DNA of 64,000 nucleotides from Candidatus Bathyarchaeia archaeon (GCA_049512075.1 JBEKXL010000001.1:323462-387461); one strand, 5' to 3'; counted from the first letter of the stretch, positions 1 through 64,000 are shown. Notes: generated by a model not told the origin, from the letters alone. Numbers and translations: made by a program.

Positions 1-226
1 GATGGTTTCAGAAAGCCTTCGCGCATCCATTCCTTGATTGGTTCTTCTATTTGTGTCGGGTCATACTTGTTCAGTAGCATCGAATGTTCAAACGTGAACG
101 CCTGCCCGGTTTCGACGACAACTGTGTAGCCGCAGTACTTGCACGTTGCTATTATTTCACCGGGTTGAAATTGTATTGGTGCCCCGCAGTGGGAACATTT
201 AATCTCATCGACTACGCTCATCTATT

Positions 227-1609
227 TCATGCCTTCTGCTTTTCTCTCTTCAGAATCTCTTTCGAAACGATGACGCCTGAAGCTGAAGCTTGGATGAGCC
301 CTCTTGTGACGCCGGCTCCGTCCCCGATGGTGAACAGGTTGTGTATCTTGGTTTCCAAACAGTGGCTCAGGTGCAGCCTTGACGAGTAGAACTTCACTTC
401 AACGCCGTAGAGCAACGTGTCCCTTGAGTGCAGGCCAGGAATCATCTTGTCCAACGCTTGAAGCATCTCCCGTATGTCGGCCAAGTAGCGATAGGGCAGG
501 ACGAAGCTCAGGTCGCCGGGCGTAGCGTTCTTCAGGGTTGGAGTCACGACACTTCGGGCAATCCGCTCAGGCGTTGATCTTCTTCCAGACTCCAAGTCGC
601 CTAAACGCTGTACGATAACGCCGCCGCCGAGAAGGTTTCCAAGCCTTGCAACGTATTTTCCGTAGGCTATCGGCTCTTTGAAAGGCTCCGTGAACGAAGT
701 GCTCACAAGAATGGCGAAGTTTGTGTTATGAGTCTTCCGTTCCGCGTAGCTTTGACCGTTAACCGTCAAGACTCCATCGTAAGACTCTGTTATGACCTCA
801 CCGTAAGGTGCAACACAGAACGTGCGGACCTGATCGTCAAAAGACTTCGAATAGTAAATGAGCTTGGGCTCGTAAAGAACGCTTGTAAGCTCCTCCATGA
901 CAGATGCTAGGGTCTCAACTCTTATTCCCACGTCAACTGGGTTGTTAAACGTCTTTAGGCCTAGGGCTTGAGCTTCCGTTTGAAGCCACTCGGCGCCGAT
1001 TCTTCCAGGCGCCACGATGACGTATCTGCCGAGGTATTTCTCGCCGTCTACGGTTTCGACCCCTTCAACGGCGCCGTTCTTCACAATCAACCCTTTGACG
1101 TCGCTTCTCGGCTTGAACTCAACCTTGCCATTCAATTCTTGCCGCATCTTTCGAAGAGTCTGGGCGCACCTTTCCGTGCCCATGTGGCGAATCTTCTGGC
1201 GGACGAGTTTCAAACCTGCCAACGATGCTTTCCGTTCAAACTCCTCTACCCTTTCATCTTCCGCTCCGTAGGTGTGCTCAGTCGCCCCGAACTTCAAATA
1301 GACCGAGTCCGCGTAGTTCACGAGTTCTTTAAGCTCTTCGGGCGATACGTACTGGTTGAGCCATCCGCCCACTTCGGGAGACAGCGTGAGCTTTCCATCA
1401 CTGAACGCTCCTGCGCCTCCCCAACCGGACAAAACCGTGCATGGATCGCAGTTTACACACTCGAAGCCTCGGCTTGCTGGGCATTTTCGCTGATTTATAT
1501 CCTGTCCTCTGTCCAGCATCATAACGTGCATGCTGCTTTTCTCTGCAAGCTCCAGAGCAGAGAATATTCCCGCAGGCCCAGCTCCCACAATTATTACATC
1601 ATATTTCAA
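227..1609 (-). CDS. NAD(P)/FAD-dependent oxidoreductase (uncharacterised FAD-dependent dehydrogenase family)
   Basis: N-terminal Rossmann motif IIVGAGPAG, GWGGAGAFSDGKL, C-terminal IGDGAGVTRGL. Confidence 0.85.
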   Translation of the reverse strand: MKYDVIIVGAGPAGIFSALELAEKSSMHVMMLDRGQDINQRKCPASRGFECVNCDPCTVLSGWGGAGAFSDGKLTLSPEVGGWLNQYVSPEELKELVNYADSVYLKFGATEHTYGAEDERVEEFERKASLAGLKLVRQKIRHMGTERCAQTLRKMRQELNGKVEFKPRSDVKGLIVKNGAVEGVETVDGEKYLGRYVIVAPGRIGAEWLQTEAQALGLKTFNNPVDVGIRVETLASVMEELTSVLYEPKLIYYSKSFDDQVRTFCVAPYGEVITESYDGVLTVNGQSYAERKTHNTNFAILVSTSFTEPFKEPIAYGKYVARLGNLLGGGVIVQRLGDLESGRRSTPERIARSVVTPTLKNATPGDLSFVLPYRYLADIREMLQALDKMIPGLHSRDTLLYGVEVKFYSSRLHLSHCLETKIHNLFTIGDGAGVTRGLIQASASGVIVSKEILKREKQKA

Positions 1610-1790
1610 CGGGCTTATCCCCTGAAACCCAGAACTACATGTAGCAACTAGGATATATTTCTAGCGAGCAGGTTGGCGCGTCGTGACCACAGGAAACAAA
1701 AAGCGCCTAGACTCAGCCTTCTCTGTCAGTATTGTCTCACTCCAACTCTGTTATGCTTAAATGTGGGAATCGAAAATAACTAAGTAAAAA

Positions 1791-2345
1791 ATGGGAGTTG
1801 ATGGAGTGGTTAATTTGTGGCGAGACATTCCGTGCGGTCCCGATCCTCCGCACAATGTCTATGCGGTTGTCGAGGTGCCGAACGGAAGCACCAACAAGTA
1901 CAAGTATGATTGCAAAGCTGGTTTTTTCAAGCTTGATAGAGCCTTGTATTCTTCCCTTTATTACCTTGGTGACTATGGCATAATTCCTCGCTCATGGTCA
2001 TTGGACGGAGAGCCGCTGGACATTCTGGTGTTGACCACGAAGCCCACTTTCACCGGTTGCGTGATCACAGCGCGTCCTATCGGGGTTCTGACCACGGAGG
2101 ATGAGAACGGACAGGACGACAAGATCCTCGGAGTACCTGTCGACGACCCCAGGTTTGATGAGATTCGAGACATAGGTGACATTGCAAAACACTTGAAGAC
2201 GGAGATTGCAGACTTTTTTGTGAACTACAAGAGGCTTGAACCGAAGAAGTGGGTTAAGGTTAAGGAGTGGAAGGACGCGAAAGCCGCGGAAAAAATGATA
2301 CTCGCAGCGTTTCAACTGTACAAAGAAGAATTCCATACTACCTAG
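1791..2345 (+). CDS. ppa: Inorganic pyrophosphatase (family I)
   Basis: Motifs NKYKYD, LDR, YGIIP, DGEPLDILVL, DDKILGVP, FFVNYKRLE. Confidence 0.93.
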   Translation: MGVDGVVNLWRDIPCGPDPPHNVYAVVEVPNGSTNKYKYDCKAGFFKLDRALYSSLYYLGDYGIIPRSWSLDGEPLDILVLTTKPTFTGCVITARPIGVLTTEDENGQDDKILGVPVDDPRFDEIRDIGDIAKHLKTEIADFFVNYKRLEPKKWVKVKEWKDAKAAEKMILAAFQLYKEEFHTT

Positions 2346-2503
2346 TCTGAGAAATCAGCAGATCGCGTTCTTTTCTAGCGCGCGTGCTTAGGTGCGTGTA
2401 TTTCCGCTCCGTTGCGCGCCCTCGTCCGGAAGCTGTTACCAAAAAATACTTAGACTTCCGCTTACAATCTGCAAGGAAGACGATTTGCTCGCGGCGGGTG
2501 AAC

Positions 2504-3976
2504 ATGATGTCCAAGGTCAGACTGCAGTCTCAACTCACGCTTTTCGATGTCACAAACCTCGTTGTCGGAGCAATAATTGGCGCAGACATTTACGTGGCCT
2601 CTCAGTTCGGGGCAAGGTATCTCGGCCCCTTCTCACTGATTGTCTGGGTCATCGCAGGAGCCATGGCCATCGTCATTGCGTTGTGCTTTGCCCAGTGCGC
2701 ATCTCTTCTTCCGAAGGTTGGTGGGCCGTACGCTTACGCAAAAGAGGCTTGGGGACCGTTTTGGGGTTTTATCGTCGGCTGGTCCCTCTGGCTTGCCGAG
2801 TGGGTGTCGCTGGCCGTTTTTCCCGTTGCCTTTGTCCAATACTTGACTGTTTTCCTGCCCAACCTGGGCCCAATCGTCCAAATCATTATCAAAGGGCTCT
2901 TTGTGCTGTTTCTTATAGCGTCAAACATTTTTGGAGTTAGAGCAGCCGGAAGAACAAACGACGTCCTCACCATAGTTAAACTCGCTCCGCTGATTCTTTT
3001 CGCTGCGATCGGTCTGCTGTTCGTCATTGTCAACCCCGCTACTGCGGCCTCTAATTTCTCTCCGTTATTGCCGAATGGCCTTGGAAGTTTTGGGCTTGCT
3101 CTCGTCCTGATTTTCTGGGCGTATGCAGGCTTCGAAATCTCGACCATTCCGGCTGAAGAGATAAAGGATGCAAAGAAAACTATTCCAAGGGCTATCGTTC
3201 TTGGGATTGCCATCGTGACAGTGTTCTATCTAGTAACGAACGTTTTGCTTTTCGCAGTCAGACCATCGGCACAATTGATGGGGGACAATGCGCCTATGGT
3301 TGCTGCAACTGGAGTAGCCTTGAGTTGGAACCATCCATTGCTTGTTGTTGGAGTGGCAATCGTCGGCGTTGGTGCCTTGGTTTCAGTGGCCGGTTCTGAC
3401 GAGTCGGGAATGATAGGAACTTCGAGACTTGGATACGCGCTGGCTGCTGACGGCTTGTTTCCAAGCGTTTTCGCCAAGATTCACCCGAAATTTAAGACGC
3501 CTTACCTGGGAATAATCATCCAAGCCGTCACGGCGCTGATAGCCGCAGTTTACGGTAGGCTAGACATCTTGATAGCAACTTCTGTTTTTCTGTTGGGAGT
3601 AGCTTACGCGGCCACAGCCCTATCGGTCTTCTGGCTGCGCAAGAAGTGCCCGGCAACGCAGTCTCGTTGGGAGGCAACCTCTGTCATTCCAATCTTGGGA
3701 ATCATCTTCTCCGTCATCCTGATCGTTCTGTGTGGAATTGTTCAAATTCTAACAGGAATAGCGATGCTTGCCGTTGGAATCCCAATTTACATCAAGTATT
3801 CTCCCAAGAAAGAACTGACCGATCTCAAGAACGCATTGATATCCAGAGAAGCCATCCTCGAAAAGGCCTACAGACAAGAAGACAGTTTCCTCGCTCACGC
3901 GTTGCGCCATGTGAAGAGAGCATACAGGAGAATCACAGGCAAGAAACAAACGTGGCAGGCAAACGACAAAGACTGA
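2504..3976 (+). CDS. APC-family amino acid permease
   Basis: About 12 hydrophobic segments, GAIIGADIY, GGPYAYAKEAWG, FWAYAGFE; start moved from the ORF-track GTG at 2384 to ATG 2504. Confidence 0.9.
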   Translation: MMSKVRLQSQLTLFDVTNLVVGAIIGADIYVASQFGARYLGPFSLIVWVIAGAMAIVIALCFAQCASLLPKVGGPYAYAKEAWGPFWGFIVGWSLWLAEWVSLAVFPVAFVQYLTVFLPNLGPIVQIIIKGLFVLFLIASNIFGVRAAGRTNDVLTIVKLAPLILFAAIGLLFVIVNPATAASNFSPLLPNGLGSFGLALVLIFWAYAGFEISTIPAEEIKDAKKTIPRAIVLGIAIVTVFYLVTNVLLFAVRPSAQLMGDNAPMVAATGVALSWNHPLLVVGVAIVGVGALVSVAGSDESGMIGTSRLGYALAADGLFPSVFAKIHPKFKTPYLGIIIQAVTALIAAVYGRLDILIATSVFLLGVAYAATALSVFWLRKKCPATQSRWEATSVIPILGIIFSVILIVLCGIVQILTGIAMLAVGIPIYIKYSPKKELTDLKNALISREAILEKAYRQEDSFLAHALRHVKRAYRRITGKKQTWQANDKD

Positions 3977-4024
3977 AATATCGTTCGAGCTTAGGCGCGC
4001 ACTTTGAAAGCAGTGGACTGATGG

Positions 4025-4366
4025 CTACTCTCGTTTGTGTGGGACGAGGCAGAGGAACTTTAGTTTTTTCTTGCTGTTGTTTTTGAATTGATGCTGCTCG
4101 TTCGGAGGGACGAAAACGGCGTCGCCTGCCTTGAACTTTTTCTCTTCTTTACCGCCTACTACGAGTCCTTCGCCTTCCAGAATGAAGACTTCATGCTCCC
4201 AAGGATGATTATGGAAGGGGCTGTGTCCTCCGGGCTCTACTTCGAACAGTCTCATGGCGAAGTTAGGCGCCCCCATTTCTCTTGTGATAAGCCACCGCAC
4301 GTTCACTTTTGAGGCCCCCTCATCCGCCTCTTTCGCCTCAACATCTTTGTACGGAACTACTTTCAT
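4025..4366 (-). CDS. Cupin domain protein
   Basis: Cupin motifs PGGHSPFHNHPWEHE and GDAVFVPPNEQHQFKN. Confidence 0.9.
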   Translation of the reverse strand: MKVVPYKDVEAKEADEGASKVNVRWLITREMGAPNFAMRLFEVEPGGHSPFHNHPWEHEVFILEGEGLVVGGKEEKKFKAGDAVFVPPNEQHQFKNNSKKKLKFLCLVPHKRE

Positions 4367-4422
4367 TCAATCCACCTTCCATAACAGAAAATGACGAACA
4401 CGCTTTCTTTAGTTTAGCAACG

Positions 4423-4701
4423 TTAATCTTTTATTGCTTCAAGCAGACTCATTACGTTCCACAGTTTGACCCGAGAGTAGGGCGGCATGTTTGGATCCTG
4501 CAGGATCTCGTCCATGAGTGATACGGCGTTCGCGGCTCTGACGGCAGGCGTAAACTCCTTCGATTGTAAGGTATCCATCGAGTCTTTAGCGGCCCTTCTG
4601 ATGTTTCTCGGCGTGGTATTGTCTTCGGAAACTGCTCCCAGCACGGCTAACGCCTGTTTTATCCGCTCTTCATATTCCTCCATCTTCTTCTTTCTAACCA
4701 T
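4423..4701 (-). CDS. UPF0147 family protein (archaeal)
   Basis: DNTTPRNIRRAA and DPNMPPYSRVKLWN signatures. Confidence 0.88.
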   Translation of the reverse strand: MVRKKKMEEYEERIKQALAVLGAVSEDNTTPRNIRRAAKDSMDTLQSKEFTPAVRAANAVSLMDEILQDPNMPPYSRVKLWNVMSLLEAIKD

Positions 4702-4775
4702 TCTGCCACCTCACAGGGTTCGTGATAACCTTGTTATATAAGCTGAGATACCTATTTACTTTGGGGTTTTAAAAC

Positions 4776-5141
4776 TTGTCGCGAAAACCAAGCGAAGAGC
4801 CGCCCATCAAACGCATGGCCGATCTCCTGCGCCAAGGCTCAACACTGACAGAGCTAGCCTGCCCGGCGTGTGCTTCGCCGCTGTTCAGACTGAAGAACGG
4901 TGAACTGTGGTGTGAAAGGTGCAAGAAAAAGGTCATAGTGGTGAAGGAAGGAGAGGAAGAAACAAAGGCCACAGGTTCTATCGCTCTGGCAAGCCTGGAA
5001 GCAACACTTCTTGCCAAGGTTCAAGCAGTGCAGAATAAGATGGAGCACGAGGAGAAACCTGAAGAACTGGAAAAGCTGAACACTGTACTAGCTGGGCTTC
5101 TGGATAACCTTGAAAGAATAAGAAAGGCAAAGAAGACGTAG
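4776..5141 (+). CDS. UPF0148 / autoantigen-p27-like Zn-ribbon protein
   Basis: MADLLRQGSTL, CPAC..PLF..CERC; divergent from UPF0147 as is usual in archaea. Confidence 0.82.
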   Translation: MSRKPSEEPPIKRMADLLRQGSTLTELACPACASPLFRLKNGELWCERCKKKVIVVKEGEEETKATGSIALASLEATLLAKVQAVQNKMEHEEKPEELEKLNTVLAGLLDNLERIRKAKKT

Positions 5142-5154
5142 GCGTCTCCTGGCA

Positions 5155-5664
5155 ATGCTCGGGTTTTATACAAACTTCCCCCAGAACATTCACAAGGCGG
5201 AAACCTTCTCTACTTCAATATCGAGCAGGAAGCTGCAGCAAACATTGGTAGAGACCTTGCACATGCTGAACAGCGAAAACCTCAGTCTGGAAGAGGTTGC
5301 TGCGCCATCAATTCCGGGGTGCAACGTCATTTTTGAGGTTGGAGTAGCTGAAGGCAACGACTTCAACTATCTGGATGGTGAAGAAAGAGAAAGGCTGCTG
5401 GGAGCTTTGAACAAGAAACCGTTTCAGGTCATGGATTTTCTCTGCGTGATCCGCTATCGCAGGATGGTAGAAGAAAGGAAGGCGCGTATGAGGTTTGACT
5501 ATTACATGCTGCGCTTGCTTTTTGGTGAAAGCCTCGTGGAGGTTCAGGTTTCGCATGAAAAAGGGATAAGACACACCTCGCCTGAAGACCTCGTCAAACT
5601 CGTTGTGGACAGAGTTAACGGGGCGTTCTCAAAGAAAGTGTTAAGGCCTTCTGAAGCTGTCTAG
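5155..5664 (+). CDS. Hypothetical protein
   Basis: 169-aa ORF directly after the UPF0148 gene with protein-like composition. Confidence 0.6.
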   Translation: MLGFYTNFPQNIHKAETFSTSISSRKLQQTLVETLHMLNSENLSLEEVAAPSIPGCNVIFEVGVAEGNDFNYLDGEERERLLGALNKKPFQVMDFLCVIRYRRMVEERKARMRFDYYMLRLLFGESLVEVQVSHEKGIRHTSPEDLVKLVVDRVNGAFSKKVLRPSEAV

Positions 5665-6260
5665 AGGTCTTTTCCCAGAAACCTCTGGACGACGGTGGCA
5701 AGGTCCAACGCGACTTCGCCCTTGGATTTGCTTCCGTCCACTCGGACCAGTTCGCCCTTTTCAACAAATTCCACGTAGACTTCACGCACCTTCCTCTGTG
5801 TTTCCAAGTTCTCCATAACTGATTTCCTGGGCTTCAACCTCTGAACGACGGTTTCAGGTTCCACGTCAATGAAGATTGCCAAATCAGGGCGAACCGCGTG
5901 CTCGTTTATCCTTTCAATCCATTCCAACTCAAGCCCAGTCGCACCTTGATAGGCCAGGGAAGAGTAGACGTAACGGTCAGAAACAACTATTCGCCCCCTT
6001 TTCAAGGCCGGCAAAACAGTGTTTTCAACGTGTTCAAAACGGTCTGCCGCAAACAGTAACGCCTCAACCACGCCTGAACCGCGCTTGTCGCCGTGCAACC
6101 AATGTTTCTTGATGAACCTGCCTATCTTCCCACTACTGGGTTCAGCCGTGTAAATCGCATCACAGCTTCTCCTCAACCTTCTTACAAGCAGCTTTGCCTG
6201 CGTAGTCTTCCCACACCCGTCCAACCCTTCGACACAGATGAAAACCCCCTTGGAAACCAC
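5661..6260 (-). CDS. tmk: Thymidylate (dTMP) kinase
   Basis: EGLDGCGKTT P-loop, LLFAADR, DRYVYSSLAYQG, PDLAIFID. Confidence 0.95.
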   Translation of the reverse strand: MVSKGVFICVEGLDGCGKTTQAKLLVRRLRRSCDAIYTAEPSSGKIGRFIKKHWLHGDKRGSGVVEALLFAADRFEHVENTVLPALKRGRIVVSDRYVYSSLAYQGATGLELEWIERINEHAVRPDLAIFIDVEPETVVQRLKPRKSVMENLETQRKVREVYVEFVEKGELVRVDGSKSKGEVALDLATVVQRFLGKDL

Positions 6261-6455
6261 CCTTTTCCACCCTAAACCTTAGGCACTGTAAGAAGAGGAA
6301 TATTAAGTACTATTTTTGTACTTCTCAGCGAACCGTCAAAACAGCTACTTCGTGACATGTTTGCTCAGATAGTGCACAGATTGAACGACACAAGAACGCT
6401 GTTCAGCCCTATGAGACTCAAACACCGAATTCAGGAACATGCATGCGCGTCAAGA

Positions 6456-7040
6456 CTATTGTGGCTTTTGCACTTCGGCTTTTTCGCAATTGGCAAGCAG
6501 GTAGCCGCCGAACCCTGCTCCCCATAGGAGAATCGGATAGACGATCATACGCTCCATCCCGCCTGCACCCAGATCCAGATATGTTTGAGCTGCGAAGAGG
6601 CCCAAGGCTCCAAGAGCCATCAAGCCCAGAATCACGGCGATGACCGAAAAGGGCCGCTTCAGCAACCTGTATGATGCTATAGAGGACAACCCGCCGAACA
6701 GGAACGCGATTAACGAAACGACCCAGTGCACGTTTACGTAGTTTTCTGTAAAAACGCCGACGCCCATGGCTCCTATCGCGGACAGAATCAGCAACAGGGT
6801 CAGAAGCTTGAAGTTGAAAGCTCGCTGAACGAAGTAGGCTCCGATGAGCATCAACAAGCCCATAAGGAAGACTGAAGAGTTGAAAATCATTGCAGAAGGT
6901 CCGACGCCCAGGTCGCTTATGTAATTCACGGATATGCTGTAGCCCGCGTAGCGTGCTTCGGCAACAACCATTCCTATGACAAACTGTGAAGCTGCAACGA
7001 AAAAGAGTGCGCCAGCCACTTTCCCAGCAGCATACTTCAT
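6456..7040 (-). CDS. DUF998-like membrane protein
   Basis: YSISVNYISDLG, GVGVFTE..H, GGMERMIVYP; about 5 TM segments. Confidence 0.75.
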   Translation of the reverse strand: MKYAAGKVAGALFFVAASQFVIGMVVAEARYAGYSISVNYISDLGVGPSAMIFNSSVFLMGLLMLIGAYFVQRAFNFKLLTLLLILSAIGAMGVGVFTENYVNVHWVVSLIAFLFGGLSSIASYRLLKRPFSVIAVILGLMALGALGLFAAQTYLDLGAGGMERMIVYPILLWGAGFGGYLLANCEKAEVQKPQ

Positions 7041-7164
7041 AGTATAAACCTGCATCTGTCTAGGTTCTTAAAACTTGCCGTCGGGCGCATTTTGCAAAAC
7101 CTGTGTTAGACATTATAAGAACGAAGATGCATGTAGTAGCTGTCCAAAAGCAGGAAATTTGCAG

Positions 7165-8445
7165 ATGCCTAAGAACTACTGGGGCGAGATAAAAGATCCC
7201 TTGCACGGTTACGTATACATAACGGAAGAGGAGAAGGCCCTCATCGATTCTTATCCCGTCCAGAGACTGCATAGGCTGCGTCAGCTTGCGGGTGCAGAGT
7301 ACGTTTATCCTGGAGCAAACCACACGCGTTTTGAACATTCAATCGGCGTGATGCACCTGGCCAGCAGAGTGACTGAAAACCCCAACATTTCACAGTACAT
7401 CAACGAAGACGAAGCTGAAATGGTTAGGATTGCAGGGTTGCTTCATGACGTGGGACACGGTCCGTTCTCACACGTTTTCGAACAGCTGCTTGAAAAGGAG
7501 CTCAATCAGACGCACGAGGATGTTACTCTGTGGCTGGTTAAGAATGGTGAACTGAAAGACAAGCTGAAGAAGATGGGGTTTAAGCCTGAGGCTGTTGGGA
7601 AACTGGCCGTTGGCAGACTTCACGTGTCTGGGAAGGCTTTTCTGGACCAGATAATAAGCAGCGCCGTCGACGTGGACAAGCTGGACTTTATAGTGCGCGA
7701 CACGTACCACACGGGCGCGGAGTACGGTTTCATCGATGTTTCCAGGCTAATCCACACCCTGGACGTGTTGGAAGGCAACCTGGCGGTCGACCTAGGCGCT
7801 CTCTCAGCCCTGGAATCTATGATTATAGCTCGGATAGAGTCCTTCAGGAGCATATACTTTCACCGCGTTGGGAGAGCAGCGCAGATCATGCTCGCGATGG
7901 CGATGGAAAAGGCAAACGGCGAACTGGGACTGACGAGTTTCAAGACTCCAGAAGAATACTTGGCGATGGACGATTACACCGTTTGGACGATGCTTAAGAA
8001 CTGCAAAAAATCATGCACGATTATAAGAGATCTTGAGAGGCGAAGGATGCTGAAATGCGCTTATGAAAGAACATTCTACGAGAAGGACACGATGGTTTCG
8101 AACATTTTCAGCCGTGAAGCCACCAGAACGCAGCTGCAAGCCGACATTGCAAGAGAAGCAAAGGTCGAGACGGAAACAGTGTTCATCGATGTGCCCACCG
8201 TTCCATCCGTTCCGAATCATCACGCAGTTCTGATGGAAAGCATGGAAATCCCAGTGTTCTTCAAGACGGCGAAAGGCGAAAAGATTCCGCAGCGGCTGAG
8301 CGAAATTTCGAAGATATTCGAAACCCTCAAGGGCTTCATAAACATACTGCGCGTCTACGCGGAAGAGGAAAACCGTGAAAAAGTCAGCGCGGCGGCCTCA
8401 AAGATTCTGGGCAGAATTCCTTCATCAGCGACAGTATCCTACTGA
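7165..8445 (+). CDS. HD-domain phosphohydrolase (dNTPase/SAMHD1-like)
   Basis: IKDPLHG, QRLHRLRQL, HTRFEHSIG, LLHDVGHGPFSH, DVDKLDFIVRD. Confidence 0.92.
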   Translation: MPKNYWGEIKDPLHGYVYITEEEKALIDSYPVQRLHRLRQLAGAEYVYPGANHTRFEHSIGVMHLASRVTENPNISQYINEDEAEMVRIAGLLHDVGHGPFSHVFEQLLEKELNQTHEDVTLWLVKNGELKDKLKKMGFKPEAVGKLAVGRLHVSGKAFLDQIISSAVDVDKLDFIVRDTYHTGAEYGFIDVSRLIHTLDVLEGNLAVDLGALSALESMIIARIESFRSIYFHRVGRAAQIMLAMAMEKANGELGLTSFKTPEEYLAMDDYTVWTMLKNCKKSCTIIRDLERRRMLKCAYERTFYEKDTMVSNIFSREATRTQLQADIAREAKVETETVFIDVPTVPSVPNHHAVLMESMEIPVFFKTAKGEKIPQRLSEISKIFETLKGFINILRVYAEEENREKVSAAASKILGRIPSSATVSY

Positions 8446-8456
8446 AGCGTGCCAGA

Positions 8457-8870
8457 ATGCAAGTTCTGACGTTGAAAGGTCGAAAAATCGTGGAAGGAAC
8501 CTGCACGGCAGAGGCCCTTGTGAGCGCGAAGCCTATCAGCTTTTTGGGCGGAGTTGACCCGGCTGACGGAAAAATAATCGAAAAGAAGCATGACCTCTGC
8601 GGCACGTGTATCAAAGACAAGGTTCTGGTCTTCCCACACGGTCACGGCTCCACAGTGGGCAGCTACGTAATGTATTCCCTGTCCAAGAAGGGCTTAGCGC
8701 CCGCGGCAATCATCAACCAGACAGCCGATCCTGTCGTCGTAGTCGGCGCGATAATAGCTGACATTCCGATGATCGATCAGGTTGACATTAGAAAAATCAG
8801 GACGGGCGACACCGTTGAAGTTGACGGTTGCAAAGGCGTTGCGAGAATCTTGAAACACAAGGAGAGCTGA
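8457..8870 (+). CDS. Aconitase X swivel subunit (DUF126), probable phosphomevalonate dehydratase small subunit
   Basis: ISFLGGVDP, FPHGHGSTVGSYV; adjacent to DUF521. Confidence 0.85.
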   Translation: MQVLTLKGRKIVEGTCTAEALVSAKPISFLGGVDPADGKIIEKKHDLCGTCIKDKVLVFPHGHGSTVGSYVMYSLSKKGLAPAAIINQTADPVVVVGAIIADIPMIDQVDIRKIRTGDTVEVDGCKGVARILKHKES

Positions 8871-8875
8871 AACAT

Positions 8876-10048
8876 GTGCATTTGACGCGAGAGGAAGAGC
8901 GCATCTACGATGGCGAGTGCGGATGGGCAAACCAAACCTGCATCAGAATACTCGTGCGTCTGGGCGAGCTGTTTGGCGCAGAAAAACTGATACCGATAGA
9001 TTCGGCACATGTTTCGGGAGTTTCATACAAGACATTGGGCGATGCCCCAATCGAGTTTTTGAGGGCCTTGGCCGATGCTGGCGCGAGGGTGAAAGTCAGA
9101 ACCACTTTGAACCCGCAGAGTCTCGACTCGCACTACCTTGGAAAGAAACTGCAAAAGGATCTCCAGGAGCCCCAACTGGATATTTTAAGGCAGTTTGAAA
9201 GAATGGGTCTGACACGGTCTCTGACGTGCACACCGTATTATTTGCAGAGGCCAAAGCGGGGTTTGCATCACGCTTGGGCCGAATCCTCAGCCGTGGTTTA
9301 TGCCAATTCAGTCTTGGGCGCTTGGACAAACCGTGAAGGCGGACCCAGCGCCCTTGCAGCCGCGATAATTGGAAAAACACCAGATTACGGAATTCACAGG
9401 ACGGAAAACCGACGAACAAACGTCACGGTGAAAGTTGAAACCAAACTGCGAAACGAAACAGAACTCGGAGCACTAGGAATCTTTCTGGGCAAAACCCTAG
9501 GAGACAAAATCCCCGCGATCAAGGGCTTGCCAAGCACGTCAAAAGACATGCTGAAACAGCTTTGCGCCGCCATCGCTACAACAGGAATGACAAACATGTT
9601 CCACCTCGACTCTACCTCGAGAACGAGGGAAACCGAAAAAATATGTGTGGACTCTCATCAGATCAAACATGCAATCGAAGAGCTGTCCACAGCTTCAGCC
9701 ACTCAGCCTGATCTTGTGTTTCTGGGATGCCCACACTGTTCGCTGAACGAGATGAAACGGATCGCCCAGCTCGCTGAAGGGAAGAGAGTCAGAGCTGGAA
9801 CGGAGTTTTGGGTTTGCACCTCCTGTCACGTCAGACAAATGGCCCGCGACTATGTGAAGAAAATAGAGGAAGCTGGAGGACACGTGCTCGATGGCGTGTG
9901 CACAGTCGTCTCCTGGACTGAGAAACTTGGGATAAAAACGATAATGACGAACTCGGCAAAAACAGCCTATTACGCGCCTACACTGAACAGGGCCGAACCC
10001 CTGCTCGCGCCACTGCAGGACTGTTTGAAATCAGCGCTCGTAGGATAA
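8876..10048 (+). CDS. Aconitase X catalytic subunit (DUF521), probable phosphomevalonate dehydratase large subunit
   Basis: AHVSGVSYK, TCTPY, AWAESSAVVYANSVLGA, GCPHCS, TNSAK; GTG start inferred. Confidence 0.87.
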   Translation: MHLTREEERIYDGECGWANQTCIRILVRLGELFGAEKLIPIDSAHVSGVSYKTLGDAPIEFLRALADAGARVKVRTTLNPQSLDSHYLGKKLQKDLQEPQLDILRQFERMGLTRSLTCTPYYLQRPKRGLHHAWAESSAVVYANSVLGAWTNREGGPSALAAAIIGKTPDYGIHRTENRRTNVTVKVETKLRNETELGALGIFLGKTLGDKIPAIKGLPSTSKDMLKQLCAAIATTGMTNMFHLDSTSRTRETEKICVDSHQIKHAIEELSTASATQPDLVFLGCPHCSLNEMKRIAQLAEGKRVRAGTEFWVCTSCHVRQMARDYVKKIEEAGGHVLDGVCTVVSWTEKLGIKTIMTNSAKTAYYAPTLNRAEPLLAPLQDCLKSALVG

Positions 10049-10093
10049 GGTTTATTCGAACGAAGACCTACTCAGCATGATGCCTCCGGACGG

Positions 10094-10170
10094 CAGGGCT
10101 CCGGTAGTGTAGCCCGGTTAGACACCCGCACTGTGGATATATCTTCCGCACAATCCGCTCTTTTTCTTTT
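10094..10170 (+). repeat. Remnant of tRNA-Glu locus (5' fragment plus downstream flank)
   Basis: cagggctccggtagtgtagcccggtta matches 13073-13099 with 2 mismatches; atcttccgcacaa plus T-tract at 10141 matches 13208. Confidence 0.75.
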
Positions 10171-10304
10171 TTCATGCTTCCCGATAATTTAGACGATGAG
10201 AAACTTCACGCACTCCACTCTACTTCTCCCGCGAACTCCCCTTTTTTGCGCCATTTTCTAGGTACATTACCTGAGTTTTCTATATGTCGCTTCTTCTAGG
10301 CCTC

Positions 10305-10988
10305 TCATTCTCCCGTGTACCCGCACATTCCAAGTCGGGGGGAGTTGACTACTGGTAGAAGCATTTCCTCGCCGCACTTATGATTGGATGCGCACTCATC
10401 GCACAGCCAGCCTGTGCCATCGTAAATGCATTGGGTGCATACTTGGGTCGCGGTTTCTCCACAAACATTGCAGGTTATCGGTGGCGGCGTGTTCCTTGCC
10501 ATGAGTCGCACGCGTTTGCTTCCACGTTCACCTTTTCTTTCTGATGCCACTCTGAGTTTAAGTTCGGTTGTGGTCCCGAAGTCGTATTCGTGGGCGAAAC
10601 TCATTCCTGGCTTAAGTACGTCGCCAATCTTGGCATCCATTCCTTTCTCATGTTCAAAGTCGAATATAGGAGGCTCAATTACCTCGCACAGGTATTTTTC
10701 TCCTTCAATGGTGAATGCGCTGAGATGACCACAGCACTCCAACCAGATTTGTCTAAGGAAATCATCGAGGTCTTCAAGCGTGGCATCTTCTCTCGCTTCT
10801 ACGTGAATCCAGTACTCAGGAGAATATCGCCCTTCAACCACCAGGTGAAGAAGCCTTGCTTTCTTTGACTTTAGCTTTTCCGCAGTCTCCGAGTTGGCTT
10901 TCATCTGCTCGCACGAATCGAGATGATTCTTCATCGCCGCCTTGCTGAAGGTTTTTCCGCAGAAGGTACACACGCCATCAGAATTCAT
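10305..10988 (-). CDS. pRiA4b ORF-3-like protein with Cys-rich Zn-binding ends
   Basis: TLEDLDDFLRQIWLECCGHLSAF, YDFGTTTELKL, C-terminal NSPRLGMCGY. Confidence 0.75.
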   Translation of the reverse strand: MNSDGVCTFCGKTFSKAAMKNHLDSCEQMKANSETAEKLKSKKARLLHLVVEGRYSPEYWIHVEAREDATLEDLDDFLRQIWLECCGHLSAFTIEGEKYLCEVIEPPIFDFEHEKGMDAKIGDVLKPGMSFAHEYDFGTTTELKLRVASERKGERGSKRVRLMARNTPPPITCNVCGETATQVCTQCIYDGTGWLCDECASNHKCGEEMLLPVVNSPRLGMCGYTGE

Positions 10989-11304
10989 CCTCTTCGTGAA
11001 TATCCCTCAGCCTTGATCTAAGGTGTATTGCTCGTCTATATATTATCAGGGTTTAAGTGTTAGAGCTTGAGCGCTGCGTGAATGTCCTGAGTGAAGTTTG
11101 AGGTAATGGTTGAAAGAACCGAAGACGGCTATTACTTCCTCAGTGCCCGAGCTGCCCGTTTGCGCGCACGACGCATACATTAAATTGGAGAAACAGACCT
11201 TAGAAGCCCCATATCCGGAGCCCGCACTACTATGTTGAAAACGCTGGATCATTAACGGGAATTGAAAGAAGAAATGTTGGAGGGACAAAGTTTATTAGAG
11301 TTTT

Positions 11305-11330
11305 TGTGGGATATTTATGTGGGAAATTTA
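11305..11330 (+). promoter_or_regulatory. Tandem 13-bp repeat, candidate antitoxin operator
   Basis: tgtgggatattta / tgtgggaaattta running into the AbrB start codon. Confidence 0.4.
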
Positions 11331-11593
11331 TGTCGATATCAAAGGTTGATCAAAGACACAGAATTGTCATCGATAAGCGAATCAGAAAGAAAGCAAACAT
11401 TAGGGCAGGAGATGTTGTGATCCTTGAACCGCTGGACGATCACAGTTTCAAAGTTGACGTATTGAATTTCACCCCTGAAAACCTTGAAAATGATCCTGCT
11501 TGGAAGGCAATTCACACGCCCATCAAGGTCAAAAAGTACATCCAACCGGAAAAACTTGAAGAGATCATGGAGGAAAAGACCTGGCAACAGTAA
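11330..11593 (+). CDS. AbrB/MazE-type antitoxin
   Basis: SKVDQRHRIVIDKRIRKKANIRAGDVV swapped-hairpin pattern; overlaps PIN gene. Confidence 0.8.
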   Translation: MSISKVDQRHRIVIDKRIRKKANIRAGDVVILEPLDDHSFKVDVLNFTPENLENDPAWKAIHTPIKVKKYIQPEKLEEIMEEKTWQQ

Positions 11594-12042
11594 GCAGAGA
11601 CAAAACGAAGCCCCTCGCCATATTAGACTCAAACGTAATAGTTTATTCGATGATAAAGGACTATCCAAACGAGTTGTATCACAGAAAGTGTCTTACTCTC
11701 TTGGAGAATGGTCTCAAAGGAGAGTTAGAGTACATTTTGAGCTTAAACCCAATAGTCGTAGTTGAGGTTTTCTCAGCTCTAAGGAAACTCTTGAATTGGA
11801 GCGAAGCTGAATTTAGGACTGGTTCGCTGCTGCGTTCGAGACGCATCGCTTTCTTATCAATATCAAAGGAGGCCTGTCAAAATTCCGTTAGATGGGCAAA
11901 AGAAAAGAGCGTCCCAATCAACGATGCCATGATAGGTGCGAACATGGTAGAATATGCTCACGTAATCTACACTGTGGATGAAGAACACTTCAAGCGACTT
12001 GAAGAACACGGGATCAGAATCCTTAACCCAATTAAATCATAA
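11581..12042 (+). CDS. PIN-domain (VapC-like) toxin
   Basis: ILDSNVIVY lies in frame upstream of ATG 11650; also EVFS, DAMIGA, YTVDEEHF; start inferred at CTG 11581. Confidence 0.8.
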   Translation: MATVSRDKTKPLAILDSNVIVYSMIKDYPNELYHRKCLTLLENGLKGELEYILSLNPIVVVEVFSALRKLLNWSEAEFRTGSLLRSRRIAFLSISKEACQNSVRWAKEKSVPINDAMIGANMVEYAHVIYTVDEEHFKRLEEHGIRILNPIKS

Positions 12043-12084
12043 CTCCAGACTTTTAGGACCGACGCGTATTCACTAAAGGTGTTA

Positions 12085-12665
12085 CCACGGGACAAACGTT
12101 AGATGCAAAGTCTGAATGTCGGAAATGCGGAAAGATAGTTTCGTTTGAGCAATATGAACGAGACAAATTCTGTCCAGACTGCGGTATGTTTCTGCCTAGG
12201 CCTCGCCGACCAGATGTTGGGTGTTTCAGTTCAATCCCACAATATATAGATGGTTTGACTGGATCAAGGAAAACAGAGAAACTGAACAATGGTTAACAAG
12301 CCAGCACGCCAGAGAGATTCATAGAAAAGACGTGGCAGCTATTTGGGCTTCTGGATATAGGGCAGGGTTCTATGCCGTAGGAGAAATAGAAACAAATCCA
12401 AGCAAAAAAACCACTCAACCCAGAACAAGAGAAATACTGGACAAGAAGTGCAGATGTCCATAAATTCCGAGAGAAGAGTAGCGTTATTGTAAAATACTTC
12501 AAAGTAGCCATCGATAGACCTCTCCTTGTGGACAAGTGCATAAAAGATCCTACACTCTCGGCTATGGAAATTCTAGAACAGCCTCAAGGAACAAACTTTT
12601 CGCTCACAAAAGAACAGTGGAACAGAATCTTGATGTTAATTGATAAGAAAGCACCAAATGGATAG
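12085..12665 (+). pseudogene. Zn-ribbon + EVE-domain gene, frameshifted
   Basis: CRKC..CPDC, then WVFQFNP...IWASG..AGFYAVGEI, then a shift in the A7 run near 12404 to ...QPQGTNFSLTKEQWNRI*; 5' boundary approximate. Confidence 0.65.
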
Positions 12666-12774
12666 ACAAAAAAGGCGTTTAAGCAGACATCAGCATGAAA
12701 GGGCCCTTTTATAAAAACTAACCTTATAGGTGGACCGATCAGACCTGCTTCAAATCAAAAGTTCTCGCGCGCGC

Positions 12775-13035
12775 CACCTGCACACACTCAGACATTGGAA
12801 AGCAACCATGGAATTCTACAGAACCAAGAACATCAAATTCGTCCAGAACATCCTTGGCCACAAGAAGCTTGAAAACACCGACGTGTACACCCATCTCATA
12901 AACTTTGAAAGCGACGAATGGCACGTAGCTCACGCCAGAAACTTGGAAGAGGAAAATAAATTAATAGAGGCAGGCTTTGAATACGTACGCTACAGCGAAA
13001 AAGACGAAGTCGCCATATACCGCAAACGAAAGTAA
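12775..13035 (+). pseudogene. C-terminal fragment of a tyrosine recombinase/integrase
   Basis: HTLRHW..VQNILGHKKLENTDVYTH (HxxR, H, catalytic Y); homology begins right after cgcgcgcgc at 12766-12774; lies just upstream of the tRNA. Confidence 0.85.
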
Positions 13036-13076
13036 TCGCCACGGGCTATTTCCAAACCTCAGTAGTATTACTCAGG

Positions 13077-13154
13077 GCTCCGGTAGTATAGTCCGGTTAA
13101 GTATTCCGGCCTTTCGAGCCGGAGACCCGGGTCCAAATCCCGGCCGGAGCACCA
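13077..13154 (+). tRNA. tRNA-Glu(UUC), intronless, encoded CCA
   Basis: Acceptor GCTCCGG/CCGGAGC-A-CCA, anticodon arm CCGGC-CTTTCGA-GCCGG, T-arm CCGGG-TCCAAAT-CCCGG. Confidence 0.95.
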
Positions 13155-13318
13155 AAGAACTTTCTCTTAGCGCGCGCTGGGATTTGAACATTAGACCAAG
13201 TGAAGAAATCTTCCGCACAAACACTTTTTTTCTTTTAGCCCGCGTGGAGGTGATCCCATCTGAGAAAAATAAATACAGATCAACCAAACCGCGGCGCTAT
13301 TGTAGCTAGCTAGCTAGC

Positions 13319-13411
13319 AACCTTGCCCAACAGTTCACCATCCTCAGCGGAATAGCAGCATTATTCTTTGTCTTAGCGGTAATGACGGTAAAGGACAAAA
13401 TGGCCGACTAA
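13319..13411 (+). pseudogene. 3' fragment of a membrane (ABC-2 permease-like) gene
   Basis: Reads NLAQQFTILSGIAALFFVLAVMTVKDKMAD* with no start; follows gctagctagctagc. Confidence 0.35.
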
Positions 13412-13785
13412 GAAAGAGACTTACGCCCGAGAAGTGCGCATGTGCATGCAACATGTCCTTTTCTTAAGGCGCGGGCGCTAAATACGAGACCTCAACCCAA
13501 GAATAAATGTTAACCAATTTCGGGACAAGCCAGCGCGCGCTATGGAGAGAGACTGAGGTTAAAGTGAATCTTAGCTATAAGGGGCTCTGTCAACTCTTCG
13601 GGACTTGAATGATAGCGCCGCGCTACCTTAGAACCGAAAGCGGTTTAGTTCGTGCTTCTTTCGCGCGCGCGAATGTGCGGAATGTTGCTCAAAGGAGCTA
13701 CTGATTTAGCCCGCACTACCGATGATGCCGCAAACTTGAGTGAAACTTATAAAGAAACCAAGCGACTTTCATAAGGGCGAAATCC

Positions 13786-14067
13786 ATGTCCGAACCTTCA
13801 GCCCGTGCTAACCCTGACGATTTAGAAATGTTAAAACTTTTCAGAACGCGACAAGACGCGCGTGCGCGCGAAATAGCACGCGCGCTAAGGATTTCGGGCA
13901 TAATCCTTCTCGTCATTGGTCTGTTAGTAGCGGTTGGACAAACTTTCAACATAATAAGTGAATTCTATTATGAAACAGAGTTGCTAGGCAGCTTGTGTTG
14001 GATCGCTGTCGGAATGGCAATTGAGTTCTTCGGCATAGGTCTAATTATCGTTAGCAAAGAAAAATAG
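13786..14067 (+). CDS. Small 2-TM membrane protein, possibly chimeric
   Basis: Two hydrophobic helices; internal GCGC-palindrome cluster at 13856-13888; TAG stop is part of tagcgagcgc. Confidence 0.5.
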   Translation: MSEPSARANPDDLEMLKLFRTRQDARAREIARALRISGIILLVIGLLVAVGQTFNIISEFYYETELLGSLCWIAVGMAIEFFGIGLIIVSKEK

Positions 14068-14292
14068 CGAGCGCCATAAACACAAGCGCGCGCGCTGTTC
14101 GAGAGACATCTCCACTTGTCTTGGGTTCAAATCCCAAAGACCCTGCAACCTAAACAAAAAAAGGGCGCGCGGTTGAGCTGGAGACGTTGTGAGGGGATTA
14201 ACCCGTTGTGTTTGATTGCGTAAGTAAAGGATTTATTCGGCGAATACTCCAGAGGTTTGGCTATATTGGTTTGTTGTGAAGGGGGACGGGAA

Positions 14293-14787
14293 ATGAAGTC
14301 GGCTTTGCTCGTAATTGATGTGCAGAAGGAGTTTTTCAACATCAGTCAGACATGTTCTGACTCTTTGAAGTCGGCGGTTGAATACATAAATGCGACAATC
14401 GCCCTCTTTAGAAAGAAAAGTTTACCCGTCTTTGTCATACAACATAGGAGTGACAAGGAGGGCCTCGTACCAGGAAAACCAGGTTTTGACGTTCCTGAGA
14501 GTTTGAAGGTTGAGCCTCAGGATACACGCATAGTCAAGACCTATGGTAACTCATTTGTGAAAACTGGTCTTGAAGAGAAACTCAGAGAACTTGGAGTTGA
14601 CACGGTATTCGTGACTGGGTTTTGTGCAGAATTCTGCGTTTTATCCACGTATAGAGGTGCTGAGAACCTTGACTTCGTGCCGATAATAGTAAAGGGTTCT
14701 ATCGCTTCGGACAATATAGAACACATCAGGTTCGTGGAAGAGATCAGCGAAACCATTTCTCTCGGCGCATTGAAAACTCTTCTCTAA
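14293..14787 (+). CDS. Isochorismatase-family cysteine hydrolase
   Basis: ALLVIDVQKEF, KTYGNSF, VTGFCAEFCVLST. Confidence 0.9.
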   Translation: MKSALLVIDVQKEFFNISQTCSDSLKSAVEYINATIALFRKKSLPVFVIQHRSDKEGLVPGKPGFDVPESLKVEPQDTRIVKTYGNSFVKTGLEEKLRELGVDTVFVTGFCAEFCVLSTYRGAENLDFVPIIVKGSIASDNIEHIRFVEEISETISLGALKTLL

Positions 14788-15141
14788 TTCTATTCTTTAG
14801 CGCGCGCTTTCTGTCAGTTGGTTGTAAGAACAACCTTCCCCACTCTCAGCACGCTAACCTTATTTGGTATAGATAGCAGCGACCCTGAATCTGAACAAAA
14901 AAGGGAAATTTCGGTAGAAATTACAGTCTGGGAACGGTAACTCCCGGGCTACCACTCCTGGACTCCGCGAGCACACAGCAACTGTATCTGCACCTAATTA
15001 GGTATGAATCCCCACCGATCCACGTAGTGAATATATAGACGGTATTGCCTAGTAACTCATACCACATGGAGCAATGGAGGTTGGTGTTCATGCGAAAATT
15101 GAGGAGTTTAGAAGAAGGAAAAGAACCGGACTTAAAGTCTG

Positions 15142-15160
15142 AATCCCGGCCGGAGCACCA
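15142..15160 (+). repeat. att-like copy of tRNA-Glu 3' end
   Basis: aatcccggccggagcacca is identical to 13136-13154. Confidence 0.85.
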
Positions 15161-15296
15161 TTGTTCTCACTCTTGATGTACCTGTTTTGCCCAAAAAAGC
15201 TCAGTTTAGGTAGCACGCGCGCTATCGAACAGAATGAATCGCGCGAGCTGAGTGTGTCTGAGAGTTACGTCAGATAAACATGCAAAATCGTGTTAG

Positions 15297-18200
15297 TTAC
15301 TTGCGCTTCTGTAGGTCTTCTTTCCTAATAAGTAGCTCGTTCTCTAGATGGTCCCGATTGCTCATCTTCTTGATCTTCAGGAATTTTTCTAGGCCTTTCT
15401 CTGTTTCTTTCTCGTGGATGTTGACCTCTCCGTCAAACAGTCCTAGAATTGCGTGAAGCTCCTCTGAAGTGTGCATTTGAGGATCTATTACTGCTAGAGT
15501 AGTGAATCCCGCTGACCGCAATTCGGGTATGAGTGCAGCGAGCCATCTTCTCGTTTGAACTACATGATGTTGAAGGAGAACGTCCGAAATTATCTCAATG
15601 CAAATCCTTCTTGGACGCTGGTGAGTCGCATCTATTTTGCGGATGGCTGAAGTTAGAGCCATGTTGATGTTTGTCAAGTTGTCTACACCGTTTATCTTGA
15701 CCACGTTGGGCAAGCTTTTGATGATCGCGTCTGCCTGAGGATTACACACGAAGAGGCAGAAGTTTGAGGGGAACTCCTCCGCGAGTATCTTACAGTCACA
15801 CATACCAGGGTCGATGGTGACATGAAATGTCTCTTCACCCCTTTTTGCCCCCGTCTCAAGAAAACTCCTGACCAGTAAACCCCTCACGTCGTAGGAAGGT
15901 GAGGTCAAAGCCACCGCGTAGTTTTCGGGTATCCCCCCACACAAAAGCCCGTCAAGGCCTGCGTACCCAGTAGCGATGTGACCGGGAATACCCTCCGAGA
16001 CTTCTGCGGCGGGTTCGGACTTCGAGACCACTTCCCGCGCAGTTTCTTCGCGAACCATTCTTGACCTTGTTTTTTCTACCCTCTTGATCGCACCGATCTC
16101 CTGATATATGCCAAGTGCTTGGTTCAACAGCGAAAAGGCTCTTTCTTCATCGCCCTCTTCGTTCCTTTCCAGATGCGTTGAGCCGTATTCGTACAGAAGA
16201 TCAGCGAATGGTTCGACGTACCATTTCTGTGCATCCACGGATTTATATCCTTGAAAGCTCTTTTCGAAGTGTTGTATTGATTGTTCCCAGTTTTTCTGCT
16301 CTCTCAAGAGCATTGCTTTCAACATTTCGACTTCGGCCATAACAAGCTTGTTTTTGGCTTTTGCTGCGTACGCACGGATCTTCTCGATCAGTTCCCTGGC
16401 CTTTTCACTTTCGCCTTTTTTCAGATACAACTTCGAAAGCTTAGGCAGCACTAGTAGAACCTGGGTGTCTACGTCTCCTGCTTCTTGATATGCGCTGTTG
16501 GATTCATTAAGGTACTTCTCTGCTTCCCCGTAGTCTTCCATTTCCATGAACAATTCGCCAAGCCCGACGCCCGCTTCTGCAGAAAACTGGTATTCTCCTA
16601 CTCTTCTTGCCATGTCATAGGCTTCCCTCAGATACTGAAGACTCTTCTCCCATTCTCCTAAGACGAGATAGCATACGCCAATACCGGTCAATGGGACCGA
16701 AACATGGGCGGTGTATTTGGCTCTCTTGTCAAATGCCAAAATTTCTTCAAACATGGACATTGCTCTCTGGATTTCGCCCATGTACGCATAGCTTGAAGCC
16801 AACATCACATCAAGCCAGGCTAAGCCGTATAAGCCGCCAACTTTTCTCACGAACTCCGACCCTTTCTGAGCGGTTTCAAATGATTTTTGAAGCTCTCCAA
16901 TGCTACCGTAAAGTGTGGCAAGGTTGTTGTAGAAATTCGTAGCGTACCCTACCAAGTTATTCTTGAGAGCCATCTTCAGCCCTTGCTCGTAGTATTGCAG
17001 AGCCTTTTCATGTTCGCCAGATTTCAGACTTATCGTCCCCAAGTCATTATAGCACCCTGTGAGGACTTGTTGGTTGCCTAGCCTCTCTGCGAGTTCAAAG
17101 GCTTTCTGTGCCCAAGACAATGCTTCAGGTTTGCCACTTCGCCAAAGCATGTGTGAGATGTCTTCATATAGACCGGCTAGTTCCGCACTTTCAGGCTCTT
17201 TTTGAAGTATTTCCAAAGCCATGTTATGATGCTTAGAAGCAATGTCCTTGTCCCCAGCATTCTGCCAGAACAGTGATCCCATCCATCCGTGAAGTCGTGC
17301 ACTGTTTTTCTTGTCTTCTAGCTGGTCCCACAAATCCAATGCTCTATCCCAGTATTCCAAGCAGACGCGTGGTTCGCCCATCCACCATTTGAGGCTACCA
17401 AGCCTTTCAATTATGCGCGCCTTCTTCTCAAGATTATCTCCTTGTTCTTCGAGAAGCTCAAGGGCATGCTGAAGGTAAGAAAAGGCCTCATTGTGAGCAT
17501 AAACTCTCTGCGCTTTTTCCCCTGCCTTCAAGAAGTATTCAAGCGCCTTGTCCTTGTCACCAGCCTCCAAGAAGTGGTAAGCCAGTTCCCCAAAATGTTG
17601 ATCAACACTACTAGCATAGACTTTCTCCAAAGCATTTCCAACAGAATCGTGAAGCTTCTTGTGTCGTAGATGGCTAACTTCTTCATGCACGACATCTCTC
17701 ACCATTACATCAGCGAAACAGTACACATCTTCTGCACGAATCACCTTCTCCTTGACCAGTCCTGTCTTCAACATTCTTTCCATCAGTTCGAGTAATTTAT
17801 TTTCCTCAATGCCAGTCACGCCGCGTAGAGCCTCAAATGTGAAGTCGTTACCGACGAAAGAAGCCAAGGTCAGAATGCTCTGGCTTTCATCATCCAATCG
17901 GTTTATTCTTGTCTTTATTACACTCTTTACAGTTGTAGGGAACTCGATCTTTGAGACTTCCCTGATCTTCCATTGGTTCTCCTCGCGAAAGATAACGTCT
18001 TCTTCCTTCAGAGATCTCATCACTTCTTCCACGAAGAAAGGGTTCCCTCTAGTCTTCTCATAAACTAACTCACAGAACTCTTTCGGCACCTCTTCCTGCT
18101 CCAGGATCTGCCGGATCATCTCAGAAACATCATTGAGAGACATTCGCTTCAGCATGATAGGCCTCAACAGACGTTCCCTATTCAGTTCCGCCAAGACTGG

Positions 18201-18848
18201 CGACAGAGGATGCTTCTCGTCAACGTCAGTCTCACGATAAGCACCCAGAAGAAGCAATCGTGTCTTGTAGATGCCGCGCGCCAAATAGTGTAAGAGCAGA
18301 AGCGAAGTCTGATCAGTCCACTGCAAATCATCAAGAACGACCAACAACGGAGCTTCCTTACAAACGTTGACTATAAACTGGAAGACTGCCTCAAACAGCC
18401 TGTCACGCTCGTGTTCAGGACCGACAGGTAGGGACTGAGGAATCGTCCCGAGCTTTTGCCTAAGTTCAGGAACCAACTTTGCAACCTCACTTGGATAAAA
18501 GCTAACAACCCTGTACAATTGCTCTGGACTACAAGCCTCCAAATAGTCTCTTAGCACCTCGCTCCATAGAACATACGGAGGAACCCCATCCATCCTGAAC
18601 AGAGCCGGACATCTTCCATAGAGAACTTGCATCCCACGCAAGCGTGCGTAAGCACCGAGTTCTCTGGTCAGCCTCGTCTTGCCTATTCCAGCCTCTCCGG
18701 ACAGAAAAACAAGACCGCCCTGACCCTGAATTGCCCCATCAACGGCCTCCCTAAGAAGCCTCATCTCCTCAACTCTATCAATAAGCTGACTCTCTTTTAC
18801 CGCAAGAGGACGCGGGCTCGGAACAACTTCTGGCTCACGCGACGGCAC
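15297..18848 (-). CDS. STAND-type AAA ATPase + TPR repeats + C-terminal degenerate KaiC/RAD55-like domain
   Basis: GEAGIGKT, LVVLDDLQW, TRGNPFF, TPR-like helices, then TGYAGLDGLLCGGIP with Walker A replaced by TSPSYDVR. Confidence 0.85.
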   Translation of the reverse strand: MPSREPEVVPSPRPLAVKESQLIDRVEEMRLLREAVDGAIQGQGGLVFLSGEAGIGKTRLTRELGAYARLRGMQVLYGRCPALFRMDGVPPYVLWSEVLRDYLEACSPEQLYRVVSFYPSEVAKLVPELRQKLGTIPQSLPVGPEHERDRLFEAVFQFIVNVCKEAPLLVVLDDLQWTDQTSLLLLHYLARGIYKTRLLLLGAYRETDVDEKHPLSPVLAELNRERLLRPIMLKRMSLNDVSEMIRQILEQEEVPKEFCELVYEKTRGNPFFVEEVMRSLKEEDVIFREENQWKIREVSKIEFPTTVKSVIKTRINRLDDESQSILTLASFVGNDFTFEALRGVTGIEENKLLELMERMLKTGLVKEKVIRAEDVYCFADVMVRDVVHEEVSHLRHKKLHDSVGNALEKVYASSVDQHFGELAYHFLEAGDKDKALEYFLKAGEKAQRVYAHNEAFSYLQHALELLEEQGDNLEKKARIIERLGSLKWWMGEPRVCLEYWDRALDLWDQLEDKKNSARLHGWMGSLFWQNAGDKDIASKHHNMALEILQKEPESAELAGLYEDISHMLWRSGKPEALSWAQKAFELAERLGNQQVLTGCYNDLGTISLKSGEHEKALQYYEQGLKMALKNNLVGYATNFYNNLATLYGSIGELQKSFETAQKGSEFVRKVGGLYGLAWLDVMLASSYAYMGEIQRAMSMFEEILAFDKRAKYTAHVSVPLTGIGVCYLVLGEWEKSLQYLREAYDMARRVGEYQFSAEAGVGLGELFMEMEDYGEAEKYLNESNSAYQEAGDVDTQVLLVLPKLSKLYLKKGESEKARELIEKIRAYAAKAKNKLVMAEVEMLKAMLLREQKNWEQSIQHFEKSFQGYKSVDAQKWYVEPFADLLYEYGSTHLERNEEGDEERAFSLLNQALGIYQEIGAIKRVEKTRSRMVREETAREVVSKSEPAAEVSEGIPGHIATGYAGLDGLLCGGIPENYAVALTSPSYDVRGLLVRSFLETGAKRGEETFHVTIDPGMCDCKILAEEFPSNFCLFVCNPQADAIIKSLPNVVKINGVDNLTNINMALTSAIRKIDATHQRPRRICIEIISDVLLQHHVVQTRRWLAALIPELRSAGFTTLAVIDPQMHTSEELHAILGLFDGEVNIHEKETEKGLEKFLKIKKMSNRDHLENELLIRKEDLQKRK

Positions 18849-18988
18849 AAGTATGACTCCATGCTAACGGTTAATCACATTCATCTTGTTGCGCAATCCT
18901 AAAAAAGATATCTCATACCACAAGAGAAAGTGATACAGCCCTTCTCAGCATGTGCATCGAACAAAATCAAAAACGGTCCATGCCTTTC

Positions 18989-19107
18989 CAAGCGCGCGCT
19001 GGGAGAGTTTCGAACCCTCGCCGAGCACAGGCAAGCATACTTTTTCCGGCAAATTCGTGTTCTGATAAGGGCTAGAGCACCATTTTGACGAGGTCAAGAG
19101 AGAGATA
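18989..19107 (+). repeat. ~120-bp direct repeat, copy 1
   Basis: Matches 45477-45596 with 6 differences counted by eye; starts with caagcgcgcgct. Confidence 0.9.
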
Positions 19108-19205
19108 TCGAGAAAAAGACGTGCTTTCACATGTTCTAGTTTCCTAGGAGAAAAGTTATAGTCCAGTTTGGCTCTGTTACGAGCAGGATGTAGAAGGCAA
19201 TTTGT

Positions 19206-20192
19206 CTGGGCAAATATCTGGCTGTAGACCGAATCGAATTCATCGTAACCTATCTCTGCAACTCAAGCTGTAGCCATTGCCAACTCAGTGAAGAAGAGAA
19301 AGGGAAGAGGTTTCCAAGTCATGTTGACAAGGACAAGACTGTCGAGATTGTCAGAAAGGTCGGACAAGCGTATGCTCCAAAATCAATCATGACGTTTGGA
19401 GGAGAGCCTCTGCTCTATCCTGAAATCGTCTGCGCAATCCACGAACAAGCAAAGAAAGTGGGTATTCCCATTCGAGAAGTCATCACGAGCGGTTTCTGGT
19501 CGACAAGAGCAGAGAAGATTCAGGAAATCGCCCAGAACCTCGCGAAATCTGGTGTTAATGAAGTCTCAATCTCGGTTGACTGCTTTCATCAAGAATTCAT
19601 TCCGCTTAAGACCGTTAAGAAGGCCGCGAATTCACTCATTGCGGCAGGAATTGAGCGCGTAAGCTGGAATCCTTGTTGGGTCGTGTCTAAAGGTCATGAC
19701 AACAAATACAATCGCAGAACCAAGACAATCCTGCAGAAACTCCGCAATCTGCAAGTGGAAGAGAGTGAAGGAAACAGCGTGCAGCCCAAAGGAAGAGCCC
19801 GTTCATCTTTAACAGAATTCTTTCCACTGAGAACGCCAGTGCCGAAGGGAAAATGTGGCGAGATGCCCTACACGGAAGCGCTTGATTCAGTCAAAACAAT
19901 TTCCGTAGAACCAGACGGAAGAGTTGCTGTCTGCGAGAATTTCTACATCGGAAACGCGTTCAAATCCGACATCATTGATATCCTAGAGAACTATGACCCG
20001 TTCAAGATTCCTGAAGCCAAATCAATACTCGAAAAAGGCATGAACGGACTGATAAAATGGGCAAAGAACAGAGACGTCGAGCCAAGGCCTGAGGGATACT
20101 ACAACATCTGTCACATGTGCACCGATCTTCGAGAAAGAGCAAGCACCGCATGCTCGAATTCTTCAACCCACCGGCTACCAGTAAAAGATTAG
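19206..20192 (+). CDS. Radical SAM protein
   Basis: CNSSCSHC (CxxxCxxC) in frame upstream of ATG 19389; TFGGEPLL, ISVDCFH; start inferred at CTG 19206 (in-frame stop at 19191). Confidence 0.82.
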   Translation: MGKYLAVDRIEFIVTYLCNSSCSHCQLSEEEKGKRFPSHVDKDKTVEIVRKVGQAYAPKSIMTFGGEPLLYPEIVCAIHEQAKKVGIPIREVITSGFWSTRAEKIQEIAQNLAKSGVNEVSISVDCFHQEFIPLKTVKKAANSLIAAGIERVSWNPCWVVSKGHDNKYNRRTKTILQKLRNLQVEESEGNSVQPKGRARSSLTEFFPLRTPVPKGKCGEMPYTEALDSVKTISVEPDGRVAVCENFYIGNAFKSDIIDILENYDPFKIPEAKSILEKGMNGLIKWAKNRDVEPRPEGYYNICHMCTDLRERASTACSNSSTHRLPVKD

Positions 20193-20218
20193 CGCACGCG
20201 CTTTTGGGTTTTGGGCTT

Positions 20219-20237
20219 GGGGGTAAAGTTTTATTCC
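20219..20237 (+). repeat. GGGTAAAGTTTTATCC-type motif, copy 1 (others at 33695, 35121, 38575, 52581 reverse, 56538)
   Basis: gggggtaaagttttattcc with a GT-rich left flank and (cctt)n right flank. Confidence 0.7.
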
Positions 20238-20248
20238 TTCCTTCCTTC

Positions 20249-20518
20249 AAGCAAGATCCTATAGCTGTGGTGAAGTTTCAGGTAAAGAGACGTCCCGAAG
20301 ACGTAGTTGCTCCTGAACATCTTCTGCGTCAGCTGCGCGCCTATGAAGAGTTGCTTTCAAAATCTACTGGTTCTTTGCCCTATAGACAGCAAATACAGCT
20401 TAATGCAATAACTGAAGGGTTAGCCCTCATACGAGGAGATGTCGAACTCAAACAAGACCATGTGGACACAATTGCACGGCTTTCTAAATGGATAAACTAC
20501 GACTTCAAAGAGATTTAG
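20249..20518 (+). pseudogene. 3' fragment of a paralogue of the AAA+ ATPase at 27806-28705
   Basis: LLRQLRAYEELLSKSTGSLPYRQQIQLNAITEGLA..WINYDF vs LLRQLRQIEENLALHSGSLPYRHQIQLNALTESLA..WINYDF. Confidence 0.85.
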
Positions 20519-20596
20519 CATGCGCGCTCTAAAATCTTAGTCAAACGAGTTCCCAAGCAGACATTCGAGCCCAGTAGATGCATGATGCTGGATAGA

Positions 20597-23500
20597 TTAG
20601 CTGGTTAAGTAGCTGCAGTAGATGCTGTACGCGCGATCTTTGAAACCTGCATAGGTAAGTGAGTTGGTGGGAAAGCTTGCCAGCGAAGTAGTTCCATAGA
20701 TAGACTGGTTCGTGCTTCCCGTGCTGTAGTAGAACCGCAGGGTCTTTCCAGAAGCCATAGCGTCAACTACGAGCCAATAGTACGCGCCTGCAGAAAGGTT
20801 AGGCGTCGTTGTCAAGGCTACGGTCACCCAGCCATTTGTTCCTGCTGGAACCGTTCCAGTTCCAGAGGCCAATAGGTTGCCAGGCGCTCCGCCAGCGTCA
20901 CTGTAGATGCCGACCTTCACGGTTCTGGCTTCGCCGTTTCCCTCTGAAACCCGAATCGATATGCTCTGAGCCACCCCATTCTTGGAAACTTGGTACCTGC
21001 TCCCGTAAAAGTATTGGCACAGGTTCGTTTGGCTTGCGCCCACGTCAATCTTGCCGAACGTTTCAGTGACTCCGGCGTTTGCCGTTTGGAAACTCCAGCT
21101 GCAAGGCACCAAGCTCTTGGCAGTCTTACTTTGGGCAGCAGCTGAAATCGAAATCGTGTAGAGTGTTCCCTGCGCCAAGCTCGCGTTTGGAGTGAAAGTC
21201 ATCACCGTATCGCCTACGGTCCAGGTGAAGCTGCCTGAAACGGACGGACTGATGGTGAACGCGTTCTGAGTGGAGGTTTGGTCCATTGGCTCGCTGAACG
21301 TGACTTGGATGGAAGTGGATGTGGAGACGCCGGTCGCGTCGCTGCTGGGGACGTGGTTGACAACGGTGGGTGCGGAGGGTGCGGTGGTTAGGTAGGTGCA
21401 GTAGATGCTGTAGACGCGAGCGTTGCGAGCTGAATATTGGCATGGATTTGCTGGGAAACTGGCATAGCTCGTAGTGCCGTAGACTCCTTGGTTTGTGGCT
21501 CCAGTGCTGTAATAGAACCTGAGAGTCTTACCTGACACTTTGGCGTCGGCCATTAGCCAATAGTAGGCGCCTGCGGAGAGTGATGGCTTGCTTGTGAGAT
21601 TTACGGTTACCCAGCCTAAGTAGTTGGCAGAAACGGTTGCTGTTCCTTGGGCAATAAGGGTAGATGGAACACCAGCGTTATCGCTGTATAGGGCTACTTT
21701 CAGAGCTGTAGCCGAACCCGTGGCTTCCTGAACGTAGAGGGTCAAGCTCTGCGCGACTCCGTTTTCGGTCATCTGGTATCTGCTTCCATAGGAATACGCG
21801 CAGAGGTTACTGACGCTGGAGCCGATGTCTTTTTTGCCGAACGTTCCTGATGTCTGCCCGGCTTGTTCTGTTGTGAAGCCCCAGGCGCTGGGTGACAGCA
21901 TGTTTTGGCCCAGCTGGTCTTTGGCGCCTGTGGATATCGTTATTGTGTAGAGTGTTTGGTAAACAAGGCTTGAAGACGGAGAGAAAGTGAGGACTGCATC
22001 ACCTGAACTCCAAGTGAAGCTGCCCGAGACTGATGGGTTCACCGTGAAAGCGTTTTGAACCGAAGACGTGTCCATTGGTTCGCTGAAAGTCACTTGTATG
22101 CTTGATGTCACAGCAACGTTGGTCGCGTTTGCTATTGGAACGTGACTGGACACGTAAGGTGGAGTAGGCACCTGAGGCTCCGGACCTACGTAAGCCCGTG
22201 AAACTACGACACAGTCACAAAAGACAGTTGTGCTCGCACAGTTGGTGATCTGAGGGAGCCCGAAAGCCACTTGGGTAAGGGCTCCGTACGTGCCTGTGTT
22301 TACTCCGGTGATTGAACAGACAAGGGAGCCGTCCACCCATAATTCGCCCAAACCAGCTGCGGCGTCCTCCTTCCAGTGAAGCTCAACGCAGTACCAGTGG
22401 TTCATTGAGGGAACGTTGGCAGAATAGGCGTAGACATAGCTTGTCCCACTCCTGATGACAAGACTCCATTGGACGAGTCCACCGGTCTTCTTCCAACCTG
22501 CATAGGCTACGCTGTTTGAACCCGCCTTGAAAATGATTGTGTAGAAGCGGTCACTCTCATCAGCAATTCCAGATTGAGAAACGTAAAAGTAGCTTCTAGC
22601 ATAAAGCTCAGTGGAGGATGCCATGGTCTTGTAGGAGTATGCGTACTCTGTTCCGCCTCCCCCGTTTGAACTGTATTTTGCGCTGTAAATGCCGTGATGA
22701 GTAGGTGTGTTGGCAGTAGCTGCAATTTCACCAGAAGATACGCTTGTGCCCGTCCATGCGTTGAAGGTTCCAGATTCGAAACCATCATAAAACAGGTTGG
22801 GTGTCCAAGGCTTCATTAGAGGATAGTGGTCAATATTGTTCATATCAATTACGTAGGGAGTATCGCCGATCCCGTCGTTGTTGGTATCCGTGCCGAGATA
22901 GTCGCTCCAGTAGTTGCCTCCAAAGGAATAACCATCATCCCAAATGTTAGCATAGCCAGATGCGGGAATGTATACTGGTGTATTATTGTTGACAAAGTTG
23001 TTATGGAGGATTTTGTTGCTTGAAGAAGAGTCAACAACAATGCCATATTGGTTGTTCGCTATGTTGTTTCCAGAAATGCTGTTGAAAGAAGAAGAGTAAA
23101 GAATGATGCCAGATTCGTTGTTTGCTGCGTTGTTTCCAGAAATGCTGTTGAAAGAAGAAGAGTAAAGAATGATGCCAGATTCGTTGTTTGCTGCGTTGTT
23201 TCCAGAAATGCTGTTGAAAGAAGAAGAGCCAAGCCAGAAGCCGTATTCGTTATTTGTTGCGTTGTTTTCAGAAACATTGTTATTTGAAGAATAATAAAGG
23301 ATGATGCCGTAGTAGCTGTCTGTCATGCTGTTTCCCGAAATGCTGTTGTTTGAAGAATAATAAAGATAAACACCATAACAATTGCTTGTTATGATGTTCC
23401 CACTAATATTATTGCCAGTAACCGTAATGCAATAGATTCCACAGGGCGATCCATTCGTTCCACTGTTTCGAATTGTGAAGCCACTGACTTTGACCAAGTT

Positions 23501-25198
23501 GGCCGTTATGGTTATTACATTTCCAGCAAGTTTCCCGTCCATAATGGTCGTCTTGTCGTTCTCCCCAATGAGCTCTATTGCTTTGTCAATGACCACATTT
23601 TCATAATATGTACCGGCTCTTACAAAAATGGCATCACCTGACCAAGCCGAACTGATAGCATTTTGAATGGTTGGATATTGATCTGGAACTATCATCTTTG
23701 TCAATACGAGGTTGGATACGACGAAATTGTTATTGACCGTGTACAAAGGAGTATCCGCGGATTGTGCATGGTTGATGCAGAATTTAGTGACTGTTCCGAC
23801 CGTTATGCTGCCACCGTCGTAGACTTGCAAGAAGTACTGTTGGTCGTAGGCTTTCGTCAGGACATCTTTGAACTCGGTAACGTCAAGCAATATATCATTA
23901 TGACAGAAGGGAACGTTGCCACCATGAATATAACTGTTAAAACTCTTTGTTACGATAGGGTTGTCAACGGTTCCAGCGCCGACCGTGATGCTGCATTCAC
24001 CTCTGTTGTTGTGGTTGATTCCGAAAGTCGCGACTAACTGTGGTGTGTAGTTCAGAAGGTCGCTACAAATCATGCAGAAGCTTACGCGTTGTTTCATGGC
24101 TTCGTAGGAAATCCAATAACAGCCGTCACAGATATGCTCCCAGCTAAAAGGCGACGGAAGCCACGGGATACCCCAAGAGTTCGCAATCTTGAAAGCGCCA
24201 TAGTGTGTTTGCCCCGCTTCAGTGTATGCGAAGTTGTCATCGTATCCCACTATTGTTCCGGCATGATTTGTACTCGGATTCACATAGTTGTCAAGTGTAA
24301 GCATATCGTTGCCATCAAGCAAGGACCAGCCCCAGGTGGGATCTTGGATCTTGTGTGCATCCACGCTTACTATAGCGAGATTACCTGAAGACAACCATGT
24401 CTTGAGTTTTGCGAGACCAGCGTCATCTTGCAGCATCATATATAAATTGATGCTGCTAGCATTGGCTCGATATAGAGGTGCTTCCTTCCATGCGATTTCA
24501 GAAGGCCAACTCGTGTAATCGCCCGCGTTGTACGGCATTGTGCTTAGCGAGCAGTCGCCCACAGAACATATGAGCCCTATTGCATCAGAGTAGTATGATC
24601 CTTTATCTACGCCGTCGTCGATCAGGTTGTAGATGAAACTTGGGCTCATGATTTCGTTTTGCATGGCTCCCGAGTTTACATTCCAATTGTGTTCTTTTGC
24701 CTCTTGGAAGGTCTTCGTGTAGTACCCAACAGCCCAAGCAACACACGAACCTTCTTGACCTTGGTCTCCGATTGGTGGAAACCAAGGTTCAGCCATGTTA
24801 TCCCAACTGGATGGGGACTGGCCCGAAATTGAAATCTGATCTGCCACACTTGCTTCGTTCTCTATCAATTTCCACTCTTCTTCAGACGGGGGAGCCAAAC
24901 CTGTTCCATGACCTTTCACAACTTGATTGTAGTTTTGGCCTTCATTTCTAATTCCGGTTCTGGCTTCCAACAATTGCAGCTCGCTTTCGTTCATTGCGCT
25001 TTGAACAATCGTTGGTTGCGCTTCGATGGTTTTTTGATTATTCTCTGTTGTGTTGCTGCCACCATACTGTGGATTTGAGGAGATAGGCGATTGCGACAAC
25101 TTCTCAGTATCTGCTCTTACAGACTGTATCTTGCAGGCTAATCCGAAGACCTGCATTAGCAGAAGAAAAACGAATAGAACAGCAATAATCCTTCTCAT
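20597..25198 (-). CDS. Large secreted protein: C1A papain-like peptidase + NosD/CASH beta-helix + beta-sandwich + two Ig-like (Big_5) + two repeated C-terminal domains
   Basis: Signal peptide; QGQEGSCVAWA, NHAGTIVGYDD, IANSWG; SNNSISGN repeats; IQVTFSEPMD twice. Confidence 0.85.
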   Translation of the reverse strand: MRRIIAVLFVFLLLMQVFGLACKIQSVRADTEKLSQSPISSNPQYGGSNTTENNQKTIEAQPTIVQSAMNESELQLLEARTGIRNEGQNYNQVVKGHGTGLAPPSEEEWKLIENEASVADQISISGQSPSSWDNMAEPWFPPIGDQGQEGSCVAWAVGYYTKTFQEAKEHNWNVNSGAMQNEIMSPSFIYNLIDDGVDKGSYYSDAIGLICSVGDCSLSTMPYNAGDYTSWPSEIAWKEAPLYRANASSINLYMMLQDDAGLAKLKTWLSSGNLAIVSVDAHKIQDPTWGWSLLDGNDMLTLDNYVNPSTNHAGTIVGYDDNFAYTEAGQTHYGAFKIANSWGIPWLPSPFSWEHICDGCYWISYEAMKQRVSFCMICSDLLNYTPQLVATFGINHNNRGECSITVGAGTVDNPIVTKSFNSYIHGGNVPFCHNDILLDVTEFKDVLTKAYDQQYFLQVYDGGSITVGTVTKFCINHAQSADTPLYTVNNNFVVSNLVLTKMIVPDQYPTIQNAISSAWSGDAIFVRAGTYYENVVIDKAIELIGENDKTTIMDGKLAGNVITITANLVKVSGFTIRNSGTNGSPCGIYCITVTGNNISGNIITSNCYGVYLYYSSNNSISGNSMTDSYYGIILYYSSNNNVSENNATNNEYGFWLGSSSFNSISGNNAANNESGIILYSSSFNSISGNNAANNESGIILYSSSFNSISGNNIANNQYGIVVDSSSSNKILHNNFVNNNTPVYIPASGYANIWDDGYSFGGNYWSDYLGTDTNNDGIGDTPYVIDMNNIDHYPLMKPWTPNLFYDGFESGTFNAWTGTSVSSGEIAATANTPTHHGIYSAKYSSNGGGGTEYAYSYKTMASSTELYARSYFYVSQSGIADESDRFYTIIFKAGSNSVAYAGWKKTGGLVQWSLVIRSGTSYVYAYSANVPSMNHWYCVELHWKEDAAAGLGELWVDGSLVCSITGVNTGTYGALTQVAFGLPQITNCASTTVFCDCVVVSRAYVGPEPQVPTPPYVSSHVPIANATNVAVTSSIQVTFSEPMDTSSVQNAFTVNPSVSGSFTWSSGDAVLTFSPSSSLVYQTLYTITISTGAKDQLGQNMLSPSAWGFTTEQAGQTSGTFGKKDIGSSVSNLCAYSYGSRYQMTENGVAQSLTLYVQEATGSATALKVALYSDNAGVPSTLIAQGTATVSANYLGWVTVNLTSKPSLSAGAYYWLMADAKVSGKTLRFYYSTGATNQGVYGTTSYASFPANPCQYSARNARVYSIYCTYLTTAPSAPTVVNHVPSSDATGVSTSTSIQVTFSEPMDQTSTQNAFTISPSVSGSFTWTVGDTVMTFTPNASLAQGTLYTISISAAAQSKTAKSLVPCSWSFQTANAGVTETFGKIDVGASQTNLCQYFYGSRYQVSKNGVAQSISIRVSEGNGEARTVKVGIYSDAGGAPGNLLASGTGTVPAGTNGWVTVALTTTPNLSAGAYYWLVVDAMASGKTLRFYYSTGSTNQSIYGTTSLASFPTNSLTYAGFKDRAYSIYCSYLTS

Positions 25199-25372
25199 TT
25201 AGTATGCAAATCCTCCCGAATAGTATGATTGATATTTCGTCTGTTCGTTTTTAAGACTTGTGATAAATAGCTCTAGGCACAGTGAACGCGTTTCTGATTG
25301 AATCTAGATTCCTTCGGGCATATGATGGATGAGAGCAGAGCATAATTGAATAAATGTTAACGCGCGCGTGCT

Positions 25373-26398
25373 TCAGTTTAGGTTTGCTGTTCTGGGAATC
25401 CATGTTTCATGTTCATCTCTAAGATATCGGGCGAAGAGAAAAGCTTCTTCGTTAATCAATGTTTCAATGGTTTGGCGTTTGCCATGCTTCATTCTCGGAA
25501 TCTCAACCACCGATTCAAAATAAGAATAGAGTTTACCTGTTAGATCAACCGTCTCAGAATCGTTCAGGTACTCCCTCTGTCCAGCCTTGTTTTTACTGAA
25601 TTCCTCATGCTTCATCATGAAGTCTTTTTTCTTGAAGTTTGCAGAGTTTTGAATGAGAAAGTTTTCAACAAGGTATCTGTACAATTCCATGAAGTCGCAT
25701 ACAAGAGACGGTTTACCCCATGCTTCAGAATGCAAGAAACCCAGATACGGCTCAAGCTTCGCCCTTACGATGGCTCTGTAGACTTTCCATTTCAGAATCG
25801 TATAGGCAAGGTTGAAAAGATTGTTTAGTCCGTCATATGCCTTGAACGTTTTACGATTTTCAACTTGCATGAAACTCGGGAACAGTTGAAAGACCTGCTT
25901 GAAGTATTGTTTTGAACAATGGCCTTCAATTGCCATGAGTTTGGTTGTTATGTTTCCAGAATTGACTTCTTCAATTGCTCTCTTGATTGTGAGTAGATTA
26001 TGTTGTCGCAGGCCATATTTTCTTAAGACAAGGTTCTCGGTTTCAATTCTGGAGGCGACTATCTTCTTGGCGATAGAGACTCCCTTATCGTTCTTAGAGG
26101 CTTCATATTGGCTGATTCGAGTCTTAACGTGGCTGTCATCGTCTAAGCCTTTCAGCATGGCGACAGGTTGACCTTTCTGGGTGACGATTAGAACGTCTAT
26201 GTCCCAGAATCCCATAGAAGCTAAGGCTCCTGTCGAAACAAGATTTCCGCTTTTGAGAACCACTTCGCCTATCTCGTTTTCGAACAAAGGATAACGCTGA
26301 ACATTCTGTTCTTTGTCCCTCACAATAAAGCAACCTTTCTCCATTCCCAAATATGAGCCTCGACCATCGAGAGCAATCTTGAGAACTTTAGTCTTCAA
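25373..26398 (-). CDS. cas1: Solo Cas1 endonuclease/integrase (casposase-like)
   Basis: Cas1 motifs with catalytic triad: LMAIEG (E), NNLFNLAY, LEPYLGFLH (H), SLVCDFMELYR (E); no cas2 or array nearby. Confidence 0.92.
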   Translation of the reverse strand: MKTKVLKIALDGRGSYLGMEKGCFIVRDKEQNVQRYPLFENEIGEVVLKSGNLVSTGALASMGFWDIDVLIVTQKGQPVAMLKGLDDDSHVKTRISQYEASKNDKGVSIAKKIVASRIETENLVLRKYGLRQHNLLTIKRAIEEVNSGNITTKLMAIEGHCSKQYFKQVFQLFPSFMQVENRKTFKAYDGLNNLFNLAYTILKWKVYRAIVRAKLEPYLGFLHSEAWGKPSLVCDFMELYRYLVENFLIQNSANFKKKDFMMKHEEFSKNKAGQREYLNDSETVDLTGKLYSYFESVVEIPRMKHGKRQTIETLINEEAFLFARYLRDEHETWIPRTANLN

Positions 26399-26430
26399 CT
26401 ACCTTCCACTCCTCGGGCGCGTGCATCAAA

Positions 26431-27039
26431 TCACTCTCTATATTCCGATTGATTCGGTGGACTGTATCGCCGCTCACTTTCAGGCTTGAACAATTCGACC
26501 AGATAGTTACTCAGATCAAAGGCGTCATCTATCGTACGTCTGTGAGAAGAAGTAATGTGGTTCATCTGCATAGACTTCAGATACCCAAAACCATACTTTA
26601 TGAGCAGCATGGCAATCTCAGCTCTTACGAGGTCTGGAGGCTCTCTTACTGCACGCTGTCTACCCCCTTCTTTCTCAGACCCTGCAATGACAGGTACGTA
26701 AATTGTGGGCTTCAAAAGGAGAGCTTTCACAATAGGTTCCAGAGTCTCTTTAGTCACAACCTGATTCACGTCGTCTCTGTCTGCAACTTCGACAAACAGG
26801 TTGACATCAACTAGCCCCACTCTTACGCTACTCCGCACTTTATACCAAAAAGTGCTTTTGGCCTGCTTTTCCATTTTGCCGCTCCCTTCCAGTTTGCCGC
26901 CCTCTCCCATTCTGCCGCCTCTTCCCAAAATTCCCAAGAGCTGCTTCCTTCTATTCTTCCTGAAGATGCCTCCTCTAGAGTTGATATATAGCTTAAATGC
27001 GGCTATCGCTTTTTGCCTATTCCTATCTTTTGCTTCCAT
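26431..27039 (-). CDS. Hypothetical protein, co-oriented upstream of cas1
   Basis: 202-aa ORF with basic N-terminus; divergent from the RHH gene. Confidence 0.6.
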   Translation of the reverse strand: MEAKDRNRQKAIAAFKLYINSRGGIFRKNRRKQLLGILGRGGRMGEGGKLEGSGKMEKQAKSTFWYKVRSSVRVGLVDVNLFVEVADRDDVNQVVTKETLEPIVKALLLKPTIYVPVIAGSEKEGGRQRAVREPPDLVRAEIAMLLIKYGFGYLKSMQMNHITSSHRRTIDDAFDLSNYLVELFKPESERRYSPPNQSEYRE

Positions 27040-27059
27040 TATAGACTATCTCCAATTAG

Positions 27060-27095
27060 AATATAGCCATAATTTATATATATACCTTCCCATTT
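27060..27095. promoter_or_regulatory. AT-rich divergent promoter region
   Basis: TATA-like tttatatata at ~27073-27084 between divergent starts 27039 and 27118. Confidence 0.5.
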
Positions 27096-27117
27096 ATGCA
27101 TTTCGGAGAAAACAAAT

Positions 27118-27726
27118 ATGGAATCGTTACAACACGCTGAAGATGTGTCTGAGAACAGATCAGACCTTCACGACGCCGAAAGCTTAGAATCCGAAACGCT
27201 TCCCCCTCTAGGAGAACAGCGCACACGCAACAAGGATGTAGAAACACTTGACGAGAATGAACCGCTAAAACAAGTATTGATATACCTCTCCGACAAGCGA
27301 CTGAAACAGCTACGCAAAATAGCTTACACCAGAGGCGTTAGCAGAGCCTCTCTAGTAAGAGAAGCCGTTGAAGACTGGTTCACTGAACAATCAAATTCCA
27401 AAGAGAAGATTCCGAACGAACTATTGGAAAAGATTCTCGATTATTGCTCAAAAGACTACGGCGATGGCTTTGAAATTGATGGAGACACTGGATTCGTAGC
27501 AATGATGCAAGAAAACAAGTTACAACTCAAAGACCTAACAAAAAAACAGTGGGTCGAAGTGGCTAAGAAAATCGACATCGGCTTCAACAGGTATTTTTCG
27601 CAGCCTTCACCCGAAGAATTCGCAGGCAAGTTTGACCCAATATCACCCAGCAAGGAACAACGCGCATGGCTATCAAGTAATGAGAATCTCCCAGAAGATT
27701 CTGAGGAAGAAAAAGGGAAGGAATGA
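27118..27726 (+). CDS. Ribbon-helix-helix (CopG-like) domain protein
   Basis: KQVLIYLSDKRLKQLRKIAYTRGVSRASLVREAVEDW. Confidence 0.75.
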   Translation: MESLQHAEDVSENRSDLHDAESLESETLPPLGEQRTRNKDVETLDENEPLKQVLIYLSDKRLKQLRKIAYTRGVSRASLVREAVEDWFTEQSNSKEKIPNELLEKILDYCSKDYGDGFEIDGDTGFVAMMQENKLQLKDLTKKQWVEVAKKIDIGFNRYFSQPSPEEFAGKFDPISPSKEQRAWLSSNENLPEDSEEEKGKE

Positions 27727-27805
27727 CTTCATGAGAAGGCAAACGAAACCTACCCCTTTCTTAGTTTTTGAAAAACAGAAGAAAACCTGAGAGTAGTGTT
27801 CAGAC

Positions 27806-28705
27806 ATGGAAAATTGCCAAGTATCGGTCAAGAAGAGTCAGAGTGATACACCTACCAAGGAATATGACTCTGGCCTCAGGGTAATAGACCCCTCCAGGTG
27901 TATCACTCTGGAAAGTGACAAGGAACCCTTACTCATAATCAACATAGTTCTTCAAACAGCTTTCCTCAAATCCTGTCCAAAACCCAAATCGCTTTTGCTG
28001 ATAGCCAAATCTGGAATCGGCAAATCACGGCTGCTGTCGCCTCTTTCAAGACTGGACTTCGTGAGCTACGTAAACGACATCACACCGAAGTATCTGGTTG
28101 AATTTCTGAAAAGAGCCAAGATTGGTGAGAAGAAGTTTCTAGTGATTCCTGACTATACGTCTTGTCTCAGTCACGGCGTTAACACAAGAAACACTTTGAA
28201 TGCAATTCTTAGAAGCATGACCGAAGAGGGCGTCAGCGATCTTTCTGACTATCATCTTGAGTTTCAGTCAGACACACCAGTGAGGGCAGGCCTGCTGACT
28301 GCCATTACCACTGCTTCCTATGCAATGTTCAGGGAATCATGGAAGACTACTGGTTTCCTGTCAAGGTTGATTCCCGTTTCGTTTGACCATTCCGTAGCAA
28401 CCAAGGAGAAAATAATGGATACTATCGATGCCAGGTTGCCTGACGTTATAGACAAGGTGAAACTTGAAGTAAAGAAAAGACCCGGAACAGTTGAATGCCC
28501 AGAGAATCTTTTGCGTCAACTGAGGCAGATAGAAGAGAATCTTGCCTTGCATTCTGGCTCGTTACCGTACAGGCATCAGATTCAACTGAACGCGTTGACA
28601 GAAAGTTTAGCTGTCATGAGAAACCACGCCGCAGTCACGCAGGAAGACATTGACACGATCAGTTATTTGTCCAACTGGATAAACTACGATTTCAATCCCT
28701 TATGA
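27806..28705 (+). CDS. AAA+ ATPase, MCM-like core (mobile-element type)
   Basis: Walker A AKSGIGKS, Walker B FLVIPD, LRSMTEEG, arginine-finger-like GFLSRL. Confidence 0.7.
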   Translation: MENCQVSVKKSQSDTPTKEYDSGLRVIDPSRCITLESDKEPLLIINIVLQTAFLKSCPKPKSLLLIAKSGIGKSRLLSPLSRLDFVSYVNDITPKYLVEFLKRAKIGEKKFLVIPDYTSCLSHGVNTRNTLNAILRSMTEEGVSDLSDYHLEFQSDTPVRAGLLTAITTASYAMFRESWKTTGFLSRLIPVSFDHSVATKEKIMDTIDARLPDVIDKVKLEVKKRPGTVECPENLLRQLRQIEENLALHSGSLPYRHQIQLNALTESLAVMRNHAAVTQEDIDTISYLSNWINYDFNPL

Positions 28706-28724
28706 ATTGAGAAGAGTGAGGCAC

Positions 28725-28919
28725 ATGACAAAGAGATTAGTGTGCGCTGAATCTGAACAGGTCATTGGCGTTCTAATCGACTTTCAGGACAGAGACCACA
28801 AAGACCACGCTATCAAGTTCATCTCTCACAGAGGTTTTGACAGATTGTTATGTGATCATGTTTTCTCCCATTTCTGTGTGGAATGTCCCCAGTATGAATG
28901 CGATAGGAGAAGTGTTTGA
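28725..28919 (+). CDS. Small Cys-rich hypothetical protein
   Basis: MTKRLVCAES...FCVECPQYEC, in operon position after the ATPase. Confidence 0.45.
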   Translation: MTKRLVCAESEQVIGVLIDFQDRDHKDHAIKFISHRGFDRLLCDHVFSHFCVECPQYECDRRSV

Positions 28920-28941
28920 CAGATAGAAGAGGTGTTTTGAC

Positions 28942-29238
28942 ATGGCGTTTGCTGGGCAGGGAAGGAAGAAGCAGCTTAAGATTTATGGCACGAGAAGGAA
29001 AGGCCACCGTGAACTTTGGACTGTGAAGGGGAAGGGGAAGTATTTCTGGGTGAGACGTGACATTAAATGAAGGTTTTTGGCTTCTGGCAAGTGGAATCCG
29101 AAAGAGCCTCTATGTGAGACGTTGTTCACGGAAACTGAGCCTTTAATCATCGATTATGACATAGGCAGTGAAGCTCTAGGCAAAGTTAGGCAACTTGTCA
29201 ATGAATGGGAATGGATTGATTTTGAGGCTGAAAGCTAG
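28942..29238 (+). pseudogene. Small basic protein with internal TGA
   Basis: MAFAGQGRKKQLK...WVRRDIK*RFLASGKWNPKEP...FEAES*; reading GGA for TGA (29068-70) gives RDxKGRF; abuts the next ATG. Confidence 0.5.
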
Positions 29239-29640
29239 ATGACACATGAATGGGTAACTTCAGGTTACTGCATAGGCTTCAACACGGATAGAGGAGTCGT
29301 TCTGGATTTGGACAACATGAAGTACCGCAAGGCTCTAAAGATCACTGAGGATCTCTGCAAGTCGTATAGGCTTCAAGGCTATCTTCTGATCAAGTCAAGT
29401 CCTAAGAGCTACCATGCTGTGTTTAACCGTTATCTTTCTTGGAGAAAAGTCACGAAGATACTGTTCAGTCGGTATTAGACAGTTAGGTATGCTGTGTTTC
29501 AAATGATGTCTGGACATTTGACTCTTCGCATTAGTAAGAAGAATGGAAAGGACAAGCCTCAGATTGTGCGTCAAATGGGAAAATCTGACAAGTTGGTTAA
29601 GGACTATCTTGAAGTCTATGAAGTATTCAGAGATTACTAA
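29239..29640 (+). pseudogene. Minimal archaeo-eukaryotic primase (AEP)-like gene with internal TAG
   Basis: VVLDLD (motif I DxD), KSSPKSYHAVF (motif II His), LTLRI after the in-frame TAG at 29476-78; frame stays open to TAA 29640. Confidence 0.55.
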
Positions 29641-29689
29641 GCGTGCGCATCAATAGCTTTGAAAAAATGTTTGGCGCGAGTGCCTAATT

Positions 29690-31933
29690 TCAAGGTTCTA
29701 TACCTATGTACGTTTTCGCTGCTTTTGCACTGTCACAGTAGATTGTTGTGCTTGCGCAGTTCGTGATTTGGGGCAGTCCAAAACGCACTTGGTTCACGTT
29801 CCCGTAGTAAGCTGTGTTTCCGCCTGCAATCGAGCACACTTTCACGCCGTCAGCCCACAGTTCGCCTAAGCCGTTAGCAGCGTCTCCTTTCCAGTGAAGC
29901 TCGACGCAGTACCAATGGTTCAGCACAGGACTTGTCGTTGAATATGCGTACACGTAACCCGCTCCATTCCTAACTATCAGAGACCATTCCACAACTCCGC
30001 CAGTTTTCTTCCAGCCAGCATAGGCAACTGCGTTGCTACCTGCCCTGAAAATGATGAAGTAGAAACGGTCACTCTCATCTGCAATGCCAGATTGGGAGAC
30101 GAAGAAATAACCACGAGCAAACAGCTCAGTTGAGGATGAAATCGTCTTGTAACAGTAGGCATACTCTGTTCCACCTCCACCGTTCGACGTAAACTTGGCA
30201 CTGTAACTACCTTTGTAGGCTTGCGTATTGACGGTTGTTGAGGTTTCGCCTGTTGTAACTCCTGTCCCACTCCAAGCACTGAAACCAGATTCGAAACCAT
30301 CATCTAGCATGAATGCAGAAGTCTGTTCGGGACCTATGTAAGTCGTTCCCACTTTCACGCAGTCACAGTATGCCGTTGTGCTGGCGCAATTTGTGATCTG
30401 CGGTAGACCAAAGCACACGCGACTTGCGTCTCCATATGCAGCCGTGTTTTTGCCCGTGGTCGAACACACTCTTGTCCCGTCAACCCAAAGTTCACCCAGA
30501 CCGTTTGAGGACGCTTCTTTCCAGTGCAGTTCAACGCAGTACCACCGGTTCAATGCTGGACTGGTGGTTGAGTAAACATAGACATAGCTTGTCCCACTCC
30601 TGACTATCAGATTCCATTTTACGACTCCGCCTGTTTTTCGCCACCCAGCGTAGGCTATGTTGTTGCTTCCCGCCTTTAGCGTGATGAAGTAGAATCGGTC
30701 GCTCTCGTCAACAATTCCAGACTTTGAGACGTAAAAGTAACCACGCGCATCAAGCTCAGAGCCCGGATATGTTTTGTAGCAGTATGAGTTTTCTGTTCCG
30801 CCACCACCGTTTGAGGTGAAACTTGCACAGTAACTTCCGTGGTGCGAACGAGTATTGGTCACAGATACGGTTTCGCCTGCGGATACGCTTGTGCCGGTCC
30901 ATTGGCTGAAGTTGCCAGTTTCGAAACTGTCGTCAAACGAGGCCAATCTGGCATAAATGTCATTATTGCCATTCCTATAATCTTGCCATACTATGGTGTT
31001 GCCGCTAACATCTGGAGCTGTCTGGTCTCCGGTGCCTGTTGATATTCGGGTTGTCGTTTTAGTCGACAAATCATAAGCATAAATGCTAGGAGTGCCGCTC
31101 CAATCTACCCAGACTATTGTGTTGCCGCTAATAGCTGCTCCGGTGCCTGTTGCTATTCGGGTCTCCGTCTTAGTCGATAAATTGTACGCGTAAGTACCGC
31201 CGCCATCTTCCCATACTATGGTGTTCCCGCTAATAGCTGGATTGAGCTGGTCTGCGGTGCTTGTTGTTATTCGGGTTTCCATTTTGGTCGATAAATCATA
31301 CGCATATATATCAGCCTGCAAACCATATGGCCCATCGTTATTCCTCCAATCTTCCCACACTATGATGTTACCACTAACATCTGGAAAGCCCCGTATTGCG
31401 GTCGTTGTTGTTATTCGGGTTTCCGTTTTAGTCGACAAATCATAAGCGTAAATATCACCACTGTTCCCATTTCTATAGTCTTCCCATACAATGATGTTAC
31501 CACTAACATGTGCATTCTGCTGGGAACCGGCGACTGTTGTTATTCGAGTTGTCGTTTTAGTCGACAAATCATAAGCGTAAATCCCAGCACCGCCACTAAT
31601 CCAATCTTCCCACACTATGATGTTACCACTAACATCTGGATTGTGCGCGTTGTGTACGGCGTTTGTCGTTATTCGAGTTTCCGTCTTAGTCGATAAATCA
31701 TATGCATAAATATCCGGCGTGCACTCCCTATAATCTGTGGTCGCACTATTCCTATAATCTTCCCATACTATGATGTTGCCACTAACAGCTGGATTCCATT
31801 GCTCTGCAGTGTTTGCAGTTATTTGGGATTCAAGATAGGTGATTTGCGCTTTGACTGGTTGAGGGGAGTATATCAGTATCAACGTTCCGACCAGAAACAT
31901 GCATAATATTATAGACACTGTTCGGTTCAGCAA
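29690..31933 (-). CDS. Secreted protein: TolB-like beta-propeller repeats + two beta-sandwich domains
   Basis: Signal peptide; repeats VSGNIIVWED..IYAYDLSTKTETRIT; two (F/L)DDxFExG..WYCVELHWK domains shared with 20597-25198. Confidence 0.85.
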   Translation of the reverse strand: MLNRTVSIILCMFLVGTLILIYSPQPVKAQITYLESQITANTAEQWNPAVSGNIIVWEDYRNSATTDYRECTPDIYAYDLSTKTETRITTNAVHNAHNPDVSGNIIVWEDWISGGAGIYAYDLSTKTTTRITTVAGSQQNAHVSGNIIVWEDYRNGNSGDIYAYDLSTKTETRITTTTAIRGFPDVSGNIIVWEDWRNNDGPYGLQADIYAYDLSTKMETRITTSTADQLNPAISGNTIVWEDGGGTYAYNLSTKTETRIATGTGAAISGNTIVWVDWSGTPSIYAYDLSTKTTTRISTGTGDQTAPDVSGNTIVWQDYRNGNNDIYARLASFDDSFETGNFSQWTGTSVSAGETVSVTNTRSHHGSYCASFTSNGGGGTENSYCYKTYPGSELDARGYFYVSKSGIVDESDRFYFITLKAGSNNIAYAGWRKTGGVVKWNLIVRSGTSYVYVYSTTSPALNRWYCVELHWKEASSNGLGELWVDGTRVCSTTGKNTAAYGDASRVCFGLPQITNCASTTAYCDCVKVGTTYIGPEQTSAFMLDDGFESGFSAWSGTGVTTGETSTTVNTQAYKGSYSAKFTSNGGGGTEYAYCYKTISSSTELFARGYFFVSQSGIADESDRFYFIIFRAGSNAVAYAGWKKTGGVVEWSLIVRNGAGYVYAYSTTSPVLNHWYCVELHWKGDAANGLGELWADGVKVCSIAGGNTAYYGNVNQVRFGLPQITNCASTTIYCDSAKAAKTYIGIEP

Positions 31934-32077
31934 ATCATTTCCCCTAGTCTTGTATGACTCAGTGGCAATTTAAGACTTGTGAAGAGATCTTCTAATGACA
32001 TTTCAGAGGAGTATAAATCGGACGATGACCAGCCGCATTGTTCACACTGGTTGTCTGAACGTGCGCTACGTGGCTGA

Positions 32078-32372
32078 TTAGTTGAGGAAATAGTTGCAGT
32101 AGATGCTGTAGGCGCGATCTTTGAATCCTGCGTAGACACACGGGTTGGTGGGAAAACTTGCTAAGCTGTTCGAGTCATATACTGATTGCTTCGTAGTTCC
32201 CGCTGCGTAATACATTCTCGTAATACATTCTCATTGATTTCCCTGAAGCCTGTGCGTTGACTTCAAGCCAATAGTAGCCTCCCGCGGAAAGATTGGGATG
32301 GGTCATCAAGTCGATCGTCACCCAACCGTTTATTCCCGCAGGAACAGTTCCTGTTCCAGTAGCCAACAGAGC
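32078..32372 (-). pseudogene. 3' fragment homologous to the C-terminus of the 1533-aa protein
   Basis: LLATGTGTVPAGINGWVT..NLSAGGYYWL..YAGFKDRAYSIYC; starts at agcgcgcgc 32373; 13-bp tandem duplication at 32207-32232. Confidence 0.85.
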
Positions 32373-32575
32373 AGCGCGCGCCCATCATAAACTCCTGACC
32401 AGTTGATCTGGTATGATATGAGGCAACAGCTATCGCTTGGTGCGAATACAGTTATGTAATCTTCATAGCTGCTGCATTCGTTTGAGCGCGCGAAAAACAA
32501 GGAGCTAGCCCGCGCTTCATCCGACAGCTGAGCGCGAGCCAAAATGTTGGGCAGCTAGCGCACGCGTTAGGTTTT

Positions 32576-33073
32576 CTATGGATAAAGTGAAAATGCTTCC
32601 GTACATAGAACGTGCGAAGAATAGAAGTAGAATGCATGACCATGTATAGTGCCGGCACTCATTACCCATTTGAGATTCTTGGTTCCAATCCATGTCCCCC
32701 CAGGTGGGTTTTGTGGTGGCGTCATTGTTTGGTTTCCGTAAATCACCGCCCAAGCTTCACCTTCGGAGCCGAAGCCTGTGTTCAGCATATACAATCCGAC
32801 TGTTATTGAGACTGAGTTTGGCTCCACATCTAATTCCCAGGCCCATGTTTGTGTGCCAGTAGTCAACTGGAAGTATTCTGCATACCTGTCACCGTAATAC
32901 TCGAAGGTTGCCGAGAAACTATGAAATGAGCCATTGCTGTACCTCACCAAAAGCCAACCTGTTGCTTTTATGCCCTTAGCTGCCAGAGCAGGTGTCTGTG
33001 CCATAACTGGAGTAGCAACAAGACCCAAACCGATCAAAATTAACGACAAAGCATAAAGAATTCCCTTATTCAT
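32576..33073 (-). CDS. Secreted hypothetical protein
   Basis: Signal peptide, SD-like ggaggtg upstream, flanked by GCGC-type palindromes. Confidence 0.65.
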   Translation of the reverse strand: MNKGILYALSLILIGLGLVATPVMAQTPALAAKGIKATGWLLVRYSNGSFHSFSATFEYYGDRYAEYFQLTTGTQTWAWELDVEPNSVSITVGLYMLNTGFGSEGEAWAVIYGNQTMTPPQNPPGGTWIGTKNLKWVMSAGTIHGHAFYFYSSHVLCTEAFSLYP

Positions 33074-33239
33074 GAATTCTCACCTCCAGTCAATCGCTCT
33101 TAGCGAGCTCGCTCTCTCTCGCGCTCGCTGCTTCTACGCACGGAATAGCTTCTTTTGATTCACTAGTTAAGACTTGTGGAACCATCTTCTATAGGAGTTA
33201 TTATAGCGCGCGCTAAAATAATTAATCCCCCCAATTTGG

Positions 33240-33840
33240 GAGTTTTGTCCAAGGTTTTGTCCCATGCTTTTGCGCGCGCTATTGACGGTTTTGTTTGCAT
33301 TTGGTGCTCGGTGTGTTTTCTTTTTGTGTGCAGTGCGGTGTTCCATGTGTTGTATGTATGTTTTTGTTTGGCTGTTTCTGTTTCTGGTTTTTCTGTATGC
33401 TGTGTGTTTTAGGTGTGTGTATGGCGTGTTGTATGATTCTTCTGCGTGTTTTGTGGTTGTTTTGGTGTGTTGTTATGTTGTTTTTGTTGTTGGTTTTGCT
33501 GTTGTTTTCTGTTGTGGTTGTTATACATACAAAAAAAAGCTACGAGACAGCATATACACAGTAGCAGACAAACCAAAACGCATAGACTAAAACCGGAATA
33601 TGAAACTAGAACTATTGGAATTACTCTATCTGTCCATTTTTGAGTTCAACGTCGTCGTTCGTCTTCGTAAGTGGAAGGAGGAAGGAAGGAAGGAGGTAAA
33701 GTTTTATCCAACCACCACCACCACCACCACCGACCACACCACTCTTATTACCACTCCTACTCTTGCTCCTACCACTCATCCTCCACCTACACCTACCTAC
33801 CTATACCTACACACCTATACCATCGCGCGCACACACGCGC
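33240..33840. other. Low-complexity G/T-rich then C/A-rich non-coding tract
   Basis: 33240-33522 strongly G/T-rich; 33523-33600 and 33708-33835 A/C-rich; (GGAA)n and (ACC)n runs around motif 33695. Confidence 0.8.
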
Positions 33841-33899
33841 AGGGACGATGCAAAGGGTTAAGTAAGTTTAATCCTCAAGGAACTTTTGAAGCGTGTGCT

Positions 33900-34307
33900 A
33901 TGTCGTTTTTCTTGGGGGACCTCAAGACCAAATCCAGAAAGTTCAAAGCGCTTGTGATAATTATTGTAGTTTCTGCAAGTTTTGCAGGATATGTCTGTTG
34001 GTCTTTGGTATCATGGTTTGGAAGCGTGGCTAGCTTCAAGGATACGTTGCAGAAAGACGGTTTCACAGTCATTGCTGCAAGCGACTTCTTTGGATTTCGT
34101 GATTTCATGTTTTTGCCTCCCGAGATAACTATCCACTGCCAGAATCAAGCTCAGTTTATCTATGAAGCACGCTTAGCGAATTCAACTGGAGAATGGGACA
34201 ATGTCCTCTACCTGCTAGATAGTGTCCATTTTTATGCTATTAGGATAGACAATTACACCAACGAATTTCTTGGTTACGAGTATACTCCTCCACTATTCAG
34301 AATTTAG
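33900..34307 (+). CDS. Membrane-anchored hypothetical protein
   Basis: Single N-terminal TM helix; ATG 33900 follows gcgtgtgct; TAG stop within tagcgtgcg. Confidence 0.55.
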   Translation: MSFFLGDLKTKSRKFKALVIIIVVSASFAGYVCWSLVSWFGSVASFKDTLQKDGFTVIAASDFFGFRDFMFLPPEITIHCQNQAQFIYEARLANSTGEWDNVLYLLDSVHFYAIRIDNYTNEFLGYEYTPPLFRI

Positions 34308-34516
34308 CGTGCGTTGGATAGACTATTAAATACTTTAATATGCGTTTTTTCTAGGAAAGCGCTTCTGGATTTCGGTTAATGCCCACGTTTGGGCGCGCGC
34401 GCCTGAGAAACGAAAAACAAACATGGATTCCTAGAATTGTTAATCTCTAGCGCGTGCTATCTGTCTGTGTGTAGAGCGCGACAAAATAAAATAGTGGAGC
34501 ACCTATAGTCTAATCA

Positions 34517-35077
34517 GTGATGAAAATGAACAGCTGGAGATTCGCGGGGTTCCTGGTTCTTTTATGGTTAGTCATTCTTGGAATAGGCCTGTACATGCCA
34601 TTGGCCTTTCTGGCAGCTTGGGTTCCTGGTGCAGACCATTTCGGAACAACTAGTCAAGAAGCGACTCTGAATGTCTATGTAGTTCCTTGGTTTTTCCAGG
34701 TTGAATTCGGTTTTGTTGTTATTGGTGTATTCGCAGGCTTGGGTTTGGGGTCGCAGATGGTGGGGATAAGGTCGCAGACGATCTTAAAAAGTTGGAGAAC
34801 TGTTGAAGCCTACATCATCTCGGCAATAGCTGTTCTCGGGGTCTCTCTGTACCTCGCAATGTATTACCTAATCCATAACCTGATCTACCAGCTGGCTCCC
34901 AAACTCACCCTAATTACCGACACGGGCACTTATGATTTACACGCCTTCATTCAAAAAACGATATTGAGCGGCACGATTTTCTACTGGTTCTTCGGAACCG
35001 CATTCTTTTTAGTTGTCATTGCTGTGGTCCTGGGCATTTTAGTGCCATACATGGACAGCGCGAGCCAAGCTTTCTAA
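34517..35077 (+). CDS. 4-TM membrane protein
   Basis: Four hydrophobic segments; bounded by palindromes at 34448 and 35083. Confidence 0.65.
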   Translation: MMKMNSWRFAGFLVLLWLVILGIGLYMPLAFLAAWVPGADHFGTTSQEATLNVYVVPWFFQVEFGFVVIGVFAGLGLGSQMVGIRSQTILKSWRTVEAYIISAIAVLGVSLYLAMYYLIHNLIYQLAPKLTLITDTGTYDLHAFIQKTILSGTIFYWFFGTAFFLVVIAVVLGILVPYMDSASQAF

Positions 35078-35188
35078 ACTTCTAGCGCGCGCTTGATTTT
35101 TACTTTTTCCGTTTGGGTTTGGGGGTAAAGTTTTATCCAACCAACCAATAACAGAGATTGATTGCTAGGGCGCGCCAACACCCGACCC

Positions 35189-35268
35189 TTACTTCCATCT
35201 TGTAAATATCTCATCACGGCGAAAGGTGGCTGTGCTGACAAGGAACAGAATAACATCAAGCGCTAAGA
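35189..35268 (-). pseudogene. 3' fragment of an ABC-2 permease paralogue
   Basis: Encodes LALDVILFLVSTATFRRDEIFTRWK*, homologous to the end of 35525-36262; homology stops at aagcgctaaga. Confidence 0.75.
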
Positions 35269-35291
35269 TGCTTGTTCGATTGATGCTTAAC

Positions 35292-35483
35292 CTAATCAAT
35301 ATCCCTGCTGATGTTATCCGCTTTCTTCCGCGGCTTCCAAAAATACCCAACCACAAATAATACTATTCCTATGACTGGTAATACAATCAAAGGTGCTGAG
35401 TACCCTCTTACAATAAGCAGGATGACGCCTATAGCGATGAGGATGCAACCCATTAGGATAAGTCTTAATTTCATACTATCCAC
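35292..35483 (-). CDS. Small 2-TM membrane protein
   Basis: Two TM helices, basic tail, SD-like ggagggggtg. Confidence 0.6.
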   Translation of the reverse strand: MDSMKLRLILMGCILIAIGVILLIVRGYSAPLIVLPVIGIVLFVVGYFWKPRKKADNISRDID

Positions 35484-35524
35484 ATTTTCACCCCCTCCTT
35501 ATTCTGTTCATGCTTCTGATTCAG

Positions 35525-36262
35525 CTACTTCCATTTTGTCAATATCTCCTCCCTGCGAAAAGCGGCTGTGCTGACAAAGAACAGAATAACATCAAGCGCT
35601 AAGAAGATACCTGAGATTATGAAAAGGTTGGTAGTATCGAGACTTATCAGACCTAGCTCACCAGCAAGATAGATGCCTCCTAACGGTAGCAACATGAGAA
35701 TCCCATAACTGTTGGCGCTACGCACATCATTAACTCTCGAGGAAACAATCACACTGAATTCAACGCTCAAAGTAACAGCAATAGGAACGAGAATTACAAG
35801 TATAACACCAATACTCCAGTTTGGAAAATAATAATAGCCAAGCTTGTGGAAAGTCACTTCATCAACGAGCACCATAAAGATTGAAGCACCAACATAAAGT
35901 GAAGCTAAAACTGGCAAGAGTGCGGAAAGGGTTTTTCCAAACAAAATCTCTCCATCAGTAATGGGCGTTGCCAGAAGTGGTTCCAAGCTCTTCTCAATTT
36001 TTTCTCCGACTATACTGTAAGAAGCAATCGATATAGGAATGAACACTGCTGCTATAACGAAAAAGAAGGAAAAAGAGTTGAGCAGTGGTGGAAGCTGCGC
36101 GACTGGGATTCCACCAGTCCTCCTTCCAGCAAACTCTAGTATCAGAGGAAAAATAATTGAGATGATAAGTGGAACAACGATGATTGAATACCAGATGTTT
36201 TTTTGATGCCTGAATATCTTGAAGTCTCTGGATGCTATAATCCACGCTTTAGATAGTCTCAT
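35525..36262 (-). CDS. ABC-2 type transporter permease
   Basis: SIVGEKIEKSLEPLLATPITDGEILFGK; 6 TM segments. Confidence 0.9.
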   Translation of the reverse strand: MRLSKAWIIASRDFKIFRHQKNIWYSIIVVPLIISIIFPLILEFAGRRTGGIPVAQLPPLLNSFSFFFVIAAVFIPISIASYSIVGEKIEKSLEPLLATPITDGEILFGKTLSALLPVLASLYVGASIFMVLVDEVTFHKLGYYYFPNWSIGVILVILVPIAVTLSVEFSVIVSSRVNDVRSANSYGILMLLPLGGIYLAGELGLISLDTTNLFIISGIFLALDVILFFVSTAAFRREEILTKWK

Positions 36263-36264
36263 AT

Positions 36265-37191
36265 TTATGTCCTCACAAGCTTTAGATAGGCATCTTCCAA
36301 TGTTGAACCCACAACGTTAATTGTTCGAACATGACCGCCAGCCAGCACTATAGCCTCTACAACAGCCGAGTTCTCCTTATCTGGGTCTACCACGTCAAAT
36401 GTTATCTTGTTCCCATCACTAGTCAAATTCCTGAGTAACAGCTTCTTCAAAGTGCTCAGAATCACATCGTTCACTTGCTCCAGCACGATAACTGTCTTCC
36501 TGCCACTAACGGACTGTTCAAGTTCTTGAGAAGTGCCTATTGCACGCAGTTTCGTATTCAGAATTCCTATTTTATCGCATATCCTTTGTGCCTCATCGAG
36601 GTTGTGGGTATTTAGGAAAATGGTCTTCTTCTGCTTTTTCAAGTCAAGAATGAATTCCCTGACAGTTTTTGCTGATTCAGGGTCTAGGTTCACTGTCGGC
36701 TCGTCTAAGAATAATATTTGTGGGTCATGGATGAGGGCTCGTGCTATGGCAAGTTTTTGCTTCATGCCCTTAGAAAAAGTTCCTGCCAAAAAGTTTCTCT
36801 TCTCCCAAAGTCCCAACATCTCGAGGAAACGCTGGATACTCTCTTTTCTTTGAGTATCCGTGCAATCGTAAATTCTTCCGTAAAAGTCTAGGTTATCATA
36901 AGCGCTGAGATGTTCAGACAGCCCAACATTATCAGGGACCAACCCGATGATTTTTCTGATTTTCAACGAATCTATCTTGTTACCTATTTCGTACCCTGCT
37001 ATTCTGGCACTTCCACTAGTCTTTGATATCAAGCAACAAAGCATCCTGATTGTAGTGGTTTTTCCCGCACCGTTCGATCCAAGAAAACCGAAAATCTCAC
37101 CTTCTTCAACATGAAAAGTTAGGTCTTCAACCGCTGTAATGTCACCGAATTTCTTCGTCAGGTTTTCAGCATCAATCAATACGGTCACCAA
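36265..37191 (-). CDS. ABC transporter ATP-binding protein
   Basis: GSNGAGKTT, FSKGMKQK, ILFLDEPT. Confidence 0.93.
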   Translation of the reverse strand: MVTVLIDAENLTKKFGDITAVEDLTFHVEEGEIFGFLGSNGAGKTTTIRMLCCLISKTSGSARIAGYEIGNKIDSLKIRKIIGLVPDNVGLSEHLSAYDNLDFYGRIYDCTDTQRKESIQRFLEMLGLWEKRNFLAGTFSKGMKQKLAIARALIHDPQILFLDEPTVNLDPESAKTVREFILDLKKQKKTIFLNTHNLDEAQRICDKIGILNTKLRAIGTSQELEQSVSGRKTVIVLEQVNDVILSTLKKLLLRNLTSDGNKITFDVVDPDKENSAVVEAIVLAGGHVRTINVVGSTLEDAYLKLVRT

Positions 37192-37626
37192 AGTGTGTAA
37201 GCTGTTGCGACAATAACATCAAAGAGTCTTAAAGAGGCATCAAGTATTATTTGGCTTTTTGTCTTGGCATAAGAAAAGAGCAAGTTCGAGTTTATGTTAA
37301 GTTCGCCCTTAACAACTCGATTCGTCTGGCTAACACCATCATCCTCAAGCGCGCGCGCTAATACTACTAAATAGGTTCTTGAGTTCTTCTTTCACGTCTC
37401 CACTCTTCGTATTCTTTTGTTCCCCAATTATGTTTCATCGTCGCGGCTGGAGACATTTTCTTTCTTGGTTTTGCCGTATTTTATCACCCCATTTTTAATT
37501 TTAGGCTCAATTCAGAAAAGGGTACTCAAGAAGGTTAATATCAGGAAAAGAAGCCTATTTCAAGGTTCTTTCGGAATAAGATTTTAATAGCCCAAGAAGG
37601 CTTTCTTTTCTTAGGAGAAGGCTAGA

Positions 37627-37874
37627 ATGAAGACTAAAACGGTAAAGGTGGCTATAGATAGCTTCGGCTCTTTTCTAGGCAGAGAAAAGGGCTGCTTAGT
37701 CGTAAGAGACCAAGAACGCAAAGTAAAGAAGTATCCTCTCTTCGAGAACTCGATAGCGGAGATAAGGCTCTCTAGCGGAAATACGGTATCGGCAGGAGCG
37801 TTAGCGAGTTGTGCCTTTTGGGACATAAATCTAATCGTAACAACTCAATTCGGTAATCCGATAGCAGTTCTAAA
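37627..37874 (+). pseudogene. cas1: 5' fragment of a second cas1
   Basis: MKTKTVKVAIDSFGSFLGREKGCLVVRD..YPLFEN..SGNTVSAGALASCAFWDI..GNPIAVLK aligns to the intact Cas1 N-terminus; breaks at gcgcgcgcg 37875. Confidence 0.88.
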
Positions 37875-38048
37875 GCGCGCGCGACGACTTAAGATGCTAA
37901 TTTCTCGCGAAATGTTAGATGTAAATCATGTAATAAATATCAAAATAGACCGAAAGAAAGATGACTTGATTTTTCAAGTTGACCTCAAGTCGAATAAATG
38001 AACCAACTAAACCTTTAAGCGCGCGCGCTATATTCCATGTGATTTTGC

Positions 38049-38561
38049 TTGTTTAAACTCAACAGTGTGTCTACCAAGTCATCGGTATTGTATATTCTTA
38101 GGAAGACTCTTGTGGTAATTGGGTGCTTAGTGTTTTTGTTTTCTGTCATTTTTCCCTTCTTTCTCTTCAGGACAGTACTTTCTCCAACATCGAATTACGA
38201 TTGGTCATATAGACGTGACTTCTACGGTAACTTTGGTGGAACAAGGCAGTTTTGGTTTATCAATAACTGGGAAAACACTGGTTCGGCAACGATGTCTTGG
38301 GCATTAATATCGATGTTCATAATTCAGGTTTTGACGTTGGTCTTTGGCGTAGCCTCTGTCTTCTTCAATAGAAGAATTCTATCATTTGCTCCAGTTTTGC
38401 TGTGTCTTGGAGTTCTGGGTTTGATGATTTATGCAATAGGTGACAGAGATGGAGAGTATCAACAAGGCTACTACCTGATTTTTCCCTCACTTGCCTTGTT
38501 CATATTTGCCTTCGTACTAAATGAAGTGACAAAGAAACAACAAACATCAGCTCGCGCTTAG
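38049..38561 (+). CDS. 4-TM membrane protein
   Basis: Hydrophobic segments; bounded by palindromes at 38018 and 38549. Confidence 0.6.
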   Translation: MFKLNSVSTKSSVLYILRKTLVVIGCLVFLFSVIFPFFLFRTVLSPTSNYDWSYRRDFYGNFGGTRQFWFINNWENTGSATMSWALISMFIIQVLTLVFGVASVFFNRRILSFAPVLLCLGVLGLMIYAIGDRDGEYQQGYYLIFPSLALFIFAFVLNEVTKKQQTSARA

Positions 38562-38813
38562 GTTTTGTGTGTGCGGGGGGGTAAAGTTTTATCACAAAAC
38601 CCAAAACTGGAAAAATGCATTGTAGTGCAATATGTTTTAATGGATTTGGTTAGTGTGCGTGGTTTTCCAACATATTTATTTGTCAGTAAAACTATTCGAG
38701 ATCTATAGCGCGCGCTAAGAATCCTAGAAACAAAGTAGATACAAGAAAAACAGAAGACAGAACTAGCGTGGCAACATGACAGAAATGTGATATCAAGTAG
38801 ATGTGGGAACTGA

Positions 38814-40007
38814 ATGAAAAAAATTCTCTTTGTGAGCGGCTCGATCGGTTTAGGACATGTAGGCAGAGATTTGGAAGTTGCTGGAGCCCTCAGGAGGATT
38901 CGGCCTGACGTTGAAATATCTTGGATGGCTGAGCCCCCAGCCTCGGGAGTTCTCGAAAACGCTGGGGAAAAGCTTCTTCCAGAAGCAGGTTTGTTATCCT
39001 CGGCCAACGCGGAGTTGGAAGGATTAGCCAGAGAATACAAGGCAAACTTGGTACAGTGGGTCATGAACATGCGAAAGGGTTGGTCCCGGAATGCCGAAGT
39101 CTATGCTGGGATTTCTGAAGAATACAGTTTTGACCTGTGGATAGGGGACGAACCATATGATATTATGATTGCAATGCAAAAGAACCCAGGCTTGAAGAAG
39201 TGCCCTTTTGTGGTTATTTATGATTTCTTGGGGCTTGACGCAACCACTTGGAATCCAGTTGATCATCTTGCCGCTTACATGACGAATAGGCTCTGGGTCA
39301 AGTTTTTGGTAGGTGAGCCGTCTCTCGCGGATCGAAGCATCTTTGTTGGTGAAATCGAGGACGTTCCAGACAAGAGGTTTGGTTTCATGCTGCCCAACCG
39401 TCGCAGACTCGCCGAGAAACTGATTAACTTTGTGGGCTATGTGTTTCCAGAGGATATTGAAGACTTCAGAAACAAGGCTAAGGCGCGCAAACTCTTGGGT
39501 TACGGAAATGAACCTTTGATTTTGTGTTCTATTGGTGGGACATCAGCGGGGAAAAACCTGTTGGATCTGTGCGTTAAAGCATACCCGATAGTCAAGGACA
39601 AAATTCCTAACCTTCAAATGGTCTTGGTTTGCGGGCCGCGTGTAGCGCCAGACTCGATTCAAACTCCCGCAGGGGTGAAGATTTTTGGGTACTTGCCCAG
39701 TCTGTATAGGCACTTGGGCGCTGCAGACCTTTGCATTGTCACTGGAGGCGGAACAATAACGCTTGAATTGACTGCACTTCAAAGACCGTTCCTGTATTTT
39801 CCGCTTGAGCACCATTTTGAACAGGAAATTGACGTGGCGAATAGATGCCAAAGACACGGAGCAGGCATCAGAATGACTTGCTCAAAAACCACGCCCGAAT
39901 CATTATCAGAAGCTATTGTCTCAAACATCGGAACGCATGTCGATTACCCATCGATACCCACTAATGGCGCACAGGAAGCAGCCAGAACAATCCAGTCAAT
40001 TCTCTAG
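38814..40007 (+). CDS. GT-B glycosyltransferase (GT28 C-terminal-like)
   Basis: GSIGLGHVGR, SIGGTS, ADLCIVTGGGTITLE, HFEQ. Confidence 0.82.
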   Translation: MKKILFVSGSIGLGHVGRDLEVAGALRRIRPDVEISWMAEPPASGVLENAGEKLLPEAGLLSSANAELEGLAREYKANLVQWVMNMRKGWSRNAEVYAGISEEYSFDLWIGDEPYDIMIAMQKNPGLKKCPFVVIYDFLGLDATTWNPVDHLAAYMTNRLWVKFLVGEPSLADRSIFVGEIEDVPDKRFGFMLPNRRRLAEKLINFVGYVFPEDIEDFRNKAKARKLLGYGNEPLILCSIGGTSAGKNLLDLCVKAYPIVKDKIPNLQMVLVCGPRVAPDSIQTPAGVKIFGYLPSLYRHLGAADLCIVTGGGTITLELTALQRPFLYFPLEHHFEQEIDVANRCQRHGAGIRMTCSKTTPESLSEAIVSNIGTHVDYPSIPTNGAQEAARTIQSIL

Positions 40008-40289
40008 GCTCCTGTTTCCATGTTTTTCTCTCCAGGAAAAAGGCTTGCCCATTTTTTTGGGCATAATTTCTAAGGGCTATTTTTAGCGCGCTTTTTTGAC
40101 GACGACGTCTTAGCGCGCGAGTATTCTCTTACACATGGTGCGGTAGCCCAGGAGAAACCGCTACTTAGGCCATAGTTTTTACTTTCTAGCTTAAGGAGTT
40201 TCGCCCATATCCTCTCTTTCTCGAAAGCGACAGACATGTGGTCGAGCAAAATGAGCAAGTATTTAAAGCAAACGTGTTAACGAATTCGC

Positions 40290-41186
40290 GTGAGGGTCGG
40301 CGAGTTGGTCGCAGGGGTTAAAGAGATTCAGAAGCATTTCAAAATGACAGATGGCTTTGACCTATTTTGCAGACATTGGAAAGCCGATGGAGAGAGCAGA
40401 AAATCAGTCGTGTGCATCCATAGCATAGGGGGACATTCCGAAGTTTTCCGAGTTATGGGACAGGATTTGGCCGAAGATGGAATCGAAGTCTATGCCTTAG
40501 ACCTTAGAGGTTTTGGAAACTCCAAGGAAAAAGGCTTGCCAAGAGGAGACACCAAGGATTTCAATAGGCACCTACGAGATTTGGGGGAAGTAGTAGGTTT
40601 CGTACGCAAGAGACACCTCAAGAACAGAGTCTACATGTTTGGTTGGAGTCTAGGTGTATTGTACACTCTTTGGTATTCTGCAAATCATCCAGATTCTCTA
40701 GACGGAATAATACTTGCAGCGCCTTACTGGGTCGGATCAATGCCCCTAATATATCGCACTAATATCTCGTCTATGCTCGTCTCTGCGCCTGAGACGATCT
40801 ACGACACCTACAAGACTTGGTCCCGTGAGTTCAAGGAAAGCGCAGAGGGCAAAATCCTGCGCCAAGATCCACTGTTCACAACAAAGCGCAGTTGGCGTTG
40901 GCTAGGCGGCGTAAAGGAAACTTTGAGCGATAGAGTATTGCAAAATGCGTCGCAGACAGAGAAACCCACTCTGATAATTCTAGGCGGGAAGGACGACAAG
41001 GACATTCGAGATGGGGCCAAACAACTCCTTGAGAGTGTGGCAGCGAAAGATAAGTCAATCCAACCCTTTCCAGACGCAGACCATTTCTTTTATCATGCCT
41101 TATTCTTCAAGACAACCGCCAAGCATGACCAGGCAAAAAGAAAGCGGGTGACCTCTGTCGTTAAGGATTGGTTGAACGCTCACTAG
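40290..41186 (+). CDS. Alpha/beta hydrolase (lysophospholipase-like)
   Basis: DLRGFGNS, nucleophile elbow GWSLG, GGKDD, DADH. Confidence 0.88.
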   Translation: MRVGELVAGVKEIQKHFKMTDGFDLFCRHWKADGESRKSVVCIHSIGGHSEVFRVMGQDLAEDGIEVYALDLRGFGNSKEKGLPRGDTKDFNRHLRDLGEVVGFVRKRHLKNRVYMFGWSLGVLYTLWYSANHPDSLDGIILAAPYWVGSMPLIYRTNISSMLVSAPETIYDTYKTWSREFKESAEGKILRQDPLFTTKRSWRWLGGVKETLSDRVLQNASQTEKPTLIILGGKDDKDIRDGAKQLLESVAAKDKSIQPFPDADHFFYHALFFKTTAKHDQAKRKRVTSVVKDWLNAH

Positions 41187-41253
41187 ACCATTTCTAATGC
41201 TAGTGAGCGCGACCCAGTTCAAGCTGGAAAAGCATGAATCCATTCCTAAGCAA

Positions 41254-41273
41254 TGGTAGCCCGGGATAGCTTC
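41254..41273 (-). repeat. 20-bp direct repeat resembling a tRNA 3' end, copy 1
   Basis: tggtagcccgggatagcttc is identical to 45291-45310; reverse complement ends ...cccgggctacca. Confidence 0.75.
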
Positions 41274-41509
41274 AAACACTCGGTTCAAACTTTTCCTGCA
41301 TACTATCAATCTGCGAGCAAAAACTAGCTTAATTGCGATTGAAATGACTAGATTTCATTGTTGTTTTGGCTATTCACCCGAGAGCTCGACTTTTTTCCGC
41401 GGTCATGTTATGGAAGGCGTCAGGTTAACTAAACCTAGGTGGGATATTTCGGCAGATTCATGAGAACTTGGAAAACAATCTTCGATTTGCCATTTTTCAT
41501 TTTGTTGGT

Positions 41510-42406
41510 TTAAATGACCACGCCCATGCGGTGGAGTTCGTCCAGCAAGCTTGCCTTTGTCTGTTTGAGTCTTTGCCTCTGTTCAGCGTATTCGTCGCCA
41601 CTTATCCTGTCAGCTCGAAAGTCTTGGTCGAGTTTTTCCAATTGTGCATCTATGTCAGACAGTCTTGATTTGAGTTGATCAACGTATGAGATGGCTGCGG
41701 TCGATTCTAATGTTTGAGCGGGCGTCAAAGCCGCTTTTATGGCGCCATCTTCGATGCGCAGGATTCTGTCTCCTCGCCTGGCAGCATTTGGGTCATGAGT
41801 AACCATCACAATGGTCTTGCCCAGTTCTCGGCTAATATTCACCAAGTAGTCGATCACGATTTTGGCGTTAGTAGTGTCTAATTCTCCTGTCGGCTCGTCG
41901 GCTAGGATTACTGGGGCGTCGTTGGCTAGAGCAGCAGCCATGGTTATGCGTTGCTGTTCTCCGCCGCTTAATTCGTCGGGTTTATGATCGGCTCTTTGAG
42001 TTAGGCCCACTATTTCAAGCAATTCTGTGACACGTTCTTTTCGTTTACCTCTTCCCGCACCTATGGCTATCATTGGCAGTTCGACGTTTTCAGCAGCTGT
42101 CAACGTGGGAATTAGATTGAGAGTCTGGAAAATGTGTCCCACGGTTTTCCTTCGATAATCAACGAGCTGAGAGGTTGAGAGCGCCGTGACTTGCGTACCA
42201 CCTACTACGACGGAGCCTGCGGTTGCCGTGTCTAATCCTCCTATTATGTTTAGTAGAGTGGTCTTTCCGCTTCCACTTGGTCCTATGATTGAGACCACTT
42301 CGCCCTCTTTCACTGACATGCTTAGTCCACGTAGAGCCTGAACCTCCACTTTGCCCAGATGGTAAACTTTAATCAGGTCTTTGACGATTATTTCTGCACC
42401 TTTCAA
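41510..42406 (-). CDS. LolD/MacB-type ABC ATPase with coiled-coil C-terminus
   Basis: [28 protein letters not shown]. Confidence 0.92.
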
Positions 42407-45189
42407 ACTTCTCGCACCGTCCTTTCTAACCTTGAACTGTATCTTTTTGCCAGGAGAATGACCGGGATGATGGTTGACGCGAAGACGAGGAAGAAAGAAA
42501 CGAATAGGGTCAAGAGTGCATCAGGCGGAAAGACCATGTGCCAGCTCAAAGGGATGGATGAATAGAAGGCGGTGTTCACAGCGTTGTTTGACGCAACTAT
42601 TCCGCGCACCACTATGAGTCCCACAACCGTGCCCACAAGCACCGCGAATGTCACGACCGCAAGGCTTTCGGTGAGAAGCATAACGAGCAATTGCTTGAAT
42701 GAGAGCCCCCGAACGCTCATGATTGACGCCTCACGTCTCCTCTCTGTCAAGCTGACCAACGTGACAAGTGCGGTTCCGACTGAAGCCGCCGCCACCATGA
42801 AAAACACGCCTAAGTGTAGAACGTCAAAAGATCCCGTAAGGGTAAGGTTGCTCTGCTCTTCCTCAAGCTGCTCAGCCACGGAGGACACTGAGCTGACACC
42901 GTTGATTTCCAATCCGCGAATCTGATCCGCGACATCCTCACTGTCCGTGCCGCCTTGCAACTTGATGAGTATTTTGGCTGAGGCTGAACGAACTACGTTT
43001 TCTTTTAGCTGGTCGTACAGTCCTTCTGGAACATAAGACCAGTACTGACCTGAAGATTGCGCCGACTCGATTCCGAAAAACCCTATAACCGTCAACTCTT
43101 CCGTCTGCACTGCTCCCGTGGATGAGTCACCAAAAGTCACGGTGACGACATCGCCAACCTTCTTGCTAAGAGTTGTGGCTTTGCTGCGATCCAAAATAAC
43201 GGTGTAATTGTTTGAACTCATAGTTTCAAAGGCTTTTTCAACCGAGTTACCGCTGAACAGGTCATCCTCATAATAAGCTGTCGAAAGCCACGTTTTGGGA
43301 TCTACCGCCCGAAACTGCATTCCTACATACCCTCCAGAACCAGCTGAACCCGTGAAACTGTATTCTGCAGTCATAGATTGAACGTGAGACACGTTGCTGG
43401 TGATGGCATTTATCATCTGCGAGGCATTCGCAGGCGAACTCAATGCAAGACTAACATCCGAGCCAACAGCAAAGTGAGCTCCACGAATAACTAAGTCTTG
43501 TTCACTCGCCAGGGTTCCAACGACCTGAAAACTGTAGCCAATAATGAAGGCTATGAGAAATGCGGCGGCAGCGGCACGAGCAGGGTTTCTACGGACACTC
43601 TTGGTCGCAAGCTTACCTAGATCACCCAAAAACCTAGCAGCCCTAGCCATGATTTCTTGGAACATCGAGCCACTTACGAAGATTTTTGTGAACCCCCAGA
43701 AGAACAGAAACGGCCCGACATAAGTCAGTCCGAAATCGATGGCAACAACTATTCCTAACAAAATGAAGACGAGAACGTTCGACGGAGCTCCTCCGAGCCC
43801 CGCCTGAAGATTAATGCCCAGAAGAAACACGATTATTTTAAAAGAACCGAGAAGGAGTGCAACCCAAGGCCACAGCCGCTTGTACGGTTTATCCTCTTCC
43901 ACGTACACGTATTCTCTCAAAGCGTCCACTGCGGTCATCTTTGAAGCCTTTCTTGCTGACCGATAAACCGAAAGAAAGGTGATGATGAGGGCGAAAACCA
44001 TGGTCAAAATGATGGTGTCAGATCCCAATACAAGCGTGCCGATGGATTGGCCGCCAGCGGCCGCGACAAACCATGGAGTAAGAGTCAAACTCAACGCTAT
44101 GCCCAGCAAACCTCCAAGTAGCCCTATCAGTGCAGCCTCGAACAGAAACATCCACCAGAGTTGTCGCTTAGAAAACCCTTTGGTCGATAGGAGACCGATC
44201 TCCCGGCGCCTCAGGTTGAAGGACACGTCAGAAACTGTTGAGCCCACGTACCAGGCCACAAAAAACACCGGTAAAGATGCTATGATGAAGGTAAAACGCA
44301 TCGCAAACGAGGTACTCTGAAAACTGTCCAACGGGTAGGCTAGATTGTCTTGAGCAGACAAACCAAAACGTGAGACCTTTTCACTAATCTGCACTGTAAC
44401 CGCTTCAAGCCTGTTGGCTGAACCGGTGACGTCCCACGGGCTGATAAGGCTCGAGCGGTCAACAAAAACCTGAATTGCGGTGCTGAGTGGAGAATATTCA
44501 GGCGAAAAATCATACACGACATCGAGCAGCTTAGCAAAAGTTTTCTCCCAACTAGTGATAAAAAGATTAGCGTTCTGTTGTGGATAAAGCTGGCTCGCGG
44601 CCGAGCTAAATGCTATAGAAAGCTCCTGTTCACTGAGATGAACAAAACCAGCTACTTTAAGATTCACAATAAGTGATAATGTTGGTACATGAGAATACAT
44701 CGTGATATTTATCGGAATGACGTCACCAATGTGAACCTTTCCAACGTCAGGCGATTCTGCCCAGACATACGTTTCATTCTCTCCTAAAGTGGAGGTGTTG
44801 CAGACAAGAGAGTGCTCAGGTATCCCAATCAAATTGATGGAAGTCGTGAAATTGAGCTTCTCAATATTATTGAAATCCACGTATGAAGAAATTGCCTCGA
44901 CGTGAGTTATGCCTTGCACAGTTGATATCGCGTTAATTGCATCTGACACGTTTTTGGAGGACAACAGGCTATTCGCTGGAAAACCATTAATATATGCGTA
45001 GGAACTGTAACCTATGGAAATGTCAACTGGAATTTTACTCAGCGCTTGATCAAGAGCCCGCCACGCAGCTGTATCCGCGCCCACGTTGATGCCCGCGAAA
45101 AACGTTGAAGCCAAAACGATGCCTAGCAATAAGGCTATGAACAGTCGCCATGAACGAACAAGTCGCTTAAAGGTGTACGAAAACGACAA
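42403..45189 (-). CDS. FtsX-like ABC permease (duplicated)
   Basis: RRREIGLLSTKG and ERRREASIMSVRG FtsX motifs with large extracytoplasmic loops. Confidence 0.88.
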   Translation of the reverse strand: MSFSYTFKRLVRSWRLFIALLLGIVLASTFFAGINVGADTAAWRALDQALSKIPVDISIGYSSYAYINGFPANSLLSSKNVSDAINAISTVQGITHVEAISSYVDFNNIEKLNFTTSINLIGIPEHSLVCNTSTLGENETYVWAESPDVGKVHIGDVIPINITMYSHVPTLSLIVNLKVAGFVHLSEQELSIAFSSAASQLYPQQNANLFITSWEKTFAKLLDVVYDFSPEYSPLSTAIQVFVDRSSLISPWDVTGSANRLEAVTVQISEKVSRFGLSAQDNLAYPLDSFQSTSFAMRFTFIIASLPVFFVAWYVGSTVSDVSFNLRRREIGLLSTKGFSKRQLWWMFLFEAALIGLLGGLLGIALSLTLTPWFVAAAGGQSIGTLVLGSDTIILTMVFALIITFLSVYRSARKASKMTAVDALREYVYVEEDKPYKRLWPWVALLLGSFKIIVFLLGINLQAGLGGAPSNVLVFILLGIVVAIDFGLTYVGPFLFFWGFTKIFVSGSMFQEIMARAARFLGDLGKLATKSVRRNPARAAAAAFLIAFIIGYSFQVVGTLASEQDLVIRGAHFAVGSDVSLALSSPANASQMINAITSNVSHVQSMTAEYSFTGSAGSGGYVGMQFRAVDPKTWLSTAYYEDDLFSGNSVEKAFETMSSNNYTVILDRSKATTLSKKVGDVVTVTFGDSSTGAVQTEELTVIGFFGIESAQSSGQYWSYVPEGLYDQLKENVVRSASAKILIKLQGGTDSEDVADQIRGLEINGVSSVSSVAEQLEEEQSNLTLTGSFDVLHLGVFFMVAAASVGTALVTLVSLTERRREASIMSVRGLSFKQLLVMLLTESLAVVTFAVLVGTVVGLIVVRGIVASNNAVNTAFYSSIPLSWHMVFPPDALLTLFVSFFLVFASTIIPVILLAKRYSSRLERTVREV

Positions 45190-45290
45190 GTTTAATCAAA
45201 TAACAGTTTGACCGATAACCAATTTCAGTCTTTTGGTTCAAATGATTTCGCAAAGACGAGAGTCTGAACATCGTCCTGACTAGGGTTTGT

Positions 45291-45321
45291 TGGTAGCCCG
45301 GGATAGCTTCGAGCTCTCGCC
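45291..45321 (-). repeat. tRNA-3'-like direct repeat, copy 2
   Basis: tggtagcccgggatagcttcgagctctcgcc. Confidence 0.75.
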
Positions 45322-45364
45322 AAGCATATCCAGTATGATTTTTTACTCGTAAAAACGTGCCCCG

Positions 45365-45382
45365 ATCCCGGCCGAAGCACCA
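45365..45382 (+). repeat. att-like copy of tRNA-Glu 3' end
   Basis: atcccggccgaagcacca, 17/18 match to 13137-13154. Confidence 0.75.
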
Positions 45383-45476
45383 TTTTACTGGTATAATCTT
45401 AGTGCGACAGCAGGAGCCTCAGACTTCTCGGAATAACCCTTCACAGGTAAAGAAACCGAAAGTCTGATCCGCCAGA

Positions 45477-45596
45477 CAAGCGCGCGCTGGGAGAGTTTCG
45501 AACCCTCGCCGAGCACAAGGCAAGCATACCTTTTCCGGCAAATTCGTTTTCTGATAATGGCTAGAGCACTATTTTGATGAGGTCAAGAGAGAGATA
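45477..45596 (+). repeat. ~120-bp direct repeat, copy 2
   Basis: Matches 18989-19107. Confidence 0.9.
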
Positions 45597-46094
45597 GCGC
45601 CCGCTCACGCCGGTTTCCAATGAGAATTTGGCGCGTTATCTACTTCCTGATTTCTTATGGTCCGAGAAAATGAGCATATCGAGTCAACAGCTCAGAAGAA
45701 GCGGGCGTCCGGGTTCTGTGAAGTCTTTGTCACCTTGCTAATTTTGGTCTCCATGTGAAAATTCGTCACCTGCAACGATACTGGCGCGTAAAGGGACATG
45801 AACCGTTCGCTGAGTTTTGTTCGATGTTCATAACGACTGACCTATAGCGACCCTAACCTGTCGCGAGTCGATTGCAAATTCTTCAGCAATGCTTGGCTAT
45901 TAGGAAAAACTCTCACCCCGACACGCAAGAAATTGAGCTTTATTTGAAGATAAGCAATGGTAATCATCACTATTATGAATTTGCCGACTTCGTAGTTTCT
46001 CTTGCTCATTCTATGATTCTACCTCTCTGAGATGGCGTGCGCAACCTATTTAAGAATCACGATTATATCACGTCGATGGTTTGGTGCACAAATT

Positions 46095-47450
46095 ATGAAA
46101 AGTAGGATACGATTGGTTTTAGGCGTTGTTCTTCTCGCCATTTTCATTACAGCATTGTGCACTTCGTTCGGCGCCGCTGCCACGACAGGATGGAGCCAGA
46201 CGTACGGAGGTTCTGGAGACGATGAAGCGTATTCCCTAGTCCAAACAAGGGACGGGGGCTACGCGTTAGCGGGATTCACAAACTCCAGCGGCGCGGGCAG
46301 CTATGATTTCTGGTTGATCAAGACCAACTCTTCCGGAGGCATGCAGTGGAACCAGACCTACGGTGGGGCAGGGGACGATGAATCCTATTCAGTCGTACAA
46401 AGCAACGACACGGGATACGCAGTAGCCGGGTTCACGGATTCTTACGGTGCCGGTGAAACCGACGCTTGGCTTGTCAGAACAGACTCTTCTGGAAACATGC
46501 AGTGGAGCCAAACCTACGGGGGAGTAGCGCAAGACGGCGCATACTCTGTAATCCAAACCAGCGACGGAGGCTACGCGTTAGCGGGGTTCACTGATTCCTT
46601 CGGGGCAGGCAGCTTCGATTTCTGGCTAGTTAAGACAGACTCTCATGGAAATATGGTGTGGAACCAGACTTACGGTGGGACAGGGGACGATGAAGCCTCG
46701 TGTGTGGTTCAGACCAGCGACGGAGGCTACGCGTTAGGGGGGTACACGAACTCTTTCGGCGCTGGCAGCTACGACTTCTGGCTTGTCAAGACCAACTCTT
46801 CTGGAGGCATGACGTGGAACCATGCTTACGGTGGCTCGGGAGACGATGAGGCTGAGTGCGTTATTCAGACCAGCACTGGCTACGCCCTAGCCGGATACAC
46901 CAACTCAACTGGAGCAGGCAACGACGATTTCTGGCTGGTTACGACCGACTCCTCTGGAACGTTACAGTGGAGCCAAACCTACGGAGGAGCATACGACGAA
47001 ATAGCAAACGCGTTAGTTCAAACCAGCGACGGAGGCTACGCCCTAGGAGGCCTAACAGGATCCAACGGCGCCGGCGACGTTGATTACTGGCTCGTCAAGA
47101 CCACGTCTACCGGAACCACGCAGTGGAGCCAAACCTACGGAGGCTCAGATGACGATGAAGCGTATTCCCTAGTTCAGACAAGCGACGGAGGCTATGCGTT
47201 AGCCGGGTTCACAGCTTCCTACGGCGCCGGCAGCTACGACGCCTTTCTAGTCAAAACCGACTCCTCAGGAAACAGCATGATGCCACAGTCATCATTCTCC
47301 ATCCCATACTCCACCATAGCGATAGTAGTCGTGATTATAGCAGTCATAATAATAGCAGTCGTATTCATAGCCCGCAGCAGACGTTCCAGGTCCGACACAG
47401 GCAGTGGTCAACAGTATCCACCCCCAAGTCCCGAAGTGAAACCGCCATAA
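46095..47450 (+). CDS. Membrane-anchored surface protein with ~50-aa beta-propeller-like repeats
   Basis: Signal peptide, 7 repeats WxQTYGG..DxAxSxxQTSDGGYALAG..DFWLVKTDSSG, C-terminal TM helix and Pro-rich tail. Confidence 0.85.
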   Translation: MKSRIRLVLGVVLLAIFITALCTSFGAAATTGWSQTYGGSGDDEAYSLVQTRDGGYALAGFTNSSGAGSYDFWLIKTNSSGGMQWNQTYGGAGDDESYSVVQSNDTGYAVAGFTDSYGAGETDAWLVRTDSSGNMQWSQTYGGVAQDGAYSVIQTSDGGYALAGFTDSFGAGSFDFWLVKTDSHGNMVWNQTYGGTGDDEASCVVQTSDGGYALGGYTNSFGAGSYDFWLVKTNSSGGMTWNHAYGGSGDDEAECVIQTSTGYALAGYTNSTGAGNDDFWLVTTDSSGTLQWSQTYGGAYDEIANALVQTSDGGYALGGLTGSNGAGDVDYWLVKTTSTGTTQWSQTYGGSDDDEAYSLVQTSDGGYALAGFTASYGAGSYDAFLVKTDSSGNSMMPQSSFSIPYSTIAIVVVIIAVIIIAVVFIARSRRSRSDTGSGQQYPPPSPEVKPP

Positions 47451-47840
47451 GAGACTCGCTCGGCTCAGGCCGCGAACCGTTCTCTAGAATTTTCCCAGAT
47501 CAGACTATCATATCTCGTCTCCAAGTAGGCTTGCGCGCGCGCTAATCCCTGACTATTACAATGAAAATTACATCTGACATTACAAACAAAAGGGCCGAGT
47601 CCACTCTGAACAGCCTTTCAGCCCGTTTTTCTTCATGGTTTGTTACCACACACATTACATCTGACATTACAAGTGAAAAAGGGGAGCGACCCAGCGCGCG
47701 CGGCATGATCCGCCAGCCAAGATCAACTGGACAGTCATGGTCTGCATGCGAGGACAATTGTGAGACTTGAACTTGACGAACTCAAAACTCAAATACAAGC
47801 TCTACCTATCGAGTAATCTTCTTGGTTGAAGGTGAAATTA

Positions 47841-49376
47841 ATGGCTGGAAATGCAGTGTCAGACTATAATACGCTGATGGAGAAAGCCAAGGAACTTGCT
47901 ATTTTGATGTCAACGGAATCCATGATTAGCTGGGATATGGAGACGATGATGCCTCCGAAGGGTATCAACCTGCGCAGCCAGCAACTTTCTTTACTCAGTG
48001 TAATTGAGCACAAGATGAGCACTCACCCGGAGATTGGAGCCCTACTGCAGAAGATCAAGCGAAGCCCAGAGTATGACAAGCTTGACCAGGTGCAGAAAAG
48101 AAACGTTTACCTCATCCAGAAACGCTACGACGAACAGACGAAGCTTCCAGAAGAACTCGTAGCAGCGATTGCAAAACAGCAGGCTCTGTCTATTGACACG
48201 TGGAAGAAGGCGAAAGCGGCCAAAAACTATGCCATGTTCAGACCTGAGCTTGAGAAACTCGTTGAACTGCAGAAGAAGGCCGCGGACATTTTGATGAAGG
48301 TAAAAGAGACGGCAACACCCTACGATGCGATAATAGACATCTTCGAACCCAAGATGACCGCCAAAGCAATCACCAAAATCTTCGATGAACTCAGAGAAGG
48401 GCTAGTTAAGGTTCTGAAGAAATGTGAGGCTGCGCCGAAACAGCCGGATCTAAGCGTTCTGAAGCACAAGGTCCCGATAGACGTGCAATACAAAATCGCG
48501 GTGGCGCTCGCCGAGGCCGTCGGGTACGATGTAACATCAAAACGAGCAGGAGGCAGAATCGACCCCACCGAGCACCCCTTCACAACAGGCTACTACGACG
48601 ATGTTAGAATAACAACGCACTATTACGAGGATCTCTTCGCATCCTCAATCTTTTCCGTTCTGCATGAAGCAGGGCACGCCATGTACGAACAGAACCTCAA
48701 GCAGGAATGGATGTACCAGCCGATCGGCAGCGGCGTTTCAAGCGGTTTCCATGAGTCACAATCCCGTTTTGTCGAAAACGTTGTGGGCCGATCCCGCGAG
48801 TTCTGGACCTACTTCCTGCCAAAGCTCAAAGAAGTCGGCGGTAGCACGCTGTCAGGCTTGAATCTGGACAAGTTTGTTCACGCAATAAACCAGGTTAAAC
48901 CCTCAAAAATCCGCGTTGAAGCAGACGAAGTCACCTACGGACTGCACATAATCATAAGGTTCAACATTGAACGCGACCTCTTCGCCGACAAAATAACAGT
49001 CAAGGAACTCCCAGAAATATGGAACCAAAAGTACAAAGAGTATCTAGGCTTAAAAATCGAAAACGATTCAGAAGGCGTAATGCAAGACACCCACTGGGCC
49101 AGCGGCTATTACGGCTATTTTCCAAGCTATGCATTGGGCAACATCTACGACGGACAATTACTCACAGCAATGGAGAAAACTTTACCAGACTGGCGGAAAC
49201 AACTGACGAAAGGCAACTTCAACGAGGCAAAAGCGTGGCTGACCAAAAACGTTCACAGCCAAGGAAACCTCTACGACCCCCCCGACCTAATCAAGAGAAT
49301 CGCAGGAACAGAAATAGACGTAAAACCGTACATGGGGTACCTGAACAAGAAGTTCTCTGAACTCTACGGTTTCTGA
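47841..49376 (+). CDS. Carboxypeptidase M32 (Taq-like)
   Basis: HPF, DVRITT, HEAGHAMYEQ, HESQSRF, IRVEADE, QDTHW, GYFPSYALG. Confidence 0.95.
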   Translation: MAGNAVSDYNTLMEKAKELAILMSTESMISWDMETMMPPKGINLRSQQLSLLSVIEHKMSTHPEIGALLQKIKRSPEYDKLDQVQKRNVYLIQKRYDEQTKLPEELVAAIAKQQALSIDTWKKAKAAKNYAMFRPELEKLVELQKKAADILMKVKETATPYDAIIDIFEPKMTAKAITKIFDELREGLVKVLKKCEAAPKQPDLSVLKHKVPIDVQYKIAVALAEAVGYDVTSKRAGGRIDPTEHPFTTGYYDDVRITTHYYEDLFASSIFSVLHEAGHAMYEQNLKQEWMYQPIGSGVSSGFHESQSRFVENVVGRSREFWTYFLPKLKEVGGSTLSGLNLDKFVHAINQVKPSKIRVEADEVTYGLHIIIRFNIERDLFADKITVKELPEIWNQKYKEYLGLKIENDSEGVMQDTHWASGYYGYFPSYALGNIYDGQLLTAMEKTLPDWRKQLTKGNFNEAKAWLTKNVHSQGNLYDPPDLIKRIAGTEIDVKPYMGYLNKKFSELYGF

Positions 49377-49555
49377 TCAGACGCACTCTTTGCCCGATGC
49401 AAAAACACTCTCAACAATACGTACGCGACGATTCCCCCGACAAACAAGTAAACCCCAGTCCAGCCGACGATATTATCATAATAGTTTGCCCCGTACAAGA
49501 ACAAGATGACTCCTAAGATAACAACGAACAAACACGCGAGTCCCTTCCATTCCAC
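49364..49555 (-). CDS. Small 2-TM membrane protein
   Basis: Two hydrophobic helices. Confidence 0.55.
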   Translation of the reverse strand: MEWKGLACLFVVILGVILFLYGANYYDNIVGWTGVYLFVGGIVAYVLLRVFLHRAKSASDQKP

Positions 49556-49884
49556 AAGACCAGCTCCGCAAACCGGTTTTAACCCTCTTACAATATCTCA
49601 AAGTATATAGACTTAACGATTACAGACCAATGTCCACATCAAAACAACAGTCGACAGCACACAAGCCCGCCTCTTCGAGCACAACACAGTCGAAACCCAG
49701 ACAGTTCATCCACCCTCCTCACCACACCTACAGACAATGTCACGAGCATGCCGAAAAAGCGTCTATAGTCCAGTGTGGCTCGACACTTGAATGCAGAACT
49801 GCCTGCGCATTTGACTTTTTTCCTGCATGTTTCCGACAGTCTTATATACCACTTATGCATCCAAATAGCGTGTGTGATCAGCAA

Positions 49885-51339
49885 ATGTCGGAACACAACG
49901 TTAAGAAGCCTGAAACAAGGGAAGAGTTTGTCGACATGCTCCTAGAAGCTGCGAAGAAGGCTGCCGAAGACCGCGGTGTCCCGAAGGTTAGACCGACAAA
50001 ACCTACAGTTCTTGGAACAGCTGAAGTCTTAAACATACACAGGGACACCCTTTATGCTTGGCTTAAGGAGTTTAATGTCGATTTCAAAGATATATCAGAC
50101 AGTATTCCGACAGACATTGTGTCGGCATATGGGGACGCAACGGGGAAGGTCTATTTGATTGGGGAAGCACTTGTCGGAGACGGGAATGAAGTTGCACATA
50201 TCGATCTTCTGATAGGTGACAAGAACGGGCCAGTTGGAAACGCGTTTGCGCAAGGCATGTGCAGTCTTTCAGCAGGGCACACGCCGCTTTTGGCGGTCAT
50301 ACGTCCCAACCTTCCGCCCAAGCCGCACACGCTTCTTGTGCCAAAAGTCACTACGAAGAATATGGAGGACGTGAACAAGATCTTCGGCCCAGCTCAGGCT
50401 GCTGTGGCGAAGGCCGTTGCAGACGCGGTGGAAGACGGGATAATTCCAACCGACAAGATTGATGATTGGGTGATCATATGCAGCGTCTTTGTTCATCCAG
50501 CAGCAAGCGATTTTCGAAAGATCTACCATTACAATTACGGAGCCACGAAACTGGCCTTGAAACGAGCCCTGGCGAAGTATCCCCCGCTGGAGAAGATCCT
50601 CTACGACAAGGACAGAGGCAAACATCCGATAATGGGATTCAAGGTGCCGCGTCTATGGAGACCACCGTACCTGCAGATTTCACTTGACAACCCTGACTTG
50701 GACAGTGCAAAGAAGATCATAGCTCAGCTGCCAGGAAGCGACAGGATAATCATTGAAGTGGGCACCCCGCTTATCAAGAGATACGGAACAAAAGTGATAA
50801 ACGAACTCAGAGAAGTGGCCAAGAGCATGTTCTTCGTTGCAGATCTGAAAACATTGGACGTTGGAAAAGTCGAAGTTGACCTTGCCTACGACGAAACCGC
50901 AGACGCTGTGGTAGCCTCTGGACTTGCACCGGCTGAAACCCTTGACGCGTTCATTCACGAAGCAAAAAGACTGGCAACGTACGGAGTGGTGGACATGCTC
51001 AACGTCGAAGATCCCCTCAAGAAGCTCAAGTCTATCAAAGAATTTCCAGACATAGTAATCTTGCACAGAGGAATAGACCAGGAAACCGGAAGAACGCACG
51101 GAATGGAGATTATCCCTGAAATACGTCAAACCTTCAAGGACAAGAAATTCCTCATCGCCGTAGCAGGCGGAATAGTGCCAGAAACGGCCCGCGAAGCGTT
51201 GCAGAAAGGTGCAGACATAATCATCGTCGGACGATACATAACCCAGTCAAAGGACGTTGAACGCGCAGTGAGAGACTTCCTGGAAGCAACACCAGAAATG
51301 CGAGAAGACATCGATCTGTTCAGAGTCCATGTCGAGTAA
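49885..51339 (+). CDS. fae-hps: Bifunctional formaldehyde-activating enzyme / hexulose-6-phosphate synthase with N-terminal HTH
   Basis: IGEALVGDGNEVAHIDLLIG, FGPAQAAVAKAVAD, YNYGATK (Fae); IIEVGTPLIK, ADLKTLD, LHRGID, VAGGI (HPS); TAEVLNIHRDTLYAWLK HTH. Confidence 0.9.
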   Translation: MSEHNVKKPETREEFVDMLLEAAKKAAEDRGVPKVRPTKPTVLGTAEVLNIHRDTLYAWLKEFNVDFKDISDSIPTDIVSAYGDATGKVYLIGEALVGDGNEVAHIDLLIGDKNGPVGNAFAQGMCSLSAGHTPLLAVIRPNLPPKPHTLLVPKVTTKNMEDVNKIFGPAQAAVAKAVADAVEDGIIPTDKIDDWVIICSVFVHPAASDFRKIYHYNYGATKLALKRALAKYPPLEKILYDKDRGKHPIMGFKVPRLWRPPYLQISLDNPDLDSAKKIIAQLPGSDRIIIEVGTPLIKRYGTKVINELREVAKSMFFVADLKTLDVGKVEVDLAYDETADAVVASGLAPAETLDAFIHEAKRLATYGVVDMLNVEDPLKKLKSIKEFPDIVILHRGIDQETGRTHGMEIIPEIRQTFKDKKFLIAVAGGIVPETAREALQKGADIIIVGRYITQSKDVERAVRDFLEATPEMREDIDLFRVHVE

Positions 51340-51365
51340 GCATCTGTCCACTTTTTTTCTCCTGC

Positions 51366-52556
51366 CTATGCGAAGATCTTGAAGAAGACGAAGGCAGCGA
51401 AGAATATTGCACCGGCCACAACAAAAACTTGGAGGAACCCCGAAGCCTGAGCGATGAAAGGGCCAATAAACGAGCCGAAGGCTCCTCCCACGCCTATCAG
51501 AACATTGATCAGACCCGCTTTGCCTGCTGGTATAAGCTCCATAGACAGAGAAAGAATGGCCACCATAAAGACTGCAAAGAGAAATCCCATAGCAACTAGA
51601 ATTCCGGTAGTCAGCAGAACGTTAAAAGATGACAGATTCAACGCGGCAAGAAGCACGAAGGCAAGCAGGCTTCGAAACAGCACTAGTCTGGCTACGCGGG
51701 CTTTCCCAGTTGACCCCTGCGACCTTCTGCCAGCCAATACGTAGCCCCCAATAGCTCCCCCGGAATTGAGCACGTAAATCGCGAAGACGAATCCCGCCGT
51801 GGGGGCGATGCTGTTCACAAACACGGGCATTGGAGTGAACAATATGCTCGTGGCAAGCGAGAAAAGCACTAGTCCGCAGCAGAAGGCTGTGACGTTCTCT
51901 CTTTTCAATTTCTCATCCAGACCTATGCCGTCCATCATTCTGGAAGCTACAAAAACACCGTGAGACGCGAAGTCCACAGTCTTCTCGAGGCTCACCAAGC
52001 TTCTCTCAAAAATCATGGGCGGGTCCACCACGAATATAGCGGAAAGAACGAATGCCACGAAGTTCAGTCCTGCAACAAGATAAAGCGTGCTCGTTGGGCC
52101 GAACCCGTAGAATGAAGCGAAGAAGCCTAACACTAAGCCGATCACTGATCCGACTTCCGTGAGTCCTTCGTAAAAGGCGAAGTTCCTCTCCCAGTCTTGA
52201 TGTGAATATAGTTCAGAGATGAGAACGTTCTTCGGAGCTTCATGGGCAACGTGAAAAATCGACATTACCGCGTAGAGCACAATAAGCAAAGGCATGTACG
52301 TCGTGAAAGTGAAGAGATATATCATGACGGTCGAGCCGAGCAACGCAAGGAGAATATAACGTTTGTAGTGTCGCGTCTTGTCGCATAAATATCCCCAGAC
52401 GAACGAGGCGGGGATAGCTGCGAAAAGGGCGATGGCGGTGATGACTCCAACATAGAATAATCCGTTCTTGGAGTCGATTATGAGTAAGTACAGCGGCAGG
52501 AAAATGGAGAGTAATGCGAAGGCCATTTCGTGGAAGAAGAACCCCAGCCGCCACAT
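51366..52556 (-). CDS. MFS transporter
   Basis: About 12 TM segments, motif A WGYLCDKTRHYK. Confidence 0.88.
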   Translation of the reverse strand: MWRLGFFFHEMAFALLSIFLPLYLLIIDSKNGLFYVGVITAIALFAAIPASFVWGYLCDKTRHYKRYILLALLGSTVMIYLFTFTTYMPLLIVLYAVMSIFHVAHEAPKNVLISELYSHQDWERNFAFYEGLTEVGSVIGLVLGFFASFYGFGPTSTLYLVAGLNFVAFVLSAIFVVDPPMIFERSLVSLEKTVDFASHGVFVASRMMDGIGLDEKLKRENVTAFCCGLVLFSLATSILFTPMPVFVNSIAPTAGFVFAIYVLNSGGAIGGYVLAGRRSQGSTGKARVARLVLFRSLLAFVLLAALNLSSFNVLLTTGILVAMGFLFAVFMVAILSLSMELIPAGKAGLINVLIGVGGAFGSFIGPFIAQASGFLQVFVVAGAIFFAAFVFFKIFA

Positions 52557-52852
52557 AGCCAGAAAACCTCGTCAAAGCAAGATTAAAACTTTTACCCAAC
52601 CAAAACCAACGAACCCGGGATTCGTTCTCGCAGGCATGAGCGCTAGTCTATCCATCTTGTGACCTCGTGTGGGCGCGGCCGTCTAGAGGGAGGAGGAATC
52701 ATGTCGGCGTATCCTGTGAGGCGCGCGCGCTCTTGTGCAATTAGAGCCTGATGGTTGAATCAGTTGTTATTCCACAAGCAACAAGATCCACAAGAAATAA
52801 GAACATAGTATCTGATAGTGTTCTATTGATAGGGTAATATGGAGAAGTCTCC

Positions 52853-55800
52853 TTGACATCTCTTGAGCGTGATCGTGTTCCGAGTGCTCGTCCTATCACT
52901 GCGAAAGAGGCTCCGCTTGTAGACAGACTTGAAGAAATGAATATTCTGAAGGAAGCTATTTACAGGGCAGTCCACGGTGAGGGCGGTCTCGTTTTCCTCC
53001 ATGGCGAGGCTGGAATCGGAAAGACAAGACTAACCAGAGAGCTCAGCGCCTATGCACGTCTGCACGGGGTGCAAGTGCTGTACGGCAGATGTCCAGCTTT
53101 GTTCAGAATGGATGGTGTTCCTCCATACATTCTCTGGAAGGAAGTAATCAAAGACTATCTGGAAGCATGCACTCCAGAACAATTGTACAGGGTCGTTGGC
53201 TATTATCCGGCGGAAGTCGCTAAGCTAGTGCCAGAGATTAGCCAGAAGCTCAGATCAATTCCACAGTCTTTTCCGATAAGTCCTGAACAGGAGCAAAACA
53301 GGCTCTTTGAAGCGGTGTCACAGTTTGTCACGAACATTTCCAGAGAGACTCCCTTGTTGGTGGTTCTTGATGATTTGCAGTGGACCGATCCATCCTCGCT
53401 TCTGCTATTGCACTATCTGGCGCGTGATGTGCAGAAGTCGTCCTTGCTTCTTTTGGGGGCTTACCGTAGCACTGACATTGATTCCAAGCATCCTTTGACT
53501 CCAGTCTTGGCCGAATTGAAGAGAGAACGGTTGCCGCAGTCTGTCTCCTTGAAGCGAATGTCACTAGAAAATACTTCAGAAATGATCAGGCAAATCTTCG
53601 AGCAAGACGACATTCCACCAGAATTTTGCAGGCTGGTCTACGATAAAACAAGGGGCAACCCGTTCTTCGTAGAGGAAGTGATAGAATCTCTGAAAGAAGA
53701 AGGCGTAATCTACCGAGAGGAGAATAGATGGGCGATTAAGGAAATTTCAGAGATCGAGTTTCCTGAGACCGTAAAGAGCGTTCTGAAAACGAGATTCGCT
53801 CGTCTAGATGAGGAATGCCAGAGTGTTTTGACTTTTGCTTCCTTTGTTGGAAACGATTTCACCTTGGAGGCAATGTGCGCCCTCACTGGCATCGAAGAGA
53901 ATAAACTGCTTGAATTGATGGACAGAATGCTCAAGACCGGTCTGATCAAGGAAAGGGAGATCCGTGGAGAAGGGGTCTGTTCTTTTGCCGACATACTGGT
54001 CAGAGATGTCGTGTACGATGAAGTCAGTCTTTTGAAGAGAAAGAAGCTTCACAGGGTTGTGGGATGTGCCTTGGAAAAGGTCTATGCTAAGAAGATTGAT
54101 GAGCATTTTGGAGAGCTAGCCTCACACTTTCTTGAGAGCGGAGACAAAGACAAGGCGCTTGACTACTTCTTGAAAGCTGGAGACAAGGCTGCAAAGATAT
54201 ATGCAAATATCGAAGCTAGTTCCTACTTCCAGTCTGCTCTCAAGCTTCTTGAAGAGAAAGAAGGCGAAACTCGGGAAAAAGCACGTGTTCTTGAGAGGCT
54301 TGGAGACATCAAAAGGCTTGTTGGAGAATATGAGACTTGCCTGAAGAATTGGACTGAAGGATTGCAGCTATGGAATCAGCTCTGCGAGAAGGCGGACGTT
54401 GCAAGACTACACCGCAAGATAGCTAATGTTCTCTGGGAAGAAATGGGCGATGCTGGAAAGGCCAAGGAACACCTTGATAACGCTTTAAAGATTTTGGAAG
54501 CCGAGCCTGAAAACATCGAATTGGCGAGCCTCTACGAGGAGATGGCTCACATGTATTATCGTGTTGGAGATATGGCTAAGGCTCTTTCTTGGGCTGAGAA
54601 AGCGCTTGAGCTTGCCAAAAAACTGAATGCCCATCAAGTTGTAGCAAGTTCGTGCGCCAGCTTAGGAACGATTTTTTCCTTCACCGGAGACATGAATAAA
54701 TCCCGTGAATGTTTGGAGCGAGCGTTGAAAATAGCACTTGACAAAGGCTATGTAGACACTGCATTGCGTACATATCAGAACCTCGCTGGCGCACTTCCAG
54801 CAGAAGAAAATGAAAGAACGTTAGAATGTTACGAGAAAGGATTAGAACTGGCAAAAAAGGTGGGGGACGTCTCCTATCAATCTTGGATTGGCCTCACTCT
54901 GGCTTGGAGATACATTGGCATGGGAAATATGAACAAAGCACTTGCCTTGGTGGATGAATCAGTTGCATTGGACAGAAAAGCTGGCAACATGACTCAACTT
55001 TCTAGTTCTATTGATGGTCTTGGGATCGTTTACCAGATACTGGGAGAATGGGACAAAAGCGAACAATGCCACAGTGAAGCTTCGAACATTTCCCAAGGGC
55101 TAAACGATTGGCAAGCGATAGTTTTTAATTGCTGGGCGCTCGGATGGCTTCATCTTGAAAAAGGAGAATATGTCAAAGCGAGAGAACTACTTGAAAAAGC
55201 TTGTGAAGTCTCTGAAAAGGCCGGAGCAGAATTTTACCAAACGAGTAACTCTCAATGGCTTGTTTGGACCTACATAGAACTTGGAGAAATCGATAAAGCC
55301 AACAGTCTAATTGATAGCCTGCAAAAGTTTGCTTTCGAAAAAGAGGATAAGGGCCTCATCGTTACCGCAGATATGTTGAGAGCAAGGCTGCTTAGTGCCC
55401 AGAAGGAATGGGAAAAATCCATCGAACTTTTCGAAAAGAGCCTTCAGGAGCATGAAGCTCTCAATGCGAGGCGATGGAACGTCTACCTTTTCGCCAAATG
55501 GGTTCTCGTTGAATATGCTCGTGCATATTTGGAAAGAAATGCAGATGGCGACAGAGAAAAGGCCCGCAGTCTACTCGGCCAAGCTTTGGAAACGTTCCAG
55601 AAAATGGGGGCCAAGAAAGACGTTGAAAAAGTAGAAGCAAAATTGCTCTACATAGAAACAGGTCAAGTGGCCTCAGTGCCCAAGCCTTTAGGCCTTGTTG
55701 CCACTGGGTATGCTGATCTTGACAAGTTGCTCCTTGGAGGAATACCTCCAAGCTATGCAGTAGTATTGACTTCACCTTCCTGCGACGAGAGGGACTTTCT

Positions 55801-56356
55801 GGTCAAGAGCTTTCTTGAGACAGGGGCAAAGAAGGGTGAAATTGTATTCTATGTCACGACAGATCCCGGTGGGCTGAAGCCTCTCGCAGGAGAGTTCCAG
55901 TCAAACCTCTACCTCTTTGTCTGCAATCCTCAAGCAGATGCAATTGTCAAGGAAGCACTTAACATATTCAAACTGAAGGGCGTAGAAAACCTCACCGACA
56001 TCAGCATCGCTTTGACCTCAGCAATCCGCAAACTGGACCCTTCGCTCAAGGGCCCGAGAAGAATATGCATAGACCTAGTCTCAGATGTTCTGCTGCAGCA
56101 TCATGCAGTTAAAACGAGAAGATGGCTAACTGCACTTATTCCAGAGTTGAAATCAGCAGGATTCACCACTCTAGCAGTAGTAGACCCACGGATGCACCCT
56201 TCAGAGGAGCTTTACGCAATTATAGGACTGTTTGAAGGAGAAATCGACATCTACGAAAAGGAAACAGAGAAAGGTGTAGAAAAGTTCCTGAAGATCAAGA
56301 AGATGAGCAATCAGGGGTATCTAGAGAACGAATTGCTTCTAACGAAAGCAGGATAA
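52853..56356 (+). CDS. STAND-type AAA ATPase + TPR + degenerate KaiC/RAD55-like domain (paralogue of 15297-18848)
   Basis: GEAGIGKT, LVVLDDLQW, TRGNPFF, TGYADLDKLLLGGIP..TSPSCDER. Confidence 0.85.
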   Translation: MTSLERDRVPSARPITAKEAPLVDRLEEMNILKEAIYRAVHGEGGLVFLHGEAGIGKTRLTRELSAYARLHGVQVLYGRCPALFRMDGVPPYILWKEVIKDYLEACTPEQLYRVVGYYPAEVAKLVPEISQKLRSIPQSFPISPEQEQNRLFEAVSQFVTNISRETPLLVVLDDLQWTDPSSLLLLHYLARDVQKSSLLLLGAYRSTDIDSKHPLTPVLAELKRERLPQSVSLKRMSLENTSEMIRQIFEQDDIPPEFCRLVYDKTRGNPFFVEEVIESLKEEGVIYREENRWAIKEISEIEFPETVKSVLKTRFARLDEECQSVLTFASFVGNDFTLEAMCALTGIEENKLLELMDRMLKTGLIKEREIRGEGVCSFADILVRDVVYDEVSLLKRKKLHRVVGCALEKVYAKKIDEHFGELASHFLESGDKDKALDYFLKAGDKAAKIYANIEASSYFQSALKLLEEKEGETREKARVLERLGDIKRLVGEYETCLKNWTEGLQLWNQLCEKADVARLHRKIANVLWEEMGDAGKAKEHLDNALKILEAEPENIELASLYEEMAHMYYRVGDMAKALSWAEKALELAKKLNAHQVVASSCASLGTIFSFTGDMNKSRECLERALKIALDKGYVDTALRTYQNLAGALPAEENERTLECYEKGLELAKKVGDVSYQSWIGLTLAWRYIGMGNMNKALALVDESVALDRKAGNMTQLSSSIDGLGIVYQILGEWDKSEQCHSEASNISQGLNDWQAIVFNCWALGWLHLEKGEYVKARELLEKACEVSEKAGAEFYQTSNSQWLVWTYIELGEIDKANSLIDSLQKFAFEKEDKGLIVTADMLRARLLSAQKEWEKSIELFEKSLQEHEALNARRWNVYLFAKWVLVEYARAYLERNADGDREKARSLLGQALETFQKMGAKKDVEKVEAKLLYIETGQVASVPKPLGLVATGYADLDKLLLGGIPPSYAVVLTSPSCDERDFLVKSFLETGAKKGEIVFYVTTDPGGLKPLAGEFQSNLYLFVCNPQADAIVKEALNIFKLKGVENLTDISIALTSAIRKLDPSLKGPRRICIDLVSDVLLQHHAVKTRRWLTALIPELKSAGFTTLAVVDPRMHPSEELYAIIGLFEGEIDIYEKETEKGVEKFLKIKKMSNQGYLENELLLTKAG

Positions 56357-56863
56357 ATGTTAGCAGCGTGAGCCGTATACTCGATTCCGATACTACCGAT
56401 ATACGTACCCTATTATGATACTGATTATTCCCTACTCCCTTGATTACTGCAGTCAATCACTATATACTGAACCGTGTATACACTGCTCTCTCACTAGCCT
56501 CTTCTGAAGCCACCAGCATCGTCGTTTTGGTTTGGTTGGGGTAAAATTTTATCCCTGCACACAGAATTCTCAAAAGCAAAAGAAATCAAAAGCTGACGTT
56601 TCACCAGTGCTTAAGCTTTGACATTCGGTTCTGAAGCCAAGCGTCTCAAGGTTTCGAGGAACTTCTGTGGTGCCTTTGGGAGAATGGTTTTCCATTTATG
56701 TACGTTGCACATATGTGATTCGTCTACGAATGGCTTCTTCAGGGCATGCCCACAGGTTGCATTCTTCAATTGGTATTTCTTTGTTCACTTTTCTGATTTC
56801 AGCCTTAGCGCGCGCGAATCGCACCGAAAGTTACTTTAACGTTCACTTCAGAAGCAAATGGAT

Positions 56864-57055
56864 ATGAATTCGCTAGGTGCAAAGGCTGCAGGAACTGTTG
56901 TCATCCTATTCGGTTGGTTGGCAATTATCGTGCTTTACCTTGCGTTTTTTGCCGGAGGCTTTGACTTTTGGCAGAAACTGGCAATATTCATCGCTTCAGG
57001 AGCGGTTGTTATCGCCATAGTTTCTGTAATATGGATAAAATGGGCACTCAAATGA
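56864..57055 (+). CDS. Small 2-TM membrane protein
   Basis: Two TM helices, FDFWQKLAI. Confidence 0.55.
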   Translation: MNSLGAKAAGTVVILFGWLAIIVLYLAFFAGGFDFWQKLAIFIASGAVVIAIVSVIWIKWALK

Positions 57056-57292
57056 CCAATTCTTTTTCTTACTCAGAACCTGGAGGATCAGAAGCTCAGC
57101 CGTGACTTAGCGCGTATGCGTGTTCCTAAAAAAGTCAAAATTGGTCTTGATTCTGTTTTTGCATATACAGGTCCATCATGGATTTGTCTGATTAACGTAT
57201 TTTGGCTGTGCTTGAGGAACAAAGACCATTTTGTCCCAATTTCGGAACACGCATGCCCGAAAAAAGGTCAGCACGAAATGTTAAGGTAGGAG

Positions 57293-58088
57293 CTATTCTC
57301 GTTTTCTATGCATCGTCAATGATTCGGATTTCGGCGGAGGCGGTGGGGGCGGGGGTGGAGATTTCTCTTTTCTAAGAACAATGACGACTGCAATGACGAT
57401 TATGACCAAGACTATACCTGTAATGATGTAGATGAGATTGTCAAATACTAGTTCGAGAGTGTCTGCCGACCACATGTTGGTTTCCGTTGCTTTCAGTGAT
57501 TCCTCCCAGTATGCACTTGAATTGGAGAAGTCTGGTTGTTTAACGTATAGTTCAACCATGATTCCAGTGCTTTGATCCCAGTGAACAGTATATTCCGCCG
57601 TATAACCACTAGAGTTTGATGTGCTTTCGACCATGTTGACGCTTCTGCTGGCCCCAGCATATCGTCCTGTGGTTGTTTCATTTATCGTGAACGCGTTCGG
57701 CTGGGCCGTAATCGGATCTCTGCTCTTCAGATTGGAAGCAATCAGGAAGATCCCAGACATGGCGTTGCCGCTCACATCGACGTCGCTGCTTTGAGGCGGC
57801 GTCTGTGTGCCATTATTGAGGTGAACAGTTTCATTGAAGCTGACTGTCGTACCGCTTATGCTTTCAACCTCCATTCTTCAGCCAATCTACTTTCTTTTCA
57901 TCTGTAACATACGAAGGCTCAGTTACGTTCCCACTCCAAGTAACGGTCACTTGACCGTATTTCACCCAGTCTCCAACCTTGACTCCCACGTTGTAATTAG
58001 CAGCTCGAACCAACGTGGGTGAGATCAGAACTACAACGAGAATCACCAGAGGAACAATCTTAAGATAGGCTTCCTCCATCTTTTTCAA
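57293..58088 (-). pseudogene. Secreted, C-terminally anchored protein split by a 1-nt frameshift near 57878
   Basis: Signal + YNVGVKVGDWVKY...DWL joins (R)MEVESISGTTV...TM + poly-Pro if one A is removed. Confidence 0.65.
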
Positions 58089-58198
58089 TCATTTACGCTA
58101 TAAGCTATCAGGCTTCTTGACTTTATCTATTTTTCACATAATCCGTAATTGCCACAAAAGACATGCTCAGTGAGGACGTTGGTCTGAGCAAACCCTCG

Positions 58199-59149
58199 TC
58201 AAGATTTCCTCATCAACAACGCGCCTAGGTTGTTGAGCAACTTGTAATATTCACGGGTTTTTTCGTGGGCTTGTTGCACAGTGATTTTGGAAAATTCTAT
58301 TGTATCGTTTGGTTTGGCTTGTCCAAGTAAGGAAACGTCTGGAGTGATTGTCACAGCGATTTTCGGGTAACCCCCTGTCGTCTGGGCGTCCCGCATTATT
58401 ACGATGGGCTTCCCATCTCTTGGAACCTGAACTGCGCCAGGTAACAGAGCATCTGAAACAATATCCGCCTTTTTCTTGTGCTCTATTATTGGGCCTTCAA
58501 GCCTGTATCCCATGCGGTCCGCTTCCAATGTAACCTTGTAAGGGTTTGAAAGGAAAGTACTTATCCCCTTTTCCGTGAACATGTCTGCTTGCGGCCCCAA
58601 AACAACGTGCACCTTGTAATCCCCTGTGAATTGTGATTGCAGCTCCTCAGGCGTTAAATATTCAACTTCCAGAAGCGGAGCATCGAAACCCTCGATTGTA
58701 TCCACCGTCTTTAGCCGCCTGCCTTCTATTCCTCCAAATCCGCCGCGCACAAACGTGGATCTGCTTCCAAGGACCAAGGACGTGTTTATTCCTCCTCTAA
58801 TTGAGAGGTATGATCGGCAACCGCTTTCCATTCTTCCAAAAGAGACGACATCACCCTCGCATATCTCCAATGTCTGCCACATTGGAACACTACTACCGTT
58901 GATTTTAGGGGAAGCGGTTCCGCCGGTTATGGCGATTTGTGTTCTTCTCAGGGCTTGCAGTTCTGGCCCTATGAGGGTTGTTTCAACACATGCATCGTTA
59001 CGGTTATTTCCAACGAGGACATCGGCCACAACTAGAGAGAACACGTCCATCGCGCCGGAAATTGGAACACCGTACCTGAGATAGTGATACCTTCCCGTGT
59101 CTTGAACCGTCGTGAACATTCCAGGTTTCAGGACCTGAAAAACTTTCAT
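58199..59149 (-). CDS. pxpC: 5-oxoprolinase subunit C
   Basis: TTVQDTGR..GVPISGAMD, ADRMGYRL, DAQTTGGYPKI. Confidence 0.92.
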   Translation of the reverse strand: MKVFQVLKPGMFTTVQDTGRYHYLRYGVPISGAMDVFSLVVADVLVGNNRNDACVETTLIGPELQALRRTQIAITGGTASPKINGSSVPMWQTLEICEGDVVSFGRMESGCRSYLSIRGGINTSLVLGSRSTFVRGGFGGIEGRRLKTVDTIEGFDAPLLEVEYLTPEELQSQFTGDYKVHVVLGPQADMFTEKGISTFLSNPYKVTLEADRMGYRLEGPIIEHKKKADIVSDALLPGAVQVPRDGKPIVIMRDAQTTGGYPKIAVTITPDVSLLGQAKPNDTIEFSKITVQQAHEKTREYYKLLNNLGALLMRKS

Positions 59150-59155
59150 TCTACC

Positions 59156-59893
59156 TTACTCCTCGGAGAAAGACATGTGTACGCCTTTCGGAATGGATTC
59201 TCTGATGGTTTTGAACTCTTCTTCCGAAACCGGTTCAAAGTTGACAATGTCCCCTGGTTCCAGAAGCGCCGGCGGTTGACGTAGCGTATCGAATAGTTCC
59301 AAGGGTGTTCTGCCTAATATTTGCCATCCGCCGGGCGCCTCGCAAGGGTATATGCCCGTTTGTTTTTCCGCTATACCCACTGAGCCAGCTGGCACTTTGA
59401 CACGGGGGGTTTCTAAACGTGGCGTTGCGATATCATCTGGAACCGCTCCGAGGTAAGGAAAGCCAGCGACGAACCCGATCATGTAGACCCTGTACTCTCT
59501 TCCGGAGTGCAGCTTAACAACTTGCTCTTCAATCAAACCATGATATCGTGCAACATGGCTAAGGTCCGGTCCGTATTCTCCTCCGTAAACAACCGGAACT
59601 GTGATTTTTCTACCCCCCACTTTCGTTGTCGACTCAGTCGCTTTTTCTTCTATTTCCTTGATGCGAAACACAAGTTGCTCGTAAGTCATTTTCAACGGGT
59701 CGTAGCGGACGAGTAATGATCGATAAGTTGGAACAAGCTCTTCAACTCCCTGAACTTCAGCCTCCAGAATTGCTTTGTCTAACGCAATGACTTTCCGATT
59801 CAGCACCAAACTTATAGCTTCGCCGAACTCGATGAGTACGGCACTGTCACCGAAAGGCAAGTATCTCGTAGGCGCGTATGATCCTGTTTTCAT
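59156..59893 (-). CDS. pxpB: 5-oxoprolinase subunit B
   Basis: GDSAVLIEF, VPTYRS, GFVAGFPYLG, PAGSVGIA, PGGWQILGRT. Confidence 0.92.
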   Translation of the reverse strand: MKTGSYAPTRYLPFGDSAVLIEFGEAISLVLNRKVIALDKAILEAEVQGVEELVPTYRSLLVRYDPLKMTYEQLVFRIKEIEEKATESTTKVGGRKITVPVVYGGEYGPDLSHVARYHGLIEEQVVKLHSGREYRVYMIGFVAGFPYLGAVPDDIATPRLETPRVKVPAGSVGIAEKQTGIYPCEAPGGWQILGRTPLELFDTLRQPPALLEPGDIVNFEPVSEEEFKTIRESIPKGVHMSFSEE

Positions 59894-59906
59894 AGGTGAA
59901 GCCTGG

Positions 59907-60692
59907 CTAGATGAAGCTTCTTACTGGTTTAACTTCAATGTCCGCTTGGATAAGCCCTTTTTTCAATGTTTCCACCAATGTTACGGCTGCGGGCGTATCA
60001 CCGTGCACGCAAATCGTGTGCACCTCACCTAAGTTGACAACTTCCCCGTTGGAAGCCAAGACTGTCTTTTCAATAATTGCTCTAACTGCTCTTTCGACAA
60101 CCTTCCTCGGTTCTTTGACGATCGCGTCCGGCTGTCTTCTTGAGACAAGCCTTCCATCAGCGTTGTAGGCCCTGTCGGCGAAAAATTCGTATGCAACACG
60201 TAATCCAGCGTCAACCGCAACTCTGGCCAACACAGACTTGGGAGGCGCAAGAATTATCAATTTGTCGTCAAACGCTCTAACAGCCCCCACAACGCCTTTA
60301 GATGTATCTTCATCTTCTGCAGCCGTATTGTACAGTGCCCCATGAGGCTTCACATGCTGCAGACTGACACCAGCCGCCTTCGCAAAACCTTGAAGCGCAC
60401 CTATCTGATACATTGTGCAATTCATGACTTCTTCAGAACTCAGCTGCATTTCTCGCCTTCCGAAGCCTGAGAGGTCCGGATAGCCCGGATGAGCCCCGAC
60501 GGCAACTCTGTGCTTTTTCGCCAAGTTAACTGTTTGCGCCATTGTCATCGGGTCGCCAGCATGAAATCCACACGCTATATTTGCCGAAGTTATGTGTGGC
60601 ATTATTCCCGCATCGTTTCCAACCCTGAATGCTCCGTAACCCTCGCCTAAATCACAGTTTATGTCAATTTGAAGTTTCAAACAATCTCCCAA
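59907..60692 (-). CDS. pxpA: 5-oxoprolinase subunit A (LamB/YcsF)
   Basis: DINCDLGEG, ANIACGFHAGD, HVKPHGALYN, EFFADRAY, CVHGD. Confidence 0.93.
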   Translation of the reverse strand: MGDCLKLQIDINCDLGEGYGAFRVGNDAGIMPHITSANIACGFHAGDPMTMAQTVNLAKKHRVAVGAHPGYPDLSGFGRREMQLSSEEVMNCTMYQIGALQGFAKAAGVSLQHVKPHGALYNTAAEDEDTSKGVVGAVRAFDDKLIILAPPKSVLARVAVDAGLRVAYEFFADRAYNADGRLVSRRQPDAIVKEPRKVVERAVRAIIEKTVLASNGEVVNLGEVHTICVHGDTPAAVTLVETLKKGLIQADIEVKPVRSFI

Positions 60693-61015
60693 ATAAAAGA
60701 TTGTCTAAGACTAAAAAATGTATTCTCCTGTCTTCTGGGACAATTGACGCGGAAGCATCGACCCCAGCAAGGCTGAAAGATCTCTGACTCTTTGTCTTTG
60801 GCTCCGCCAATGCACATGAAACCTCTTTGCAGAGTCAGTCGTTCAAATCAGGGTTCTGTTAAGTCTCAGGGTGACTCTTCTCCTGTTAACTGTCGGGTGA
60901 TACCACCATGGAATCCATGAGCACGCGCTGACATTTCAGATACTCTTTTATCGTGTGCACGTACAGAGTTACATAGTTATAGCAACAGACACGGGTATTT
61001 GCGGTTGGGTGGATT

Positions 61016-63277
61016 ATGGTTGGCGATTTCTTTCTGGGGTTTACAGGTCATGCACATACAAGGAACGATTTGGAAGCCGATCCGGTCAAGGATGTGCAAC
61101 TGAGAAAAGAGAATAGCATTGAGGAAGTTCAAAGATTGACCGAAGCGGTTCTGGACAAGCTTGGGAAGGACATTTCTGACGCTGGGCGCGGCTTGGAAGA
61201 TGTGAAGTTGCTGGTTCTCTACCTGAGTTATAGGGGCGAAACTGAAGAAAAGGACAGACTCATCAGTGAGAGCGTTTTGAGAGTCATAGAGAAAAGGTTC
61301 AGAGGAAAGACTGTGGCCGAACAGCTTCGCCTGATTGGCCATACGACGGCTGGCGAGATAGAAAATGAGGACCTTGAGTTGAAAGATGTCTCAGGGATTG
61401 GCTACAACGGCCTGTCTCTTCTGGCCCTAGTTACCAATCTCCCTGTTGGAATCGGGCGAACATGGGGGGTCGAAACGGAAAAAGAAGCTGTGGAAAATGG
61501 CAGTGAAATGGCTCATGACGCTTGGGTTGACTTCAGTCAAAGCACAGAGTCGAAAGAGCATCTTCAAAAAAGCAAGACTCTTCTCGTACTGGCAAAGGGA
61601 CCAATGATTGGGAAAATTGGGTATGAGTATTTCCTGACTGAGGGCATTGCAGACTTTGTGAGAAGTGCCCGTGAAGCGCGAATAGCAAATGTGTTAGGAG
61701 GATGTAGCGGTGATGGCATCATCGGTCAGCACATGCATCAGTTTTATGGCAGGATCGGCAGACAATCAGAACTGAAAGTTCTTGATAATGACGCTGTGTG
61801 CGCCTTGATCCCTAGCATTGTTGAGCCCTCATTTGGTCTTGACGTGTCACCGGTCAGAAGGATTGGAGGGTCATATGTCTTTCACTTTGACCCTGATGCA
61901 GAACCGAAGTTCAAGTACCTGAAGCGGATAGGGGATAAGGATCCTCGGGAGGTACATGCCAGAACAATATACGAAAACGAAGCTCAAATATCTCACGAAA
62001 GAGGGTTGCCCGCAATCAGTGAAAAAGAGTTCTTCCAACAGATTTCCGAGATTGATGGAATCCCTTTGAATCTGACTCTGGCTAAGTATGCTTTTGCTTT
62101 TCCTTTTGGAAACTATGCCCCGGCAAGCCTTATACGCGTGCATGGACAGACTGTGGAACTTCTTCAGCCTATTAGAAGCCATGACCCTTCTATACCTGGC
62201 TATGTCGTCGTGGTTGATCATGAGAAGGTCCAAAAGGGGGCACGGAACGTGTTCAACATGCTTAGGGAGAATCGAGGCTTCAGGGAGAGAGACACTACAC
62301 TCATAGTGACTTGTGTTTCTCGGAGACTGGCGGAGATGATTGCTGGATGCAACTCGAATACAGAGTGTCAGATTTTCAAGGAGGCGCTTTCTTCAACGCA
62401 AGTGATGGGGTTTATCGCCTATGGTGAGTTGTCTTTTACGCATCTCTTGCAAGAACCTTTTGTTTACAACTTCAGTTGTTGGGGAATGACACTTCGCTCT
62501 CTGGAGGATGGAAGACAAGGCAAGCGTGGAAAGTCGGCGGGCACAGCGTTGGAAAGAAAGAGACTCGTTCAGGAACAAAAGGATGTCGGTGTTGAAGAGG
62601 GCGTGAAACGTTGCCGCAGCGGATACGCTGATCTTGACAGGTTGTTGTGCGGTGGAATACCTGAAAACTGTGCGGTCGCGTTGACTGCGCCTTCATGCGA
62701 CGAAAGGGAGCTGCTGGTGAAATGTTTTCTTGAGGCTGGAGCGAGAAAAGGAGAACTCACATTCTTTCTCACCGTTGACCCGAGTAATGCAAAATCGTTG
62801 GTAGAGGAGTGTCAATCTAACTTCTACCTCTTCGTGTGTAATCCCCAGGCAGACGCAGTCGTCAAAAGCTCAGCCAACGTGTTCAAGTTGAAGGGAGTGG
62901 AAAACCTCACCGACATCGGCATCGCCTTGACTTCGGCCATCCGCAAACTAGACCCTTCGCAAAAGAGCCCAAGAAGAATCTGCATAGACCTAATCTCAGA
63001 TATTCTGCTACAACACCACGCAGTCCAAACTAGAAGATGGTTGACAGGACTCATTACAGAATTGAAGTCAACTGGATTCACCACTCTGGCGGTAGTGGAT
63101 CCTCAGATGCACCCTTCAGAGGAGCTTCACGCAATTCTAGGGCTGTTCGAAGGCGAGATCAGCGTTTACGAGAAAGAAACTGGAAGAGGTTTGAGAAAAT
63201 GCTTGAAGATCAAGAAAATGAGCAACCACAAATACCTTGAAGAAGAGCTGTTTCTGAGCAAAGTTCGGAAGGTCTGA
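61016..63277 (+). CDS. FIST-like sensor domain + degenerate KaiC/RAD55-like domain
   Basis: LIGHTTAGEI, LGGCSGD, TCVSRR, GFIAYGE (FIST N/C motifs); SGYADLDRLLCGGIP..TAPSCDER. Confidence 0.75.
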   Translation: MVGDFFLGFTGHAHTRNDLEADPVKDVQLRKENSIEEVQRLTEAVLDKLGKDISDAGRGLEDVKLLVLYLSYRGETEEKDRLISESVLRVIEKRFRGKTVAEQLRLIGHTTAGEIENEDLELKDVSGIGYNGLSLLALVTNLPVGIGRTWGVETEKEAVENGSEMAHDAWVDFSQSTESKEHLQKSKTLLVLAKGPMIGKIGYEYFLTEGIADFVRSAREARIANVLGGCSGDGIIGQHMHQFYGRIGRQSELKVLDNDAVCALIPSIVEPSFGLDVSPVRRIGGSYVFHFDPDAEPKFKYLKRIGDKDPREVHARTIYENEAQISHERGLPAISEKEFFQQISEIDGIPLNLTLAKYAFAFPFGNYAPASLIRVHGQTVELLQPIRSHDPSIPGYVVVVDHEKVQKGARNVFNMLRENRGFRERDTTLIVTCVSRRLAEMIAGCNSNTECQIFKEALSSTQVMGFIAYGELSFTHLLQEPFVYNFSCWGMTLRSLEDGRQGKRGKSAGTALERKRLVQEQKDVGVEEGVKRCRSGYADLDRLLCGGIPENCAVALTAPSCDERELLVKCFLEAGARKGELTFFLTVDPSNAKSLVEECQSNFYLFVCNPQADAVVKSSANVFKLKGVENLTDIGIALTSAIRKLDPSQKSPRRICIDLISDILLQHHAVQTRRWLTGLITELKSTGFTTLAVVDPQMHPSEELHAILGLFEGEISVYEKETGRGLRKCLKIKKMSNHKYLEEELFLSKVRKV

Positions 63278-63387
63278 ATCAGTCAAGCAATCTTCTTTAT
63301 TATGGCTAGTGCGCGCGACTAATCTAGCATGTTTACCTTTTGAAAAAGCTTATCTCAAAGCTTCATACAAATGGATGTCAATTGAAG

Positions 63388-63846
63388 ATGCGGATAATGC
63401 CCGAGACAGGCGTGATTTTAGAGATTGATCATCCACATTTCGTCATCAGGCTTGATGAAGATTTGCTAAAAATAGATGTGAAGGGAAGCTTCAAAGACGA
63501 AGTTGAGGAAGCACTTGAAAACACCCCGATTCTCAAAGAAACAATAGGCGGCATCTTTGGCTTGTTTGCCCCGCTGCACGTTCGCCTAAGCGACATGGAC
63601 TCGGCGCGAATAGAAGAGACAGGAAAAGTGAAAATAGTCCTTCCGCGCCGCAGAGATATAACCATTTCAATCGAAGCGAAAGAGGCAAAAAGGCTTGTAG
63701 ACAAGCTGAATGAGTTGATACCAGCAGCAAAGCAAAGAGAATTAGAGCGTATCGTTACAGAGAACAAGCTCCAGAAAGTTGCAAAAGAGGAAATCGAAGG
63801 GCTAAAACAATGGCAATGCTCGCGAGCGCGAAACTCCCAGGGTTGA
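63388..63846 (+). CDS. Hypothetical protein
   Basis: Protein-like ORF; 3' end runs into ctcgcgagcgcg and may be truncated. Confidence 0.55.
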   Translation: MRIMPETGVILEIDHPHFVIRLDEDLLKIDVKGSFKDEVEEALENTPILKETIGGIFGLFAPLHVRLSDMDSARIEETGKVKIVLPRRRDITISIEAKEAKRLVDKLNELIPAAKQRELERIVTENKLQKVAKEEIEGLKQWQCSRARNSQG

Positions 63847-64000
63847 TGGAAGAAGAGAAAGAAGCAGAAAAGGAAGTAGTTTCCCCCGGAGCAAGCTCCG
63901 GGGCTCTATGGTGTTGCTTCTTGTTGTTCTTCTCGTATGTATTTTCTGACGGCGTCGAGGTTTAGTCCGCCTACCGTGTTAACGCAGTATCCGCCTGCCC

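Follow-up and report, generated by a model that had tools for sequence, protein, structure and literature searches.

The window, a 64,000-nt stretch of the genome of a Candidatus Bathyarchaeia archaeon, is punctuated by short palindromic runs of alternating G and C. The host is a peat archaeon of the class Bathyarchaeia. The octamer GCGCGCGC gives 27 overlapping matches in the window, against 0.76 expected and a shuffle maximum of 4, and 21 loci of (GC)≥4 are present. A preliminary description had counted about 40 copies by eye; we found 44 alternating G/C runs of at least 6 nt. The two copies that it called perfect, at 33204 and 38706, are exact matches to the 12-mer TAGCGCGCGCTA, which occurs twice here and never in shuffles, and all the variant positions that it listed are present, that at 20190 being the imperfect AGCGCACGCGCT. 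The loci are mostly intergenic, as it had proposed, with 19 of 21 lying between gene calls and the remaining 2 within gene remnants. Its remark that the motif is scarce in the first part of the window was correct as an observation, the first 12.7 kb containing no (GC)4 but four GCGCGC, and says little alone: only 1,684 nt there are intergenic, in which ~1.4 loci would be expected. In the remainder of the window, 8,879 nt are intergenic and carry 19 intergenic loci, ~2.5 times the intergenic density of the genome.

Several copies closely follow genes. A (GC)4 at 13170–13177 lies 16 nt past a tRNA-Glu, a (GC)5 at 14086–14095 lies 18 nt past the ORF at 13786–14067, and (GC)4 copies at 14800–14807 and 35085–35092 lie 12 nt past an isochorismatase-family gene (14257–14787) and 7 nt past the ORF at 34517–35077, respectively. 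Other intergenic copies are (GC)4 at 13533–13540, 18992–18999, 33272–33279 and 45480–45487, (GC)5 at 34393–34402, 38019–38028 and 52721–52730, an alternating 10-nt run at 13662–13671, and GCGCGCGCG at 56808–56816. A further (GC)4, at 33206–33213, lies inside the first perfect TAGCGCGCGCTA. The degenerate AGCGCACGCGCT (20191–20202) stands at the exact end, 20191, of homology to the related genomes G002 and G003.

Three truncated genes break at the motif, each as first described. The integrase remnant (ORF 12730–13035) has a Pfam match that starts at residue 13, which corresponds to nt 12766, the first base of CGCGCGCGC (12766–12774). A second cas1, on the plus strand downstream of a (GC)5 at 37349–37358, retains only its N-terminal 84 residues (37627–37878); homology to Cas1 residues 1–84 ends at 37878, within GCGCGCGCG at 37875–37883. 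A minus-strand C-terminal piece of a surface protein, homologous to the 3′ end of the gene at 20597–25198, spans 32076–32369 and is severed 5 nt short of the (GC)4 at 32374–32381 that caps it. The description had also placed the intact solo cas1 (25373–26398, minus strand) alone between two copies, which does not hold: CGCGCGCG (25361–25368) lies 4 nt past its stop codon, and on the other side the next motif is at 32374, 7 kb away.

Motif copies enclose two gene-sized segments of the window whose location changes from species to species, which supports the proposal that the motif delimits cassettes. The first (38716–40085, plus strand) contains a single glycosyltransferase gene (38814–40007) and is bordered on the left by the (GC)4 at 38708–38715, within the second perfect TAGCGCGCGCTA, and on the right by GCGCGC at 40086–40091. 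It is present at 92–95% identity in four species (the window's genome, G000, and G001, G002 and G004), with unrelated flanks in each; outside the segment, identity to G004 is ~82–86%. Its right end varies by copy and is motif-capped in G000 and G002. The second (60929–63310, plus strand) encodes a FIST domain with a KaiC-like ATPase (61016–63277) between a degenerate GCACGCGC (60921–60928) and GCGCGCG (63311–63317). At the orthologous site G002 lacks this segment and has one CGCGCGCGC; the segment is found at three other places (in G002, in G001 and in a contig of sequencing run X7), every time with GC runs at its ends. Inside the genome itself, a second copy matching end to end exists for only 15 of 294 motif-to-motif segments, compared with 5 of 293 shifted controls, and a single family accounts for most of these 15.

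Chimeric joins made at a low-complexity word during assembly or binning could in principle mimic such junctions, since every genome considered here is a metagenome bin, with G000 in 86 contigs and G001–G004 being draft bins. An X1 contig of 7,131 nt and an independent X6 contig of 10 kb, from two runs of different studies, cross both borders of the FIST-KaiC segment. Because contigs from an independent sample bridge these junctions, they are not assembly chimeras. Identical borders also recur in independent genomes, and to our knowledge assemblers use much longer words and are not misled by one of 10 bases. We consider an artefact scarcely credible.

Across the whole 2.73-Mb genome, GCGCGCGC is the top-ranking 8-mer, with 646 matches against 29.9 expected from an order-1 and 44.6 from an order-3 Markov model. 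The matches collapse into 547 loci, 449 intergenic, 9 at gene edges and 89 coding. With gene boundaries taken from a crude home-made caller, 84% of loci are intergenic or at gene edges, although 80.3% of the genome is called coding, and motif density outside genes is 21 times that inside. Tandem, divergent and convergent spacers carry 0.89, 0.76 and 0.95 loci per kb, which we call equal, and in this comparison the motif favored neither an orientation nor a position with respect to genes. Sites are dispersed across all contigs, with spacings from <25 nt to >20 kb and no mode. Alternating runs of 8, 9 and 10 nt number 284, 186 and 105; past 10 there is a sharp cut-off, lengths of 11, 12 and 13 being represented by only 3, 2 and 1 runs. 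The run is usually flanked A...T, and an A/T preference at the two adjoining bases is the only conserved context. Alignment of 450 + 93 loci revealed no shared sequence around the core, positions beyond ±2–3 nt being random, and no stem extending beyond it, flank complementarity being at chance (~0.25) by offset 3.

Because only these two adjoining bases show any preference, the motif is not a MITE or a REP element. MITEs have a conserved interior, terminal inverted repeats and a target-site duplication; a MITE-like family does exist, separate from the bare motif. REP/BIME elements and REPINs with their RAYTs likewise comprise hundreds of lineage-specific, intergenic palindromic copies, and REP elements are associated with sites of rearrangement and insertion. 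REPs are 20–40-nt imperfect hairpins with a conserved 5′ tetranucleotide, whereas the motif core is 8–10 nt without an extended stem. The REP/RAYT system also needs a Y1 (HUH) transposase, whose domain (PF01797) was matched only in G000, G001, G002 and G014 among 31 genomes; G003, G004 and G018, all motif-rich, gave no match. CRISPR arrays differ as well, with regular repeats of 25–40 nt and spacers of similar length.

The motif is concentrated in variable DNA. In 784 kb of G002, split by alignment and by coding status, we counted 0.007 loci per kb in aligned coding, 0.086 in unaligned coding, 0.355 in aligned intergenic and 1.209 in unaligned intergenic DNA; in this comparison of relatives that are 95% identical, unalignable intergenic DNA carries 3.4 times the motif density of its alignable counterpart. 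Alignment to G000 spans 11 of 74 intergenic motif sites, compared with 276 of 600 random intergenic positions, and homology of the flanks halts near the motif or maps apart at 40 of the 74 sites, compared with 93 of the 600. Motif copies lie ≤15 nt from 29 of 121 alignment ends (2.5% for random intergenic positions). Around motif sites, alignments stop within a few nucleotides of the motif edge. The motif is ~6 times enriched at homology breakpoints genome-wide, and not just in the island for which it had been described as a mark of junctions and truncation points. It is mostly confined to one genome of the pair: of the 29 motif-bearing ends, 16 have it in G002 alone, 11 in G000 alone and 2 in both genomes. 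At the other 92 of 121 breakpoints neither genome has a full motif within 15 nt.

Once in place, the motif decays through point substitutions. Between G000 and G002, at ~95% identity, no more than 15 of 28 and 17 of 37 collinear sites retain it, and many of the differences are single substitutions, such as GCGTGCGC. Such changes, together with the hyper-abundance of an octamer palindrome and its presence in alignable spacers too, would also be expected of a compositional feature of the kind represented by HIP1 in cyanobacteria, maintained by selection (for protein binding or supercoil buffering, for example) or by a bias in methylation or repair, with the link to junctions a by-product of fast-evolving spacers. 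We consider this improbable. Random intergenic controls lack the breakpoint association, alignments end within nucleotides of the motif, retention at collinear sites is poor, placement relative to genes shows no preference, and the genus has no C5 methylase match. The analogy with HIP1 drawn at the outset therefore stands in part. HIP1 (GCGATCGC) is likewise an octamer palindrome, the most over-represented word of its genome and characteristic of a lineage. Genes often contain HIP1, and HIP1-type sites are conserved between related genomes, in genes as well as spacers; here loci are largely non-coding or at gene edges, and most sites are unconserved in close relatives such as G002. This motif, unlike HIP1, stands at rearrangement joints. 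HIP1 over-representation has been reported as 15- to 300-fold (PMC5861425), and reports link it to two DNA methylases (PMC4390886, PMC13756078). A GCGC methylase had been suggested here too, and in the C5 class, the one covered, PF00145 gave no match over cut-off in any of the five genomes of the genus (G000–G004).

Truncated copies of a 271-bp unit indicate that the motif can appear at new places. This unit lies between motif copies at different loci within the genome; at least 10 distinct truncation points are motif-capped, at least 5 full copies have identical borders, and 3 copies remain in their original gene context without the motif. In 9 of 10 checks, the missing part of a truncated copy did not turn up within 10 kb. 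The copy in the window (47544–47690, plus strand; unit positions 77–223) is truncated on both sides and motif-capped at both ends. On its left, a (GC)5 at 47533–47542 stands in place of ~45 nt of the repeat's left arm, which G002 retains at the orthologous place; on its right, GCGCGCGCG at 47694–47702 caps the truncation, and homology to G002 stops at 47690. Elsewhere, G002 and the outgroup G004 share a 776-bp stretch in whose place G000 has AC-CGCGCGCG-T. These two are the only polarised replacements of deleted DNA by the motif, other cases lying in spacers that differ in every genome; segments replaced by the motif range from 36 to 904 bp. Among small indels, 4 of 10 are the motif itself, including pure insertions of 8–12 nt, and 28 of 45 simple indels do not involve it. 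Breakpoint enrichment, relocated segments, capped truncations and deletion replacements together support the readings of the motif as a mark of junctions and truncations and as a cassette boundary. Since the motif is mostly present in one genome of a pair and the truncation points that it caps vary, it is not only a pre-existing site of capture but is deposited where new joints form.

This last property bears on the possibility that the palindrome is a passive fragile site. Identical 8–10-bp all-GC palindromes can pair whichever way round they lie, and ordinary end joining, microhomology-mediated or non-homologous, could then produce deletions, insertions and exchanges at them without a dedicated enzyme. 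Alternating GC is prone to Z-DNA formation and breakage, the motif is found at breakpoints and on both sides of insertions with one copy at the empty site, and G000, G002 and G004 carry a complete operon of LigD primase-polymerase, Ku and ligase/phosphoesterase, which few genomes of the family have (4 of 31). A fragile site cannot, however, create a motif absent from the ancestor, as in the 776-bp and repeat-arm replacements and the capped 271-bp truncations, and it does not account for the motif being in just one genome at 27 of 29 motif-bearing breakpoints. Nor does Ku follow the motif, being present in 3 of 12 motif-rich and 21 of 139 other genomes and not found in searches of the motif-rich G003 and G018, and the original rise of the motif to abundance is left unexplained. 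We regard this explanation as unlikely, while placing it first among the alternatives.

A related explanation is that the motif is a linker or filler of end joining, a self-complementary GC stretch added to broken ends as annealing tails of a few GC units or as a captured duplex oligonucleotide, so that each resulting joint would bear (GC)4–5. It would fit the pure motif insertions, the replaced segments, the capping of truncated ends at arbitrary positions, the abrupt stop of run length at 10 and the primase-polymerase in the end-joining operon of G000. We know of no end-joining polymerase that adds a strictly alternating GC tract, as it requires; Ku and LigD fail to follow the motif, no reverse transcriptase was found, and the small pure indels can equally be read as slippage deletions. 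Taken alone it also leaves the identical borders of the full 271-bp copies unexplained. We judge it rather unlikely, second among the alternatives.

The reading that we favour, tentatively and with somewhat less than even confidence, is that (GC)4–5 is a lineage-specific intergenic joint mark and that an activity cuts and rejoins DNA at the palindrome. Genomes carrying the motif would have, or would recently have had, this activity, perhaps as a transposase-, recombinase- or restriction-plus-ligation-like enzyme acting in trans, and the stretch between any two palindromes would thereby act as a cassette. Insertion into a palindrome would leave one copy on either side. Where a segment was lost or the event aborted, a single copy would remain as a scar, so that new sites could arise where none had existed. 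Known site-specific recombinases and transposases use sites much longer than this one of 8–10 bp with random flanks, and none of the candidates tested (Cas1, Ku/LigD, C5 methylase, reverse transcriptase and Y1 transposase) tracks the motif. The transposases present are low-copy (IS5-like, IS6-like, IS630-like and Y1). The occurrence of the motif where DNA has been inserted, lost or moved points to a mechanism of DNA cleavage and rejoining that is as yet undescribed.

Abundance of the motif is a trait of the lineage: each of the 5 genomes in the genus is motif-rich and most sister genera are not, and the 12 motif-rich genomes among 151 sampled Bathyarchaeia are spread over four families. The solo Cas1, which had been proposed as the driver and might integrate DNA at the palindrome, duplicating it as a CRISPR repeat is duplicated at spacer addition, is not supported. 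Genes of the solo cas1 clade occur in several copies, many of them interrupted at the motif (G000 has three full copies plus fragments, and one copy is N-truncated exactly at a (GC)5), and 5 of 12 motif-rich genomes carry some piece of the clade, as do 21 of 139 others; the genomes are related and the association is weak. Yet 7 of the 12 have no piece of it. G121, 94% complete in 5 contigs, contains 106 copies of the 10-mer but lacks a Cas1 of the clade, G018 has 227 motifs and zero Cas1 matches, and G002 has 460 motifs and Cas1 only as a broken 53-aa piece, while the motif-poor G160, G108, G082, G024, G008 and G012 hold full-length copies. We consider this proposal very improbable; the pattern fits a frequent passenger. 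A casposon would combine Cas1 and a family-B polymerase, between terminal inverted repeats and with duplication of its target. The two cas1 copies of G000 have only the ORF in common, without shared ends, and no polymerase domain was found in Pfam among cas1 neighbors.

The suggested analogy with integron attC sites holds for function only. Integron cassettes likewise are single promoter-less or whole genes between short recombination sites, arranged serially in a variable island in contexts that differ between genomes. The attC site, far longer than 8–10 bp, is a bulged hairpin of imperfect inverted repeats of tens of nucleotides, whereas the motif has no arms or hairpin and no conserved sequence or stem beyond its core. 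An integron is one contiguous array with an IntI integrase and attI, whereas motif sites are scattered genome-wide and also cap truncations and deletion scars. Integrons have been reported in Archaea (10.1101/2022.02.06.479319).

Footprints of cut-and-paste transposons are similar in leaving a short palindromic scar and in having identical short sequences flank an insert, and 8–10 bp is a typical size of target duplications. Here, in contrast, the inserted segments have no common ends, inverted repeats or transposase, and the duplicated word is always identical. In Fusarium mitochondria, short optional intergenic (A)n(T)n palindromes have been described whose presence accompanies nearby indels and SNPs (PMC7218506). 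Those are A/T homopolymer palindromes of an organelle, and no cassette behavior is reported for them. The GC clusters of yeast mitochondria are reported as strain-optional, GC-rich palindromes in AT-richer intergenic DNA that proliferate, decay fast and cross species, and as recombination hot spots for insertion and deletion of large fragments, by a mechanism given as unresolved (PMC4478555). They are described as hairpin-forming sequences of ~30–60 nt, such as the 42-nt GC42, with putative target-site duplications (PMC4478555). Our motif differs in being a bare alternating run of 8–10 nt on an archaeal chromosome, without a stem beyond the core, and resembles them in GC-rich palindromy, intergenic placement, optional presence and a presumed role as a recombination hot spot.

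The palindrome at issue is an alternating G/C run of 8 to 10 nt, (GC)4–5, with the core GCGCGCGC. This core has 27 overlapping matches in the window, compared with 0.76 expected from shuffles, and the perfect 12-mer TAGCGCGCGCTA occurs exactly twice, at 33204 and 38706, just as the preliminary description had it. There are 21 loci of (GC)≥4 and 44 alternating runs of at least 6 nt. Nineteen of the 21 loci lie between gene calls, and the other two fall in gene remnants, one from the C terminus of an integrase and one from the N terminus of cas1. By Pfam content, positions 1–10120 hold ordinary genes (amino-acid permease, HD-domain protein, aconitase X). Beyond tRNA-Glu (13077–13154) the window is a mosaic that includes two large AAA-TPR-KaiC proteins, a 1,533-aa surface protein, a solo cas1 (25373–26398), ABC transporters, a glycosyltransferase, a hydrolase, and a FIST-KaiC protein, among others.

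The window spans C1:323462-387461 of its source genome (G000; 2.73 Mb, 86 contigs, 47.5% G+C), and the DNA is present in metagenome runs from peat, wetland, and sediment. GCGCGCGC is its commonest 8-mer, with 646 matches against Markov expectations of 29.9 (order 1) and 44.6 (order 3); the next three 8-mers are one-base shifts of the same word, and the best unrelated word reaches 319. The 547 motif loci divide into 451 (GC)4, 93 (GC)5, and 3 (GC)6, and alternating runs number 284 of length 8, 186 of 9, and 105 of 10, then 3, 2, and 1 of lengths 11, 12, and 13. Relative to gene calls from a crude, home-made caller (2,714 calls, 80.3% coding), 449 loci are intergenic, 9 lie at a gene edge, and 89 lie inside genes, with densities of 0.85 per kb in intergenic and 0.04 per kb in coding DNA. 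The excess first noticed by eye is thus strong throughout the genome and mainly intergenic.

Motif density was alike in tandem, divergent, and convergent spacers (0.89, 0.76, and 0.95 per kb), which argues against a promoter or terminator role, and we rejected that role. The nearest flanking bases are nonrandom, with A at −1 (0.52, and 0.67 for (GC)5), T at +1 (0.50 and 0.72, respectively), and T at −2 and A at +2 at about 0.4 each; flank complementarity is at chance level from the third position outward. Because the flanks are random beyond these positions, the motif is not a MITE, a REP-like hairpin, or an attC-like site, and an extended hairpin or cruciform was rejected since complementarity does not continue past ±2. 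A Tc1/IS630-type footprint (TA, ends, TA) was dropped because TA flanks only about one-third of the sides. REP/RAYT systems share with the motif their intergenic palindromic copies but differ in size and enzyme, integrons share the cassette logic but differ in their site, and the likeness to HIP1 is confined to hyper-abundance.

We compared the genome with 784 kb of G002, a relative that is ~95% identical where aligned and that, like the other relatives compared, is a draft bin of a separate species. Intergenic motif density in G002 is 0.355 per kb in aligned and 1.209 per kb in unaligned DNA (Fisher P = 8e-10), so that unalignable spacers are 3.4 times richer in the motif than alignable ones; the corresponding coding densities are 0.007 and 0.086 per kb. 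In the first 384 kb of G002, a G000 alignment spans 11 of 74 intergenic motif sites, compared with 276 of 600 random intergenic positions (P = 9e-8). Flank homology stops near the motif, or the two flanks map apart, at 40 of the 74 sites as against 93 of the 600 (P = 2e-12), and alignment ends in this stretch bunch a few bases from motif edges. The 66 longest alignments supplied 121 ends, 29 of them within 15 nt of a motif (16 in G002 only, 11 in G000 only, and 2 in both). Random intergenic positions are that close in 2.5% of cases, and the enrichment at breakpoints is about sixfold. Within the window, homology to relatives stops at 20191, where a degenerate motif lies, and at 47690, with a motif 3 nt farther on; the counterparts of 19135, 45719, and 52597 carry a motif in G002 and none in G000. 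The proposal that the palindrome marks junctions and breakpoints is therefore borne out as an enrichment, although the 92 ends without a motif mean that it covers a minority of breakpoints.

How such sites originate can be followed in a 271-bp repeat unit, composed of a dockerin-coding gene tail and a MITE-like core of ~160 bp, which BLAST finds in 37 copies in G000. Five or more full copies, situated at unrelated loci, are flanked on both sides by GCGCGCGC, and three copies still continuous with the original gene context lack the motif. Ten or more copies are cut at differing internal positions, with a motif 0 to 5 nt beyond the cut; the window copy (47544–47690) is one of these and is cut on both sides, and at its orthologous place G002 retains ~45 nt of left arm in the position taken by (GC)5 in G000. 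Mere interruption of these copies by another insert was rejected, as in 9 of 10 checks the missing part was absent within 10 kb, the sole match being part of another copy. Elsewhere, AC-CGCGCGCG-T stands in G000 in place of a 776-bp stretch that both G002 and the outgroup G004 possess. Only two replacement events are polarized; five further ones (36 to 904 bp) are not, and for the four tried with outgroups each genome has a different spacer. Small indels within alignments are the motif itself in 4 of 10 cases, and collinear sites differ by exact insertions of 8 to 12 nt and by many single substitutions.

Together, the truncations, replacements, motif-sized indels, and substitutions indicate that the motif arises at new joints and later decays. 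Recombination among pre-existing sites alone cannot explain this pattern. A passive process, in which Z-DNA and microhomology act at the palindrome, would account for exchange at sites already present but leaves the birth of new sites unaccounted for, and we consider it rather unlikely. The capping of arbitrary truncation points that have no partner nearby leaves room for a GC filler or linker added at end joining, an explanation that on balance we find improbable. As side observations on the repeat, the word ATTACATCTGACATTACAA is present twice in the MITE-like core (47544–47690; C13:8740-9010 of G000), the 12-mers of this core are the commonest non-GC words in the genome, and dozens of copies of it occur in G001 and G002.

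In the window, two single-gene stretches bracketed by motif copies occupy other places in related species. In the G002 sample, 17 of 45 simple indels relative to G000 have a GC run at the insert end or in the empty site; the 28 without a motif look like ordinary insertion elements. One segment (60929–63310) contains a single gene encoding FIST and a KaiC-like ATPase, with GCACGCGC at the left border of the segment in G000 and GCGCGCG at its right border. It is missing at the orthologous place in G002, where one CGCGCGCGC is found. Copies occur elsewhere on G002 contig C6 and G001 contig C1 (94–95% identical) and on a contig of metagenome run X7 (93%), in every case amid unrelated flanks and with a GC run at the segment border. 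A contig of run X1, which shows no differences, and a 10-kb contig of the independent run X6 span the two borders as arranged in G000, so these junctions are real and not assembly chimeras.

A second segment (38716–40085), encoding a glycosyltransferase, starts at a perfect 12-mer. It is 92–95% identical in G001, G002, and G004, with different flanks in each, while G004 is 82–86% identical elsewhere. This difference, together with the changing flanks, speaks for a probable recent transfer between species. The left border lies at a motif in G000, G001, and G002 (where its form is GCGTGCGC); on the right, three of the four copies end differently, and a direct motif cap is present in G000 and G002. 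The notion of cassettes thus gained ground, since single-gene segments with GC-run borders sit amid different flanks in other genomes.

The reading we lean toward, at somewhat short of an even chance, is that a palindrome-specific cut-and-rejoin activity, supplied in trans, would generate the motif pattern. We observe the pattern of joints and infer the enzyme and its chemistry. Such an activity would yield identical borders of moved units, a single motif at empty sites, solo scars, and a patchy phylogenetic spread; it leaves the motif caps at truncation points without a nearby partner unaccounted for, which keeps the filler or linker explanation alive. Under a cut-and-rejoin activity, ordinary genes flanked by two motif copies would move as cassettes within genomes and between species. 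A broader proposal is possible but distinctly tentative: several Bathyarchaeia lineages may have a new joining system that leaves 8 to 10 bp of (GC)n at every joint and reuses it as an orientation-free recombination site, with the genes between as mobile cassettes. If so, such a system would capture genes much as an integron does, yet lack attC, IntI, and any fixed platform.

The suggestion that the solo Cas1 drives the motif did not hold up. G002 has only a broken piece of this Cas1 clade, motif-rich G018 has no match, the clade is missing altogether from 7 of the 12 motif-rich genomes in the class sample, and full-length copies occur in motif-poor genomes. Some piece of the clade is found in 5 of 12 motif-rich and 21 of 139 other class genomes, which include related genomes, and this weak excess fits a passenger gene. 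G000 itself carries three full copies and fragments, one copy being N-terminally truncated exactly at (GC)5; relatives of its Cas1 are all titled Candidatus Bathyarchaeia/Bathyarchaeota. The solo cas1 is followed, within 25373–28705, by a 202-aa ORF without a Pfam match, a ribbon-helix-helix protein, and a 299-aa ORF without a match; a second G000 copy has none of these neighbors.

Other candidates fared no better. The envisaged co-occurrence with a GCGC methyltransferase found no counterpart of the C5 type (PF00145) above cut-off in the genus, and reverse transcriptase (PF00078) is found in 0 of 31 genomes. Neither the Y1 transposase (PF01797; 4 of 31 genomes) nor the IS630-type DDE_3 (PF13358; 2 of 31) tracks the motif. 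Ku (PF02735) and the LigD primase-polymerase (PF21686) are present in the same 4 of 31 genomes and do not track it either; across the class, Ku occurs in 24 of 151 genomes (3 of 12 motif-rich and 21 of 139 others). G000 does encode a complete bacterial-type NHEJ operon (C16:5124-8191, locus L086), with LigD primase-polymerase, Ku, and an ATP-dependent ligase fused to a 3′-phosphoesterase. A high-copy transposase with GC ends was rejected by all-against-all blastp of the 2,714 calls, which returned IS5-like and IS6-like genes only, at low copy. The largest paralog families are surface proteins and eight TATA-binding protein genes (for example, C1:104874-105440), whose products of 186–197 aa share at least 60% pairwise identity.

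Gene exchange among genomes of the Bathyarchaeia, an abundant and largely uncultured group, is little understood. All five genomes of the genus (G000–G004) are motif-rich, with 168 to 646 matches; the other 26 relatives mostly have 0 to 30. G018, from another genus and with 40% G+C, has 227, also intergenic and with A/T flanks. A comparison of G000 with 60 kb of G018, too small a sample, gave conserved housekeeping-like matches only and no unusually similar common gene. In an evenly drawn sample of 151 class genomes, AGCGCGCGCT reaches at least 24 copies in 12 genomes of four families, counts that include related genomes and are not independent, and the reversed control word stays at or below 5 in these. 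The genomes ranked as motif-rich are G000–G004, G018, G099, G104, G107, G113, G115, G117, G119, G121, G142, G164, and G172. The distribution is patchy, which opens the question to phyletic profiling. In family f24, the reversed word TCGCGCGCGA exceeds AGCGCGCGCT in G088, G102, G141, and G138 (15 v 2, 13 v 2, 26 v 9, and 14 v 9, respectively) and may be a sister motif of opposite phase and flanks.

A literature search that mostly covered journals outside subscription, and is no proof of absence, did not turn up any account of GCGCGCGC or (GC)n repeats in archaea. The closest analog in behavior appears to be the mobile GC clusters of yeast mitochondria, described as optional, proliferating, fast-decaying intergenic palindromes of unresolved mechanism, and as recombination hot spots through which large fragments are gained and lost (PMC4478555). 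Those clusters differ in being hairpins several times longer than the motif.

One short word predicts genome plasticity here, in the form of unalignable spacers, breakpoints, and the edges of genes that move from species to species. If the motif is the work of an enzyme, that enzyme would bring a new chemistry of minimal-site recombination or transposition and might serve as a tool; otherwise, the motif would be a natural example of Z-DNA-prone microhomology shaping an entire chromosome. Either way, the motif is a practical marker of recently moved DNA in these genomes.

Several further features of the window were observed. At 10094–10120, 2.95 kb ahead of the intact gene, 27 nt from the 5′ portion of tRNA-Glu are duplicated, and in G001, G002, and G004 the tRNA gene directly adjoins the counterpart of 10120. 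Thus, 10121–13076 is an integrated element, which now retains only an integrase C-terminal remnant (12730–13035) and a pRiA4b ORF-3-like gene. One X6 contig departs from the window at 45596 and continues with sequence as at ~19106–19135, and another joins 52595 to 57006 at a depth of 2.96; both arrangements resemble the gene order of G002, and uncovered stretches and low-depth joints such as the latter were left out of the evidence. The last 127 nt (63874–64000, the end of contig C1) are a multicopy repeat with at least four copies in G002, and in G001 a Y1 transposase gene of the IS200/IS605 type lies next to it; the contig probably breaks off within a Y1-associated repeat element of this kind. 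Y1 genes number two full and three partial in G000. Finally, two giant paralogs are encoded at 15297–18848 and 52853–56356, each combining an AAA_16 ATPase and TPR repeats with a KaiC-like/DUF7504 domain at the C terminus; more copies occur in G002 and G004, and the C-terminal module is also found in the FIST-KaiC cassette protein.
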